Shown piece by piece: positions 1 to 43,821 of a stretch of 43,821 nucleotides of DNA. The DNA lies in NCBI GenBank assembly GCA_001929475.1, contig LXFE01001036.1, positions 1 to 43,821 on the forward strand. The letters are read 5' to 3'. Numbering within the stretch: the stretch's first letter is position 1; each line of letters starts with the position of its first letter. The stretch is from Neolecta irregularis DAH-3 (Eukaryota). The position numbers and the translations under genes were made by a program. The notes beneath the pieces were generated by a model. That model was not told where the DNA came from. It worked only from the letters and a program-made list of their open reading frames with translations, and did not search any database.

Positions 1-2
1 TC

Positions 3-171
3 TGGCTCGCCTTTGAGCTGCCCGAAGGCCCAGACGGCTTCGACTCCGGCTACGAGTCCTTCCAGCGGTATCCCATTGCCGTAGCCCCAACCCCAACCCG
101 CTTGCAGTGCCGCAGAGGTCACCCAGCACCCCTTCGTCGCCTACCTCACCACCTTCCAGCACCACGCATAA
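3..171 (+). CDS. 3' end of an unidentified gene (partial): ...WLAFELPEGPDGFDSGYESFQR/AAEVTQHPFVAYLTTFQHHA*
   Basis: Open frame from nt 3 with strong C at third positions; GT-AG intron 68-107 joins it to a frame ending in TAA 169-171. Family not recognised. Confidence 0.6.
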
Positions 172-935
172 AGTAGATGCGGGTAATCTAGAATTGATTG
201 GCTTGATCTCAATTACAGTTCTAGTTTACATTGTTTTCCCTAAAGTTGGTGTCTACAACGCTGGTTACACTTGCAGTCTTTATTTCTAGTGGGAGTCTAT
301 CCGACCGCCGTCAATGATCAATAATAATAAGATCCACTAGACTATATGTAAGTAGAACGCATGAGATACAAATAACACCAGGCACTATTCCTAACCTATG
401 TTATATGAATGTAACTTCTGGGGGCAAATATCATTTCATCAATAGTGAGCAAACGTCTCACTCATTCCCTGCCATATCTCTCTCCTTTTACGAAAAGATC
501 TTGCGGGCGTTGGATTTGCCTGTATGTATGGTTGAGAAAAACATGCAGAAAGTGTGGAGACGTAACGATTGATACAATTTCAGCACAATCACTGATAAAA
601 TAGGGTGATATCTTTACCTAACTGGTTATTTGTCTCGAGGGGGGTTTAGAGTCCGGATTACGTGACGAAGAAGTTATCTCCTTATATTTTATGTATCACC
701 ACCATGACAGATGATCAAAATCTTGCACGTAGATCAAAGTTCTGAGGGCCGGGGGTTTCTAGCCCGACCTTGAAACTTTCCACCCATCGAACAACGTGGT
801 TAGGCGAGCTTCAAACAATGATTCACTATCAGGGCTCGGCCTAGACTACTTGTCTACGCACAAAGCAAACATTAAATTAAATAATGCCTTCTCAGGTGGC
901 CCGCCTCTCATTCCTTCTTCCCTTTCCCTATCATT

Positions 936-1361
936 ATGGATGATATTTCTGTTCTTCCACATTTGGTCAGGAAGGGCACTTTGGGATCCAGCGCGCCGTC
1001 GTCAAGTTCTCTACCTCAGTACATTCCAAGTGCGGACCCTTCTCTCCCTGTACCTCCTCCAGTATATCAACCTGTATCTCCTGTGTCCCATGTTTTTACG
1101 GAAACATGCACTATATCGTCTACGATCACATCATCTACTTTGCATATCACGCCCGAAACCTGCACAATAGCGGCTCTTATTCTGACATTCACGAGTCTAG
1201 GGATTGGATTAGGACTAGCTTTGGGGGGTGCATATTGGTCAATCTGTCTGGCTGCTCTACCTGTTGCTTGGACTGCAAACTTTTTAATGAAGAAAGGATT
1301 GGCAGCTCGCCAGAAACGCATGGAAACGAATCGGAAACGAGGGGTAGAGATAATCGCGTGA
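936..1361 (+). CDS. Orphan small membrane protein (141 aa) with PY motifs and two predicted TM helices
   Basis: ATG-initiated ORF; Ser/Pro-rich N-terminus with LPQY and PPVY; hydrophobic IAALILTFTSLGIGLGLALGG and YWSICLAALPVAWTANFL; basic C-tail. Confidence 0.6.
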   Translation: MDDISVLPHLVRKGTLGSSAPSSSSLPQYIPSADPSLPVPPPVYQPVSPVSHVFTETCTISSTITSSTLHITPETCTIAALILTFTSLGIGLGLALGGAYWSICLAALPVAWTANFLMKKGLAARQKRMETNRKRGVEIIA

Positions 1362-1648
1362 TACATAGGTGAAGCATTAGGCAACGGAGTTTGATTGGAA
1401 AGTTGTAAAGGAAAGGGATACAAATTCATCTCTGATATGACCATGTAATATAAGGGACGTCGTATTCAATTAAATTCGAACAAATTGCTCAATCTCTCCC
1501 CAAAACACGATTCGGAAGAAAAAGCGAATTCTATCAGTCGAAACTGGCAGATGGACGCCTTTCTAACCCGATCGTCGATCCGGTAACGTGATACCACTCA
1601 TAAATCCCCGTCCTCCTCCAAACTGCTGCGCTCTCCTACAACACCACG

Positions 1649-2732
1649 ATGCTGGTACCGCGCACACGAATATCGCTATTGCGTTCTGTCGCCTGCAAGA
1701 ATATATTTGCAGCTTGTAGTTTTATTTGGAAACCGTATTAATTGATAGAGGCATATTGCCACATCAGCCCCAGTGCCTATGGCCTCCGTATGAGTTGATC
1801 TTTGGCGATATAGCAATTCATGGGATGCAGGAAGTTCCTTCGCCACCTTCTCTATCCGAAAAACTGCCCTGCAAAGATTCACCGCAGATGAAGACATTCA
1901 GCATTTACCGTTGGGTCTGTCTCGTTTTTACATCGCCTCTCATCGACAGGATCCCGAAAAACCTGACGAGAAACCGAGAATGCAGAAGTACGTGGTCGAT
2001 TTGAATAGCTGCGGGCCAATGGTCCTTGACAGTATCATTAAAATCAAAAACGAACAAGATCCTACATTGACTTTCCGACGAAGTTGCCGCGAAGGCATTT
2101 GCGGGAGTTGTGCGATGAATATTAACGGCGTCAATACTCTTGCCTGTATCTGCCGAATCGAGTCGGATTCTTCTAAAGAATGCAAGATTTATCCTCTGCC
2201 CCATATGTATGTTGTCAAAGATCTTGTTCCGGATCTTACAAACTTGTATCTTCCTTGGTTGAATTTCTCAAGCCAACGAGCAGCTACAAACAGTACAAAA
2301 GCATCAAACCGTATCTCCAACGAAATGAGCATCCCGAACGCGAGAATCTTCAAAGTATCAAGGACCGACGAAAGCTGGATGGTTTATACGAATGTATTCT
2401 CTGTGCATGTTGCAGTACTTCATGTCCGTCTTATTGGTGGAATCAAGAAGAATACCTCGGACCAGCTGTTCTGATGCAAGCCTACCGATGCAAGTCTCTT
2501 TCCAGGATACTTTACTTATACATCAGGGCTTTCAGATTCTCGAGACCAAGCTTCATATGAGCGAAAGGAGATGCTCGAGAATTCAATGAGTCTATATAGA
2601 TGTCACACAATCATGAACTGTGCAGTATCTGACAAATGCTATTGTCCATGCTAATACCAGCGAACTTGTCCGAAGGGATTGAACCCAGGTTTAGCTATTG
2701 CGGAGATTAAGAAGGAAATGGCTCTCCATTAA
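1649..2732 (+). CDS. SDH2: Succinate dehydrogenase iron-sulfur subunit, 6 introns
   Basis: Motifs [53 protein letters not shown]. Introns include 1788-1830, 1915-1949 and GC-AG 2490-2526; intron 1 boundaries are ambiguous. Basic mitochondrial-type presequence. Confidence 0.97.
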
Positions 2733-3336
2733 GGGTTGGAAGCAATAGGAATTTGAAATAGCAACTCTTTTTACAATTGTTTTTTTGGTTTAATAGTCAA
2801 GGCCATAATCTCCAGCAATATACTCCAAGTTGGTTTTGTTTACTTGAGCAATGCACAGCTCCGATATAAAACCTCGGATTAAGTGCATGATGCTTAAAAC
2901 CTTGGCTAGCTTGCTTTTGTGATTATACTTGACTCCATCGAAAATGATGAATTTTAAAGTCATATGAGCAGAATCTATTACAAGAGAAAGCCAGTAATTT
3001 TTATATCACGGCAAGACTTCTCTGGGTAGCACATGAGAAGTCAACTCAACAAAGAAGAGAATATGGACGGGCGAAACGAAATTCTGGAGAAGTCACCGAG
3101 CTCATATATTTGTAATGAAAGATTTTGTGACACGTCGTAAACGCTGGTCTTTATGCTTTTATAGCAAGCTTATTGGGATATTGAAAAGGTAATGACCTTT
3201 AATCGGTGAGTTGCAGTTACGATTTCAGTTTCAAAATGTTTTTGAGATTCAGGGTTGCGTATTTCCTACATGCATTTACCAAATGAGTGTGACGGGAGAA
3301 AGCCAAAAAGACACATGGTTCCATCATTAGCTCTCA

Positions 3337-3723
3337 TCAATTACCTGAATGTCGAACCTGTCGTTTGCCTAATTGCAGTGTCTCCTTCCCATCACTTCGA
3401 TGCGAACTACTGGAGACTCCTCTAGCCTTTGCCAATGCAATGGAATCTACGGTTGCAGAGAACCTTAGAGGACCATGGCAGGGACTTGAGCACTCCTCTG
3501 AACTGGAACAGCTTGATACTGATGCCCTCTGCAACACAGGCGAGCAGTGTTTCTTTGTGACTTTGGTTTGAACATCATGAGGCAGCAGCGAACAAGGTCG
3601 GTCCTGACGTTGCCTCAGATTATTCGACACACTTTGAGATTCTTCTTCGACAGATACGGATTCCTGTCCGTGCTTTTTAGGGGTGTTTCCTAAAAACAGT
3701 GACTTCAGGTTGAGATGTGGCAT
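3337..3723 (-). CDS. Possible orphan Ser-rich protein (first exon or whole ORF, 128 aa)
   Basis: ATG-initiated ORF, divergent from CWC27, occupying an otherwise 1.3 kb empty interval; no recognisable motif; 3' end uncertain. Confidence 0.4.
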   Translation of the reverse strand: MPHLNLKSLFLGNTPKKHGQESVSVEEESQSVSNNLRQRQDRPCSLLPHDVQTKVTKKHCSPVLQRASVSSCSSSEECSSPCHGPLRFSATVDSIALAKARGVSSSSHRSDGKETLQLGKRQVRHSGN

Positions 3724-4025
3724 GATGATAGAGATATAAACAACAAATTTGATCGGCCTTGTAATTTTTTATGAAGATTTTAAAAGTTGGAATGAATGCC
3801 GGATGGAAGGGACAGTTGATGGGAAGGACGTTGCGTGCTAACTGATGGAAGTACAGGAAGGAAATATTTCGGAATCTGACTTCTTTCAGAAAGGTCATAC
3901 CACCGCTCGAAACCCTCCATCATTTAGTAGACGAAAGTCAAGACTGGTGTGGAACAAGCATTCGTTTATTTCTTGTTTCCACCTTGACAACGTCCAACCA
4001 ACTGCCACCTTCATAGACTGATAAG

Positions 4026-5590
4026 ATGACAGCTGTAGTCATTCAAGAGCCTTTTACCGAGTCTACTCTCTTCCCATCTATATATAGCTGACTGAATCAG
4101 GGGAAAAGTTCTTTTGTCAACTACAAAGGGCGATATCGAGATCGAACTGTGGCCGAAACAAGCACCAAAGGCTGTTCGCAATTTTGTTCAGTTGTGTATG
4201 ATCTGCACATAAAATATACTGATCGTAGGTCTCGAAGGATACTACAACAGCACGGTGTTCCATCGGCTTGTCCCGTCATTTATCCTGCAAGGTGGAGATC
4301 CAACAGGAACAGGAACAGGCGGTCAATCAATCTACGACGAACCGTTTCCCGATGAATTTCACTCCCGATTGCGATACTCCCGTCGAGGATTGGTTGGTAT
4401 GGCAAGTTCAGGACCTAGTGACAACGGATCTCAATTTTTCATTACGCTTGCCGCAACCCCGGAGCTCCAAGGGAAGAATACGCTATTTGGAAGAGTCATG
4501 GGAGATACAATTTTCAATATAGTGAAAATGGGAGAAGCAGATGTTGAGGGAGAGCGGCCTCTTTATCCTGTGAGGATCATCAAGTCTGAAGTGCTCTGGA
4601 ACCCATTTGAGGATATTGTACCCAGGATTTCCGAGCCTTTGCCCGTTGTGAAAGAAAAGGGTACTAAGAAAAAGGGAAAGAAGTGCGTTTGTACATGTGG
4701 GCTTGCTTACTTTTAGAAATAAAGCCCTCTTGAGCTTTGAAGACGAAACAGAGAAGGATGTTGTCACAAAGAAAATAGTCAGTATGCATGATGTTGGAGA
4801 TGACCCTCGGCTAGTCAAGGAAACCGCCCATCGAGAACAGAAGGAACGGCCTCACAATATAAACGAAGTCGCAAAATTGAAACCAGAATCTAAGGAAACT
4901 ACAGTGCCAGACCCGCCCAAATCAGAGAAAATGGAGATTATCGAGGTCGAATCAAACAAATCACCGCCACCGAAACGGAAGCAGAAACTGCCAGGAATAA
5001 ATGACTTGCAAGCTCAGATAGATGCTATGAAGAATAGTATCAGGAGTCTAGACGATCGAACGGTTGCCCCATCGGATTTGCACAAAGAAAAGAAGAAGTC
5101 AAGTTATCTCGATCTTGAACGCGAGAAATATAAGTCAGGCAAAGCAATCATTGGCAGGAAAAGAAAGAAACCTGGGAATGAGGCTGAAATTCTATCTGCC
5201 CTCGAAAGTTTCCGATCAAAACTTCAGGCTCCTTCAAGCGAATCTTCAGCGACCCCCGAAATCTCGAAATTTGGAGAAGTTTGCCCGTTACATCTTGTCC
5301 CAGGTTGTATGTCTTGTTTCGATCGATTAGGGGAGACCAATGATAACGAAGATTTGTCAGAGTTCACAGCCAGCCGCTCCTGGTTAAATCATTCATTAAC
5401 ATTCGGAAAAGATTATCTCGGTAAGGATGGAACGTATAAAATGCAAAGGGAAATGGAAAATTACGAAGTAATTGATCCTCGAGAACGTAAAGCGGAGGCG
5501 CGGAGGAAAGACAAGGAGTCAAGGAAGAGCGACGGGATTAGCAGGAGCTTTCGAAAGGAAGGGGGATGGAATGGCCGGAAAAATGATTGA
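4026..5590 (+). CDS. CWC27: Spliceosome-associated cyclophilin Cwc27, 3 introns
   Basis: EPFTEGKVLLSTTKGDIEIELWPKQAPKAVRNF, FHRLVPSFILQGGDPTGTGTGG, EFHSRLRYSRRGLVGMA, NPFEDIVPR, NKALLSF and C-terminal YEVIDPRE. Introns include 4196-4228 and 4683-4716. Confidence 0.93.
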
Positions 5591-5625
5591 TTCTAATAAA
5601 TTTCGTGTACAGTATTAAAGTCAAT

Positions 5626-6144
5626 CTACCCAAAAGCAGGCGTTGTACAATAATTGATCACCAGTTGATCTGCAACTTTGAAGCACTATCAGTAAGCATA
5701 TATCCCATAAGCACATACCTTGTACAGATTCCCCACTATCTCATCCGGAGCTGGGGCAAACGCTGAATTGACGTAGAGAAACTTGAATCTATCAGTGGAT
5801 ACTGACTGTGAACTTACCAGGCTATCCTTTGATGAGCATTGCAACTGTTTTCGTAGCCACCGACCAACAATATCAAACCTCTGTGTCGAAGAAACCGTAC
5901 AGATAGGCTGTTTAAGCATTTTTGTTGCCCCCACCGCTTTGAACAGTATTTTTACTATTGTTAACGCTGGTCGGCGAAAGGAAATACTCTTTACCTTTTG
6001 GCTGTCGGCAGAGTATTCTTGAAGGGCTGTCGATGCATCTATTGGAAGTTGGGAAAGGAGAACTGACTGTGAGATTGACTGGAGCGGATTTACTGGGGAT
6101 TCATCCGGAATTCGGGATTCGTTCAATGGCTGAAGTTGGCTCAT
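5626..6144 (-). CDS. ATG12: Ubiquitin-like autophagy protein Atg12, probably 3 introns
   Basis: FKAVG...FLYVNSAFAPAPDEIVGNLYK, then after an intron CFKVADQLVINYCTTPAFG*, ending in the conserved C-terminal Gly. Confidence 0.93.
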
Positions 6145-6963
6145 ATGAGGTATAGTAATGTTATTTGAGAACTGTCATGGAACCCGACCGGGCACAATAT
6201 GGATTTGTCGAGTATTTCTCGATAAGACACTATTTTAGTAGTAAACATTTGCGCAGTGGTCTTCATCAATTTGCTCTTTCGTGGAAGAAGATAAAGATAT
6301 CTCCGGATGTTCTTCTCAGCCCAATTATCTTGAATTCATTTTTAATTATTCTAACACTCATGTAACAATGATGCTCCCTGTAAGCGCGAGGGTCTGTAAA
6401 ACCTGGAGACTCTGCAATCAGAGTTTTATACAATCGTCATTTTGGATGAGTATATATCGCCATCTGTGGATGTTGTACAGAGATAACAAGGTGCTTATCC
6501 CTAATAAGGTCAATAGTCATTATTAGATTCCGATTGAGCGATATGCCATGTATGCTCCGATGGCAAATGACGGGTTATTTCGTCGAAGATGAAAAATGTG
6601 CTCAAGGACTAATATTGTAGTATATTCGTAGTTTCCTCACGATAATGATCTGATAGTATACTTGTTTGGTTAGCGGTTGGCCTTGCTGGCTGCAATCCTA
6701 ATTCTAGCACTGAAGAAGGCATCCTGTGATGACGGGACGAGGAACAAGGTCGTGTGAATGCTGCTGCGACATGACTCGAATCGGCCACGGATTGGTCGAA
6801 GAAGAAAAGCAGATTGAGATGAGCAAGATGGAATTATAGCGAATAAATACGAAGGGCAGAATCAAAAGAAATTGTCAGTCCCAAAACCAGGTGAGTGTGG
6901 ATTTATCAGGGAGTATAGGCTTATGGGTGGCTTGGTTAATTAGGGGCATCTAATTACGACAAG

Positions 6964-6981
6964 GAAGATTCTCGAAAGTTC
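6964..6981. promoter_or_regulatory. Perfect four-unit heat shock element (GAAnnTTCnnGAAnnTTC)
   Basis: GAAgaTTCtcGAAagTTC lies 20 bp upstream of TATAAA (7002-7007) and about 135 bp upstream of the HSP70 ATG. Confidence 0.9.
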
Positions 6982-7115
6982 TCAGACTCACCACCAGGCA
7001 ATATAAAGACAGCAATGTTCGCCCCTCCTCCTTCCAAGCCATTTTCGCTCAAGCAATCGAACCTTAATTCACTTAAGTATTTGTCCCTATCGGTTCTATC
7101 GCTGATATTCTAGGA

Positions 7116-9121
7116 ATGTCTACAGAAAAAGCTATCGGTATTGATCTGGGAACCACCTACTCGTGCGTCGGTGTATGGCAAAATGACCGGGTCGAAATCA
7201 TTGCAAACGACCAAGGAAACAGAACCACTCCTTCATACGTCGCTTTCACAGATACTGAACGCCTGATTGGTGATGCTGCAAAGAATCAGGTGGCCATGAA
7301 CCCGGAAAATACGTTAGACTTGTCATTCATGGCATAAAATTAACTGTTTAGTGTTTTTGATGCCAAACGTCTAATCGGACGAAAGTTCGCTGATCCTGAA
7401 GTTCAAGCCGATATGTTGCATTGGCCATTTCAAGTGACCAATGTGAATGGTCAACCACATATCAAAGTCCAATATAAAGGCGAGTCCAAGGTATTTACGC
7501 CCGAAGAAATTTCCGCTATGATCCTCGTGAAAATGCGGGAGACCGCCGAAGCGTACCTCGGACTCACATGCAACAATGCTGTCATTACCGTTCCCGCTTA
7601 CTTCAATGATTCACAGCGACAAGCCACAAAAGATGCCGGTGCTATTGCTGGCATGAATGTCCTACGTATTATCAACGAACCCACTGCTGCTGCTATCGCC
7701 TACGGTCTCGACAAAAAGAGTACCGGTGAGAAGAATGTTCTTATCTTCGATCTTGGTGGCGGTACATTTGATGTATCTCTTCTCACCATTGAAGAAGGAA
7801 TTTTCGAAGTGAAGGCTACAGCTGGTGATACTCACTTGGGTGGCGAAGATTTCGACAACAGACTCGTAAACCACTTCACTCAGGAATTCAAACGGAAACA
7901 CAAGAAGGACCTTTCTTCATCTGCTCGAGCTCTACGACGTCTTCGAACTGCTTGCGAGCGAGCTAAGCGAACTCTTTCTTCCTCTGCGCAAACCTCAATC
8001 GAAATCGACTCATTGTTTGAGGGTATCGACTTTTACACCAGCATCACCCGAGCTCGCTTTGAGGAATTATGCCAAGATCTTTTCCGAAGCACTGTCGACC
8101 CAGTCGAGAAGGTTCTCCGAGATTCCAAGATTGACAAGTCCCAAGTTCATGAGATCGTTCTCGTTGGTGGTTCAACTCGTATTCCTAGGATTGAGAAACT
8201 CATCTCCGACCTATTCAACGGCAAGACCCCCTGCAAGTCTATCAACCCCGATGAAGCTGTTGCTTATGGCGCTGCCGTTCAGGCTGCTATCCTAACTGGT
8301 GACACATCAGAAAAAACTCAAGACCTTCTACTTCTCGATGTTGCTCCTCTTTCCCTCGGTATCGAAACTGCCGGTGGCGTCATGACCGCTCTGATTCCGC
8401 GAAACACTACCGTCCCGACGAAAAAAACAGAAACCTTCTCTACGTTTAGTGACCAGCAGTCTGGTGTACTCATCCAAATATATGAGGGGGAACGTGCTCG
8501 AACCAAGGATTGTAACATCCTTGGAACTTTTGAACTCTCCGGTATTCCCCCTGCGCCTCGAGGTGTGCCGCAGATTGAAGTGACATTTGATGTTGATGCC
8601 AATGGTATCCTTAATGTTTCGGCTTTGGAGAAGGGAACCGGCAAATTTAACAAGCTCACTATTATAAATGAAAAAGGACGGTTGTCTAAAGAGGACATTG
8701 AACGAATGGTCAACGACGCAGAGAAATACAAGCAAGAAGACGAAAGCGAGAAGGCTCGAATTTCTGCTAAGAATGGTCTTGAATCATATGCTTATTCGCT
8801 GAAGAACTCGATTAATGACGAGAAGCTCAAGGAGAAGATTGATGCTGGCGATAAGGAGAAGCTGCAAAAGGTCATTAATGAAACGACGTCCTGGCTCGAC
8901 AACAACACCACCGCTACCACTGAGGAGTACTCTGAACGACAAAAGGAGCTGGAAGCTGTTGCCCAGCCTATCATGATGAAGGTTTGTGCTTTTTCCATAC
9001 CTTGCTGATGATGCAGGTCTATCAAGGCGGCGACGGTGGCGGCATGCCTACCGGGGCTGCCCCTGGTGGATTCCCAGGTGCTGCTGGCGGTAGCGAGCCT
9101 ACAGTTGAAGAGGTTGATTAA
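7116..9121 (+). CDS. SSA1: Cytosolic Hsp70 (SSA type), 2 introns
   Basis: [37 protein letters not shown]; intron 7313-7351; the last exon ends PTVEEVD*. Confidence 0.98.
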
Positions 9122-9274
9122 AATCCTGTTGCTGCCTATTTTAGATGTGCATGTTAGTTTCTGGTTCTTGCTATATTTGCTTCTATTATGTAACTTGGAT
9201 GGAATTATAGAAGCTGCTTTGTCCACACGTGATCGCGCAATACTCCAGCCGCCGCTTGTCCGTCGATTTCTGTC

Positions 9275-10577
9275 ATGTCGACGGATCGACTATCCGAACT
9301 GATCCACAAACTCTCTCCCATCCGCGAATACCACAACATTGTATCCTGCTGCTGTAATATTGTCTCTTGTGAGAACCACAAGAGGAATGAAAACATCGTG
9401 ACGCAGCTCGAAGGAGAAGTCAGAGTCGCTGCCGGTACAGATGCATCCGACACCGCGTTAACTATAGAACTCGGCCAGGCTCTTCTCCTGCGATACGAAG
9501 ACACCGTGGAATCCTCAGCTGTAGAAAAGAAGAGACTCAAAGGCGAGATCGAACGACTAGCACAACTGGAAAAAGATTTGTCCAACGAATTCAAAATCAT
9601 GGAAGACCGAAATAGAATTCTGGCAAGCGATAATTCGCGGTTCATCAGGATGAATGAAAAATTACTACATGTACTTTCCAATTCTGTAGCGCAGTTTCTA
9701 AATCCAGGATTTGGAGAGTCTAAATCTGCAGTTGTCTAGTGCAGATGAACGAATGGAGCACCTGACAGAAAATCTTCGATCCACGCATCTTGAAATCGAA
9801 CGTTTGAAAAGAGTAAACTCGAGTCTCGAACCCCAGCTGGAATATCTCTCCACTTCCAACTCACAGCTTTCAAACATGTTGAAATGCACATATTCGAGAA
9901 GTCAAAGGACGAGTAACCAATCAGTTACGATTCAAAGCAAATCATTAGACGTTCCCGATGAAGAAGACGAATACATCCACAATTTAGAAACCTCAAATCT
10001 GGAACTGAAGAAAAAGACAGTGGACTTGACTGCTCTTTTGAATGACACCCAGAAGCAGTTGCACAAATTACGCAGTGTCGATTTGGAAAAGGACATCCAT
10101 TACCATTACCACTATCATCTACCCACAGATACCGAATCTCCTTTATCAACACCGAGAAGACTCTCCAATGTTCCGTCTCGTTTTGGTGGGGAAGGTAATT
10201 GTCCCTCTATAGACTATGCTCGACCCCCTCCTTCTCTGGATCTTTTTGCAGCCACGCGTGCACTTCGACGCGCTCAAAGCCACGAAAGTATTCTCACCTT
10301 GAATGCTCGGTCGTCGTTATTCAGTCGTACTCCGACAACTAGCTCGGCGGTGACAAGCGTATCCAGCGTGTTCGCATCCCCTCGACTCAATCGTACAGAT
10401 GGCTCCGTTGGTAGGTTAAAGAGGGTTTCTGGTAATGTTTCCTCGACGTCGACAAGTCCGTGGTCGAAACTTTGGGGGCGAAAGAGATTGAGCGTCCAAG
10501 AAGAGAAGAAAAATATAAATGTGGTTTGTACTGGAATTGATGTTGACGAACTAAGAAATGCGCTACAGGAATATTGA
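9275..10577 (+). CDS. Uncharacterised coiled-coil protein, 1 intron
   Basis: Two long ORFs joined by a 37-nt GT-AG intron (LLH/DLESLN); heptad-rich N-terminal half, Ser/Arg-rich tail, ending IDVDELRNALQEY. Confidence 0.8.
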
Positions 10578-10795
10578 ACGTTTCTGTTATTTATTAGGGT
10601 AATTATATCGCGGGGGTACATGTAGAGTAGAGGGTTTATGAGTATTTGTAGTAGCTTTTAATCTCCAGAAAGTCTTTCCGAGAGCAGTTAGCTTTTAAAA
10701 GGAAATATCCTTTCCCGATTTCATTGCAGAGGTCTCACAGATCTGAAAATCGCCCACATATCCAGTTCAGTATCTTCAAAGGATGAACAGGATAG

Positions 10796-12076
10796 TCACT
10801 CCCAACCGCTTCGAGTGCCACGTTCAACGAAACCCATGTTGAATTTGAGCAATCCTCGCAAATCATCTGCCCATTCCTCGCCTCTACTGACACACCATAT
10901 ACTGTCACCCCGTCCAATTTCCATATATTCGCCTTTATTGAGAATGCAAGTCGCCCGTCCGTCCAAAACCACTTCTGCTGAGCCACGACTATTCTCACTG
11001 ATTTGAAGCTGTATCGTAGAGGATTCGGGAAGTACAAGAGGTCGAAAGGAGAGACTCGCAGGGCAGATAGGAGTGAGCAGGATTGTTGAAACACAAGGAT
11101 GAATGATAGGGCCGCCGGCGGATATGCTGTACGCGGTGCTTCCTGTTGGGGTGGAGATAATCAAGCCGTCTGCCTATAAAACTCAACAATCATTTATGAC
11201 ATGCAGTAAACCATTGTTTCGGTCAAGAATCTGTTGTCGATGGAGATTTTGAGGTTTGTTAGATGTGGTTCTCTGCCCCGATGAAGATTTACTTCATTCA
11301 TGACATTGGTAATATCTGTGGCCATCAGACAATGCCACAGCAAAACCAAAAAAACATACCAATACTGAAATCTCCTCGTGATAGTTTCGTTCCATCGACA
11401 TTGAACGCCGCACATTGTAGTCTTGTACGTTCCAGCAGGCGGACCTTACCAGTTACAAGCTCGTCAAACACCAACTTGTAGTCACAAAAGTCTCTAATGT
11501 GGTGAGCTTAAGACCAAGTAAAATAGACAAAAAGACAAAAAGACATACTGAATGGGAGCAGAAACCCCAACGTCCCGAGGGAGAACGAGAGGACTGGTGG
11601 CATGCGACACTTTGAGAACAAACTCGAGGCATGTAGAACAGTGCCATCCCCACCAAACGTGACTACGGCGTCCACAATTCTGTTATATTCTGAGACTGCG
11701 GAGTGAGGGGGTGGTGAAAATGCAAACGGCAGATCGTTCTTGAAGTCATCGATTACTGATGGCTCAAGCAGAATATTGAGATCTTTGTATGCCTGATTGA
11801 CATGCCTTCAGCTAAGCTATAGTCCAGTGGCATGAATAAGAACCTCGCAAATTCAACTACTGAAGCTCTGACTCGCTCGTCGTGGTGCTTCTTGACCAAA
11901 AGGATATTTCTCGGCGGAGAAGGCCATTGCAAACGGTGGAGATGCTGGCCGGGAATCTGCCTGTAGCTGGGATTTGAACAATTCGGCAGGTTTGGCCAAT
12001 CTTTGATAGTCGAGTGCGTCCGTCGCTGGAGAAATCGTGAAAAAGATCCAATTTTCCAGTTCGCGTTGACGACCAT
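10796..12076 (-). CDS. POS5: NAD(H) kinase, mitochondrial Pos5-like, 4 introns
   Basis: VTFGGDGTVLHAS, SFSLGTLGFLLPF, MNEVNLHRG, ADGLIISTPTGSTAYSISAGGPI, LSFRPLVLP; basic N-terminal presequence. Confidence 0.9.
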
Positions 12077-12343
12077 GGCAGCTTGGTATAGTCCATGTGC
12101 AATTATTGCTAGTTTATATATACAACCCAAAGGGTGAAACTATTGGAATACCGCTACACCAGATCGTTGGGGTAAAAATTTCGCTCAATACACCATAGAT
12201 CTACAAAGGACCCGGCAAACTCGAGTTGACGCCCGTCGATTGTCCACTAACCCTTCACACGTGATGTTGTTCAGGGTTTCTCTAGCCACACTAATTCAAC
12301 AGATCGGGACCTGAGAAACCATTGCAACACGCACTAAGGAAAC

Positions 12344-13822
12344 ATGACGACTGTCGAGAAGATCAAGGAAATAGAGACGGAGATGGCTCGGACCCAGAAA
12401 AACAAGGCCTCTTCTTCGAATAATTGTGTTCTTATATTTTAGGCTACCTCGTTCCATCTGGGTCAACTCAAGGCCAAACTTGCAAAGCTAAAACGAGAGC
12501 TTTTGACCCCATCCACTGGAGGCGGGGGAGGGACTGGTGGTGTGATCTACCCTTTAAATTAAACTTGTCCTCAGATTGATAGTTGGCTTCGATGTCGCAA
12601 GAACCGGCGTCGCGTCTGTTGGGTTCATCGGATTTCCTTCAGTTGGTAAAAGCACGCTGATGAGTAAACTCACTGGAACTCACAGCGAAGTCGCTGATTA
12701 CGAATGTAAGGTTTGGTATGTGATGAAACTGATTGTCAAAAGTCACTACATTGACAACCGTACCCGGAGTTTTAACTTATAAAGGAGCAAAAATTCAGGT
12801 TCGAGAATCGCTCAGAGGGGTTTACTGATCAAGATTCTTGATCTTCCAGGGATCATTGAGAAAGCAGCCGAGGGAAAAGGGTAAAACACAGACCTGTGCA
12901 CAGTTGATACCAATAGTCGAGGTCGTCAAGTAATTGCTGTTGCACGAACCTGTCGACTCATTTTTATTATACTGGACGTTTTGAAACCCCTAACACATCG
13001 GGCAATTATCGAGAGCGAGCTTGACAATTTTGGAATTCGTCTCAACAAGGAACCGCCCGATATCACTATCAAGAGAAAAGAAAAAGGAGGATTGAATGTC
13101 ATGAAAACCGTTGCCCTTACGAAAATTTCGGACGAAGAGCTCAGAGCCGTCTTTAGCGAATATCGTATCAATAGTGCTGACGTAACCATCAAGTTCGATG
13201 CAACAATCGACGACGTGATTGATGTTATTGAGGGAAATAGGGTTCGTTGTGAATTCTCAAGTCTTCTGAAAGTCTATAGGTCTATATTCCCGCTATCTAC
13301 GTGCTCAACAAGATTGACCAGATTTCTATTGAGGAATTGGATCTCATTTACCGAATTCCACATGCAGTACCAGTTTCTGCAAATCATGTAAACCAAATGT
13401 CAGGTGATGGATAATTGATCAGTCAGGAGTGGAACTTTGACGAACTACTTGAAAGAATGTAAGGCGATACCTCGTCATATGTTAACATGTATAGGTGGAC
13501 TTATCTGAACCTGACAAGGGTTTACACGAAACCGAAAGGAAGACTTCCAGATTATGACGACCCGGTAATCCTACGGCAGGACGCGTGTACTGTGGAAGAT
13601 TTTGTACATCACTTGGACTAGAAATATCGGCTGATAATTCAGTGTAATCATATCCACAAATCCATCATGAAGCAATTTAAGCATGCCTATGTGTGGGGGT
13701 CGAGCGTGAAGCACAATCCCCAAAGGGTATCTAGGAATCACATTTTGGCTGACGAGGACGTAGTTACGAGTATTGGATCTTTAATTTTGGTTGTACTAAT
13801 CGGCATAGTTGTCAAGAAATAA
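12344..13822 (+). CDS. RBG1: DRG1-family ribosome-binding GTPase, 10 introns
   Basis: [53 protein letters not shown] tail [13 protein letters not shown]...DEDVVTIVKK*. Confidence 0.96.
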
Positions 13823-14077
13823 AAGAGAAAGAATTAGATTCTCATGAATATATCACTTTGCAAATTTTCATCTTTGAAGATTTATCAACTTTCTTGGACT
13901 ATTACAACTTGAAGTAGATTTACATTGAATGAAGAATTAGATTTACACAAAAGAAACTATTCATTATTGAATTTGTGCAAACAGTCTCCTGAGCTATTTC
14001 TCTATAACCCCAAGCACAAATGTCAGTGCCAAAGCTTTCACGTACTATTTGTGTTAGACGTCTCTCCACCAAGAAAA

Positions 14078-16798
14078 ATGAGCACGACCAAAATATCACC
14101 TCGATACGCGCATACTCCCGGTCAAACACGCTTGGCATATACTCCTGACGGAAAGTCATTAATCACGGTTGGATCAGACCAGCTAATTCGGAAATTTACT
14201 ATTGGATCAGACGACGAGCCCTTATCTATTGAACAGCACGAGGATGCCATCACTGGAATAGCGACTTCGGTATAATTTCGACTTGAATGTATATTCTGAG
14301 CAATTTCAGAAAGATCATTTTGCAACTTGTTCGGAGGATGCAACCGTCAATTTATTTTCTTTGCACGATGATGATAATATCAGTGTGAGAGAAAACACAG
14401 TTCTCTTGACAAGATGCACTCTACCAATCCGAGATGTAGCATTCAGCCCAGACGGAGCTTGGGTTGCTGTAGCTAGCGAGTACAATTCTTCTCTTCTGGT
14501 CGATCTGAACCTTTAGCGAAACAGTCGTTAAGATCATTAATACTTCAGATATGCTTCGAGTTATACAATTGAGAAATCAGTCAAGGTCCATCAAACATGT
14601 GACTTTTCATCCTGCTGGAACAGTAGTTTGTGCTTCTTGTACGGATGGAATTATCTATATTTATTCCTTGAGCACTGATGAACCGACGTTACTAAAAAAG
14701 TTGGATGGAGTTATACCGAGAGTCGAACCTGAGTCGGATATATCTTGTAAAGCGTTATGGCATCCGGATGGAAGAGCATTCGCTTGTCCTACAAACACTC
14801 GAGGCGCGATTTTCAATAGGGTTGATTGACCTATTAGATATCGTGGTTATTTCGCGGGGTGACTGGGAGCGCCAAAGAGTCTTCAAGTCTGGTCATAATG
14901 GCGACATTACGGATATTGCATGGTCTCCTAATGGTGCATACTTGGCGAGTGCCGCAACAGACGGCAAAGTCGTGATCTGGCAGTGCAGAGGGCAAACCAT
15001 TGTCACGACGTGGGTTGTTCTTGATATAGCCATCTAATAATCAGATTGAATTATCGTGATATCATCTGTCTCGCTTGGCATCCGTCGCAGAATGTTATAT
15101 CCTTTACATCGAATCAAGGTCACCTATATACGATACCCCAGGTTCTTCAACCGAACCACACTCCTTTGCCATATGGAAGAGCGGTTCATCCCTGTCCTCT
15201 TTTGGAAGATCAAGAAGATGTTACACTGCTGGAACCGAGAGATTCTCCAATGCAGGTGGACGATGTTCATGTGCCTGATATGGAACTGGGCAATGTTTCA
15301 GACAGTTGGATTGAGGATGACGACGGAGCCGGTTATATCCCCGATCTCTCTACCCGAAAACGACATGCAACCGATTTTGACGCACCGCAATTTAAAAGAC
15401 GAGCATATGGATCCGTACAAGCAAATATACACGAGTCATTTCAACCTGGAAGCACGCCGTGGAGAGGAAGCCGGAGATATCTGGCGCTGAATTTGACTGG
15501 AGTTGTTTGGTCCGTCGACCAAGAAACTCATAACACTATCACGGTTGAATTCTTCGATACCGGTACTCATCGTGGCTACCATTTCACAGACCATTTCAAA
15601 TATGACAAAGCTTGCCTAGATACGTACGGGGCTGTATATTCCAGTCCTGCAATCGGGGAGAGCGGTGCGATTATCCACTATCGACCCAATGAAACCTGGA
15701 CCGAGAAGCAAGATTGGCAAGTGGTATTGCCTCGAGGCGAGGAAATCACTTGTATTCAATTTTATTCTGAAATTCGCTAACTATTAGCGTTGGCGTTGAG
15801 TCATACCAACATCGCTGCTTGTACTTCAAAGGGATATGCGAGAGTGTATACTTTGAGTGGTGTTCCCGTAAGGATATATCGGCAGAAGCATGTGCCTGTT
15901 GTTGTTTGTGCTGCCTGGAAAAACTATATTATGGTGGTTGGAAACGGTCCACAGAAAGCTGACGGTTTGTAACAATTTGAATCAGTCTAAAGTAATAGGG
16001 ACAACCGAGCTTATATATAATATCGAAGATGTCAGTGCTGATATTACATGTCAATCAAATGATATTGTTGCAATACCTAGTGGCGGTGAACTGAAATCAT
16101 TGTTTTTCTCGGAGAATGGTGTATTTTCAGCGCTATTTATATAATTTTTGACATGTAGGATCCTATGATATACGACTCGGACGGTATTCTTTTAGTGCTC
16201 TGGCGTTGGCGCACTCCTGGATACGCTAAATGGGTTCCACTACTGGATACTAATTCAATGGCGCGGAGAATAAACAAAGAAGAATCCTATTGGCCAGTAG
16301 CTGTCGCTCAAGAAAAATTCCATTGTATCATTTTGAAGGTACATATTTTGTGCAATACGCTGTTAACTCTAGGGCGGCGATAAATATCCATACTTTCCTC
16401 GACCATTGTTTTCAGAATTTGATCTCTGCGTACCAACAAGTGAAAGATCAGATAATCCTTCCTCGGCCATAGCTCTTGAGGAAGGTTTTGTGCGCAATTA
16501 TACTTTGTATTCACTTGGCGAAGATGCCTTACAGTCACGGGCTCGCAGCATCGAGCTTACCGATATGGATGTCGTCAAAAAAGAAGTTGCGATTGATAAA
16601 ATTCTTTTACAACTGATAAATTTGGCCACACGAGAAGATCGGGCGGCCAGAGCATTAGATCTCACAACATTGTTGAGAAAAGAACGTAGCGTCGATTTGG
16701 CTATCAAGATTGCGGAACGGAATGATAAAACACTTCTCGCTGAACGGATGGTGGAGTACAGGGATGGATTGCGTGAACCAGATATTGAGGAACTTTGA
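14078..16798 (+). CDS. CTF4: Replisome hub Ctf4/Mcl1 (WD40 + SepB), 8 introns
   Basis: RYAHTPG start, WD repeats, SepB motifs FQPGSTPW, RYLALN, WVPLLD, ESYWPV, GGDKYPYFPRP. Confidence 0.93.
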
Positions 16799-17045
16799 CT
16801 CGTTAGTCAATTCACAACGACTTTAATTCTTTGTACACTATATCAGTTTGTGAACGAGTGATCTATCATACAGAATTGTATGATTATCGTTGAATTTTTC
16901 ATTTCAAATACCCCGGAGACGCAAAAGTTCGTCTCCAAAATTTTATACGCTGAAAGCACATACCAGACAATTTTCCAAGATCTAACGGAATAATCCGCTT
17001 CAACAGTATGATTCCGATTCAATTTCGACTGTATCGAATTAATAT

Positions 17046-17640
17046 TTAATGTTCAGACGGTAAATCCTCGCGAAAAGGTCTATACAAACGCTTTCTCCGC
17101 AAATGAACCGGTTCCTCGTCTTTTGGAGCACCAGGTATGACTTTTTCAAGTTTCTACAACAAACGGTTAAATTCCTTGGGTTTCTTTGGGTGATTTACCA
17201 GATTATCATAGACGCATTTATTTAGTTGCCATTCTAAAGGTCTACATTGATAGAATTGTTGGTTTCCTCTTTCTAGGCAATTCCAATGAAGTTTGAATTG
17301 TTCTGCGCAGTGTTTATTGATATCGTCTAATCTGATTGATTAATTCAGAACGGGGAAGCAAGGTATTTACACTGAAGCAGCACATCTCGTGACTCTTCTT
17401 CCTTCTTTTAGACAATCGTTGGGAGATTTTCCTCTTGATTCAGCTTTACATAACATGAAATCTTCATTGTATTCATTACATCGCGCGCCAATAAAGTAGG
17501 AAGCACTTGCTAAAGGAGCTGATGTCACTGCGATTTCATTGATTGTTGGTTCCCCAGGAATTTCAAATTGTCCTCTTACTCTAGATTTAGAATCGGTCGA
17601 CCTGGAGGTTTAGATTCGGGTTTTAGTGTTTTTCGTACAT
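17046..17640 (-). CDS. NDUFA8: Complex I 20.8-kDa subunit (NDUFA8/NUPM; quadruple CX9C), 3 introns; absent from ORF track
   Basis: Spliced product MSTDSK...TSAPLASASYFIGARCNEYNEDFMLCKAE...CLKEGRRVTRCAASV/LDDINKHCAEQFKLHWNCLE...CRPLEWQLNKCVYDNL/KLEKVIPGAP...PVHLR. The start codon is split AT|G by intron 17602-17638. Confidence 0.92.
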
Positions 17641-17750
17641 ATTCGATAGGGTGTGGGTTGGCGGAGAGTAAGGTTTTGTTGACGTCGCCTATCACTTGTA
17701 TCCATCCGTCGATTTTCATTGACGACTGGTTTGAACTGGAGGGAAGGAGA

Positions 17751-18111
17751 ATGACCTTTTCTTTTGGTAACAATTGAAATGAGAGTTCATGGTACTTATT
17801 ATTAGGGCAGAGTACGAATCCAAATCCCCCGGGAGGCTCATTATTCGGTATTTACAAACCCATCGTTCGAACTGATTTTGAAAGGTAATACGAATGCGAA
17901 TATGAATATGAATATGAACACGACTATGAATCCAGGTACTCAACCGTCATTGTTTGGCCAATCTGCGCAGACGGGTGGAAGCACAGGAGGATTTTCATTC
18001 GGAGCAAATACACAAGCACAGTCTCAACAACAACCGGGACTATTCGGAAATTTGAGTCAACCCCAGCAAAATCAGAGCGGGTTCTTGCAGCAGCAGCAGC
18101 AACAGCACCAA

Positions 18112-18143
<32 letters not shown>

Positions 18144-19210
18144 ACAACAACAACAACAAGGTCAGCCTATCCAACAACAGCAATTTGGTCAGTCTACGCA
18201 ACCGACCTTTTCTTGGAGTACGAATCCGCAAATTCAACAACCTACTATAGGCTTTCAAGCGTCGATGTATGAACAACAACCTGTACCGAATTCGCACTAT
18301 GGTATGAATACCCGTCTGTGATAAATATTAAAAAGACAGGACCAGCACAACCTCCCTCCATTGGAGATCAATTATTAAAGATCAAGAATGCTTGGGACAC
18401 ATCACACCCCGACTGCGCGTTTCATTATTACTTTTACAATAAAGTTCCCGTTGAACAAGCCCTTTTATACTCGAAACCACCTCAACAAAGTCAAGAAAAA
18501 TGGGACGAAGCAGTTGCCAATCGGCCTGATAACAGGTATTTGTTTCAATTTGAAATAGGGTAACATGAGGGTAGTGTCGTTCCTGTATTGGCTGTAGGAT
18601 TCAATGATGTTAAAAAGCGGGTGGTATTGCAAGAACAACAAGTCCATGCCTATCGATCTCGAATGCATGAAATCGTAAACAAGTTGACTGAATTACAACA
18701 TAAGCATGATTTGTCGACGGTATCTAAACTGGCCGAAATTAAATCACGGCATTCAAGTCAGGCTCATCGGGCGTTGATACTTGCTTGTCGAGTTCAGGTA
18801 CTGAAGAATCGCGGATATGCATTACAGCCTGAAGAAGAGCAATTACGAATAAAACTTGAGAAATTAGCCAAGGAGGTTTCCGATCCCGAGGTTTTTGGAA
18901 GAATGAACGAGGTTTGGGCAAGAATGGCTGGTGTACGATCTCGCGAGAAGATATTTGAAGAGGAGAAGAAACGTAGTTGGGGGATTACTATTGATTGGGG
19001 AAAAGATGACGTAGAACTCCAAAAAGTGATCAAGGTAAATGCCATCTTTTGATTCAAAACTGGAAAAAGCAGGTTTTAAAAGATCAACAAGCCGGATTGA
19101 CGCATGTTACTAGTATTCTGAAAAACGATTTGGAAGATGTAGAGGTTTTGCTGAAGAGTCTGGAAGAAAAATACAATAAAATCGGGACATCTCCGGACCG
19201 TCGATATTAG
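17751..19210 (+). CDS. NUP57: FG nucleoporin Nup57/Nup54 family (S. pombe Nup44-like), 5 introns
   Basis: FSFG, SLFG and GLFG repeats; HPDCAFHYYFYNKV; KWDEAVANRPDN; PVLAVGFNDV; LKNRGYALQPEEE; C-terminal coiled coil DQQAGL. Confidence 0.88.
18088..18159 (+). repeat. CAG/CAA trinucleotide tract encoding 24 residues (23 Q, 1 H) in Nup57
   Basis: Directly visible in the sequence. Confidence 0.97.
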
Positions 19211-19247
19211 TTTGTATACAGCAGGGATGTTGGTCTCGATACAGTTA

Positions 19248-19473
19248 TTAGTGAGCAAATATAGATGTTGTAGCCAAATTAACAGCGACTGGAGCTAATT
19301 ATGAGCATATTTTACGACGTTCAGATACCCAGTCGAATTAAAGCTGCAACGCCAAGATACCAGACTATATTCTTTTTATTTTCAGATGCAATGTGGTCCA
19401 GTTCTTCCTTGATCTGTTAGATATATGAGTGGAATGAGTAGAGTACATCGCTGAATGACGGTTGATTGAACAT
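19248..19473 (-). CDS. TOM5: Probable mitochondrial import receptor subunit Tom5 (52 aa, 2 introns); absent from ORF track
   Basis: Exons 19473-19447, 19413-19329 and 19294-19248 give MFNQPSFSDIKEELDHIASENKKNIVWYLGVAALIRLAPVAVNLATTSIFAH*: MF start, acidic EE segment and a TM helix with the conserved Pro (cf. human VALLRVTP). Confidence 0.78.
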
Positions 19474-19684
19474 TTTGTGGAAAATGAGACGGGCGGGCGT
19501 GACGGCTTGTGAAGACAAACAAAATATTATTATGAAACGAACGGATTATTCACGACGAGATTTATTTTATTCTAATTTTTGAACGAGGTGGAAAATGCTA
19601 TTAGAAATATCTATTTTAATGTATATCTGAACAACTTGATGGTTGGGGGATGTGTTGCAGCCCGACGTCGGTTGAACATCAGTT

Positions 19685-20923
19685 ATGAGTGACGACGAAA
19701 CTCGGGTACGGGTTTACAATTCTATAACTAACTGATAGCCGTACGTTGATGCCAGGCCGGAGGGACTGGATGAGTCTGATGATGAATTGTCCGAGTTGGA
19801 TGAGGAGCAATTCAAGGGTATTGATGAATCGAATTTGGGCAAGGTAGCACCTACTGTTGTACTCCCTAGTTTCAAAAAGAACAAACAGATTGGGGAGAGG
19901 GAGAAGAAGCCTAAAGGACAGAGGAGACGGCGTGAGGATATTACAGAAGAGGAGATTCAAGAGCAAGCTCCTCTGGATCCGATAGCCGGTTTGGGTATCT
20001 GCGAGTTGACTCTGATGAGCAGCCAAACAAAAAGAGCTGGATGAGCAGTTTAATGTTGCATTAAAGGCGAAAAAGAGGAGGAAGCGGATGAATGAGGATG
20101 TATGTGTGGAAAAAGAGAGGGGCTCACCAGGCAGGATCTGGAGAAATTTGCCGACGACGAGATCAATGCACTGCGGGAAAAGATGCGGGAAGCGGCGTAC
20201 GCGGACCAGACGGCGAACGATGCCAAGCAGGCGGCGACGACCAAGCTCAAGATGCTTCCTGAGGTGCTGGATGTGCTGCAGCGGTATAGCACGGGATGAA
20301 TATATACGCTAACCGCAGGTCTACGTTCTACGAGGCGATGCTTGATCTGAATTTCCTGGAGGCGATGAAGATGTGGCTGGAGCCGCTGCCGGACAAGTCG
20401 CTGCCTGCGTACGATATCCAGCGCGAGCTCTTTTCCGCCCTGTCGCGGCTGCCCATCCGCACCGACCATCTGCGCGAAAGCAAGATCGGACCGCTGGTGC
20501 AGTTTTACGCGCGCAGCAAGAAGGCAGACGAGTCTGTGCGCCGCATGGCAGAGAAGCTAATTTGTGGGCCTTGAATTGGATATTAGCGGGGCTGACCAAG
20601 CAGCGGACTGGTCACGGCCGATCATGCGGCGCAGCAACGATTTCCGGTCGCGGGCGGTGGCGCAGGTGGACTGGAGTGCGCAGGAGCGGGTGGTGGCTGA
20701 GAGTGGCGGTGCACTTGGCGGTGGCGGTGCCTCTCGTGGCGGTGCTTCGCGTGCGGCGGTGCCCCGGGCGAGTACTGCGAGCTACAGCGTGGCGCCGCGG
20801 GCGATTCTGCCGGCGAGCACGAGCAATGCGCAGACGGTGGCGGTCGACCAGCGGCGGCGGCTGAATGCGTTTATGAAGACCAGCAGGCCGCCGAGAAAGG
20901 CGGGCGGCGTGCGGATCAACTAG
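19685..20923 (+). CDS. IWS1: Transcription factor Iws1/Spn1, 5 introns
   Basis: Acidic N-terminus; ATTKLKMLPEV, WLEPLPDKSLPAYDIQ, LRESKIG, DWSRPI, YSVAP. Confidence 0.94.
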
Positions 20924-21114
20924 CAGGCGGGATTCTCGCGATCTGTATAGATATCCTTATAGATCTGTATAGATCTGTATTGGTATCCAGGTTGACCTGA
21001 TGGAATAACTAGCTACTCTGTGTTTCCCTGGAATGATTAGCCACTCGGTATTTCCCCGCACGAGACACGTGCAAGTACAACATCCCGCCAGAACCTGCTC
21101 CTTGTTTTCTACCA

Positions 21115-23386
21115 ATGAGCTCTGAGATGCCCTTTTCCATTCGCCGCCCCTCGTACGAAACCCCGCCCGCGCCCCAGGCGTTTGCTGTTCCCGGATCGCA
21201 GCAGCCGGGATACTCGGCCGTCTACCGCCATGTCCTCGCCCGCGACGGCCTGCTCGCAGTCCTCGACCCCGCAGTCGTCACCGTCTTTGACATGTTTGAG
21301 CATGGCTGCCGCAAAAACCCCAATGCCCATTGTCTCGGCCACAGAGAGTTTGATCCCGTATCTAAATCCTGGGGGCCCTACCTCTGGCAGACCTACGCGC
21401 AGGTCAGAGTGCGGCGCGACAATTTCGGCGCCGGGCTCATAAACATTGCCCGCGAGTTCGCCCGCCCGCCTTCGCCAAAGTTCCATGTGGGCATCTGGGC
21501 ACCCAACCGCCCCGAATGGACGATCGCCGACCAAGCCTGCCAGGCCTGGTCGCTCACCACCGTCGCCCTCTACGACACGCTCGGCCCAGATACCACGCAG
21601 TACATCGTCAACCATGCAGAGCTCGGCGTGCTTGTTACCGTCGTCGAACACATCCCCCAGCTGCTCCAGATGGCACACAAGATGAAATCCCTCAAGGTCA
21701 TCGTTTGCATAGACCCCCTCGACCACGGCGAACTGCCGGGCAAGAGCAAACAGGCTTTGCTTGGCGAATGGGCAAAGAGCAAGGGCGTCCATCTGGTCGA
21801 CTTTGGTCACGGTTGCCTCCTCTCATCCCGTCCACTGATCTCCCAGTCGAGGCTCTGGGACAAGCATCTCCCGTAAAACACAACATTCCTCAACCCCCCG
21901 ACATATCTACTATCAACTACACCAGCGGAACAACAGGGCTTCCAAAAGTATATAATTCCTGTCCTTCAATATTGACTCCAGGGCGTGGTCATCACCCACG
22001 AGAACGCCGTTGCTCCTGCGAGCTCCCTGCAACTCGTTCTCACTCAAAATACTAATGACGTCACCCTGTCCTACCTCCCACTAGCTCATTGCTACGAACG
22101 AAACTGTGAAAATGTAGCACTCTATGCAGGCGCAGCAATCGGATTCTTCCACGGCAATATCCTCGAGGTATCTCGATCTGTTAGTTACATGTCCTAATAG
22201 TAGATCCTCGACGACATTCAGACTCTAAAACCAACAGTCTTACCTTCCGTTCCCCGTCTCCTTTCGCGAATCGGCGCTGCAATTAAAATGGCTACCATCG
22301 AAGCGCCCGGTCTCAGAGGTGCCATTTCCCGCAAAGCCCTCGCTGCAAAACTTGAAAAAATAAATCAAGGCGGGGACAATCATCATATGCTCTGGGACGC
22401 CCTTTGGAGCAGAAAGATTAAAAAAGTTTTAGGTGGAAATATCAGGCTGATAGTTACCGGATCGGCTCCGATTTCTACTGAACTGCTCCAATTCCTTCGA
22501 TGCGCGTTGGCTTGCGATATCGTTGAAGGATACGGACTCACGGAATCAGTTGCTTATGTCCTTGTTGGAAAACCCGGCGATACTAATCCAGGCCACTGTG
22601 GACCTCCAGGTCCCTGCTTGGAAATTCGTTTTTGTGATGTTCCAGACATGGGCTACACCTCGAATGATTTACCTCATCCTCGAGGAGAGCTCTTATTTCG
22701 TGGACATAACAGATTTTTGGGATACTACAAGGATGAAGAAAAGACTCGAGAATCAATCGACCCAGACGGCTGGTTTCATACAGGCGATATCGCTAAAATC
22801 GATCAGCTCGGACGTGTTTATATCATTGATCGCGTAAAAAACTTTTTCAAATTGAGTCAAGGAGAAGTATTGACCCTTTGACATAAACCTATTAACCTCA
22901 GTACATCGCTCCTGAAAAAATCGAAAATATATACGCAGAGTGCAATTTACTTGCACAATTATTCGTTCATGGAGATTCACTTCAATCTTTTCTAGTTGCT
23001 ATCGCAGGTGTCAACCCCGATTCTTTTGCCCCATTTGTTTCAAAATTACTCGGTCAAAATATACCTGCTACAGATCTCGCAGCAATTTCCTCTGCCTGCA
23101 AGGAACGAAAAGTACGACAAGCAGTGTTGAATGAATTGAACAAGATTGCCAAAAAAGCTAAATTGAATGGTTTTGAACAGATTAAGAATATCATGCTTTT
23201 TATTGAGCCGTTTAATATTGACAATGACCTTTTGACGCCAACGTATTATATCCTATTTTTGAACTTTTGTTGATGATTAGATTCAAGGTTAAACGATTCC
23301 AAACTGCTCTATTTTTTCGAAAGGAAATCGATGACATGTACGCGGAATCGCCTACTGATGTTAAACCCTTACTCGGAAAATTGTAG
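21115..23386 (+). CDS. Long-chain acyl-CoA synthetase, FAA2-like, probably peroxisomal (C-terminal GKL), 5 introns
   Basis: YTSGTTGLPK/G, SYLPLAH, GYGLTES, GWFHTGDI, IIDRVKNFFKLSQGE/YIAPEKIE; ends ...LLGKL*. Confidence 0.93.
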
Positions 23387-23585
23387 GACACTTTTTGAAA
23401 TAGTTTGAGAACTAGTTAAATTGATTTATTTATGTCAAGTTGGGTAGTAAAATTTGTCTCTAGTGCTATCTGTTTACGTGTTGGATATCTGGGTAGAGAG
23501 CTGCCCGGGTCAAGTTCCGGAAATTCCCGAGTCAGCCCGCTGCGTTTCACCCACAGCATTCATCTCCCCAACAAGTATCAATCAA

Positions 23586-23820
23586 ATGGCATTCGCCTGG
23601 GCAAAACATTTTACGTACCAACCATTATCTATCTATCGTATTCTAAACATACAGATTTAACCGCTACTCATCCATCTGCGCGAAAGTTGTCCGACAATGT
23701 CTCAAAGACGAACAACGGATCGCTGCTGAAAAAAGATCGGAATCGGCTTTACGAATGTTTAAATGGAGTGGGGGGAAACAAGGAGAAGTCAAAAACCTCG
23801 CAGAGGAAGTCAAGGTGTAA
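23586..23820 (+). CDS. ATP15: Mitochondrial ATP synthase F1 epsilon subunit (64 aa, 1 intron); absent from ORF track
   Basis: Intron 23615-23654 gives MAFAWAKHFTFNRYSSICAKVVRQCLKDEQRIAAEKRSESALRMFKWSGGKQGEVKNLAEEVKV*. Confidence 0.92.
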
Positions 23821-24006
23821 CAGGAAATCTATATCACTGAGTAAATAATAGATTATGCCAATCTTTTTTCGTTCTTTGAATATGAACAGGTTATTCCTGC
23901 TGTGATGGGTCTGCGTCTTAGGGATTCAAGATGAACCCTTGTAGGTTTTTGGGGGGCTTTTTGGGTGATACGAGTGCCATTTTCGTTTTTGTTGTTGGTC
24001 AACCGC

Positions 24007-26724
24007 ATGTCTTGCGAAAGTATCCTCAGCGATAGCGATGGTATTCATTCAAAAGCACCATCTTTTACATATCAGAAACACCCAAATTATTGGCACGCGG
24101 AAGCGTTACACCGACCTTTCAGGACTATACCGCCGAACTCGGTGAAGCTGTTGAATGTGAATGCTGTGAAACTTGCGTCAACGGCATCTGACGAATTGAA
24201 GCACTAGAATTGGGACAATTAGTTATCGACTCTGCTCGGTTTACTTTATCCGATGCTATTGGGTCGATTGAGGTACCTGTATCCTGTGAGCTGCGGAATT
24301 GAATCGCTTAGCTGATGGACAAAAAGATGGATAGTGGGATGATTGACGGGAATACAACGACTATCGATACCTCGATAGGCAGACTTCCCGAGGAAGTTAT
24401 TGGAATCATGGATCAGATTCTTGCGGCTGAAGTGTCCTTGTTATTCTTCCATCGGTTCATGTTCATAGATGTCTTGGCATTACGGACGATCTCTCCAGCA
24501 GACCTTATTCGCAATTCCGTATATCGTAGAGCCGCTTCTTTCATATGAAGGGAACCTTGAAGAAGCTGTGTTTCCTCAAAACCTGAATGCCTATCAGTCG
24601 TCTGTTCAGAGTGGCCTTGTTCACGTTGTTTTGAGGGCTTATGCTCTTGCTACGGTTAAATGCTGTCATCACGTCCTTGAAGAAATTACCCAGGGCCCTT
24701 TATATCAAGTAATTATTATCTCTGACTATCTTCTTCTAAACGGTCAAAGGAAGAGGATATATGCATGTATTGTCAACTGAATCCTCTAGAAAAAACCGAA
24801 AACTCTGAAATTCTTCATCTTTTATCGGATGCTGGCCTTTGGATCTCTGAAAATTCTTCCGAGATACTCTCGAAGTCTTCCCAAGATATGATTATGGCAT
24901 TAACTTCACGGCTCAAATTACGAACAGCTTTTATTTCAACATTAATATATTCCAATCTTGACACTTGCAGAAAATACGTCAATGTCTGTCTCGAACTGCT
25001 TGCTTCAGTCAAAAGTACCATCTGTCTGGGGATATGTCCTGAAGGTGTGATGAGTATGATATTTCAGAGAAACTTGGACACTACAGTACCGCCTAGGCAA
25101 ATCGTGATTTCGACTCCGCAGGAAGGTCTAGAACGACTCGAGAAATTATTACGGCAACAAAAGGCAGTTTTTAAGATGGAAGAGTATACTTCCTCTACAA
25201 ACTTGTTGGTATGTAATAGTTGTACGCAGACACTAATGAGAGAACCGGCTCCATGTCTTTGCAACACAAAAACCTTCAGTACAACCTTATGTCCGGGCAT
25301 TCTTGCAGGTACGATCAATATGAGGAATCTGCTAAGTGGAAAGACACTCTTAAATTATCAAAACATGATATTTGGACGATATTATCATCAAGATGTTGCT
25401 CGAGAATCAATTCTCGAACTATGCGCTCCTCGTTCGGAATTGTTTGATCCATCGAATCTGGTGGCGGAAGCTCCAACTAGTAAAGAATTTAAAATTGCTC
25501 GTATAATGCAAGGGTTCCTAGAAAGAACGAGCCCAGTAAGTTAATATCAAGTCAAATTTCTCATCACCAGATAATTTACGATTATATGAGAGTCTTGTGT
25601 TACAATCGGCCTCGTCAGCGGAGAAACTTGGGCAAGATTTTAGGCGACTGGGAGATTCTGCATGCCGAAGTATTCGTTTGACCTCGCTACTAGTTGATTA
25701 TTCCTAGGCAAGCGCAAGAGACGAAGAATTGAGGCGCTACCTCACGGATGAACCTTCTGTAGATGACGAGGGAAAAGACAATTTCGTTGGTCCACTCTCC
25801 TTCTGGGTCTATTTTCATAAACTTGAAATATTAAACTTAATTATAATGCTTGGTTGGGAACTGGATATATATTTACTTTATGAATGGTCAGCGGCATATC
25901 AGTATCACTTCAGACATAACGACGCTGATCTGTAGTTATCTATTACACATCGTTTCAGTTCAACTTGAACATGTTCAACAGATACAAGACAACATATCTT
26001 ATCAGGTTACTCCTGGAAAATCAACTACAGAAGGTCGAACTGCTAATAGGTCATTGGGATTAGTGAATTATTATATTCGTTATTATAAGATTATCATTTG
26101 CATGGCTCGCGCATACTTTCAGGTTTCCTTCTTTCTATATCAATTCTGAAAATAGCTTTTCGTGTTACTATGCCGTTTGAATGCACTTCCAGTCCCAAGA
26201 AACGATAATAGTTCCCATCAAGCCAGATACAATGTTCGTTTCTCTCTGTTCAGAAATGTCGAAGCTCCTAGTTATGTTCCTTACGAACAATTTCTCGAGT
26301 CCCAAGGTCAGTTAACTCAGGATAACTCTGCACTTCTGAGAGACACATGCTCTGCGCTGATGTTTGCCATTCCCTTGCTCACAGAGTTGGGAGAGATGTC
26401 TATCGAAAATAAACATTTTGTGGGGTGTGAAGCCTTCCATGAAGAGGTAAGCTTCGTGCGAGTATACAACTCAAAGCAGAAAATCAAACAACTCTCCTTC
26501 TCGTGCGTGAGGATGACAGAAAGGATAGGACAACTTGCGCANNNNNNNNNNTGCAGAAAATCAAACAACTCTCCTTCTCGTGCGTGAGGATGACAGAAAG
26601 GATAGGACAACTTGCGCAAGGGCTCAGCTTGAGGAAGATAATTAAGAAAGCCAAGATCAACAATATCATAAAAGAAAACCACCCATGGTTCCCAATTATA
26701 GATATTCCAATAGAGGACGATTGA
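24007..26724 (+). CDS. MAK10: NatC auxiliary subunit Mak10/NAA35, about 12 introns; interrupted by an assembly gap
   Basis: LELGQLV...FTLSDAIGSIE/LMDKKMDSG, MSWHYGRSLQQTLF, EEDI, NRPRQRRNL, GWELDIY, RYNVRF, HPWFPII. Confidence 0.88.
26476..26618. other. 10-N scaffold gap (26542-26551) flanked by an exact 66-bp duplication
   Basis: GCAGAAAATC...CTTGCGCA occurs at 26476-26541 and 26553-26618, typical of unmerged overlapping contig ends. Confidence 0.9.
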
Positions 26725-26815
26725 ATTCAAAGGAATGAACAACACAGAAAATCCATGCATTTATATGTCTATGTATTTCTAAAACTGGGCAGAATGTCCC
26801 AGCATGTACAACGAT

Positions 26816-28302
26816 CTATTTTGGAGAAAGTTCATCGGCGTAAGGTAATAGGTATGTGTCTCCGAGAGCAACCAAGCTTGCTTTATTTTTCAGTAAATTC
26901 GTGGCAGCCTGACACATTAATTAGATAGTAGAAGTAATTGGATTATACCGATTTCACCTGAGCAAATGTAACCTTATCTAATTCAGCGACGACTTCCTGA
27001 GTCTTCACAGAGGTGGATTCGCCAATCAGAGATTGCCCAATCTTTTCTACGGCACTCGTTCGTTCATCAAAAGCGTTGGTGAATTGAAATTTAGTTTGTG
27101 CGATAGCTCGTTTCACATCTACTTCTCGAATGCCCTCGCCCTTGGAAATTAAATGGACAGTCTGAACAACAGCTTTGGCAAGCTTAGTTATAGTGGAGGA
27201 AGGTCCAGCCAACGTGACAGTGAGAAGTCCAGCGTCGGTATGCGTGATATGCTGAGCAAATGCGGAGACTTCATTGCCAAGCTTGCCAGCCAGCTGTGAT
27301 AACAAGGTATTGCCGGCCGACCACTTTATAGATGATTTCCCCCCCAAAAGGTTGGCTAGAATGCCGAGCTCTGGCGATCCAGCAAGAGGCGATGAAGCTC
27401 CAGGGAATGCGAGAATAACAAGGGACTCCTTTGAAGGGCCGTTGATTCGTACGTCGCCGCCGTAATAAGTAGTTCCTGATATTTGTGCAGGGGAACCAGA
27501 TGGGATTTTTGCAAAATGCTGCTGAACCAGATCTTTTAATTCAGTAGAGTCAGCGCCAGTTGCAACAATGCTCAAGTTTCCGGAAATATAGCTCTTGTTT
27601 GCAAAGGCTTTGACATCTTGAAGAAGAACGGGATATTGAGGGTTTGAGTAGAGAGTATTTCCGAGACCCCTTCTGAAAGCCACGTTATGAAGGGCGTCAC
27701 TGGTAATATCAAGCGTACTTAGGGAAGAGTATTGAAGAGCAAGTTGCGGAATGACATCTTCTGTGAATATGTGTCCTGCAATCAGAATGTGCAATTGACG
27801 GGGTATGGGCACGTTCTAGCTTTGTTTTGGTGAGAGTATCTCCCAGTAATTGAACGTAGTAAGGAAGATCTTCCCGGAGAAATTCAGCAGTGAGGATAAT
27901 ACTATCTCGAGTGACGGACGATGACAACTTACCGCCGAGAAGCTCTGATTCTCGGGTTATCCGTAGAGCAGTTCGCTCTGACGTAGACTACATTCCCCTT
28001 AGCGACCAGTTTCGAACCGGAGAATTAAAGATATTTGCGAGGAACGGGATGTCTCGAATGCGACGTACCTTGAACGCAAATCTCTCCAAAATGTGAGCGA
28101 GACCCGGAATAGGCTGGTATCTACTTCCAGCTCGAACAACGACAGACAAGGCAGCGGTTGGTCTTCCGTCATCTCTAGACGCAATCTTGATGCCATTCGT
28201 TTGGCCGACGTGAAATGAAAACGGAGAAATCTGTGCAACAGTCGCCATAGCTCTCGCAAAACTGCAGCGAGGTGCCATACTATAGACTTTTGATCGAAGC
28301 AT
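26816..28302 (-). CDS. QCR2: Cytochrome bc1 core protein 2, 3 introns
   Basis: VVVRAGSRY, GLAHILERFAFK/ST..RTALRITRESELLGG, FLREDLPYYV, LHNVAFRRGLGN, LLGGKSSIKWS, GDTYLLPYADEL. Confidence 0.95.
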
Positions 28303-28470
28303 GACTGTACAAATGGGCTGGGTGGGTCAGGGCTTTGGTGGTTGCTTTCACAAAATATTCAATTTCAACAGTCGACTTTTTGACCAAGACAAAATTCCCT
28401 CTGCAGGTCTGTGCGGTTATTGCAAACTGCCAAACAAGCCAGAAAATCCGATAAAAGTGGTGGGAATGCG

Positions 28471-30474
28471 ATGTCCCAGTCGGAAGTTGAACTGTGTCGA
28501 GTTATCATCGACGAGTTCTTTGGTTCGGTAGCAGCTGTACGTTTTCTCGTGGAATTGCAAGTGTAACAACAACAGGCAATTATAAGGGTTTTACTAGCCA
28601 ATGGAAGACTAGGAGTACCTCAGATAGCTCAGTTGACGGGTTTCTCATATAAATCCATCAAGGAGGCATTGGTTGCTATGATGCAGCACCATCTTATCTT
28701 GTTCGCCGTACTTCACGAAAATGGACGCGATATTTCATACTATGAGGCTGATAGCAGAGAGATTCAATATCTTTTAAGAGCTGGCCGGGAGGTATGGTTG
28801 ACTTCAGTGAAGGTTTCCCAGGAAGTAAGTCATCACTTTGGTGCTTTTATTAAGTATAATCCAGGCCGCTGGTATAGTCAAATATGTCTCTATCAACGGT
28901 CGTGTACGCATCAAGGATATATTAACAGCTTTTGCCGATTCTAAGTCTTCTGCGAAACAGATCAGGTTTTTTAAATCGACATTATCAACTCTCATGACGG
29001 AAGCATTTCTTAGAATAGATTTGCCTTATCACATGAAACCGATTGCAGACCTTCGTAATGAGCTCCGCATTGAAGAGCAGATCAAATTGGGAAATCTGAA
29101 ACTTGCAGAGGCGAAGTTGAAAAAGGAACTAGATGATCTGGTAAATAAGCGATTGAATGAGATGGAATCAGAAACCCGGAATTTGCTCAAGCGGAAAGCG
29201 GAAGATTGGATCGGAAAGTCAAGTAAAAAACGCAAAACTGACGATGATGATGATGATTTGGAATCTCAATTGGATTTGAATGTTTCGTTCTGTCTCTCTA
29301 CTCAATACTAATCTCGAAAGGAAAATTTATTTATTCGTGTCAACCACGATAAATTTAATGTGCTATCCAGAAACATAAGACTCGTTGAGCTAGCAGAAGA
29401 GCGGTTTGGAAAGTCTGTTTCGCAGGTCTATGACCATATGCTAAATATTCTTGCCTCTGGATCAGCTTCTAAGAATCTCCAAGAGATTGGTATCAACTCA
29501 TTATCAATCTCATCTAATTATATGAGAGATGACTGTCACTACAATGGCCCTTTCACGGTCTTTCCCTCGGGATATTGACCTTGGAAGCACCTTTTATGTA
29601 GACCCTGCTGGAAGGAAATCGAAAACGAACTCCAAGTCTTCTTCTAGGATCAAACTTGAACCTACGAGAATAAATGGCGAGAATAACATTGCAGAGAGAG
29701 CCGATGACAAGGACGATGATGAGGAGGACGAAGACGACGAAGAGTACGAAGAATATGATCTCGATCAAGGCAGTGTGACCAATGACAAGTCGAAAGCTTC
29801 TACAAATGATCGCCTGCCGAATCTTGTGAAACACCTTGAAACACTGGCTTCCGACTCTCTCAGATTTCTTCGAAAAAAAGGAAACCGGGGATCTGGCGAA
29901 TGGACTATTGATTGGACAGACTTGAACGAACGTGTGAAGCAGTTCGAGTATGAACGAGTTGTGAAAGAAAAGTATGATTATCTGGGTCTACGGCTTCTGC
30001 GTGCTATCATTAGAAAAGGGAAGGTGGACGAAAAACAGGTATGATAAGTTCTCACTACATTTGGTAATGGAATAGCTTGCAGCTTTTGTTTTACTCAAAC
30101 AACAGGACATTCGAGCTGTTTTAACCTGTCTTCATTCCTTCGGAGCTCTTGAACTCCAAGAAATTCCTCGAACAGCAGATCGTGCTCCTTCCCGGACTTC
30201 CTTCCTGTGGTTTCATCGACCCGGACGAGCGCGAGCTCTGTTTGAGAACGATATACGCAAAGCAATCGCTCGTCATCTCATGCGAATTCAATCAGAGAGA
30301 GTAGAACACTCTTTACTACTACAAAAAACCGAACGTGTGGACGTTCGGCAAAATGAGGATACAAAACTAAGTGATTTTGAAAGACGGGCCTTGGCTAGAA
30401 TTCGAATGAGAGAAGAGAAACTTCTTACGCAAGTGAAGCGGATGGAAGACTTGTTGCTAATTTTTCAAATCTGA
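28471..30474 (+). CDS. RPC82: RNA polymerase III subunit C82 (RPC3), 5 introns
   Basis: MSQSEVELC...FG, LLANGRL, ALVAMMQHHL, GLRLLRAIIRKGKVDEKQ, LELQEIPRTADRAPSRTSFLW. Confidence 0.92.
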
Positions 30475-30684
30475 GACCCCGCATGGGGTATTTGTACTAT
30501 TATCGGGTATATACAAGCGGCGCATAGCGATTTTTCATTCAGATGTTCATACAACGTTTGTGGAGTAATTATATGATTGTCTATCGACGCCCTCGATAAA
30601 CCGCGACTCCCACTCAATCTTGACTACCCACCTTTCTCGCCAAATGATCTTTGGGCCACAGATTCCCGGTATCAGCTATCACGA

Positions 30685-32424
30685 ATGAATCCGAGCGAAA
30701 TATATCCTGAAGATTCGTTGAAATGTACCACACGCTTGACCTTGGGACTGTTTCCATTGTATGAAAGTATTCGAGAAAATCAAATAGACCAAACACACCA
30801 CAACGAAGCACCAGCGTTGCCTTTAAGCAACAGCAGCAGGAAGCGAAAGCGTAAAGCTAGATCCATATCCACAGGATCCCACACGACAAAAAGACCAAAG
30901 ATTCCCGTCGAAAGTAATCGGTCATCACTTCCTACCCCACCCATTGATACAATTGCCATTCCCCTGATAGCTTCTCGATATCGAAGAATAGCAGAGGCTG
31001 GTCAAGGCGCTTTTTCTGTTACGATATTAGCACAAGATACATTTCTCCCCGAGCGACCGATTGTTGCCATCAAGAAGATGAAAGACGGATTCAATGCAAT
31101 CGGTCAGCGCGTACACTCGGAAATCATAATTTATATTAATAAAAGGAATATAATGCTTTGCGGCAATTGCACAACCTTCATATTCCCCGATACGCCATTA
31201 TACCTATTGTCCGCCCAATATCTTCTTTCCACGAAAATGGATCATTTCATCTGGTACTCGAGAGGCTCGATCCTACGCCCCTGGTGTTGCCCAGGTGTCC
31301 TCATAAAGTATTCGATGAGAATGGAAAATGTAGAGCGCGCCACTCAAATGTTGCTTGTCCAGTCCGGCATAAAGCTTTGAGGCTAATCGCGACTCAAATC
31401 CTTGATGCAGTCGCCTTTTTGCATGACTTTACCGGAAATATGCATGCCGATATCAAACCGGAAAATGTCATGTTCACTGAGCGAGGTATTTCGAAGGCGC
31501 AAAACTTCCTTTGATTCGTACCAGATGAACTTGAACCATACCAGCTTCGCCTAATCGATCTGAGCAATGTCATTCCTATTCATGAACGTGAAATTTACTT
31601 TGATGATTTCGAATTACAGAGTGCTCAATATAGGGCTCCAGAAGTATGTATCTTATTACTTGCACTGATCAAAGGTCATGGTCGGACTTCCGTTTAATGA
31701 GAAAATTGATATATTTTCAATTGGCCTGATTCTCCTGGAATTACTCATATCCGATGAATTAAATCATTCCACTCTTGTGGGGTCCCATTGTGCATCCAGA
31801 TCAGCCTTCGTCGAAACGATATGCAGTCTGATTGGGCCATTCCCCGAATTTTATCAGGAAGGAAAATTCTGGAGGGTAGAGTACGCACATTTAAAATCCA
31901 CATACAGTCTCAAGTCCTGTCTCGATGATTCCCAGGACATCTCTTTGAATGAATTCATTCATCAGTTGCTGAAACTCGATCCTTCGCGAAGGTTTTCGGC
32001 CATGGAGGCATTGGAGCATGATTGGATCGTCGGAGGTTCAGGTTATCGGTCGATTGTGGGTATCAAGAGCTGGAGTGAAAGACATAGCAAAACGAATATC
32101 GCAACGGAACATTTCGGCAGCGAATCTCCACTCTTGGACAAGACTGTTCCTTGCAAACCCCAACACGTGCAACAGTCATCATGCAATGACTCTTCGCTAT
32201 CATGCGCAGTCGAAGAAATTCAGATCCCATTTGGAAGGACCCGAAATACGAATGGCACTGACAAAGTTGATGAGCAGAATGAAAATGACAGACAAGATCT
32301 GGGATGTTCAACTCCGATATCATGTCAACATAGTCCTCTTGAGCCGTTATTGGTAAGACTAACTTTTCAAGTATGACTGATCTTTAAGGCTGAAGGAGAT
32401 AACGATGAGGTGATATTTGTTTAA
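30685..32424 (+). CDS. Divergent CMGC (DYRK-like) Ser/Thr kinase, 4 introns; start codon uncertain
   Basis: GQGAFS, VAIKK, HADIKPEN, IDLSN (at the DFG position), QSAQYRAPE/V, KIDIFSIG, LKLDPSRRFSAMEALEHDW. The frame is open from 30577; the first in-frame ATG is 30685. Confidence 0.82.
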
Positions 32425-32559
32425 ACGAATTTTTTCCTTGTATATAGGCGGAATTTGGGGCTAGGCGTTGGATGTGGACGGTATGATAAAAAGTTGTATT
32501 AGTTGTATGATATGTTAATGTGTATTATTCGTACATTTTTCACTCCATGCATCACCTAT

Positions 32560-33600
32560 TTATATCTTCTTCGCTCTAGGTACAGCTTGCGCAAATGACC
32601 GTGCGCCCAAGTACAATTTTTCCTTGAACATGAACAGAAATGCTGCCGTGACAACGCTTTGTAGCAATTTTGCTTGCACGCCTTTGTAGAGGCCGGCGAC
32701 ACCTTCCTGATCGACAACTTTGGTTATGGAAGTGTAGAGAGAATCATATCTTTCGGAGAGATTTGAAGACTGGCGCATCTGCATTCGAGCTTTTACAGTA
32801 ACTATATGTCAATACGTCTGGCCGAGAATGTCATTTACTGTATGGGTATGTCAGACCAGTTGCCACCAACTTTCCAATAGCTCCAAGCCAGAAGGCATCT
32901 CGTGGAGTCAATGGGCGTTTCCTAGTAAGGATAATTTTGAGCTGTTCAAAGACTGTGTATTGAATGATAGGATTTGATACCTACTGTCAGTATTCACAAT
33001 AATAATGGAATTATACCAAAATAAGTGCAGGCCCAATACCAGACCACAGAGCTGAAATGCCGTCTTTTTGTATGATATCTTTAAACATATCTAAAGTGCT
33101 TCTCGCTTTTCGTTTGGCACTTTCTGTGGCTGAAAGTGTTTCACTGGCCTCCATTGTATCCCTTCTTGCTGTCATACGTGTGTTCGCAACCCATATGGGG
33201 TTTGTAATCAGAACTGTAAGAGAGCCTTCAATGAGCATATATCTCATAGAAAATGTATACCAGCAACTGCACCGGCAATTATGCTTTCTTTGGCAGATAA
33301 AGCATGCACCCTTTTATTTTTGAGGGCAGCAGTCGCATAGAGCTTTTTGACCCATTCATAGAAGAAATAGTAAATCCCGTTTGTCAACCCAATTCCAAAA
33401 AGACCGCTTTTCATGCCACGGTAGAGACCATAAACCCCATCATCTTTTAGGATTTTTATGATTGCTTCATATACAGAAGTGTCTTTGCGTCTCGACTCAA
33501 CTTGAGCCCGTGTGGAAACTGATACCAGTGGGTATGTTAGAGCAAGAGCAGCCATCCCACCACCGGCACCCGAAAGGGCATGAACCAGGTTGTCAGACAT
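32560..33600 (-). CDS. PMP47: Peroxisomal carrier of the mitochondrial carrier family (PMP47/PMP34/SLC25A17), 3 introns
   Basis: MSDNLVHALSGAGGG, TYPL, TNPIWVANTRM, GPALILV/SNPIIQY, TYPY/ITVK, GLYKG..KLLQSV..AAFLF..KE. Confidence 0.88.
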
Positions 33601-33749
33601 AATTGAATAGCAGAAAGAAAAGAAAGATGGCGTAGTATATGTCACTATATCGAAAACAGATGACAGGGGACAGGAGAAGTTGGGCCTTGGACCAAGGATA
33701 TACGTGTGGAGTAACGTTTCACGTGATGTCTCCGCCTCATCTCCACACT

Positions 33750-34323
33750 ATGTCTAAGGAAGAAATCGATAAATTAACAAGAGAAGAGTTATTTGAAAAG
33801 TATAAAACTTATAACTGGGATGAAGACCAGGACTTTCAGGGAAGGGTTTCAAAGCTCTATGGCTGATTATATTAGGAAGGTATTGCTAAGCTAAGAAATG
33901 AAACCCCTCAGACCAATTATGAATACCAAGACTTAAAAGAAAGAGCGAAGCTCTACTTCTTCTCGAGGCATTATACTATGACATAACCTTTGGTGACATT
34001 TGAAGGAAGTATGATTCAATTGACCTTCGGGAATACCAGATATGGCTCAATGGAAACCAATACTTTGTGAATGGTGATTCGCGAGTCCGAGAAGCAGAAC
34101 TTCGCCAACAAGCTTCAGCTAGGGAAGAAAATGCTCAATATCCAAAGTCTTTCACAGAGATTGTGGAAATGATACAAAGCGGGAAACCAATCCCAGGTTT
34201 GTCTTACCTTGTGGATATAAACTGATCTGAGGCATTCGAGAAATTCCGGATAAGGTGAATAATCAGTCCTCCTCTTTACCAACCCTCCGATCGCCACGAA
34301 AGCCATGGGAAGAGACGGTCTGA
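33750..34323 (+). CDS. PEX39: Pex39 (YJR012C/C6orf226-like) PTS2-import factor, 3 introns; only exon 1 appears in the ORF track
   Basis: YNWDEDQDFQ/EGIAKL, KERAKLYFFSR/K...IDLREYQIW, YPKSFTEIVEMIQSGKPIP/GIREIPD and terminal RKPWE motif. Confidence 0.83.
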
Positions 34324-34368
34324 ATCAATCATTTTGAGACAATTAGTATTAATATCGAATAAGACTCA

Positions 34369-35587
34369 TTATTCCATCAGTTCGTCCAATTCCCTCTCTT
34401 CATCATCTGTAATCTCTGCTCGTTTGTTTTCCAGAGCGGTAATCTTGAACTCAATTTTCGGATCTAAAACGTCCTTCAGTGGCCATTGTCGGATTGTCTG
34501 GTCCAATGATGCTGATATGAGATTCTGTCCAGCAATTTGAAGAGCGACTATGTCGTCGAAATGTCCCTCGATCTTTTTGATTAGTTTTCCGGTCTATTAT
34601 CAGCACGACAGACCGGACGAAGAAAACCTCAATATTCCACACTCGAATATATTCGTCTCGGCAGGCGGTGATTGCATGACCTTGATATATTACCACATCT
34701 CTTGTATAATCTCCATGTTCCAACTTAATCTCTTCCTTAATACCATGTGCAAGATCCCATCGTCTAACAGTTCTGTCTGCAGATGCTATTGAATTTTAGG
34801 AATATTCTTCATAGTCGTGCATACCTGTCCACATCTCATTATCAAATATTTTTATTCGATAAACACTGGTTTCATGTCCTATATGGGCATCTCCGTCTTC
34901 GCAAGCCGTATCTCCAACTTTCCATCTTCTAATTTCTCTGTCACTGCCAGCACTCCATATCCAAACATGTCCACTATCCGGACATGACGTATCAAGGGCC
35001 AAATCTTCAACACCTCGTGTATGACCTTTGAGAACGAATACTTTACGATGATAGTTTTCCAAGTCCGGACGAATTTCCCAACCAATAATCGATTTGTCTG
35101 AAGATCCAGAGAAAAGCATGTTCAGTTGGGGTACATATAGAAGACATTTGACGAAATCACTATGCTTATCTAGAGTAGCTAGACAATCACCAGTCTTCAG
35201 GATCATTGACTGTTTAACAAGAGATATACCTCTGCGTTCCACATCTTGATAGTGTTATCCCAACTTCCTGTATAAAGTCGTTTATCTTTGTCTATGTTGG
35301 CCAATACAACAGAGGTAACAGGACCGCTATGACCACGATATATGCTCTTAGCCTTTGACTAAAAAGGTTGATGACATGTTAATTGGCCTTGGATATACTT
35401 TCAGGTTGATTTTCACAGCGATATTTGCGGCGCCCCCGATGTAAATGATGTTTTCATCTTTGTCATCTACCGTGAGCGCGAGTATCTTGGTTGTGAGGCG
35501 AAAGGGGTTTCCGTTTTCATTATTAGCCTTGAGCCCTTTCAGTTCTGCGCTTTTAATGTTTTGATCTGACTGAAAGAATTGTGACAT
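34369..35587 (-). CDS. Uncharacterised fungal WD40-repeat protein, 4 introns
   Basis: MSQFFQSD start; repeated GH...W[DN] units (YRGHSGPVT...TGSWDNTIKMWN; HSDFVKCL; GHTRGVEDL; GHETSVY); acidic tail ITDDEERELDELME*. Confidence 0.88.
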
Positions 35588-35822
35588 GTCGTGAGAATTC
35601 CCTCGACGTGGGTCAAGGTGAACAAGTCACGTCCATCCATAGACAGACATCATGAAAGACGCAATCAGGGTAGAAGTGTGAATGATATTTTGTACCAAAA
35701 CAAATAACAGAGAAATATACTACATATACAGAGCTTGTGCTTGAAAACTGAGCAAGAGAAACTTACACAAGTAACTGAAAAAACTATTGCTCAAAACGCT
35801 GTTTTTAGGGTTATATTGGTAG

Positions 35823-38800
35823 TTAGCCAGCCAATACTGCTTGAACTTGTGGCTGTATGAGTGGTAAGATTCGACGTTGAATGCCACCGGCTGCTGGAAG
35901 CAGTGACCAGCGCATAAGATATTCGTCAACTTCTCGAGCACATTGCCGTCCTTCCTGAATCCCCCAAACGACAAGCGATTGGCCTCGCCGACAATCACCT
36001 GCAGCGAAGACTCCCGGTGCGTTTGTTGCATAGGAACCTTTGGGAGTCTGTATATTTGTGCGAGGGTCCACCTTGAGGCCCAGGCCAGCGATAGCCTTTT
36101 CTTCGGGGCTATTCGATTATTGAATATTCAGTATGAATGAGATATACCCCAAAAATCCCATTGAAAGTAACACCAAGTCTGCAGGAAAAAACTCCTCGGA
36201 GCCAGCCATTTGTTTCATATTCCACTGCCCCTTATCGTTCTTTGTCCATTCAACTCGATAAGTCTGAATAATTAGTAAGATAATCATAGCTTAGGCGTGC
36301 ATTAATTCCCTTGACATTGCCATTGCCATCGGAGACAAACTCTCGACTCATAATACAGTATTCTCGAGGATCTTTTCCATAATGAGCGGTACATTCAGCA
36401 TGACCGTAATCAACTCGGAAGATTCGAGGCCACTGAGGCCATGGGTTATCCTTGGCTCGAGTTGCCGGTGGTTGCGGCAGCAATTCGAAATTGACCACAG
36501 ATGCAGCACCATGACGAATAGCGGTTCCGATGCAATCATTACCTTTTCATCAGCGTATATTCTGGATCCCAAACATACCAGTATCTCCTCCGCCGATAAC
36601 TATAACATTCTTGCCTTTCGAGTTGATATACTTGCCGTCTTCCAAGTTCGAGTCAAGCAAGCTTTTAGTGTTTTGATGAAGGAACTGCATAGCAAAATGG
36701 ATTCCATTCAAATTCCGATTGGAAATGTTGAGATCACGGGGGACTGTAGCGCCTGTAGCAACGATAACCGCGTCGGATTCTGATTGGATTTGAGCAGAAT
36801 CTATGTCTTTTCCTACTTGTATGTTGCATTGGAAATCGATTCCCTCATCTCTCATCAATTGAATGCGTCTTTGTACTATAGATTTCTTAAAACGTGAGCA
36901 AGGCCGAGTTCAAAAGGCAAACCTCGAGTTTCATTTGCGGAATGCCGTACTGAAGAAGCCCACCGGCTCTATCAGCTCTTTCATAAACGACAACATGATG
37001 ACCGGCCTTGTTGAGCTGGTCTGCAGCAGCTAAACCTGAAGGTCCAGAACCGATGATGGCCACCCGTTTTCCTGTTCGCGTTTTAGGTGGTCTGGGAATT
37101 ATCCAACCCATCTCGAATCCACGATCAATGATGGCGCATTCAACACTTTTGATTCCAACAGGCTGTTCATTGATGCCAAGCACACAAGCTCCTTCGCAAG
37201 GAGCAGGGCATATTCGACCCGTAAATTCGGGAAAATTGTTTGTCATGAGCAGACGATTGAGGGCATCTTGCCATTGTTCTTTGAATACAAGTTCGTTCCA
37301 TTTGGGGATAATGTTGGAGATGGGACAACCAGTTTCGCTTTGGCAGAATGGAACCCCGCAATCCATACATCGAGCAGTCTGAACGCGGAGTTCAGCAGTG
37401 GTCAGACGGGTGGAGATTTCATTCCAGTTCTTGATCCTCTTCTTGGGATTCCGGTATTTCTCGGTTTGTCGTGAATACTTCATGAAGCCACGAGTTTTGT
37501 CGAGGACATTGGATTTCCGTTCTTCAGATTTTTGATCGATGATACTATCCTCAACGTCAAGGAGTGTAGGCTCCGACCTCACAACTTTCTCTTCAACTTC
37601 TTTGAGGGTTTGAAGCTGAAAAGGATTCTCGGACTCTTCGCGTATTCCGTTTCCTGCTACTAGCGGAAGTTTAAATTTGTTAGCTCGACGTTGTGCTTCA
37701 TTGGCTGCTTCCTCCTGAAGAACACGTTTATAATCGGTAGGTAGGACTTTAACAAAACGTGGGAGGACATTATTGAAATTAGACAAGATGCGATCGGCTA
37801 GTGTCGATCCGGTAAAGTGACGGTGGTCCTCGATCATGCCTCGCAAAAAAGCGATCTCTCTGGGATCAGTGAGAGCCGAAAGCTCCACCATTTCCATGTT
37901 GACCTTGGATGGGAAATTGCGAGCCATGTCCAAAACATATGCAATACCGCCAGACATTCCTGCAGCAAAGTTGCGGCCAGTATTTCCCAAAATGACACAC
38001 CTGCCGCCTGTCATATATTCGCAACAGTGGTCACCAACACCCTCAACAACCGCAGATGCTCCAGAGTTCCGTACGCAGAACCTTTCGGCCGCCACTCCTC
38101 TAAAAAAGCACTGTCCAGATGTAGCACCATATAAACAAACATTTCCAATTAATATATTTTCTTCGGACTTGAAAACAGCCTTTTTGGGAGGGTAAATGAT
38201 TAAACGGCCGCCTGAAAGACCTTTGCCAACGTAGTCATTTGAGTCACCTTCGAGTTCAAGGGTAACGCCGGAAGCAAGAAAGGCACCAAACGACTGACCA
38301 GCGGAACCAGTAAGATTGACATGAATTGTATCTGCAGCAAGACCAGCTTCGCCGAATTTCCTACTGATTCGGTTGGAAAGAGTGGTTCCAACGGCACGAT
38401 CTGTGTTGAGGACATTACACTCAACATGGGATGGAAGACCCTTCTCGAGAGAAAGTTCTGCTTCATCAATTAACTTGTTGTCTAAGCGAGTATGAAGTCG
38501 ATGGTCTTGTTTCCGAACACAATAAGTACTTACTCCAGGTCGAAGTTGATGTGCGGGAATGAGAATGGGGGAAATATCCAAATTGGCTGTTTTTGGTGTA
38601 CGAAGATCCTCTCGGACATGAAGAACCTCACAACGTCCAACCATTTCATTAATTGTTCGAAACCCGAGCTTGGCCATGATCGCTCGCAATTCTTCGGCTA
38701 TGAAATAGAAGAAATTGATAATATGCTCTGGTTGACCAGTGAACTTTTTTCGTAGCTCAGGGTCTTGAGTGGCAATTCCAACCGGGCAAGTATTCTGAAA

Positions 38801-41800
38801 AGTTAGCATTAGAGCAATGTTTGCAAGTATACGAGATGGCATTTTCTCATCATGATACATCCGGTAGCGATTAGAGGAGTTGTAGCAAAACCCCATTCCT
38901 CGGCACCGAGTAAACAAGCGATGGCAACATCCCTTCCAGTTCGAATCTGGCCATCAGCCTGGACGACAACCCGATTTCGTAAGTCGTTGAGGACGAGTGT
39001 TTGATGAGTTTCTGCAAGACCGAGCTCCCACGGTAAACCAGCATGTTTGATACCAGTCCATCGAGCAGCTCCAGTGCCACCGTCATGACCCGAAATCAGA
39101 ATATGATCGGCCTTTGCTTTTGCGACTCCAGATGCAACGATACCGACCCCGACTTCGGATACCAATTTAACAGATATACGAGCTCGAGGATTAGAACATT
39201 TGAGGTCGTATATTAATTGTTTAAGATCTTCGATGGAATAGATATCGTGATGCGGTGGAGGGGAGATGAGACCGACCCCAGCAGTAGAATAGCGGGTTCG
39301 GGCAATTGATTGCGAGACTTTATGGCCAGGAAGCTCACCTCCTTCACCTGGCTTCGCTCCTTGAGCCATTTTGATTTGAAGCTCATCCGAATCAGATAAA
39401 TAGTAAGACGTAACTCCAAATCGACCAGAAGCAACTTGTTTAATAGCAGAGCGCATAGTGTCACCATTCTCCAGGATTTGGCTTCGTTCCGGATCTTCTC
39501 CACCTTCACCCGTGTTTGATTTTCCTCCGAGTCGATTCATAGCGATGGCAAGAGTCGAATGAGCTTCCAATGAAATAGACCCATACGACATTGCTCCAGT
39601 GCAGAATCTTCGAACAATCTCAGTCCATGGTTCAACTTGTTCAATAGGGATGGGTGTGCATTTATCAAAAGCGAAATCAAGCATCCCTCGCAAGGTACAA
39701 GCTTTAATCGATTCGTATTCAGACTGAGAATATGCAGCATAACTGGATGAATTTCTGCTTCGAGCAGCGTCCTGAAGATTCGCAACACTAACTGGATCAT
39801 TGATGTGAGCGTCACCACCATCTCGCCAATGATATTCCCCGCAGTCAGGAAGACCGGGAGGAATGATGGTTTCGCGGGAAGGAAACCCTTTTTCGTGAAA
39901 GGCAAAAGCGTCTTGAGCGATAATATCGAAAGTGATGCCTTTGATACGACTTGCTGTGCCAGCAAAACATTTATCGATGACAGTATCGTCAATGCCAAGG
40001 GCTTCGAATATCTGAGCTCCTTTATAACTTTGAAGCGTTGAGATCCCCATCTTGCTCATGACTTTTAAAATACCATTGTCGCAAGCGCGTATGTAATTTT
40101 CGATAGCCTGATCTGGCGAAACACCCTCCTTGAGCGAATTCTCGCGATGAAGCTTGTAAATTGACTCCAATGCGAGGTATGGACATATTGCATCAGCACC
40201 ATACCCAAGAAGAACACAAAGATGATGAACTTCTCGAGCCTCTCCAGATTCTACAACCAACGCAACTTTAGACCTTATTTTATTTCGTACCAAGAAATGA
40301 TGAACAGCACCAGTTGCCAGCAGTGATGATAAAGGGACACGATCATGGTCAATATTTCGATCTGAGAGAATGACAACTTTATAGCCATCGGATATAGACT
40401 GAGCAACAGCTTCACAAACATGATCGAGCGCAGCAATGTATCCTTGACTTCCTTCATGTTTAAAAAATGTGATATCAATAGTTTGAACAGGCCAATCGTG
40501 GTGCACATCTTGCATGTATCTCAATCCGTCAAAGTCACGGAGCGAGAGGATCGGTGAAGGTATTCGTAAACGATGACATTGCGAAGCATTCATTTCCAAG
40601 ACGTTGCCCTGTGGTCCAACATAACATTCGAGAGACATGACAATGCTTTCTCTGATTGGATCAATCGGAGGGTTCGTAACTTGAGCAAACAACTGTCGAA
40701 AGTAGTCGTACAAAGCACGCGGTTGTGGTGCCAAACATGCAAGTGGCCCGTCGTTACCCATAGATCCAAGAGCCTCTTTAGAATCCGAAGCCTAAGATAT
40801 TAGTGGAAATGGAATAACTGAACCCACCATTGGACCAAGCAATAGGAACAACTGCTCCAGACTGTATCCGAAGGCCTGCATGCGGAGATCTTCCTGTAAT
40901 GAAGCAGAGTCGAGTTTCAATTCGTAACCTTTGCCATTTGCCCCAAGTCTTTCGACAATATTTGGGAGATTGCATAATTGACTTTCGATCCAATATCTGA
41001 AATCCATTCGAGTAGAAACACGAGTCTTTAGCTCTTTATCATCAACGATGCGTCCTTCCACTGTGTCGACTAGCAACATTTTTCCAGGCTGAAGACGACC
41101 TTTCTGGATAATCTTTTCTGGATCAATCGAGATAGTGCCGACTTCAGATGCACATATTATAAGGTCTTCTGAAGTAACATAAAATCGGCATGGACGTAAA
41201 CCATTTCGATCGAGATTAGCTCCACAATATCGACCATCAGCAAATGTGAAGAGAGCTGGCCCATCCCAGGGCTCCATCAAACAAGCGGCCCATTCATAAA
41301 AGGCAGCCTTTTGTGGATCCATATCTGGTGTGCCTTGCCATGCTTCAGGAACCATGACCATAACAGCCTCAGGGAGGGAAAGAACCCCATTGATGACCAT
41401 TAGCTCAAGAACATTATCAAAAGCGGCAGAATCAGAGCCACCTTCTTCAATGATCGGATATAAGAGGTCCAACTCGTCTCCAAATAGAGATGATTGCATA
41501 AGGCCTTCTCGAGATCGCATCCAATTGATATTACCGCGAAGGGTGTTTATTTCACCTTACGAATCAATACGATTTAGGCAACAAGCATTACCATTGTGAG
41601 CTGCCCACCGTAAAGGTTGAGCACGATCCCAACTTGGAAAAGTATTAGTAGAAAATCGCGAATGTACAAGACAAAAATGAGCTTCAAAATCGACGTTATT
41701 TAGATCATGATAATAATTGTACACTTGTACGGGTGCGAGTTGGCCTTTGTAGACGATATTTTTGTTGCTTAACGAGCATATATAAAACCAATTGTGAAGA

Positions 41801-42505
41801 CCAATGGAATGGGTAGTTTGCTTTCGCAAGACGTACAATTGACGTTCGAAGTATTTTTCATCAAAGTCCTCGGCATCAGTACAGAGCGGCGAGTCACCAG
41901 TTCCGTAGGCAGTTTCGAGAACAACGAAAGGCTGAAGAACTAGTGGCTCTCGAGACAAAGCCGCAGGGCCGAGTATACTACTATCTCGAGGGACTTTGCG
42001 CCAACCCAGTACGCGGAGATTGAGAGCTTCAGCAATCTGCTCAAAGGTAGCTCGACTTTCAGTCATTACTTCGGGATCAGGTTTGAAAAACAAGTTCCCT
42101 ACAGCATATTGACCTGGCGGTGGAAGAATAATATGACTTTCTTGCTCAAACTCTTTTTTTAAGAATTTATGAGGTATGGATGTCATAACACCAGCACCAT
42201 CACCATCGCGAGCATCCGCACCTACAGCACCTCTATGTGTCATATTGCATAGAAGATTTCGAGCTGCAAAGATTAGATTTCCACGCTTTTCGTGATTGCG
42301 GGCATACCATCACTCACTATTTTATGACTCACTTTGCCCTTGATCTGGCTAGAGGTTGTTAGTATATGCAGACGGACAAGGGATCGCACCAGACAAAGCC
42401 TACACCACATGCATCCTTTTCGTATTCTGGATTGTAAAGACCTTGCTTTTTCGGAAGAGCGCCAGCCCAGGAGTTATTGGAAGGGTCAGAGGGTAATCCA
42501 GGCAT
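35823..42505 (-). CDS. GLT1: NADH-dependent glutamate synthase (GOGAT), 9 introns
   Basis: [67 protein letters not shown], and fused beta-subunit motifs [38 protein letters not shown]. Confidence 0.98.
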
Positions 42506-42589
42506 AGGAATGACTGAGAGAAAACAAGACAGAAAGCGGGAAAAGAAGTGGAACACTGTTTTTATAGTTCTCTATGCGTGAGGGTTTGA

Positions 42590-42824
42590 TTATCACGCGC
42601 CACTCCGATATGCTCCGAGTTGATGGCTTTTGATAAGACCTCCCTGTGCCTAAATAGAAATTCGGGAGTGTATCAAGATTTTATATAATGTCAATACTAT
42701 CTAGTTGCCTAACAAGGCAAGATAACAGCGCAACAGATCCCATCCAAATGCGGCTATCTGTCTATCTGGTGTTCTGATAGACTAAATATCGACTGAAAAG
42801 GGGCAAAGGCAAGCAGACAGATAA
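42590..42824. promoter_or_regulatory. Cluster of GATA elements upstream of GLT1
   Basis: GATAA/TTATC at 42590, 42632, 42721 and 42820; GATAG/CTATC at 42697, 42754, 42762 and 42776. Confidence 0.55.
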
Positions 42825-43129
42825 AGAAAAGTTTTTCTGCCGAGTTCTGATCAAGACTTGACAATCGTTTTGATGCAGCACAAATCAGGGCATGGTTGTG
42901 ATGTAATAAGCTATGACAATTACATCAGTCTCATGACCGTTCTGGCCATGAGTTGTTCGTAGCTAGAATCTAGTGTACTGTGGATCACTTATAGTGCGGC
43001 TCATTACAGAATAAAGGGGTTGGTGATGAGCAAGGTTGTGATATTATTACAAGGGCGTGCAGGCAAGTATATTGTGATATGAAGCAATATCATCATTTCA
43101 CAATTGCACAGGCAAGATAAGTTTGAATA

Positions 43130-43821
43130 TCAAGTACATCCATCTTCACAAGGATGGATAATGATCTAATGATTAGATATGTAAACAGTGAACAAACCTT
43201 TGTTGCGCTTACACCTTTCTTCTGCATGGCGAGTGCATCGGGCACTCCTCTCAACCCCCCTTTAGCTACTTTAACAGGCGGAGCAGTAACAATAGTTTCC
43301 TGGATCAAAGCTTCTTTCAAAAAGTCATTGAATAGCCATTTCCCAAGCGCTACACTTGTCTAAAAGTGTTAATGAGACATGACTAAACTCACCTTGTGAA
43401 CTGAACCTCCGAAACACTGGTAAACTTTCACGTTATCGGGGACTGTTGCGTTTACAGGAAGAACAGCCACCATTTTTCCTCCATGAGGCTGTAGAACTTG
43501 CATGCATTTTTCGATACTGCCGTTCTCTGAAATAGCGTCATAAATAACTTGAATTTTCCCCTCTTTTTTTATTTGCTCGACGACATCTGAATCGTGATAA
43601 TCAAAATTTTTGGATGCTCCAAGACTAGTAAGATAATCGTGGTTATGCTTTGATGCGGTAGTAATTACATGGTATCCCGCCTGCAAGATTAGACAAGATA
43701 ATTGGGAAAACATGCATGGTTTGCAAGTTGTATGGCCATTACACCGACGCTGCTCGCGCCACCCCAGACAAGGAGGGTTTGCTTTCTTTCCTTGGGCATA
43801 GCGGGCTTGGACGAGGGTCGT
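43130..43821 (-). CDS. MDR-family (zinc-type ADH-like/enoyl reductase-like) oxidoreductase, 3' part (5' end outside window), at least 3 introns
   Basis: LLVWGGASSVGVMAIQLA, AGYHVITTAS, LGASKNFDY, YDAIS, GVSATK/IIIHP. Introns include GC-AG 43681-43715 and 43166-43197. Confidence 0.88.

What the first reader, a model, noticed from the sequence alone, without database searches (positions are those of the whole stretch)
2490..43715. Unusually frequent and non-consensus GC-AG introns
Seen: at least 6 of roughly 100 inferred introns need a GC donor to restore conserved protein: SDH2 2490 (GCAAGT), RBG1 12407 (GCCTCT), CTF4 14804 (GCGCGA), PEX39 33968 (GCATTA), GLT1 36300 on - (GCACGC) and the MDR gene 43715 on - (GCATGT). 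Established: GC-AG introns are usually around 1% and compensate with a near-perfect U1 match, but four of these do not. Many GT donors are also degenerate (GTCTGT, GTCTAC, GTGCCC, GTTGCC, GTGGGC, GTTTTC). Inference: a spliceosome that defines introns mainly by length and branch point, with minimal 5' splice-site pairing.
Basis: partly seen in the sequence, partly recalled or inferred. Interest (0 to 1): 0.75.

Follow-up and report, generated by a model that had tools for sequence, protein, structure and literature searches.

The report
Frequent GC-start introns in Neolecta
In this stretch of the fungus Neolecta irregularis, six of about ninety tiny introns begin with GC instead of the usual GT, several times the normal share, and published gene models that ignore this lose conserved protein segments.

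Summary
The window is a whole 43,821-bp contig of Neolecta irregularis DAH-3.

- **SDH2:** solved-structure alignment is contiguous across the junction.
- **RBG1, CTF4, GLT1:** homology-only junction scans beat the best GT-AG option by 28, 13 and 23 bits.
- **PEX39-like:** it is the only G[TC]-AG option near the junction.
- **MDR:** Pfam and structure alignments fit the GC donor.

My model of the contig has 92 introns, 86 GT and 6 GC (6.5%; 95% interval 2.4-13.7%). P is 3e-4 against a 1% baseline and 0.011 against 2%.

Introns are tiny (median 37 nt). A yTnAy branch site lies 6-10 nt before the AG, and the donor is weak beyond G-Y-A. GC donors show no compensating match at other donor positions.

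Both NCBI models I could check avoid the GC donor and lose conserved residues.

No genome or RNA data were available, so the genome-wide rate and any change in the spliceosome remain untested. Verdict: observation confirmed, mechanism only partly supported, moderately interesting.

The parts
2490..2526 (+). GC-AG intron (37 nt, GCAAGT...CATCAG) in the SDH2 gene, phase 1, splitting a Trp codon
   Evidence: The upstream exon aligns to 9lig_B up to residue 181. Residue 2 of the downstream exon aligns to 184. The split codon T|GG (W) and the following L fill 182-183. The best GT-only model deletes 32 aa including [12 protein letters not shown].
12407..12442 (+). GC-AG intron (36 nt, GCCTCT...TTTTAG) between RBG1 exons 1 and 2, phase 0, ending in an in-frame TAG
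   Evidence: Homology-only scan of 1184 donor/acceptor pairs with a 48-sequence HMM: 85.6 bits, the only pair ending in AG within the top tie. The best GT-AG pair scores 57.3 bits. NCBI model P0121 lacks exon 1.
14804..14837 (+). GC-AG intron (34 nt, GCGCGA...TATTAG) in CTF4/Mcl1, phase 1
   Evidence: Scan of 1322 pairs with a 51-sequence HMM: 148.5 bits, against 135.4 for the best GT-AG pair and 123.8 for the annotated GT pair. All 39 aligned homologues keep the six residues that NCBI model P0001 deletes.
33968..34005 (+). GC-AG intron (38 nt, GCATTA...TTGAAG) in a PEX39-like gene with a KPWE domain
   Evidence: No GT-AG pair in a +/-40 nt scan keeps the frame open; the best G[TC]-AG pair is this one (46.1 bits). 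The spliced product aligns across the junction with P0243 (35% identity over 153 aa). KPWE_dom E 1.2e-7. It survives a -5 nat penalty in the gene finder.
36264..36300 (-). GC-AG intron (37 nt, GCACGC...ATTCAG) in GLT1, phase 0
   Evidence: Unique top of 1158 pairs (166.8 bits, against 144.2 for the best GT-AG). In 77 of 80 metagenome GLT1 loci the two exons are contiguous with zero gap at this point. The other 3 loci have a GT intron of 33-38 nt at the same site.
43681..43715 (-). GC-AG intron (35 nt, GCATGT...TTGCAG) in a medium-chain dehydrogenase/reductase gene that is cut by the contig end
   Evidence: The downstream exon starts at ADH_zinc_N profile position 14. The upstream exon ends ...WGGASSVGVMAIQLANH, which aligns to the nucleotide-binding helix of AntE, though weakly (E 0.1). 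The GT alternative at 43742 deletes VMAIQLANH. It survives a -5 nat penalty.
1915..1949 (+). Degenerate GT donor (GTCTGT), SDH2 intron 1
   Evidence: Gene model. The downstream exon starts at Fer2_3 profile position 9.
4061..4100 (+). Degenerate GT donor (GTCTAC), cyclophilin gene
   Evidence: Gene model only.
20564..20603 (+). Degenerate GT donor (GTGGGC), IWS1-like gene
   Evidence: Placed by hand: it joins ...MAEKLI to DWSRPIMRRS.
21812..21846 (+). Degenerate GT donor (GTTGCC), acyl-CoA synthetase gene
   Evidence: Gene model. The flanking exons carry AMP-binding.
27776..27812 (-). Degenerate GT donor (GTGCCC), M16/QCR2-like gene
   Evidence: Gene model.
34594..34627 (-). Degenerate GT donor (GTTTTC), WD40 gene
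   Evidence: Gene model.

Best explanation
The six sites are genuine U2-type GC-AG introns of Neolecta irregularis, and GC donors in this organism are several-fold more frequent than the usual 1-2%. Shown: each GC-AG pair is the excision that restores conserved protein. Shown: introns here are about 37 nt long, with a yTnAy branch site 6-10 nt before the AG and a donor that is weakly constrained beyond G1, T/C2 and A3. Shown: GC donors do not match the donor consensus better than GT donors do. Inferred: the whole intron is probably recognised as one short unit (5' end, branch site and AG at a near-fixed spacing). Pairing to the U1 5' end is already short for ordinary GT donors, so a T-to-C change at +2 costs little. 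GC donors would then persist without compensating changes at other donor positions. Gene predictors that allow only GT then choose wrong sites.
For: Organism: (P0001, 100% identity, contig length 43821). SDH2. RBG1: (85.6 against 57.3 bits). CTF4: (148.5 against 135.4 bits; 39 of 39 homologues). GLT1: 166.8 against 144.2 bits; 77 of 80 loci contiguous; 3 of 80 with a GT intron at the same site. PEX39-like. MDR. Method check: in 21 of 23 homology-scanned junctions of RBG1, CTF4 and GLT1, a G[TC]-AG pair lies in the top-scoring tie. Control: I allowed all 16 donor dinucleotides and penalised non-GT by -2, -3, -4 and -5 nats. The non-GT donors kept were 11 (4 GC), 7 (3 GC), 5 (3 GC) and 3 (3 GC). 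Rate: 6 of 92 modelled introns, or 6 of 80 in genes named by Pfam or homology; the P values are. No donor compensation: donor-flank score for GC is 1.78 against 1.30 for GT (Mann-Whitney p 0.36). Annotation errors at 2 of 2 NCBI models examined. The pipeline was MAKER with AUGUSTUS, SNAP and GeneMark-ES (supplement of PMC5309816).
Against: This is one 44-kb contig, examined because it was flagged. Against the 1.85% GC-AG of a hand-curated fungal annotation (PMC11590231, passages), P is only about 0.01. There is no RNA evidence for any junction. Of the 92 introns, 26 were checked against homologues and 66 rest on my own gene finder, whose signal model was trained on the same window. The MDR and PEX39-like cases are thinner: one weak structure match at E 0.1, and a single homologue. 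In the PEX39-like scan, non-canonical pairs scored higher (51.8 bits) than the GC-AG pair (46.1). GC introns do score slightly higher at the acceptor (p 0.008) and overall (p 0.03; n = 6), so some compensation elsewhere is possible. The mechanism is inference only.
Confidence: 0.65

Rival explanations
1. The six GC-AG introns are real, but the contig is a chance outlier. Genome-wide, Neolecta has the ordinary 1-2% of GC-AG introns, and nothing is special about its splicing beyond short introns.
For: At a 2% baseline, P(>=6 of 92) is 0.011, which is not extreme for a window picked out of many. A curated fungal annotation reaches 1.85%. All 8 homology-scanned GLT1 introns in three environmental fungi with the same tiny-intron layout are GT.
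Against: The point estimate is 6.5% with a lower 95% bound of 2.4%. The six lie in six different genes spread over 41 kb. Four of six lack the strong donor flank that GC-AG introns show elsewhere (PMC1557818 passages), which fits relaxed selection rather than rare tolerated exceptions.
Confidence: 0.25
2. Some of the six are not GC-AG in the cell. Either the cell uses nearby GT donors, as the NCBI models do, and makes shorter proteins, or the C at +2 is an assembly error.
For: NCBI models built with RNA-seq evidence use GT 14786 for CTF4 and skip RBG1 exon 1. No reads could be inspected.
Against: The GT alternatives delete residues that homologues keep: 39 of 39 for CTF4, the Cys cluster of SDH2, and 13-28 bits of profile score. 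For the PEX39-like junction no GT-AG option exists. The assembly has 199-fold coverage (PMC5309816, passage). Six independent T-to-C errors falling exactly at +2 of introns are very unlikely. From my own knowledge, SNAP and GeneMark-ES model GT donors only, so the models' choice is no evidence of use.
Confidence: 0.07
3. A lineage-specific change in the machinery (U1 5' end, U1C, Luc7, U6 ACAGAGA, U5 loop 1 or Prp8) has relaxed reading of donor position +2 and of the donor flank.
For: Indirect only: the weak donor flank and the uncompensated GC donors.
Against: Untested, because no genome or snRNA gene was available. Weak donors are general in intron-rich species without such changes (PMC8476143 passage). 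Position +2 is still only T or C, and no other dinucleotide survived the control.
Confidence: 0.15

Closest known systems
U2-type GC-AG introns of animals, plants and fungi
   Same: GC at +1/+2, AG at the 3' end, an ordinary yTnAy branch site, and positions shared with GT-AG introns in relatives. The GLT1 site is GT in 3 environmental fungi. Subtype switching between GT and GC is common (PMC1557818 passage).
   Different: The share here is 6 of 92. Elsewhere it is 0.37-0.86% in five model species (PMC1557818), GT-AG is 98.7% in fungi (PMC7072748), and GC-AG is 1.85% in curated Ganoderma lingzhi (PMC11590231). Elsewhere the rest of the GC donor matches the consensus better; here it does not.
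Weak 5' splice sites of intron-rich species (Irimia, Penny and Roy 2007, as cited in PMC8476143)
   Same: Neolecta has 4.3 introns per gene (supplement of PMC5309816) and a degenerate donor.
   Different: In this window the weak donor goes together with very short, length-constrained introns and a branch site only 6-10 nt from the AG.
Lineages with frequent non-GT donors, such as GA-AG in Eurytemora affinis and Oikopleura dioica
   Same: A non-GT donor class at a level of several percent (3.2% GA-AG in one species; PMC7072748 passage).
   Different: There the GA donor is flanked by a highly conserved AG upstream and A downstream. Here the variant is GC and has no strengthened flank.
U12-type GC-AG introns (GCATCC donor)
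   Same: They begin with GC (PMC1557818).
   Different: None of the six has GCATCC (the donors are GCAAGT, GCCTCT, GCGCGA, GCATTA, GCACGC and GCATGT). Their branch sites are the same yTnAy type as in the GT introns.

Membership tests
U2-type GC-AG spliceosomal intron | GC at the 5' end and AG at the 3' end of a segment whose removal restores the conserved reading frame | tested here: met
   Six of six: SDH2; RBG1; CTF4; PEX39-like; GLT1; MDR, the weakest case.
U2-type GC-AG spliceosomal intron | A U2-type branch site (yUnAy) upstream of the AG | tested here: met
   Five of six have yTnAy 7-9 nt before the 3' end (CTTAT, CTTAT, TTGAC, CTAAT, CTAAT). 33968 has GTGAC.
U2-type GC-AG spliceosomal intron | The rest of the donor matches the U1-complementary consensus better than GT donors do. 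This is typical of the class rather than strictly defining. | tested here: not met
   Matches to CAG|..AAGT are 5, 3, 3, 3, 3 and 5 of 7, against a GT mean of 3.06. Donor-flank score p is 0.36.
U2-type GC-AG spliceosomal intron | Spliced RNA showing the junction | not testable with these tools
U12-type (minor) intron, including the GC-AG subtype | A [AG]TATCCTT or GCATCC donor and a TCCTTAAC-like branch site | tested here: not met
   The donor hexamers do not fit; none is GCATCC. The motif definitions are from PMC1557818 and from my own knowledge.
Assembly or annotation artefact | A GT-AG alternative that explains the protein equally well | tested here: not met
   The best GT-AG alternatives lose 28.3, 13.1 and 22.6 bits, or 32 aa (SDH2) and 9 aa (MDR). 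None exists for the PEX39-like gene.

The most novel reading that the evidence does not exclude
Genome-wide, 5% or more of Neolecta's roughly 24,000 introns (5,546 genes x 4.3 introns per gene) are GC-AG without donor compensation. The spliceosome would then read donor position +2 simply as a pyrimidine. It would fix the 5' cut mainly by its distance of about 37 nt from a strong branch-site/AG module, not by U1 pairing. More than a thousand introns, and up to a quarter of the published gene models, would be mis-annotated.
Probability: 0.3. Interest if true: 0.7.

Novelty: new variant of a known kind. Interest (0 to 1): 0.5.

Why it matters
GC-AG introns are normally rare exceptions that compensate for the +2 mismatch with a better donor flank. 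A fungus in which they reach several percent with no such compensation would be a natural case of relaxed 5' splice-site reading in very short introns. That bears on how intron-definition splicing picks its 5' end.

There is also a practical side. Neolecta is a key taxon for studies of fungal multicellularity and for phylogenomics. Six of the 21 genes modelled on this contig hold a GC intron. Both public models I could check are wrong at that intron: CTF4/Mcl1 loses six conserved residues and RBG1 loses its conserved first exon. If the rate holds genome-wide, a sizeable part of the public proteome carries small deletions or truncated ends.

I found no paper that mentions GC-AG together with Neolecta or with the other Taphrinomycotina terms I searched. 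The main text of the genome paper does not contain the words intron or splice.

Tried and rejected
- **Whole genome:** none is held, so there is no genome-wide donor logo and no snRNA or splicing-factor check. Rfam found nothing in the window.
- **Metagenome scan with a CTF4 exon:** no relative was found.
- **Gene finder with all 16 donor dinucleotides at equal weight:** 62 introns, of which 40 were GT, 4 GC and 18 others. On reading the listed sequences, many of the others are small shifts of an adjacent GT donor (for example 42386 CG beside 42389 GT), favoured by the sharp length model. This run was therefore not a clean control and I replaced it with the penalty series.
- **Non-GT candidates rejected:** 20282 CG is a shift of GT 20284. 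27995 GA is displaced by the 81-nt GT intron at 28068; that choice rests partly on my recalled yeast Qcr2 sequence and was not tested. 20568 GC is displaced by GT 20564. 18199 GC lies in a Val/Ala-rich model that I discarded.
- **PEX39-like junction scan with one homologue:** resolution was low. Non-canonical pairs scored up to 51.8 bits against 46.1 for GC-AG, and the first junction (33846) was unresolved at 7.7-13.7 bits.
- **Representative search for PEX39-like relatives:** only 3 hits, one of them usable.
- **Pfam on the short exons flanking the junctions:** mostly nothing.
- **Earlier findings of the scan:** none for this genome, and none relevant by words.
- **Gene name not confirmed:** I first read orf24007 as MAK10-like; Pfam did not confirm it on the exon tested.


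Full report
**What the window is.** A CTF4 exon (15046-15750) is 100% identical to an NCBI protein named 'Minichromosome loss protein 1 [Neolecta irregularis DAH-3]', whose longest contig is 43,821 bp, the length of the window. The window is therefore a whole contig of that fungus.

No genome is held for it. No RNA run was listed. Rfam finds no RNA gene in the window.

I read passages of the main text and the supplement of the genome paper (PMC5309816). It reports 14.5 Mb, 44% GC, 199-fold coverage, 5,546 genes, 4.3 introns per gene and a mean intron length of 42 bp. Annotation was by MAKER with AUGUSTUS, SNAP and GeneMark-ES, using RNA-seq evidence. The words intron and splice do not occur in its main text.

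**How I modelled the genes.** I wrote a dynamic-programming gene finder. It uses codon log-odds trained on the long ORFs of the window, plus an intron model made of donor flank, acceptor, branch-site matrix with distance, and length.

For genes with many relatives I used a second method that ignores splice signals. I built a profile from full-length homologues. I then enumerated every donor/acceptor pair within about 40 nt of the exon ends that keeps the frame open, whatever its dinucleotides, and scored each spliced peptide against the profile.

In 21 of the 23 junctions of RBG1 (9), CTF4 (8) and GLT1 (6), a G[TC]-AG pair lies in the top-scoring tie. At one CTF4 junction it is 0.4 bits below the top. 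At another (about 15010) the scores are flat and the site is unresolved.

**The six GC donors.**

- **SDH2, 2490.** The upstream exon aligns to the solved SdhB chain 9lig_B up to residue 181. Residue 2 of the downstream exon aligns to residue 184. The split codon T|GG (Trp) and a Leu fill 182-183. The best GT-only model removes 32 residues, including the CxxCxxCxxxCP cluster.
- **RBG1, 12407.** The profile used 48 of the 119 relatives returned, those of 360-372 aa. Of 1184 pairs, the GC-AG pair scores 85.6 bits and is the only member of the top tie that ends in AG. The best GT-AG pair scores 57.3.
- **CTF4, 14804.** The profile used 51 relatives of 790-870 aa. Of 1322 pairs, the GC-AG pair scores 148.5 bits. 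The best GT-AG pair scores 135.4 and the annotated GT pair 123.8. I aligned 39 relatives: those of 780-900 aa among the first ids, minus the window's own model. All 39 keep the six residues (xPTxTRD) that the GT model deletes.
- **GLT1, 36300.** The profile used 16 relatives of at least 1500 aa. Of 1158 pairs, GC-AG is the unique top at 166.8 bits; the best GT-AG scores 144.2. Of 392 metagenome relatives, the best 80 loci were kept. In 77 of them the two exons are contiguous with zero gap exactly at this point. In the other 3 there is a GT intron of 38, 34 or 33 nt at the same site.
- **PEX39-like, 33968.** The gene carries a KPWE domain. No GT-AG pair keeps the frame open. GC-AG at 33968 is the best G[TC]-AG pair at 46.1 bits. 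With a single homologue, however, some non-canonical pairs score higher (51.8). The spliced protein aligns across the junction with P0243.
- **MDR, 43715.** The downstream exon starts at position 14 of the ADH_zinc_N profile. The upstream exon ends with the GGxxxxGxxAIQLA helix, which matches AntE only weakly (E 0.1). The GT alternative deletes nine residues of that helix.

Five of the six introns have lengths that are not multiples of 3. The sixth ends in an in-frame TAG.

**Rate and controls.** My final list has 92 introns in 21 genes, 86 GT and 6 GC. In the genes named by Pfam or homology the count is 6 of 80.

- The 95% interval is 2.4-13.7%.
- P(>=6) is 3.4e-4 at a 1% baseline, 1.3e-3 at 1.3% and 0.011 at 2%.
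- I allowed all 16 donor dinucleotides and penalised non-GT donors by -2 to -5 nats. The surviving non-GT donors fell from 11 to 3. At -5 nats all three were GC (33968, 36300, 43715). SDH2 and the CTF4 5' part were not yet modelled in that run.
- Only 26 of the 92 introns were checked against homologues. The rest rest on my model.
- Regions 1-1800 and 5600-7100 have no confident model.

**Signals.**

- Intron length has a median of 37 nt, a 10th-90th percentile range of 34-40, and a maximum of 81.
- Donor: G1 in 92 of 92, T2 in 86 and C2 in 6, A3 in 62, T4 in 51, G5 in 41, T6 in 45, and G at -1 in 52. That is about 1.9 bits outside positions 1-2.
- In the 23 homology-scanned introns, +5 is G in 12 by my count, so the weakness is not an artefact of the gene finder.
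- A yTnAy motif with its A 6-10 nt before the 3' end occurs in 65 of 92 introns, against 14.9 +/- 3.5 (maximum 27) in 500 shuffles of the intron interiors.
- GC donors do not have a better flank than GT donors (1.78 against 1.30 nats, p 0.36). They match the canonical flank at 5, 3, 3, 3, 3 and 5 of 7 positions, against a GT mean of 3.06.
- The acceptor score of the GC introns is somewhat higher (p 0.008) and so is the total score (p 0.03), with n = 6.

**Comparison with what is known.**

- GC-AG introns make up 0.37-0.86% of U2-type introns in five model species. There the rest of the donor matches the consensus better, 'apparently compensating' (PMC1557818, passages).
- Annotation-based surveys give GT-AG at 98.7% in fungi (PMC7072748, passages).
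- A hand-corrected Ganoderma annotation gives GC-AG at 1.85% (PMC11590231, passages).
- Weak donors in intron-rich species are a known trend (PMC8476143, passage).
- No paper in the library holds both 'Neolecta' and 'GC-AG'. No listed paper combined GC-AG with the other Taphrinomycotina names I searched.

The six are ordinary in kind: U2-type, not U12-type, and none has GCATCC. They are unusual in share and in lacking donor compensation.

**Consequence for public models.** The NCBI CTF4/Mcl1 model (P0001) uses GT at 14786 and reads ...GRAFAYIVVISRG, losing six conserved residues. The NCBI RBG1 model (P0121, 349 aa) starts [12 protein letters not shown] and lacks the conserved 21-residue first exon. 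Those are the only two models I could retrieve, and both avoid the GC donor.

**Reading.** The most likely explanation is that these are real GC-AG introns in an organism whose very short introns are recognised as a unit, so that the donor flank and the T at +2 are under weak selection. That last step is inference. A chance outlier contig is the main rival (about 0.25). Lineage-specific spliceosome changes could not be tested at all.

Noticed in passing
window 14078-16798 (+) and 12344-13822 (+): The NCBI models of CTF4/Mcl1 (P0001, 804 aa) and RBG1 (P0121, 349 aa) are wrong at the GC introns. One deletes six conserved residues and the other drops the conserved first exon. My models give 811 aa and 380 aa.
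   Followed up: yes
L054:1741-1778, L073:648-681, L074:1741-1773 (metagenome GLT1 loci): Three environmental fungal contigs have 33-38 nt introns with CTAAC or CTGAC 6-9 nt before the AG, at the same GLT1 positions as Neolecta. All 8 introns scanned there start with GT. These are unknown fungi with a Neolecta-like intron layout.
   Followed up: partly
window 17602-17638 (-): In an NDUFA8-like (CHCH) gene, the only start codon I could find is split by an intron (AT | 37-nt intron | G). This is my reading of the sequence and is not verified. Pfam found no family in the main exon.
   Followed up: no
window 20001-22000: GC content rises to 58.8%, against 40-46% elsewhere. The stretch covers the Gly/Ala/Arg-rich C-terminal exon of the IWS1-like gene and exon 1 of the acyl-CoA synthetase. 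A long antisense ORF (21109-21792, -) is probably a shadow of that exon.
   Followed up: partly
window 27988-28068 (-): The 81-nt intron in the M16/QCR2-like gene is the longest in the contig and about twice the next longest. A 30-nt alternative with the same acceptor would keep 17 extra residues. My choice rests on a recalled yeast Qcr2 alignment.
   Followed up: no
window 26542-26551: A run of 10 N, an assembly gap, lies in an intergenic or unmodelled stretch.
   Followed up: no
window 24007-25935 (+): A 529-aa gene with 9 introns has no Pfam match in the 153-aa exon tested. It is intron-dense and unnamed.
   Followed up: no
window 1-1800 and 5600-7100: No confident gene model. A small three-intron ORF at 5626-6144 (-) and several weak ORFs appear, so the intron total of 92 may be a slight undercount.
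   Followed up: partly

Follow-up and report, generated by a model that had tools for sequence, protein, structure and literature searches.

What could have produced a short stretch of GC-rich DNA whose strand composition turns from G-rich to C-rich at its center, when the two genes that it covers are transcribed in the same direction? This question is raised by a locus of Neolecta irregularis, at which an IWS1-type gene is followed on the same strand by an FAA2-like acyl-CoA synthetase gene (FAA). The window analyzed here is a complete contig of 43,821 bp. In the initial annotation the island was attributed to a long-lived, bidirectional and strand-asymmetric source of mutation or conversion, such as a fixed replication origin or a meiotic break hotspot, on the grounds that neither transcription nor codon preference could account for a flip between co-oriented genes. 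Our analysis demonstrates that the GC island is real, unusually GC-rich, 1.7 kb in length and centered on the short gap between IWS1 and FAA, while the flip itself can probably be traced in large part to processes that the initial annotation had set aside.

The GC island and its support

The following features of the locus are referred to throughout:

19685..20923, + strand: IWS1-type gene with six exons (gene model; four introns confirmed by spliced contigs of run X2)
20120..21860, no strand: GC island (box fit to 1317 third-codon and intron-core sites)
20703..20763, + strand: repeat of a 15-nt unit (3.7 copies) that codes for the C-terminal IWS1 tail rich in Gly, Ala and Arg
20924..21114, no strand: IWS1-FAA spacer of 191 bp, with the 3' flank of IWS1 and the promoter of FAA
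20940..20980, + strand: GATCTGTATA x3.9, a repeat in the IWS1 3' flank
21001..21056, + strand: 28-nt direct repeat in two copies (Tandem Repeats Finder score 77, 82% matches)
21054..21061, + strand: CCCCGCAC, identical to the hotspot-activating Oligo-C (Rst2) motif of S. pombe; its reverse complement contains GCGGGG, which we take to be of the CreA/Mig1 type
21066..21071, no strand: CACGTG, presumably an E-box, adjoining the Oligo-C motif and one of 5 such palindromic sites in the window
21115..23386, + strand: FAA2-like acyl-CoA synthetase gene with six exons (gene model; intron 1 confirmed by run X2)

The letter counts on which the initial annotation was built are exact (43/60 GC with G31 and C12 at 20641-20700, 39/60 GC at 21181-21240, C27 and G14 at 21541-21600, 25/60 GC at 22981-23040), and the sharp rise in GC that it had described was recovered at larger scales. 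In 500-nt windows GC reached a maximum of 0.66 inside 19500-22500, while windows starting outside this interval had a mean of 0.432 (sd 0.029) and a maximum of 0.504, and the composition profile contained a single such island in 43.8 kb. In 200-nt windows GC was at least 0.57 over 20100-21899, with a peak of 0.725 at 20600-20799, save for a dip to 0.50-0.555 at 20900-21199; the spacer itself (G40 C49 A45 T57) has a GC of 0.47 between flanks of 0.66 and 0.63. The rise was also evident at third codon positions and in intron cores, where GC was 0.74 within about 20120-21860 and 0.40 elsewhere in the window (box model, lnL -831.7 versus -906.7 for a constant; 1317 sites), and likewise the four introns of the island had a GC of 0.46-0.60 compared to 0.24-0.50 in six introns outside. 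Support intervals of the box fit placed the left edge at 20060-20150 and the right edge at 21750-21860. The left edge is fairly sharp, with GC3 climbing from 0.40 at about 20024 to 0.93 at about 20194, and the right side has a graded tail past 21860, with a GC3 of 0.47-0.67 to about 22130 and of about 0.4 to about 22850. A symmetric sigmoid fit was centered at 21000 with a half-width of 940, and overall the half-width of the island came to about 0.87-0.94 kb (870-940 nt), with a plateau center at 20990-21000, inside the spacer. The plateau is symmetric about the spacer rather than tied to the transcript ends of one gene, and the 28-nt direct repeat sits at its exact center.

The G-rich left arm of the island is formed by the 3' two-thirds of IWS1, from about 20120, and the C-rich right arm by the first 0.75 kb or so of FAA; the side of the spacer that faces FAA, with its promoter, is also C-rich. 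IWS1 exon 5 matches the TFIIS helical-bundle domain (Pfam PF08711, E = 1.9e-10), and FAA matches PF00501 and has homologues named long- or medium-chain acyl-CoA synthetase. The composition of the island extends into the encoded proteins. The IWS1 tail is rich in Gly, Ala, Arg and Val, with a GC of 0.85 at second codon positions in 20702-20821, and the FAA N-terminus is rich in Pro. The GARP fraction of the island-encoded part of FAA (0.305) was above that of 56 of 57 orthologues, the remaining protein being ordinary or low, and the ratio of GARP/FYMINK between the N-terminal and C-terminal parts was 1.88 against an orthologue mean of 1.37, a value that was reached by 2 of the 57.

A chimeric join or foreign insert, which the initial annotation had named as a possible refutation, was rejected, since a single DNA contig of uniform depth extends through the island, both edges of which are also bridged by spliced transcripts. 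The contig, assembled from run X1 (17,093 nt, word depth 408.5; a run that was possibly the source of the assembly itself and hence not independent support), covers 18626-31000 with zero differing letters apart from a 77-nt skip, which corresponds to the N gap at 26475-26551. Spliced contigs of run X2 pass through both arms of the island and confirm five introns of IWS1 and FAA, both of which lie on the + strand. No polymorphism of the island was seen in the two sequencing runs, both of which come from one study. When metagenomes were scanned with FAA exon 1 for relatives, 598 pattern matches were obtained, 0 of which were confirmed; the next-best homologue was 50% identical, and no close relative was found with which substitutions could be polarized. 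A methylation-type CpG island as known from vertebrates was rejected (CpG observed/expected 1.07 in the island, 0.94 in the rest of the window), as was the expansion of tandem repeats as a source of GC, the detected repeats spanning just 61, 41 and 56 nt.

The switch from G to C

The skew switch is present at neutral sites, as the initial annotation had proposed. At 4-fold degenerate sites we counted G83 C26 A7 T17 in IWS1 codons 121-354 and G26 C81 A13 T13 in FAA codons 1-240 (Fisher's exact test on G:C, p = 1.8e-14). Cumulative G-C reached its maximum at 21003, inside the spacer and coincident with the center of the GC plateau, and the left-minus-right skew statistic D had its window-wide maximum at 20951-21051. 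For half-widths of 500, 1000 and 2000 nt, D was 0.43, 0.41 and 0.39, with z-scores against the rest of the window of 3.3, 4.6 and 5.8 that derive from overlapping windows and hence from few independent samples; elsewhere D did not exceed 0.185 at the 2-kb half-width. A positive-skew domain extending leftward to 18.5 kb was rejected as a neutral feature, since the 3' part of Nup54 has a G:C of 11:11 at 4-fold sites and the all-site skew of this domain thus stems from amino-acid composition.

The statement that the effect fades inside each gene held for GC and failed for the relative skew. Skew over all sites was near zero again by about 22250-22500 on the right, so that a jump of about 40% was gone within about 2 kb, but G exceeded C at third positions from the first codons of IWS1 onward (4-fold G:C already 13:6 at its 5' end) and C exceeded G at 4-fold sites to about codon 600 of FAA. 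The C preference of FAA therefore runs far past the island, and it resembles that of other genes in the window: the 4-fold G:C of 26:81 in FAA did not differ from 29:78 in an HSP70-like gene (p = 0.75), and a GOGAT-like gene on the - strand gave coding-sense ratios of 33:90, 40:62, 8:27 and 12:25. The G excess of IWS1 was matched solely by small ORFs (21:7, 24:9, 6:2). Codon preference and transcription were thus dismissed too early. Moreover, fungal genes in general have been reported to carry a C-biased promoter and 5' end and a G-biased 3' end, including 4-fold sites and UTRs (PMC3315797), a pattern under which the junction of any two tandem genes would show a switch from G to C, and which removes the force of the argument from co-orientation. 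In summary, the source of the island does look local, bidirectional and centered on the spacer, as had been suggested, whereas the G-to-C switch probably represents, in large part, the gene-end pattern already known from fungi.

Possible causes of the island

Among the explanations that we considered, the best one, with a probability of roughly one half, places a stable meiotic hotspot in the FAA promoter and attributes the island to GC-biased gene conversion there. The anatomy of the island, its effect on neutral sites, its position about the spacer and the continuity of the assembly are shown by the data, while recombination as the cause is inferred. Breaks would have recurred in the FAA promoter, which is assumed to be nucleosome-poor, and would have maintained a long-lived hotspot. 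From this hotspot in the 191-bp spacer, a local GC-enriching process would have reached about 0.9 kb to either side, with higher GC at synonymous positions and in introns as the result and a weaker effect on the amino acids encoded. The switch would mostly not be a separate phenomenon and would arise from the fungal gene-end skew and the preference of FAA for C-ending codons, both of which the high GC3 would make more visible. To these gene-end and codon biases, mutagenesis of the resected 3' single strands was possibly added, because it has the same polarity as the switch. In line with a GC peak of the hotspot type, GC was raised at neutral sites, and the peak was centered on the promoter spacer with a reach within 0.5-2 kb. 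The half-width of the island matches the scales of meiotic resection and conversion; resection tracts in S. cerevisiae average 822 nt and span about 200-2000 nt (10.1101/067199), and a model together with yeast data indicated that GC3 is raised at the gene ends nearest to DSB sites and that amino acids are affected (PMC3020949).

Some observations count against the hotspot. The rise in GC3 from a base level of 0.40 to 0.74-0.8 far exceeds the effect reported for biased conversion in S. cerevisiae, from 0.33 to 0.48 (PMC3020949), the left edge is rather sharp, as would also be expected from a single tract, and there is one island in 43.8 kb.

A transcription-linked process acting alone is unlikely. 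Such a process would be an extreme gene-end bias or a selected terminator/promoter device between genes 191 bp apart, in which an R-loop-prone, G-rich IWS1 3' end and a C-rich FAA 5' end would yield both skew and GC without recombination. On either side the skew has the sign published for fungal genes, a finding that extends to 4-fold sites, promoters and 3' UTRs (PMC3315797), the amino-acid usage of the IWS1 tail and the FAA N-terminus agrees with it, and the switch falls exactly at the gene boundary. When junctions were compared across the window (14 hand-picked gene spans and 16 junctions with approximate ends on one contig), 8 of 11 genes on the + strand, but 1 of 3 on the - strand, had a 5' coding-strand skew below the one at the 3' end, and D was positive at 9 of the 16 junctions. 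The D of 0.39 at the IWS1-FAA junction exceeded those of the other 15 by a factor of 2-3 (mean 0.025, sd 0.123), none of which had raised GC (flanks 0.37-0.49). When gene ends of the window were paired at random, 2 of 157 pairs had a D as large as the observed one at 500 nt and 0 of 157 at 800 nt, indicating that the generic gene-end pattern alone under-predicts the switch. In addition, the published GC skew shows a negative correlation with GC content, and the parts of that study cited here describe no GC islands (PMC3315797); the symmetry of the plateau about the spacer likewise does not suit a process tied to the transcript ends of one gene.

A stronger form of the recombination hypothesis, in which a motif-anchored, long-lived meiotic DSB hotspot would have left the island as its fossil and the switch would be the imprint of mutagenesis on resected 3' single strands, appears doubtful. 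The Oligo-C/Rst2 motif, which is included in Table 1 of PMC6827382, lies about 55 nt from the island center. CCCCGCAC occurs once in the window, where 0.58 copies were expected, and at least one copy was present in 47 of 100 shuffles; this post-hoc match, with a chance copy in about half of the shuffles, may serve as a lead only. If this stronger form were true, the 5'-C/3'-G skews of fungi, which, read along the + strand, are equivalent to a change from G to C in each intergenic region irrespective of how the genes are oriented, would be recombinational rather than transcriptional, and hotspots would be readable from a single genome in uncultured fungi. A search by title or abstract for work linking the gene-end skew paper to recombination found none that was relevant.

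A single or a few historical events without a standing hotspot, namely introgression from or conversion against a diverged, GC-richer Neolecta lineage, or one long repair synthesis, would explain the sharp left boundary and the uniqueness of the island in the window, and a box fitted the data nearly as well as graded shapes (lnL -831.7 versus -829.1 for a sigmoid and -834.9 for an exponential). However, the center of the tract is within about 30 nt of the spacer midpoint, unlike that of a random tract, its right tail is graded, a long exposure is implied by the amino-acid footprint, the reading frames of both genes run on without interruption at uniform word depth, and the opposite choice of G and C in the two arms is unexpected from simple import. 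Altogether, we regard such an origin of the island as quite unlikely.

It is improbable that the switch merely reflects the chance pairing of a gene with G-ending codons and a gene with C-ending codons, unrelated to the cause of the island. Coding-sense 4-fold skew across the ORFs of the window does range from -0.54 to +0.50, the bias of FAA is gene-wide (to about codon 600) and that of IWS1 begins at its 5' end, the most striking of about 16 junctions was chosen, and 4-fold purine:pyrimidine ratios were not significantly different inside and outside the island, either in IWS1 (90:43 versus 20:19, p = 0.087) or in FAA (39:94 versus 65:115, p = 0.23). In contrast, the random pairs described above hardly ever reached the observed D, both genes move further toward their own bias within the island, and the largest switch coincides with the sole GC island.

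Known fungal origins are AT-rich, and replication asymmetry would leave the 1.7-kb rise in GC unexplained. A fixed, efficient origin in the spacer with different mutation on leading and lagging strands, as the initial annotation had offered, is very improbable: its polarity agrees, since the C+A-enriched leading strand of S. cerevisiae, K. lactis and C. albicans predicts a skew that is high on the left and low on the right (PMC3459929) and the excess of T17 over A7 at left-side 4-fold sites fits, but yeast jumps amount to about 9% and take about 20 kb to relax, far from the D of about 0.39-0.43 and the rapid decay found here, replication was rejected by the same author, on this very argument, as the cause of the jumps at C. 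albicans centromeres (PMC3459929), and the polarity at bacterial and human origins is reversed (PMC2817419).

Returning to biased conversion at a promoter hotspot, this single locus is explained adequately by known processes. In the main text of the Neolecta genome paper the term GC-rich has 0 occurrences and GC content one (44%), and no report of such islands was found in it (PMC5309816). If sharp, promoter-centered GC3 islands were to recur genome-wide, they would be markers of stable hotspots in a fission-yeast-related lineage and would show how strongly biased conversion reshapes coding sequence and protein composition. Since Neolecta, to our knowledge, cannot be grown or crossed in the laboratory, its recombination landscape is open to inference from sequence alone. 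The locus also provides a concrete test case for whether the GC skew at fungal gene ends is transcriptional or recombinational, two causes that are separable in principle.

Comparison with known systems

The fungal gene-end skew was described by McLean and Tirosh, in a study that did not include N. irregularis, whose genome appeared in 2017. In agreement with that pattern, the IWS1 3' end is G-biased and the FAA promoter and 5' end are C-biased, both at 4-fold sites and in amino-acid usage. The published pattern differs in that it is a genome average without a GC island, with a skew that declines as GC increases (PMC3315797), whereas the switch found here exceeds those at the other junctions of the window two- to threefold and lies on a GC island.

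The centromeres of Candida albicans lie in long gene-free regions. As at the Neolecta locus, a large skew flip within a few kb is accompanied there by raised GC and a central GC drop, and a single mutational mechanism has been suggested for skew and GC (PMC2924309, PMC3459929). However, the centromeric switch runs from negative to positive (PMC2924309), opposite to the one observed here, and a centromere was rejected on account of this polarity and of the position of the 191-bp spacer between two transcribed genes.

At human meiotic DSB hotspots, C>N and A>N mutations occur on the 3' strand of resected ends; left of the break, this strand corresponds to the forward one (Hinch et al., 2023; PMC7615360). 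This asymmetry predicts G>C on the left and C>G on the right, as seen in Neolecta, and the human hotspots share with our locus a bidirectional asymmetry over about 2 kb of matching polarity; they differ in that mutation spectra were determined at PRDM9 hotspots (PMC7615360), while the Neolecta skew is a standing compositional one in a fungus.

GC-rich intergenic hotspots flank and lie inside MAT in Cryptococcus neoformans (PMC3390403, PMC1630710), where a GC-rich intergenic peak was associated with measured gene conversion in tracts of 560-2100 bp (PMC3390403). Similar to our locus, this is a fungal GC peak between two genes with an affected span of about 2-2.5 kb. In contrast, conversion was measured there in crosses and populations, while the Neolecta island is known from sequence, the peak lies in intergenic DNA, while in Neolecta it is the coding DNA on either side that is GC-rich, with a dip in the spacer, and strand skew is not among the features reported in the cited parts of that work (PMC3390403).

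Likewise, in S. cerevisiae GC3 associated with promoter DSBs is highest at the gene ends that face intergenic regions and decays inward, with weaker effects on GC1, GC2 and amino acids, similar to the situation found in IWS1 and FAA (PMC3020949). The yeast rise, to at most 0.48, is an average over genes, while the rise in Neolecta from 0.40 to 0.74-0.8 is that of one locus and has the form of a plateau.

Gene models and local assembly

The two tandem genes on either side of the 191-bp spacer (20924-21114) were modelled by hand, with the following exons.

19685-19705, 19739-19988, 20023-20099, 20135-20283, 20319-20563, 20604-20923, + strand: IWS1-type gene (IWS1)
21115-21811, 21847-21947, 21982-22167, 22204-22866, 22902-23242, 23281-23386, + strand: acyl-CoA synthetase gene, FAA2-like (FAA)

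Introns in these models are 33-40 nt long, and at least five of them (19989-20022, 20100-20134, 20284-20318, 20564-20603 and 21812-21846) occur as GT..AG skips in contigs of X2, the sequencing run whose contigs carry spliced joints, among the 15 of 59 joints listed. Very short introns of 31-57 nt with variable donor sites were found across the window among 14 checked. By Pfam, exon 5 of IWS1 contains a TFIIS-type helical bundle, FAA has AMP-binding domains, and the upstream gene matches Nup54. A search with the protein encoded by FAA exon 1 (P0001) retained 235 of 2129 candidates at E <= 0.001, and among the best 120 of these 235, which were listed, the closest match after the identical protein was from Saitoella (50% identical). 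A public protein identical to the locus at 21115-26149 (P0002, 1398 aa) carries both AMP-binding and Mak10-type domains and does not end at the FAA stop (23386) but extends into the gene that follows; since orthologues are about 670-710 aa long, two genes appear to have been fused in the deposited model.

The N. irregularis assembly is described as 14.5 Mb long (N50 16 kb, GC 44%) and is based on DNA and RNA taken from fruiting bodies collected in the field (PMC5309816). A single contig (17,093 nt, word depth 408.5) of the DNA run X1 spans 18626-31000 without a differing letter except for a 77-nt skip (26475-26551) at an N gap, and both edges of the GC-rich island are crossed by spliced contigs, although this support is not independent because the assembly may derive from X1 and both runs come from one study. 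The gap itself (26542-26551, 10 N), the sole N run in the window, seems closable since the X1 contig bridges it, and the bases flanking it may be duplicated. Elsewhere, X1 contigs break as at a repeat in a long CAG/CAA (poly-Gln) tract at 18080-18168, in the FG-rich N-terminal part of Nup54, while at 29710-29752, a coding stretch with a GAG/GAC-rich acidic repeat, both runs have loose ends and an alternative joint that adds 14 letters, which suggests a repeat-length difference or a repeat collapsed in the assembly. Between Nup54 and IWS1, the minus strand carries a spliced transcript (19076-19560; CT..AC joints at 19295-19328 and 19408-19446) that overlaps the 3' end of Nup54 and is divergent from IWS1; no convincing long ORF was seen in it, and it may be non-coding or encode a small protein.

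A GC island centered on the spacer

As a local feature, the GC island is both robust and exceptional. All four base counts quoted in the initial annotation were exact on recount, and the rise in GC that it described was confirmed, with a maximum of 0.66 in 500-nt windows compared to a mean of 0.432 (sd 0.029, maximum 0.504) in the rest of the window; in 200-nt windows the peak was 0.725. No second GC island was found anywhere in the 43,821-nt window, and tandem repeats covered merely 61, 41 and 56 nt. When 1317 third-codon and intron-core sites from IWS1 and FAA were fitted, a box model had its left edge at 20120 (support 20060-20150) and its right edge at 21860 (support 21750-21860), the GC being 0.74 between them and 0.40 beyond, while a symmetric sigmoid gave a center at 21000 and a half-width of 940 nt, and an exponential model fitted slightly less well. 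The fitted center thus coincides with the site of the skew switch within the spacer, where GC dips to 0.47. Past the right edge, third-position GC (GC3) steps down from 0.47-0.67 to about 0.4 and then to about 0.3. Intron GC was 0.46-0.60 in the island compared to 0.24-0.50 elsewhere, and since introns are also enriched, selection at the level of translation is not the source of the enrichment.

The compositional pressure extends into the encoded protein. In the part of FAA encoded in the island the GARP fraction was 0.305, above that of 56 of the 57 aligned orthologues (proteins P0003-P0060 except P0021, which was left out owing to its length), but this was not the case in the remainder of the protein. 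Likewise, the N-part/C-part ratio of GARP/FYMINK was 1.88 in FAA compared to an orthologue mean of 1.37, a value reached by only 2 of the 57 orthologues.

The skew switch and the fungal gene-end pattern

The switch from a G-rich to a C-rich plus strand is also present at neutral sites: 4-fold degenerate sites numbered G83 C26 A7 T17 in IWS1 codons 121-354 and G26 C81 A13 T13 in FAA codons 1-240 (p = 1.8e-14), and cumulative G-C reached its maximum at 21003. However, the claim of the initial annotation that transcription or codon preference cannot explain the flip does not hold, because the FAA bias outlasts the island (G15 C55 at 4-fold sites of codons 241-600), other genes share it, and a matching gene-end pattern has been published (PMC3315797). 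In coding sense, the 4-fold G:C ratio was 29:78 in an HSP70-like gene, which does not differ from that of FAA in the island (p = 0.75), 33:90, 40:62, 8:27 and 12:25 in a GOGAT-like gene on the opposite strand, and 21:46 in the ORF at 26946-27815 (minus strand). Pyrimidine-ending codons are strongly favored at 4-fold sites in these three genes and not in the other genes of the window. According to McLean and Tirosh, most unicellular fungi share a skew in which C exceeds G on the coding strand of promoters and 5' ends, and G exceeds C in 3' ends and 3' UTRs; amino-acid usage and 4-fold sites also show it (PMC3315797). Where two co-oriented genes adjoin, this rule as reported produces precisely such a G-to-C switch between them.

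With D denoting the skew, (G-C)/(G+C), on the left minus that on the right, D over 500 nt was 0.39 at the IWS1-FAA junction compared to a mean of 0.025 (sd 0.123) at the other 15 approximate junctions, and was positive at 9 of all 16. Random pairing of 3' and 5' ends of 14 curated genes reached the observed D in 2 of 157 pairs over 500 nt and in none of 157 over 800 nt, while skew rose from 5' to 3' in 8 of 11 plus-strand and 1 of 3 minus-strand genes. The switch is thus unusually strong for this window, which is suggestive rather than decisive, since the junction had been picked as the most striking one. Left of the island (18.5-20.1 kb) the positive all-site skew is mostly amino-acid composition, with 4-fold G:C ratios of 11:11 in the 3' part of Nup54 and 13:6 in the 5' part of IWS1. 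Purine:pyrimidine ratios at 4-fold sites shifted modestly between island and outside, from 90:43 to 20:19 in IWS1 (p = 0.087) and from 39:94 to 65:115 in FAA (p = 0.23), consistent with a transition-driven GC enrichment on top of each gene's own third-position bias. In summary, the switch is real and largely explained by the known fungal gene-end pattern together with ordinary codon preference, with a resection-linked component being possible.

Read on the plus strand, the 5'-C/3'-G rule is equivalent to G giving way to C across each intergenic region regardless of gene orientation, and a bidirectional source in intergenic nucleosome-poor regions would produce the same geometry. A transcriptional and a recombinational origin could be separated genome-wide; our literature search, judged by title and abstract, found no relevant paper linking fungal gene-end skew to recombination.

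Possible sources and comparison with known systems

The best explanation of the GC island, with a probability of about one half, is a long-lived hotspot in the FAA promoter at which gene conversion is GC-biased. Where a gene end faces a double-strand break site, such conversion is expected to lift GC3 and, to a lesser degree, GC1 and GC2 (PMC3020949); in Cryptococcus, conversion has been measured at an intergenic peak of high GC, and the tracts there are 560-2100 bp long (PMC3390403). The mean resection length reported for yeast, 822 nt (range about 200-2000 nt; 10.1101/067199), is similar to the half-width of the island (870-940 nt). At human hotspots, the flanking 2 kb are described as carrying C>N and A>N mutations on the 3' strand that is exposed as single-stranded DNA; to the left of a break this is the forward strand (PMC7615360). 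Such an asymmetry would make G outnumber C on the left and C outnumber G on the right, matching the pattern observed here. In addition, the spacer contains CCCCGCAC at 21054-21061, its sole occurrence in the window, which is the Rst2-bound Oligo-C hotspot-activating motif of S. pombe (PMC6827382, Table 1), but with 0.58 chance occurrences expected per window and a match made post hoc it represents only a lead.

A replication origin in the spacer is a much less likely source of the switch, even though the polarity is compatible with one. Although origins in bacteria and humans are reported to switch from negative to positive (PMC2817419), the leading strand in S. cerevisiae, K. lactis and C. 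albicans was reported to be C- and A-rich, resulting in the polarity found here (PMC3459929), so that polarity is no argument against an origin. However, the jumps at yeast origins measure only about 9% and take about 20 kb to relax, compared to about 40% and a local extent here, and the same argument from amplitude and range was applied against a replicative origin of the jumps at C. albicans centromeres (PMC3459929). A CpG island escaping methylation was rejected, since CpG observed/expected was 0.94 in the bulk of the window, indicating no depletion, and 1.07 in the island.

The centromeres of C. albicans sit in long gene-free regions. They offer a striking formal parallel to the present locus, with a local skew flip accompanied by higher GC and by a drop in GC at the center, whereas their reported polarity is opposite to that found here (PMC2924309). 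The GC island and its switch, for which we favor conversion at a hotspot and the gene-end pattern, respectively, are an instance of already known kinds of compositional footprint.

Follow-up and report, generated by a model that had tools for sequence, protein, structure and literature searches.

Which bases begin the first intron of PEX39 in Neolecta irregularis is the question raised by this locus. In the window (the whole 43,821-nt stretch of DNA analysed), read-through of exon 1 meets two in-frame stop codons, TGA (33864-66) and TAG (33873-75), so some removal is obligatory, and the removal that the first-pass annotation held probable would start with GG instead of GT. The coordinates and terminal letters that it gave for this intron are exact (Table 1), and its reading has the best support: homology, the length of the intron, the distance to the branch and complementarity to U1 all favour it, as do GG and GA introns fixed by homology elsewhere in the genome. 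We conclude that PEX39 intron 1 is very probably a constitutive U2-type GG-AG intron of 36 nt, removed by the ordinary major spliceosome.

By sequence, the gene is a member of the PEX39/DUF5572 family, carrying both the KPWE domain (PF17733) and the conserved fungal N-terminal region in a stand-alone form, without fusion to PEX14 or PEX13 domains. The spliced model comprises 162 aa from an ATG at 33726 (another in-frame ATG lies at 33750). The two halves of PF17733 score 32.1 and 34.8 bits, the latter in exon 4, against a cut-off of 27; the domain occurs at one locus only in the assembly, and PEX39 is single-copy. The homologues used for scoring carry PF17733 and mostly PF25871 as well, and none of 26 candidates scored when exon 3 served as the query against longer proteins. 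Head-to-head with PEX39 and about 125 nt away stands a gene on the - strand (window 32560-33600) whose start presumably resembles that of PMP47/ANT1-type peroxisomal carriers; one promoter may serve both peroxisomal genes. In the available text of PMC12339391, PEX39 (DUF5572 / Yjr012c / C6ORF226) binds PEX7 via KPWE and aids PTS2 import, and the proteins described there share with the Neolecta one a length of ~160 aa, a stand-alone architecture, a conserved N-terminal helical region and a C-terminal (R/K)PWE; by analogy, the Neolecta product is a normal 162-aa PEX39 to which PEX7 binding and the PTS2 role would carry over from the family. Where it differs from its homologues is in gene structure: intron 1 is, on this comparison of sequences, lineage-specific, as none of 34 homologue loci has an intron at its place, and 46 of 48 loci have none at the place of intron 3.

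Table 1. Features of PEX39 (window coordinates) and of the other genes discussed; a slash marks a splice junction
Feature	Location	Strand	Description	Basis or remark
PEX39/DUF5572 gene	33726..34323	+	four exons, three introns	exact ends read from sequence
Exon 1	33726..33839	+	ends W-x5-F-Q	translation; homologues' N-terminal motif matched
Intron 1 (predicted)	33840..33875	+	phase 0, 36 nt, GG-AG, TTTCAG/GGAAGGGT...TTAG/GAAGGT	sequence signals
Weak in-frame GT donor	33846..33851	+	AGG/GTTTCA, 6 nt inside intron 1	3/9 consensus identity
Branch site (putative)	33863..33867	+	CTGAT, branch A 33866	best under learnt model
Exon 2	33876..33967	+	E-G-I ... R-A-K-L-Y-F-F-S	homologue alignment
Intron 2	33968..34005	+	phase 2, 38 nt, GC-AG, GAG/GCATTA...GAAG/G	position common to other fungi
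Exon 3	34006..34196	+	3' end encodes PF17733 positions 1-20	KPWE domain, first half
Intron 3	34197..34231	+	phase 1, 35 nt, GT-AG, GAG acceptor, CAG/GTTTGT...CTGAG/GC
Exon 4	34232..34323	+	RKPWE motif and stop	PF17733 22-47
Arp3 intron			37-nt GA-AG	exons abut at residues 128/129 of 3dwl_A; canonical alternative absent
GH81 glucanase intron			40-nt GG-AG	Pfam 190 to 192, split codon, gapless
RIC1 intron			37-nt GG-AG	Pfam 132 to 133, gapless
Importin-beta intron			38-nt GA-AG	Pfam 58 to 60, split codon
ADE4 intron			35-nt GG-AG	joins H-R-G-Q to D-A-A-G; downstream exon from D29 of PurF
PMS1 intron			34-nt GG-AG	sole near GT would give 25 nt
PME-1 intron	L185:319-354 (G000:C565)	-	36-nt GA-AG	downstream exon from M157 of human enzyme
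ZPR1 intron	L090:1130-1167 (G000:C2531)	-	38-nt TT-AG	keeps C-H-E-N-G; canonical alternative absent
eIF5B-like introns (candidates)	L112:4276-4314, 4400-4433 (G000:C2803)	-	consecutive GG-AG (34 nt) and AT-AG (39 nt, AGG/ATATGC)	low-complexity region
U6 intron	L176:323-372 (G000:C1963)	-	50 nt, GTAAGT...CTGAC...TAG	just past ACAGAGA box
Prp8 pieces	L177:185-1294; L188; L189 (G000:C2538, C4303, C2568)

The signals of intron 1 are those of a U2-type intron bar one base. Its donor, CAG/GGAAGG, agrees with CAG/GTAAGT at 7 of 9 positions (the mismatches are +2 and +6), so that U1 complementarity is kept bar +2; the acceptor is TAG, the putative branch A falls at intron base 27 and 10 nt from the 3' end, with CTRAY branch and YAG suitably spaced, and removal restores the frame. 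U12-type introns have the consensus RTATCCTT at the donor and CCTTAAC at the branch, from which GGAAGGGT and CTGAT both depart, and no U12 snRNA (RF00007) was matched at E<=1 in the assembly, which is incomplete. Canonical-looking options are the GT 6 nt further in, joined either to the same acceptor (33846-33875, 30 nt, placing the branch A at intron base 21) or to a later one (33846-33890, 45 nt), and a GC donor (33854-33895, 42 nt); of these three, the first-pass annotation had named just the 30-nt one. On a sequence-only score with the GG prior set at 0.4%, the GG splice obtains 3.76, the 30-nt GT splice 2.49 and the 45-nt GT splice -8.34, so the first leads the second by just 1.3 natural-log units.

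Homology favours the same splice. Every AG-ended splice of 24-60 nt that keeps the frame and avoids stop codons, 47 in number, was scored against an 11-sequence HMM of the family, and the GG splice ranks first at 105.6 bits; a TA-donor splice (33858-33890) nearly equals it at 105.5, and the 45-nt and 30-nt GT splices reach 103.0 and 100.9, a small margin of 2.6-4.7 bits. The motif FQxG[LI], given for this family in the first-pass annotation, is borne out in its G: each of nine full-length homologues has the G of F-x-x-G-L as residue four, and so do 16 of 16 distinct genomic sequences (drawn from 34 metagenome loci, out of 48, where the region is readable in one frame; the remaining 14 missed the pattern). 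The GG splice retains the spacing W-x5-F-x-x-G and sets F and R 24 residues apart, as against 22-24 in homologues, 26 with the 30-nt GT splice, 21 with the 45-nt GT splice and 22 with the GC splice, and the invariant G is lost in all three of these.

How far the GT at 33846 can be credited depends on the introns of the genome at large. In a sample of 68 stretches (706,158 bases, 5% of the assembly), a self-trained gene finder limited to GT and GC donors predicted 1,004 introns, 952 GT and 52 GC, although it missed the PEX39 gene entirely. Their modal length is 36-38 nt, which makes the 36 nt of intron 1 the typical size, as the first-pass annotation had it; one is of 28 nt, six are of 31 nt and none of 29-30 nt, while a first, GT-only run had a single 30-nt intron among 932. 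The earlier statement that 30 nt would be shorter than any other intron here also fits, the shortest of the 84 introns predicted in the window being 31 nt. In none of the 366 strong-branch introns (a subset of 511 high-confidence introns) does the branch A come before intron base 25, and the mode is 27-30. Since the finder was started with a length prior that favoured 32-42 nt, these length limits are partly self-fulfilling. An independent check, free of any model, is to count the dinucleotides that precede CTRAY...YAG signals: GT is in excess by ~230 at distances of 33-42 nt (z 9.1), with no excess at 30 or 31 nt. (A first screen for introns by their flanks only gave 39 noisy calls and was discarded.) Donors are very degenerate, the commonest hexamer, GTATGT, accounting for 75 of 952, and these tiny introns seem to be set by length as much as by sequence.

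The GT at 33846 as the donor of a 30-nt intron, adding Gly-Arg to the N-terminal helix motif, draws some support from these figures: GT starts ~94% of introns here, donors equally weak exist (54 of the 952 have a consensus identity of 3/9 or less), and the 31-nt predictions and the lone 30-nt one come close to the length required. It is nevertheless highly improbable. The finder's 1,004 introns leave 29-30 nt empty, no branch among the 366 precedes base 25, GT is not in excess at 30-31 nt, and the Gly-Arg insert, correctly foreseen in the first-pass annotation, would break a motif that is free of indels in 25 homologues. The geometry recurs in PME-1, where a GA-AG intron splits the codon of the catalytic serine (Ser156, which we take to be the nucleophile) and yields G-H-S-M-G-G; an in-frame GT six nucleotides inside, giving 30 nt, would yield G-H-R-K-V-M and wreck the catalytic motif. 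In PEX39 and PME-1, then, a non-GT donor is apparently preferred over a GT six bases nearer the branch; most other GG and GA donors found here are without such a GT neighbour.

Splicing might instead be leaky or mixed, with GG and GT both used, with frequent retention leading to a premature stop, or with a downstream acceptor taken by the 45-nt GT or 42-nt GC splice, in a gene that is weakly expressed or decaying. Human noncanonical donors are enriched 10-fold beside a more used neighbour, GG stands near the bottom of human usage (both in the accessible portion of PMC6280755), and the 45-nt GT splice keeps an open frame with a family score close to the best. The acceptor of that splice, however, scores -5.6 versus +6.6 for the one used with GG, neither it nor the GC splice preserves the invariant Gly, and the remaining gene is intact and single-copy with RKPWE present, so we regard leaky splicing as very unlikely and retain constitutive GG-AG splicing.

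Introns 2 and 3 bear on a further point of the first-pass annotation, that all three PEX39 introns have atypical ends. As a description this stands, the GC-AG ends of intron 2 and the GAG end of intron 3 being exact, but the extra weight placed on the trio does not. Intron 2 occupies a position that, judged from 34 homologue loci (GT in 31, GC in 2, no donor in 1), is old; GC also occurs there in a homologue from another fungus (metagenome loci L157 and L158). The junction of intron 3 is supported by the PF17733 register, which runs 20 then 22 with the codon split. GC donors (52/1,004, 5%) and GAG acceptors (32/1,004, 3%) are ordinary among predicted introns here. With ~9% of introns atypical, chance would give ~0.45 all-atypical triples among the 631 runs of three introns, and 0 were seen; by extrapolation several are expected genome-wide, so that one such gene needs no special explanation and the three odd introns of PEX39 are compatible with chance. 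The window also holds a 22-exon WD40 gene (12344-16798) with three predicted GC donors, whose predictions are unstable near 13725-13810, GG or GA options being chosen in some runs.

A finder extended to allow each single-base variant of GT and AG at 0.3% called 1,174 introns in the sample: 1,093 GT-AG, 61 GC-AG, 4 GG-AG, 2 GA-AG, 2 CT-AG, 1 AT-AG, 1 TT-AG and 10 non-AG. As it too missed the PEX39 gene, its counts for GG (3-4, ~0.3%) and GA (1-2) are lower bounds, with GG at least equal to GA. By count, neither stands above control dinucleotides in the finder's calls on the sample (for GG, 7 calls vs 3-7); the model-free excess is +12 for AG/GC, -1 for AG/GG and -20 for AG/GA; and a GG pattern sought genome-wide is not enriched (93 matches vs 117 for the reversed control). 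The idea that GA and GG donors are common genome-wide, prompted by 51 pattern matches (8 GT, 18 GC, 21 GA, 4 GG; reversed control 64), was rejected on these counts and controls.

The case for GG and GA donors therefore lies in individual genes. Seven besides PEX39, from Arp3 to PME-1 in Table 1, are fixed by homology, although for ADE4 the upstream half-motif H-R-G-Q is presumed, and when the PDB was queried with the upstream exons of PME-1 and ADE4, both of them short, nothing relevant came up. Ten of the 21 GA matches were chosen by hand for inspection: three are supported (importin-beta, PME-1 and what is presumably dynein intermediate chain, to judge by its motif, in which the 36 nt can also be read through), for one a GT upstream is the better explanation, and the remaining six are ambiguous or have no open frame. 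Twenty GG matches, selected by eye from the 93, divide into 10 with an open splice and 10 without, some of the latter possibly owing to short exons; in four of the 20 one or both flanking exons match a domain (ADE4, a Ktr mannosyltransferase, an S-Me-THD protein and eIF2D). Because the patterns that located RIC1, ADE4, PME-1 and importin-beta require AG/G.A, the flanks of these four cannot count as evidence of compensation. Of the five GG donors that came to light with no selection on flanks (PEX39, PMS1, GH81, ECM11-like and eIF5B), four have AG/GGA, which is modest evidence, since the finder matrix favours such flanks.

Departures at +1 appear as well. The TT-AG intron of ZPR1 and the AT-AG intron of a gene that we take to be eIF5B-like both seem obligatory; the TT donor may be real, or a G may have been lost or miscalled in the assembly. 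At the 3' end, the ten non-AG calls have TG, CG, GG, AT or AC ends (L067:6934-6967, L073:5658-5691, L083:909-952 and others); seven have a canonical alternative, and three lie beside a 2-nt exon, Ns or a weak gene. Two of the ten have an alternative 31-nt AG three bases upstream.

These cases frame the main rival to the GG-AG reading, namely that the intron boundaries are right but position 33841 is truly T, through an assembly error or a private allele, making an ordinary GT-AG intron with the donor CAG/GTAAGG. This single change gives a near-perfect donor, and Illumina reads are known to miscall T as G where it follows GG. The odd donors of ZPR1 and eIF5B may themselves be errors, which would imply errors at donors and keeps this explanation alive; moreover, the locus is single-copy in the assembly, and its exact pattern has 0 matches in metagenome contigs. 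An error would nonetheless have to account for the seven other homology-fixed donors, and the GA cases among them lie outside the T-to-G error type. The 6-7 odd donors among ~4,700 invariant bases would need an error rate near 1e-3, and non-AG acceptors of equal quality were not found in the same finder run, the ten called included. Modestly in the same direction, AG/GGA in four of five unselected GG donors compares with AG/GTA in 157 of 952 GT introns. We consider a base error at +2 unlikely, if somewhat less so than the two splicing alternatives above, and a genuine GG donor in PEX39 the better reading.

How such a donor might be recognised is constrained by the splicing machinery. A single U1 gene was found, whose 5' end is canonical, and a single U6 gene, whose ACAGAGA box is canonical too; given these and the missing U12 match, neither a variant snRNA nor the minor spliceosome is indicated, and a variant snRNA was dropped as a mechanism. 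The U6 gene holds an intron (Table 1) that is longer and nearer consensus than the usual introns of this genome; fission yeast U6 has an intron too. A 370-aa piece of Prp8 carries private changes at near-invariant positions (A1431I, Y1432M, P1496Q, F1561M and H1563N in human numbering), and two other small contigs are degenerate Prp8 fragments, one with the same Met at 1432. Altered Prp8 was set aside as a mechanism, as 8 changes in 239 conserved columns is mid-range among 69 comparison sequences.

As the most economical model, we propose that introns of ~37 nt are defined across the intron, and that U2 on the branch site would leave a narrow window for docking of the 5' site, ~25-33 nt upstream. 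Within this window the GG site would win, as all but +2 fits: the exon-end AG could pair with U1 and with U5 loop 1, and the AAG at +3 to +5 with U1 and U6, whereas the internal GT would lose by poor pairing and by a branch too near, at base 21. The +2 base would be tolerated as T, C or, rarely, A or G; because CAG/GGAAG suits U5 and U6 pairing and lies at the right distance, the mismatch could be borne. A steric minimum distance between 5' site and branch, ~50 nt in human extract (available parts of PMC6692369), appears to be ~25 nt in this genome, and pairing of U5 loop 1 with the exon-end AG and of U6 with +3 to +5 is described as mutually compensating in the accessible text of PMC9803359. 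The full proposal is a ruler-type spliceosome in which U1 and U6 are unmodified and branch distance (25-33 nt) largely decides where the 5' cut falls; it would skip GTs that are too close (PEX39, PME-1) and use constitutive GG and GA, perhaps also AT and TT, donors in essential genes at no less than ten times the rate recorded in other fungi. We judge it about evenly balanced between right and wrong. If true, it would constitute a natural ruler-type system with a GU rule loosened at +2 and perhaps at +1 as well.

GG donors are as rare as the first-pass annotation had supposed: humans have 32 in 222,263 introns (0.014%, quoted in PMC5714493) and Ganoderma lingzhi has 20 GG-AG introns (0.022%), beside GC-AG at 1.85% and rare GA-AG introns (available text of PMC11590231). 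PEX39 intron 1 very probably adds one more case to this known, very rare class. 'GG-AG' does not appear in the available part of the survey PMC7072748; the words 'intron', 'splic', 'canonical' and 'donor' are all absent from the accessible main text of the 2017 Neolecta genome paper (PMC5309816); and a literature search confined mostly to papers outside subscription found no ascomycete with raised GG or GA donor use. GG and GA introns in essential genes, alongside canonical snRNAs, offer a compact natural test of 5' site choice without U at +2, with PEX39 intron 1 and the PME-1 intron as ready competition substrates, in each of which a non-GT donor placed at the usual distance faces a GT six bases nearer the branch. 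Gene models limited to GT and GC will mis-splice or truncate such genes.

Among known systems, human reporters and RNA-seq rank donor usage GC > TT > AT > GA > GG > CT in the part of PMC6280755 available. The GA donors of vertebrate FGFR1-3 are alternative sites that need an upstream GT for their use (PMC5714493 and accessible parts of PMC7072748); as in those genes, a non-GY donor lies six nucleotides from a canonical GT in PEX39, but that GT is downstream and weak, not upstream and required. With Ganoderma and human, Neolecta shares the GG-AG class, already recorded in a fungus, and differs from Ganoderma in frequency, with ~0.3% GG, about ten times the Ganoderma rate, and ~5% GC among predicted introns. 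The copepod Eurytemora affinis has 31 GA and 5 GG donors among 297 introns (12%) of long genes; AG precedes these donors, position +3 is A, and the U1 is canonical (PMC5714493). A share of that order (~10%) contrasts with 6 of 1,174 predicted introns in Neolecta, without statistical excess (GG 3-4 and GA 1-2, as lower bounds), and the Neolecta introns are of ~37 nt; as in the copepod, these are probably constitutive introns required for the full-length protein, with AG before the donor, A at +3 and a canonical U1, and they are missed by automatic gene models.
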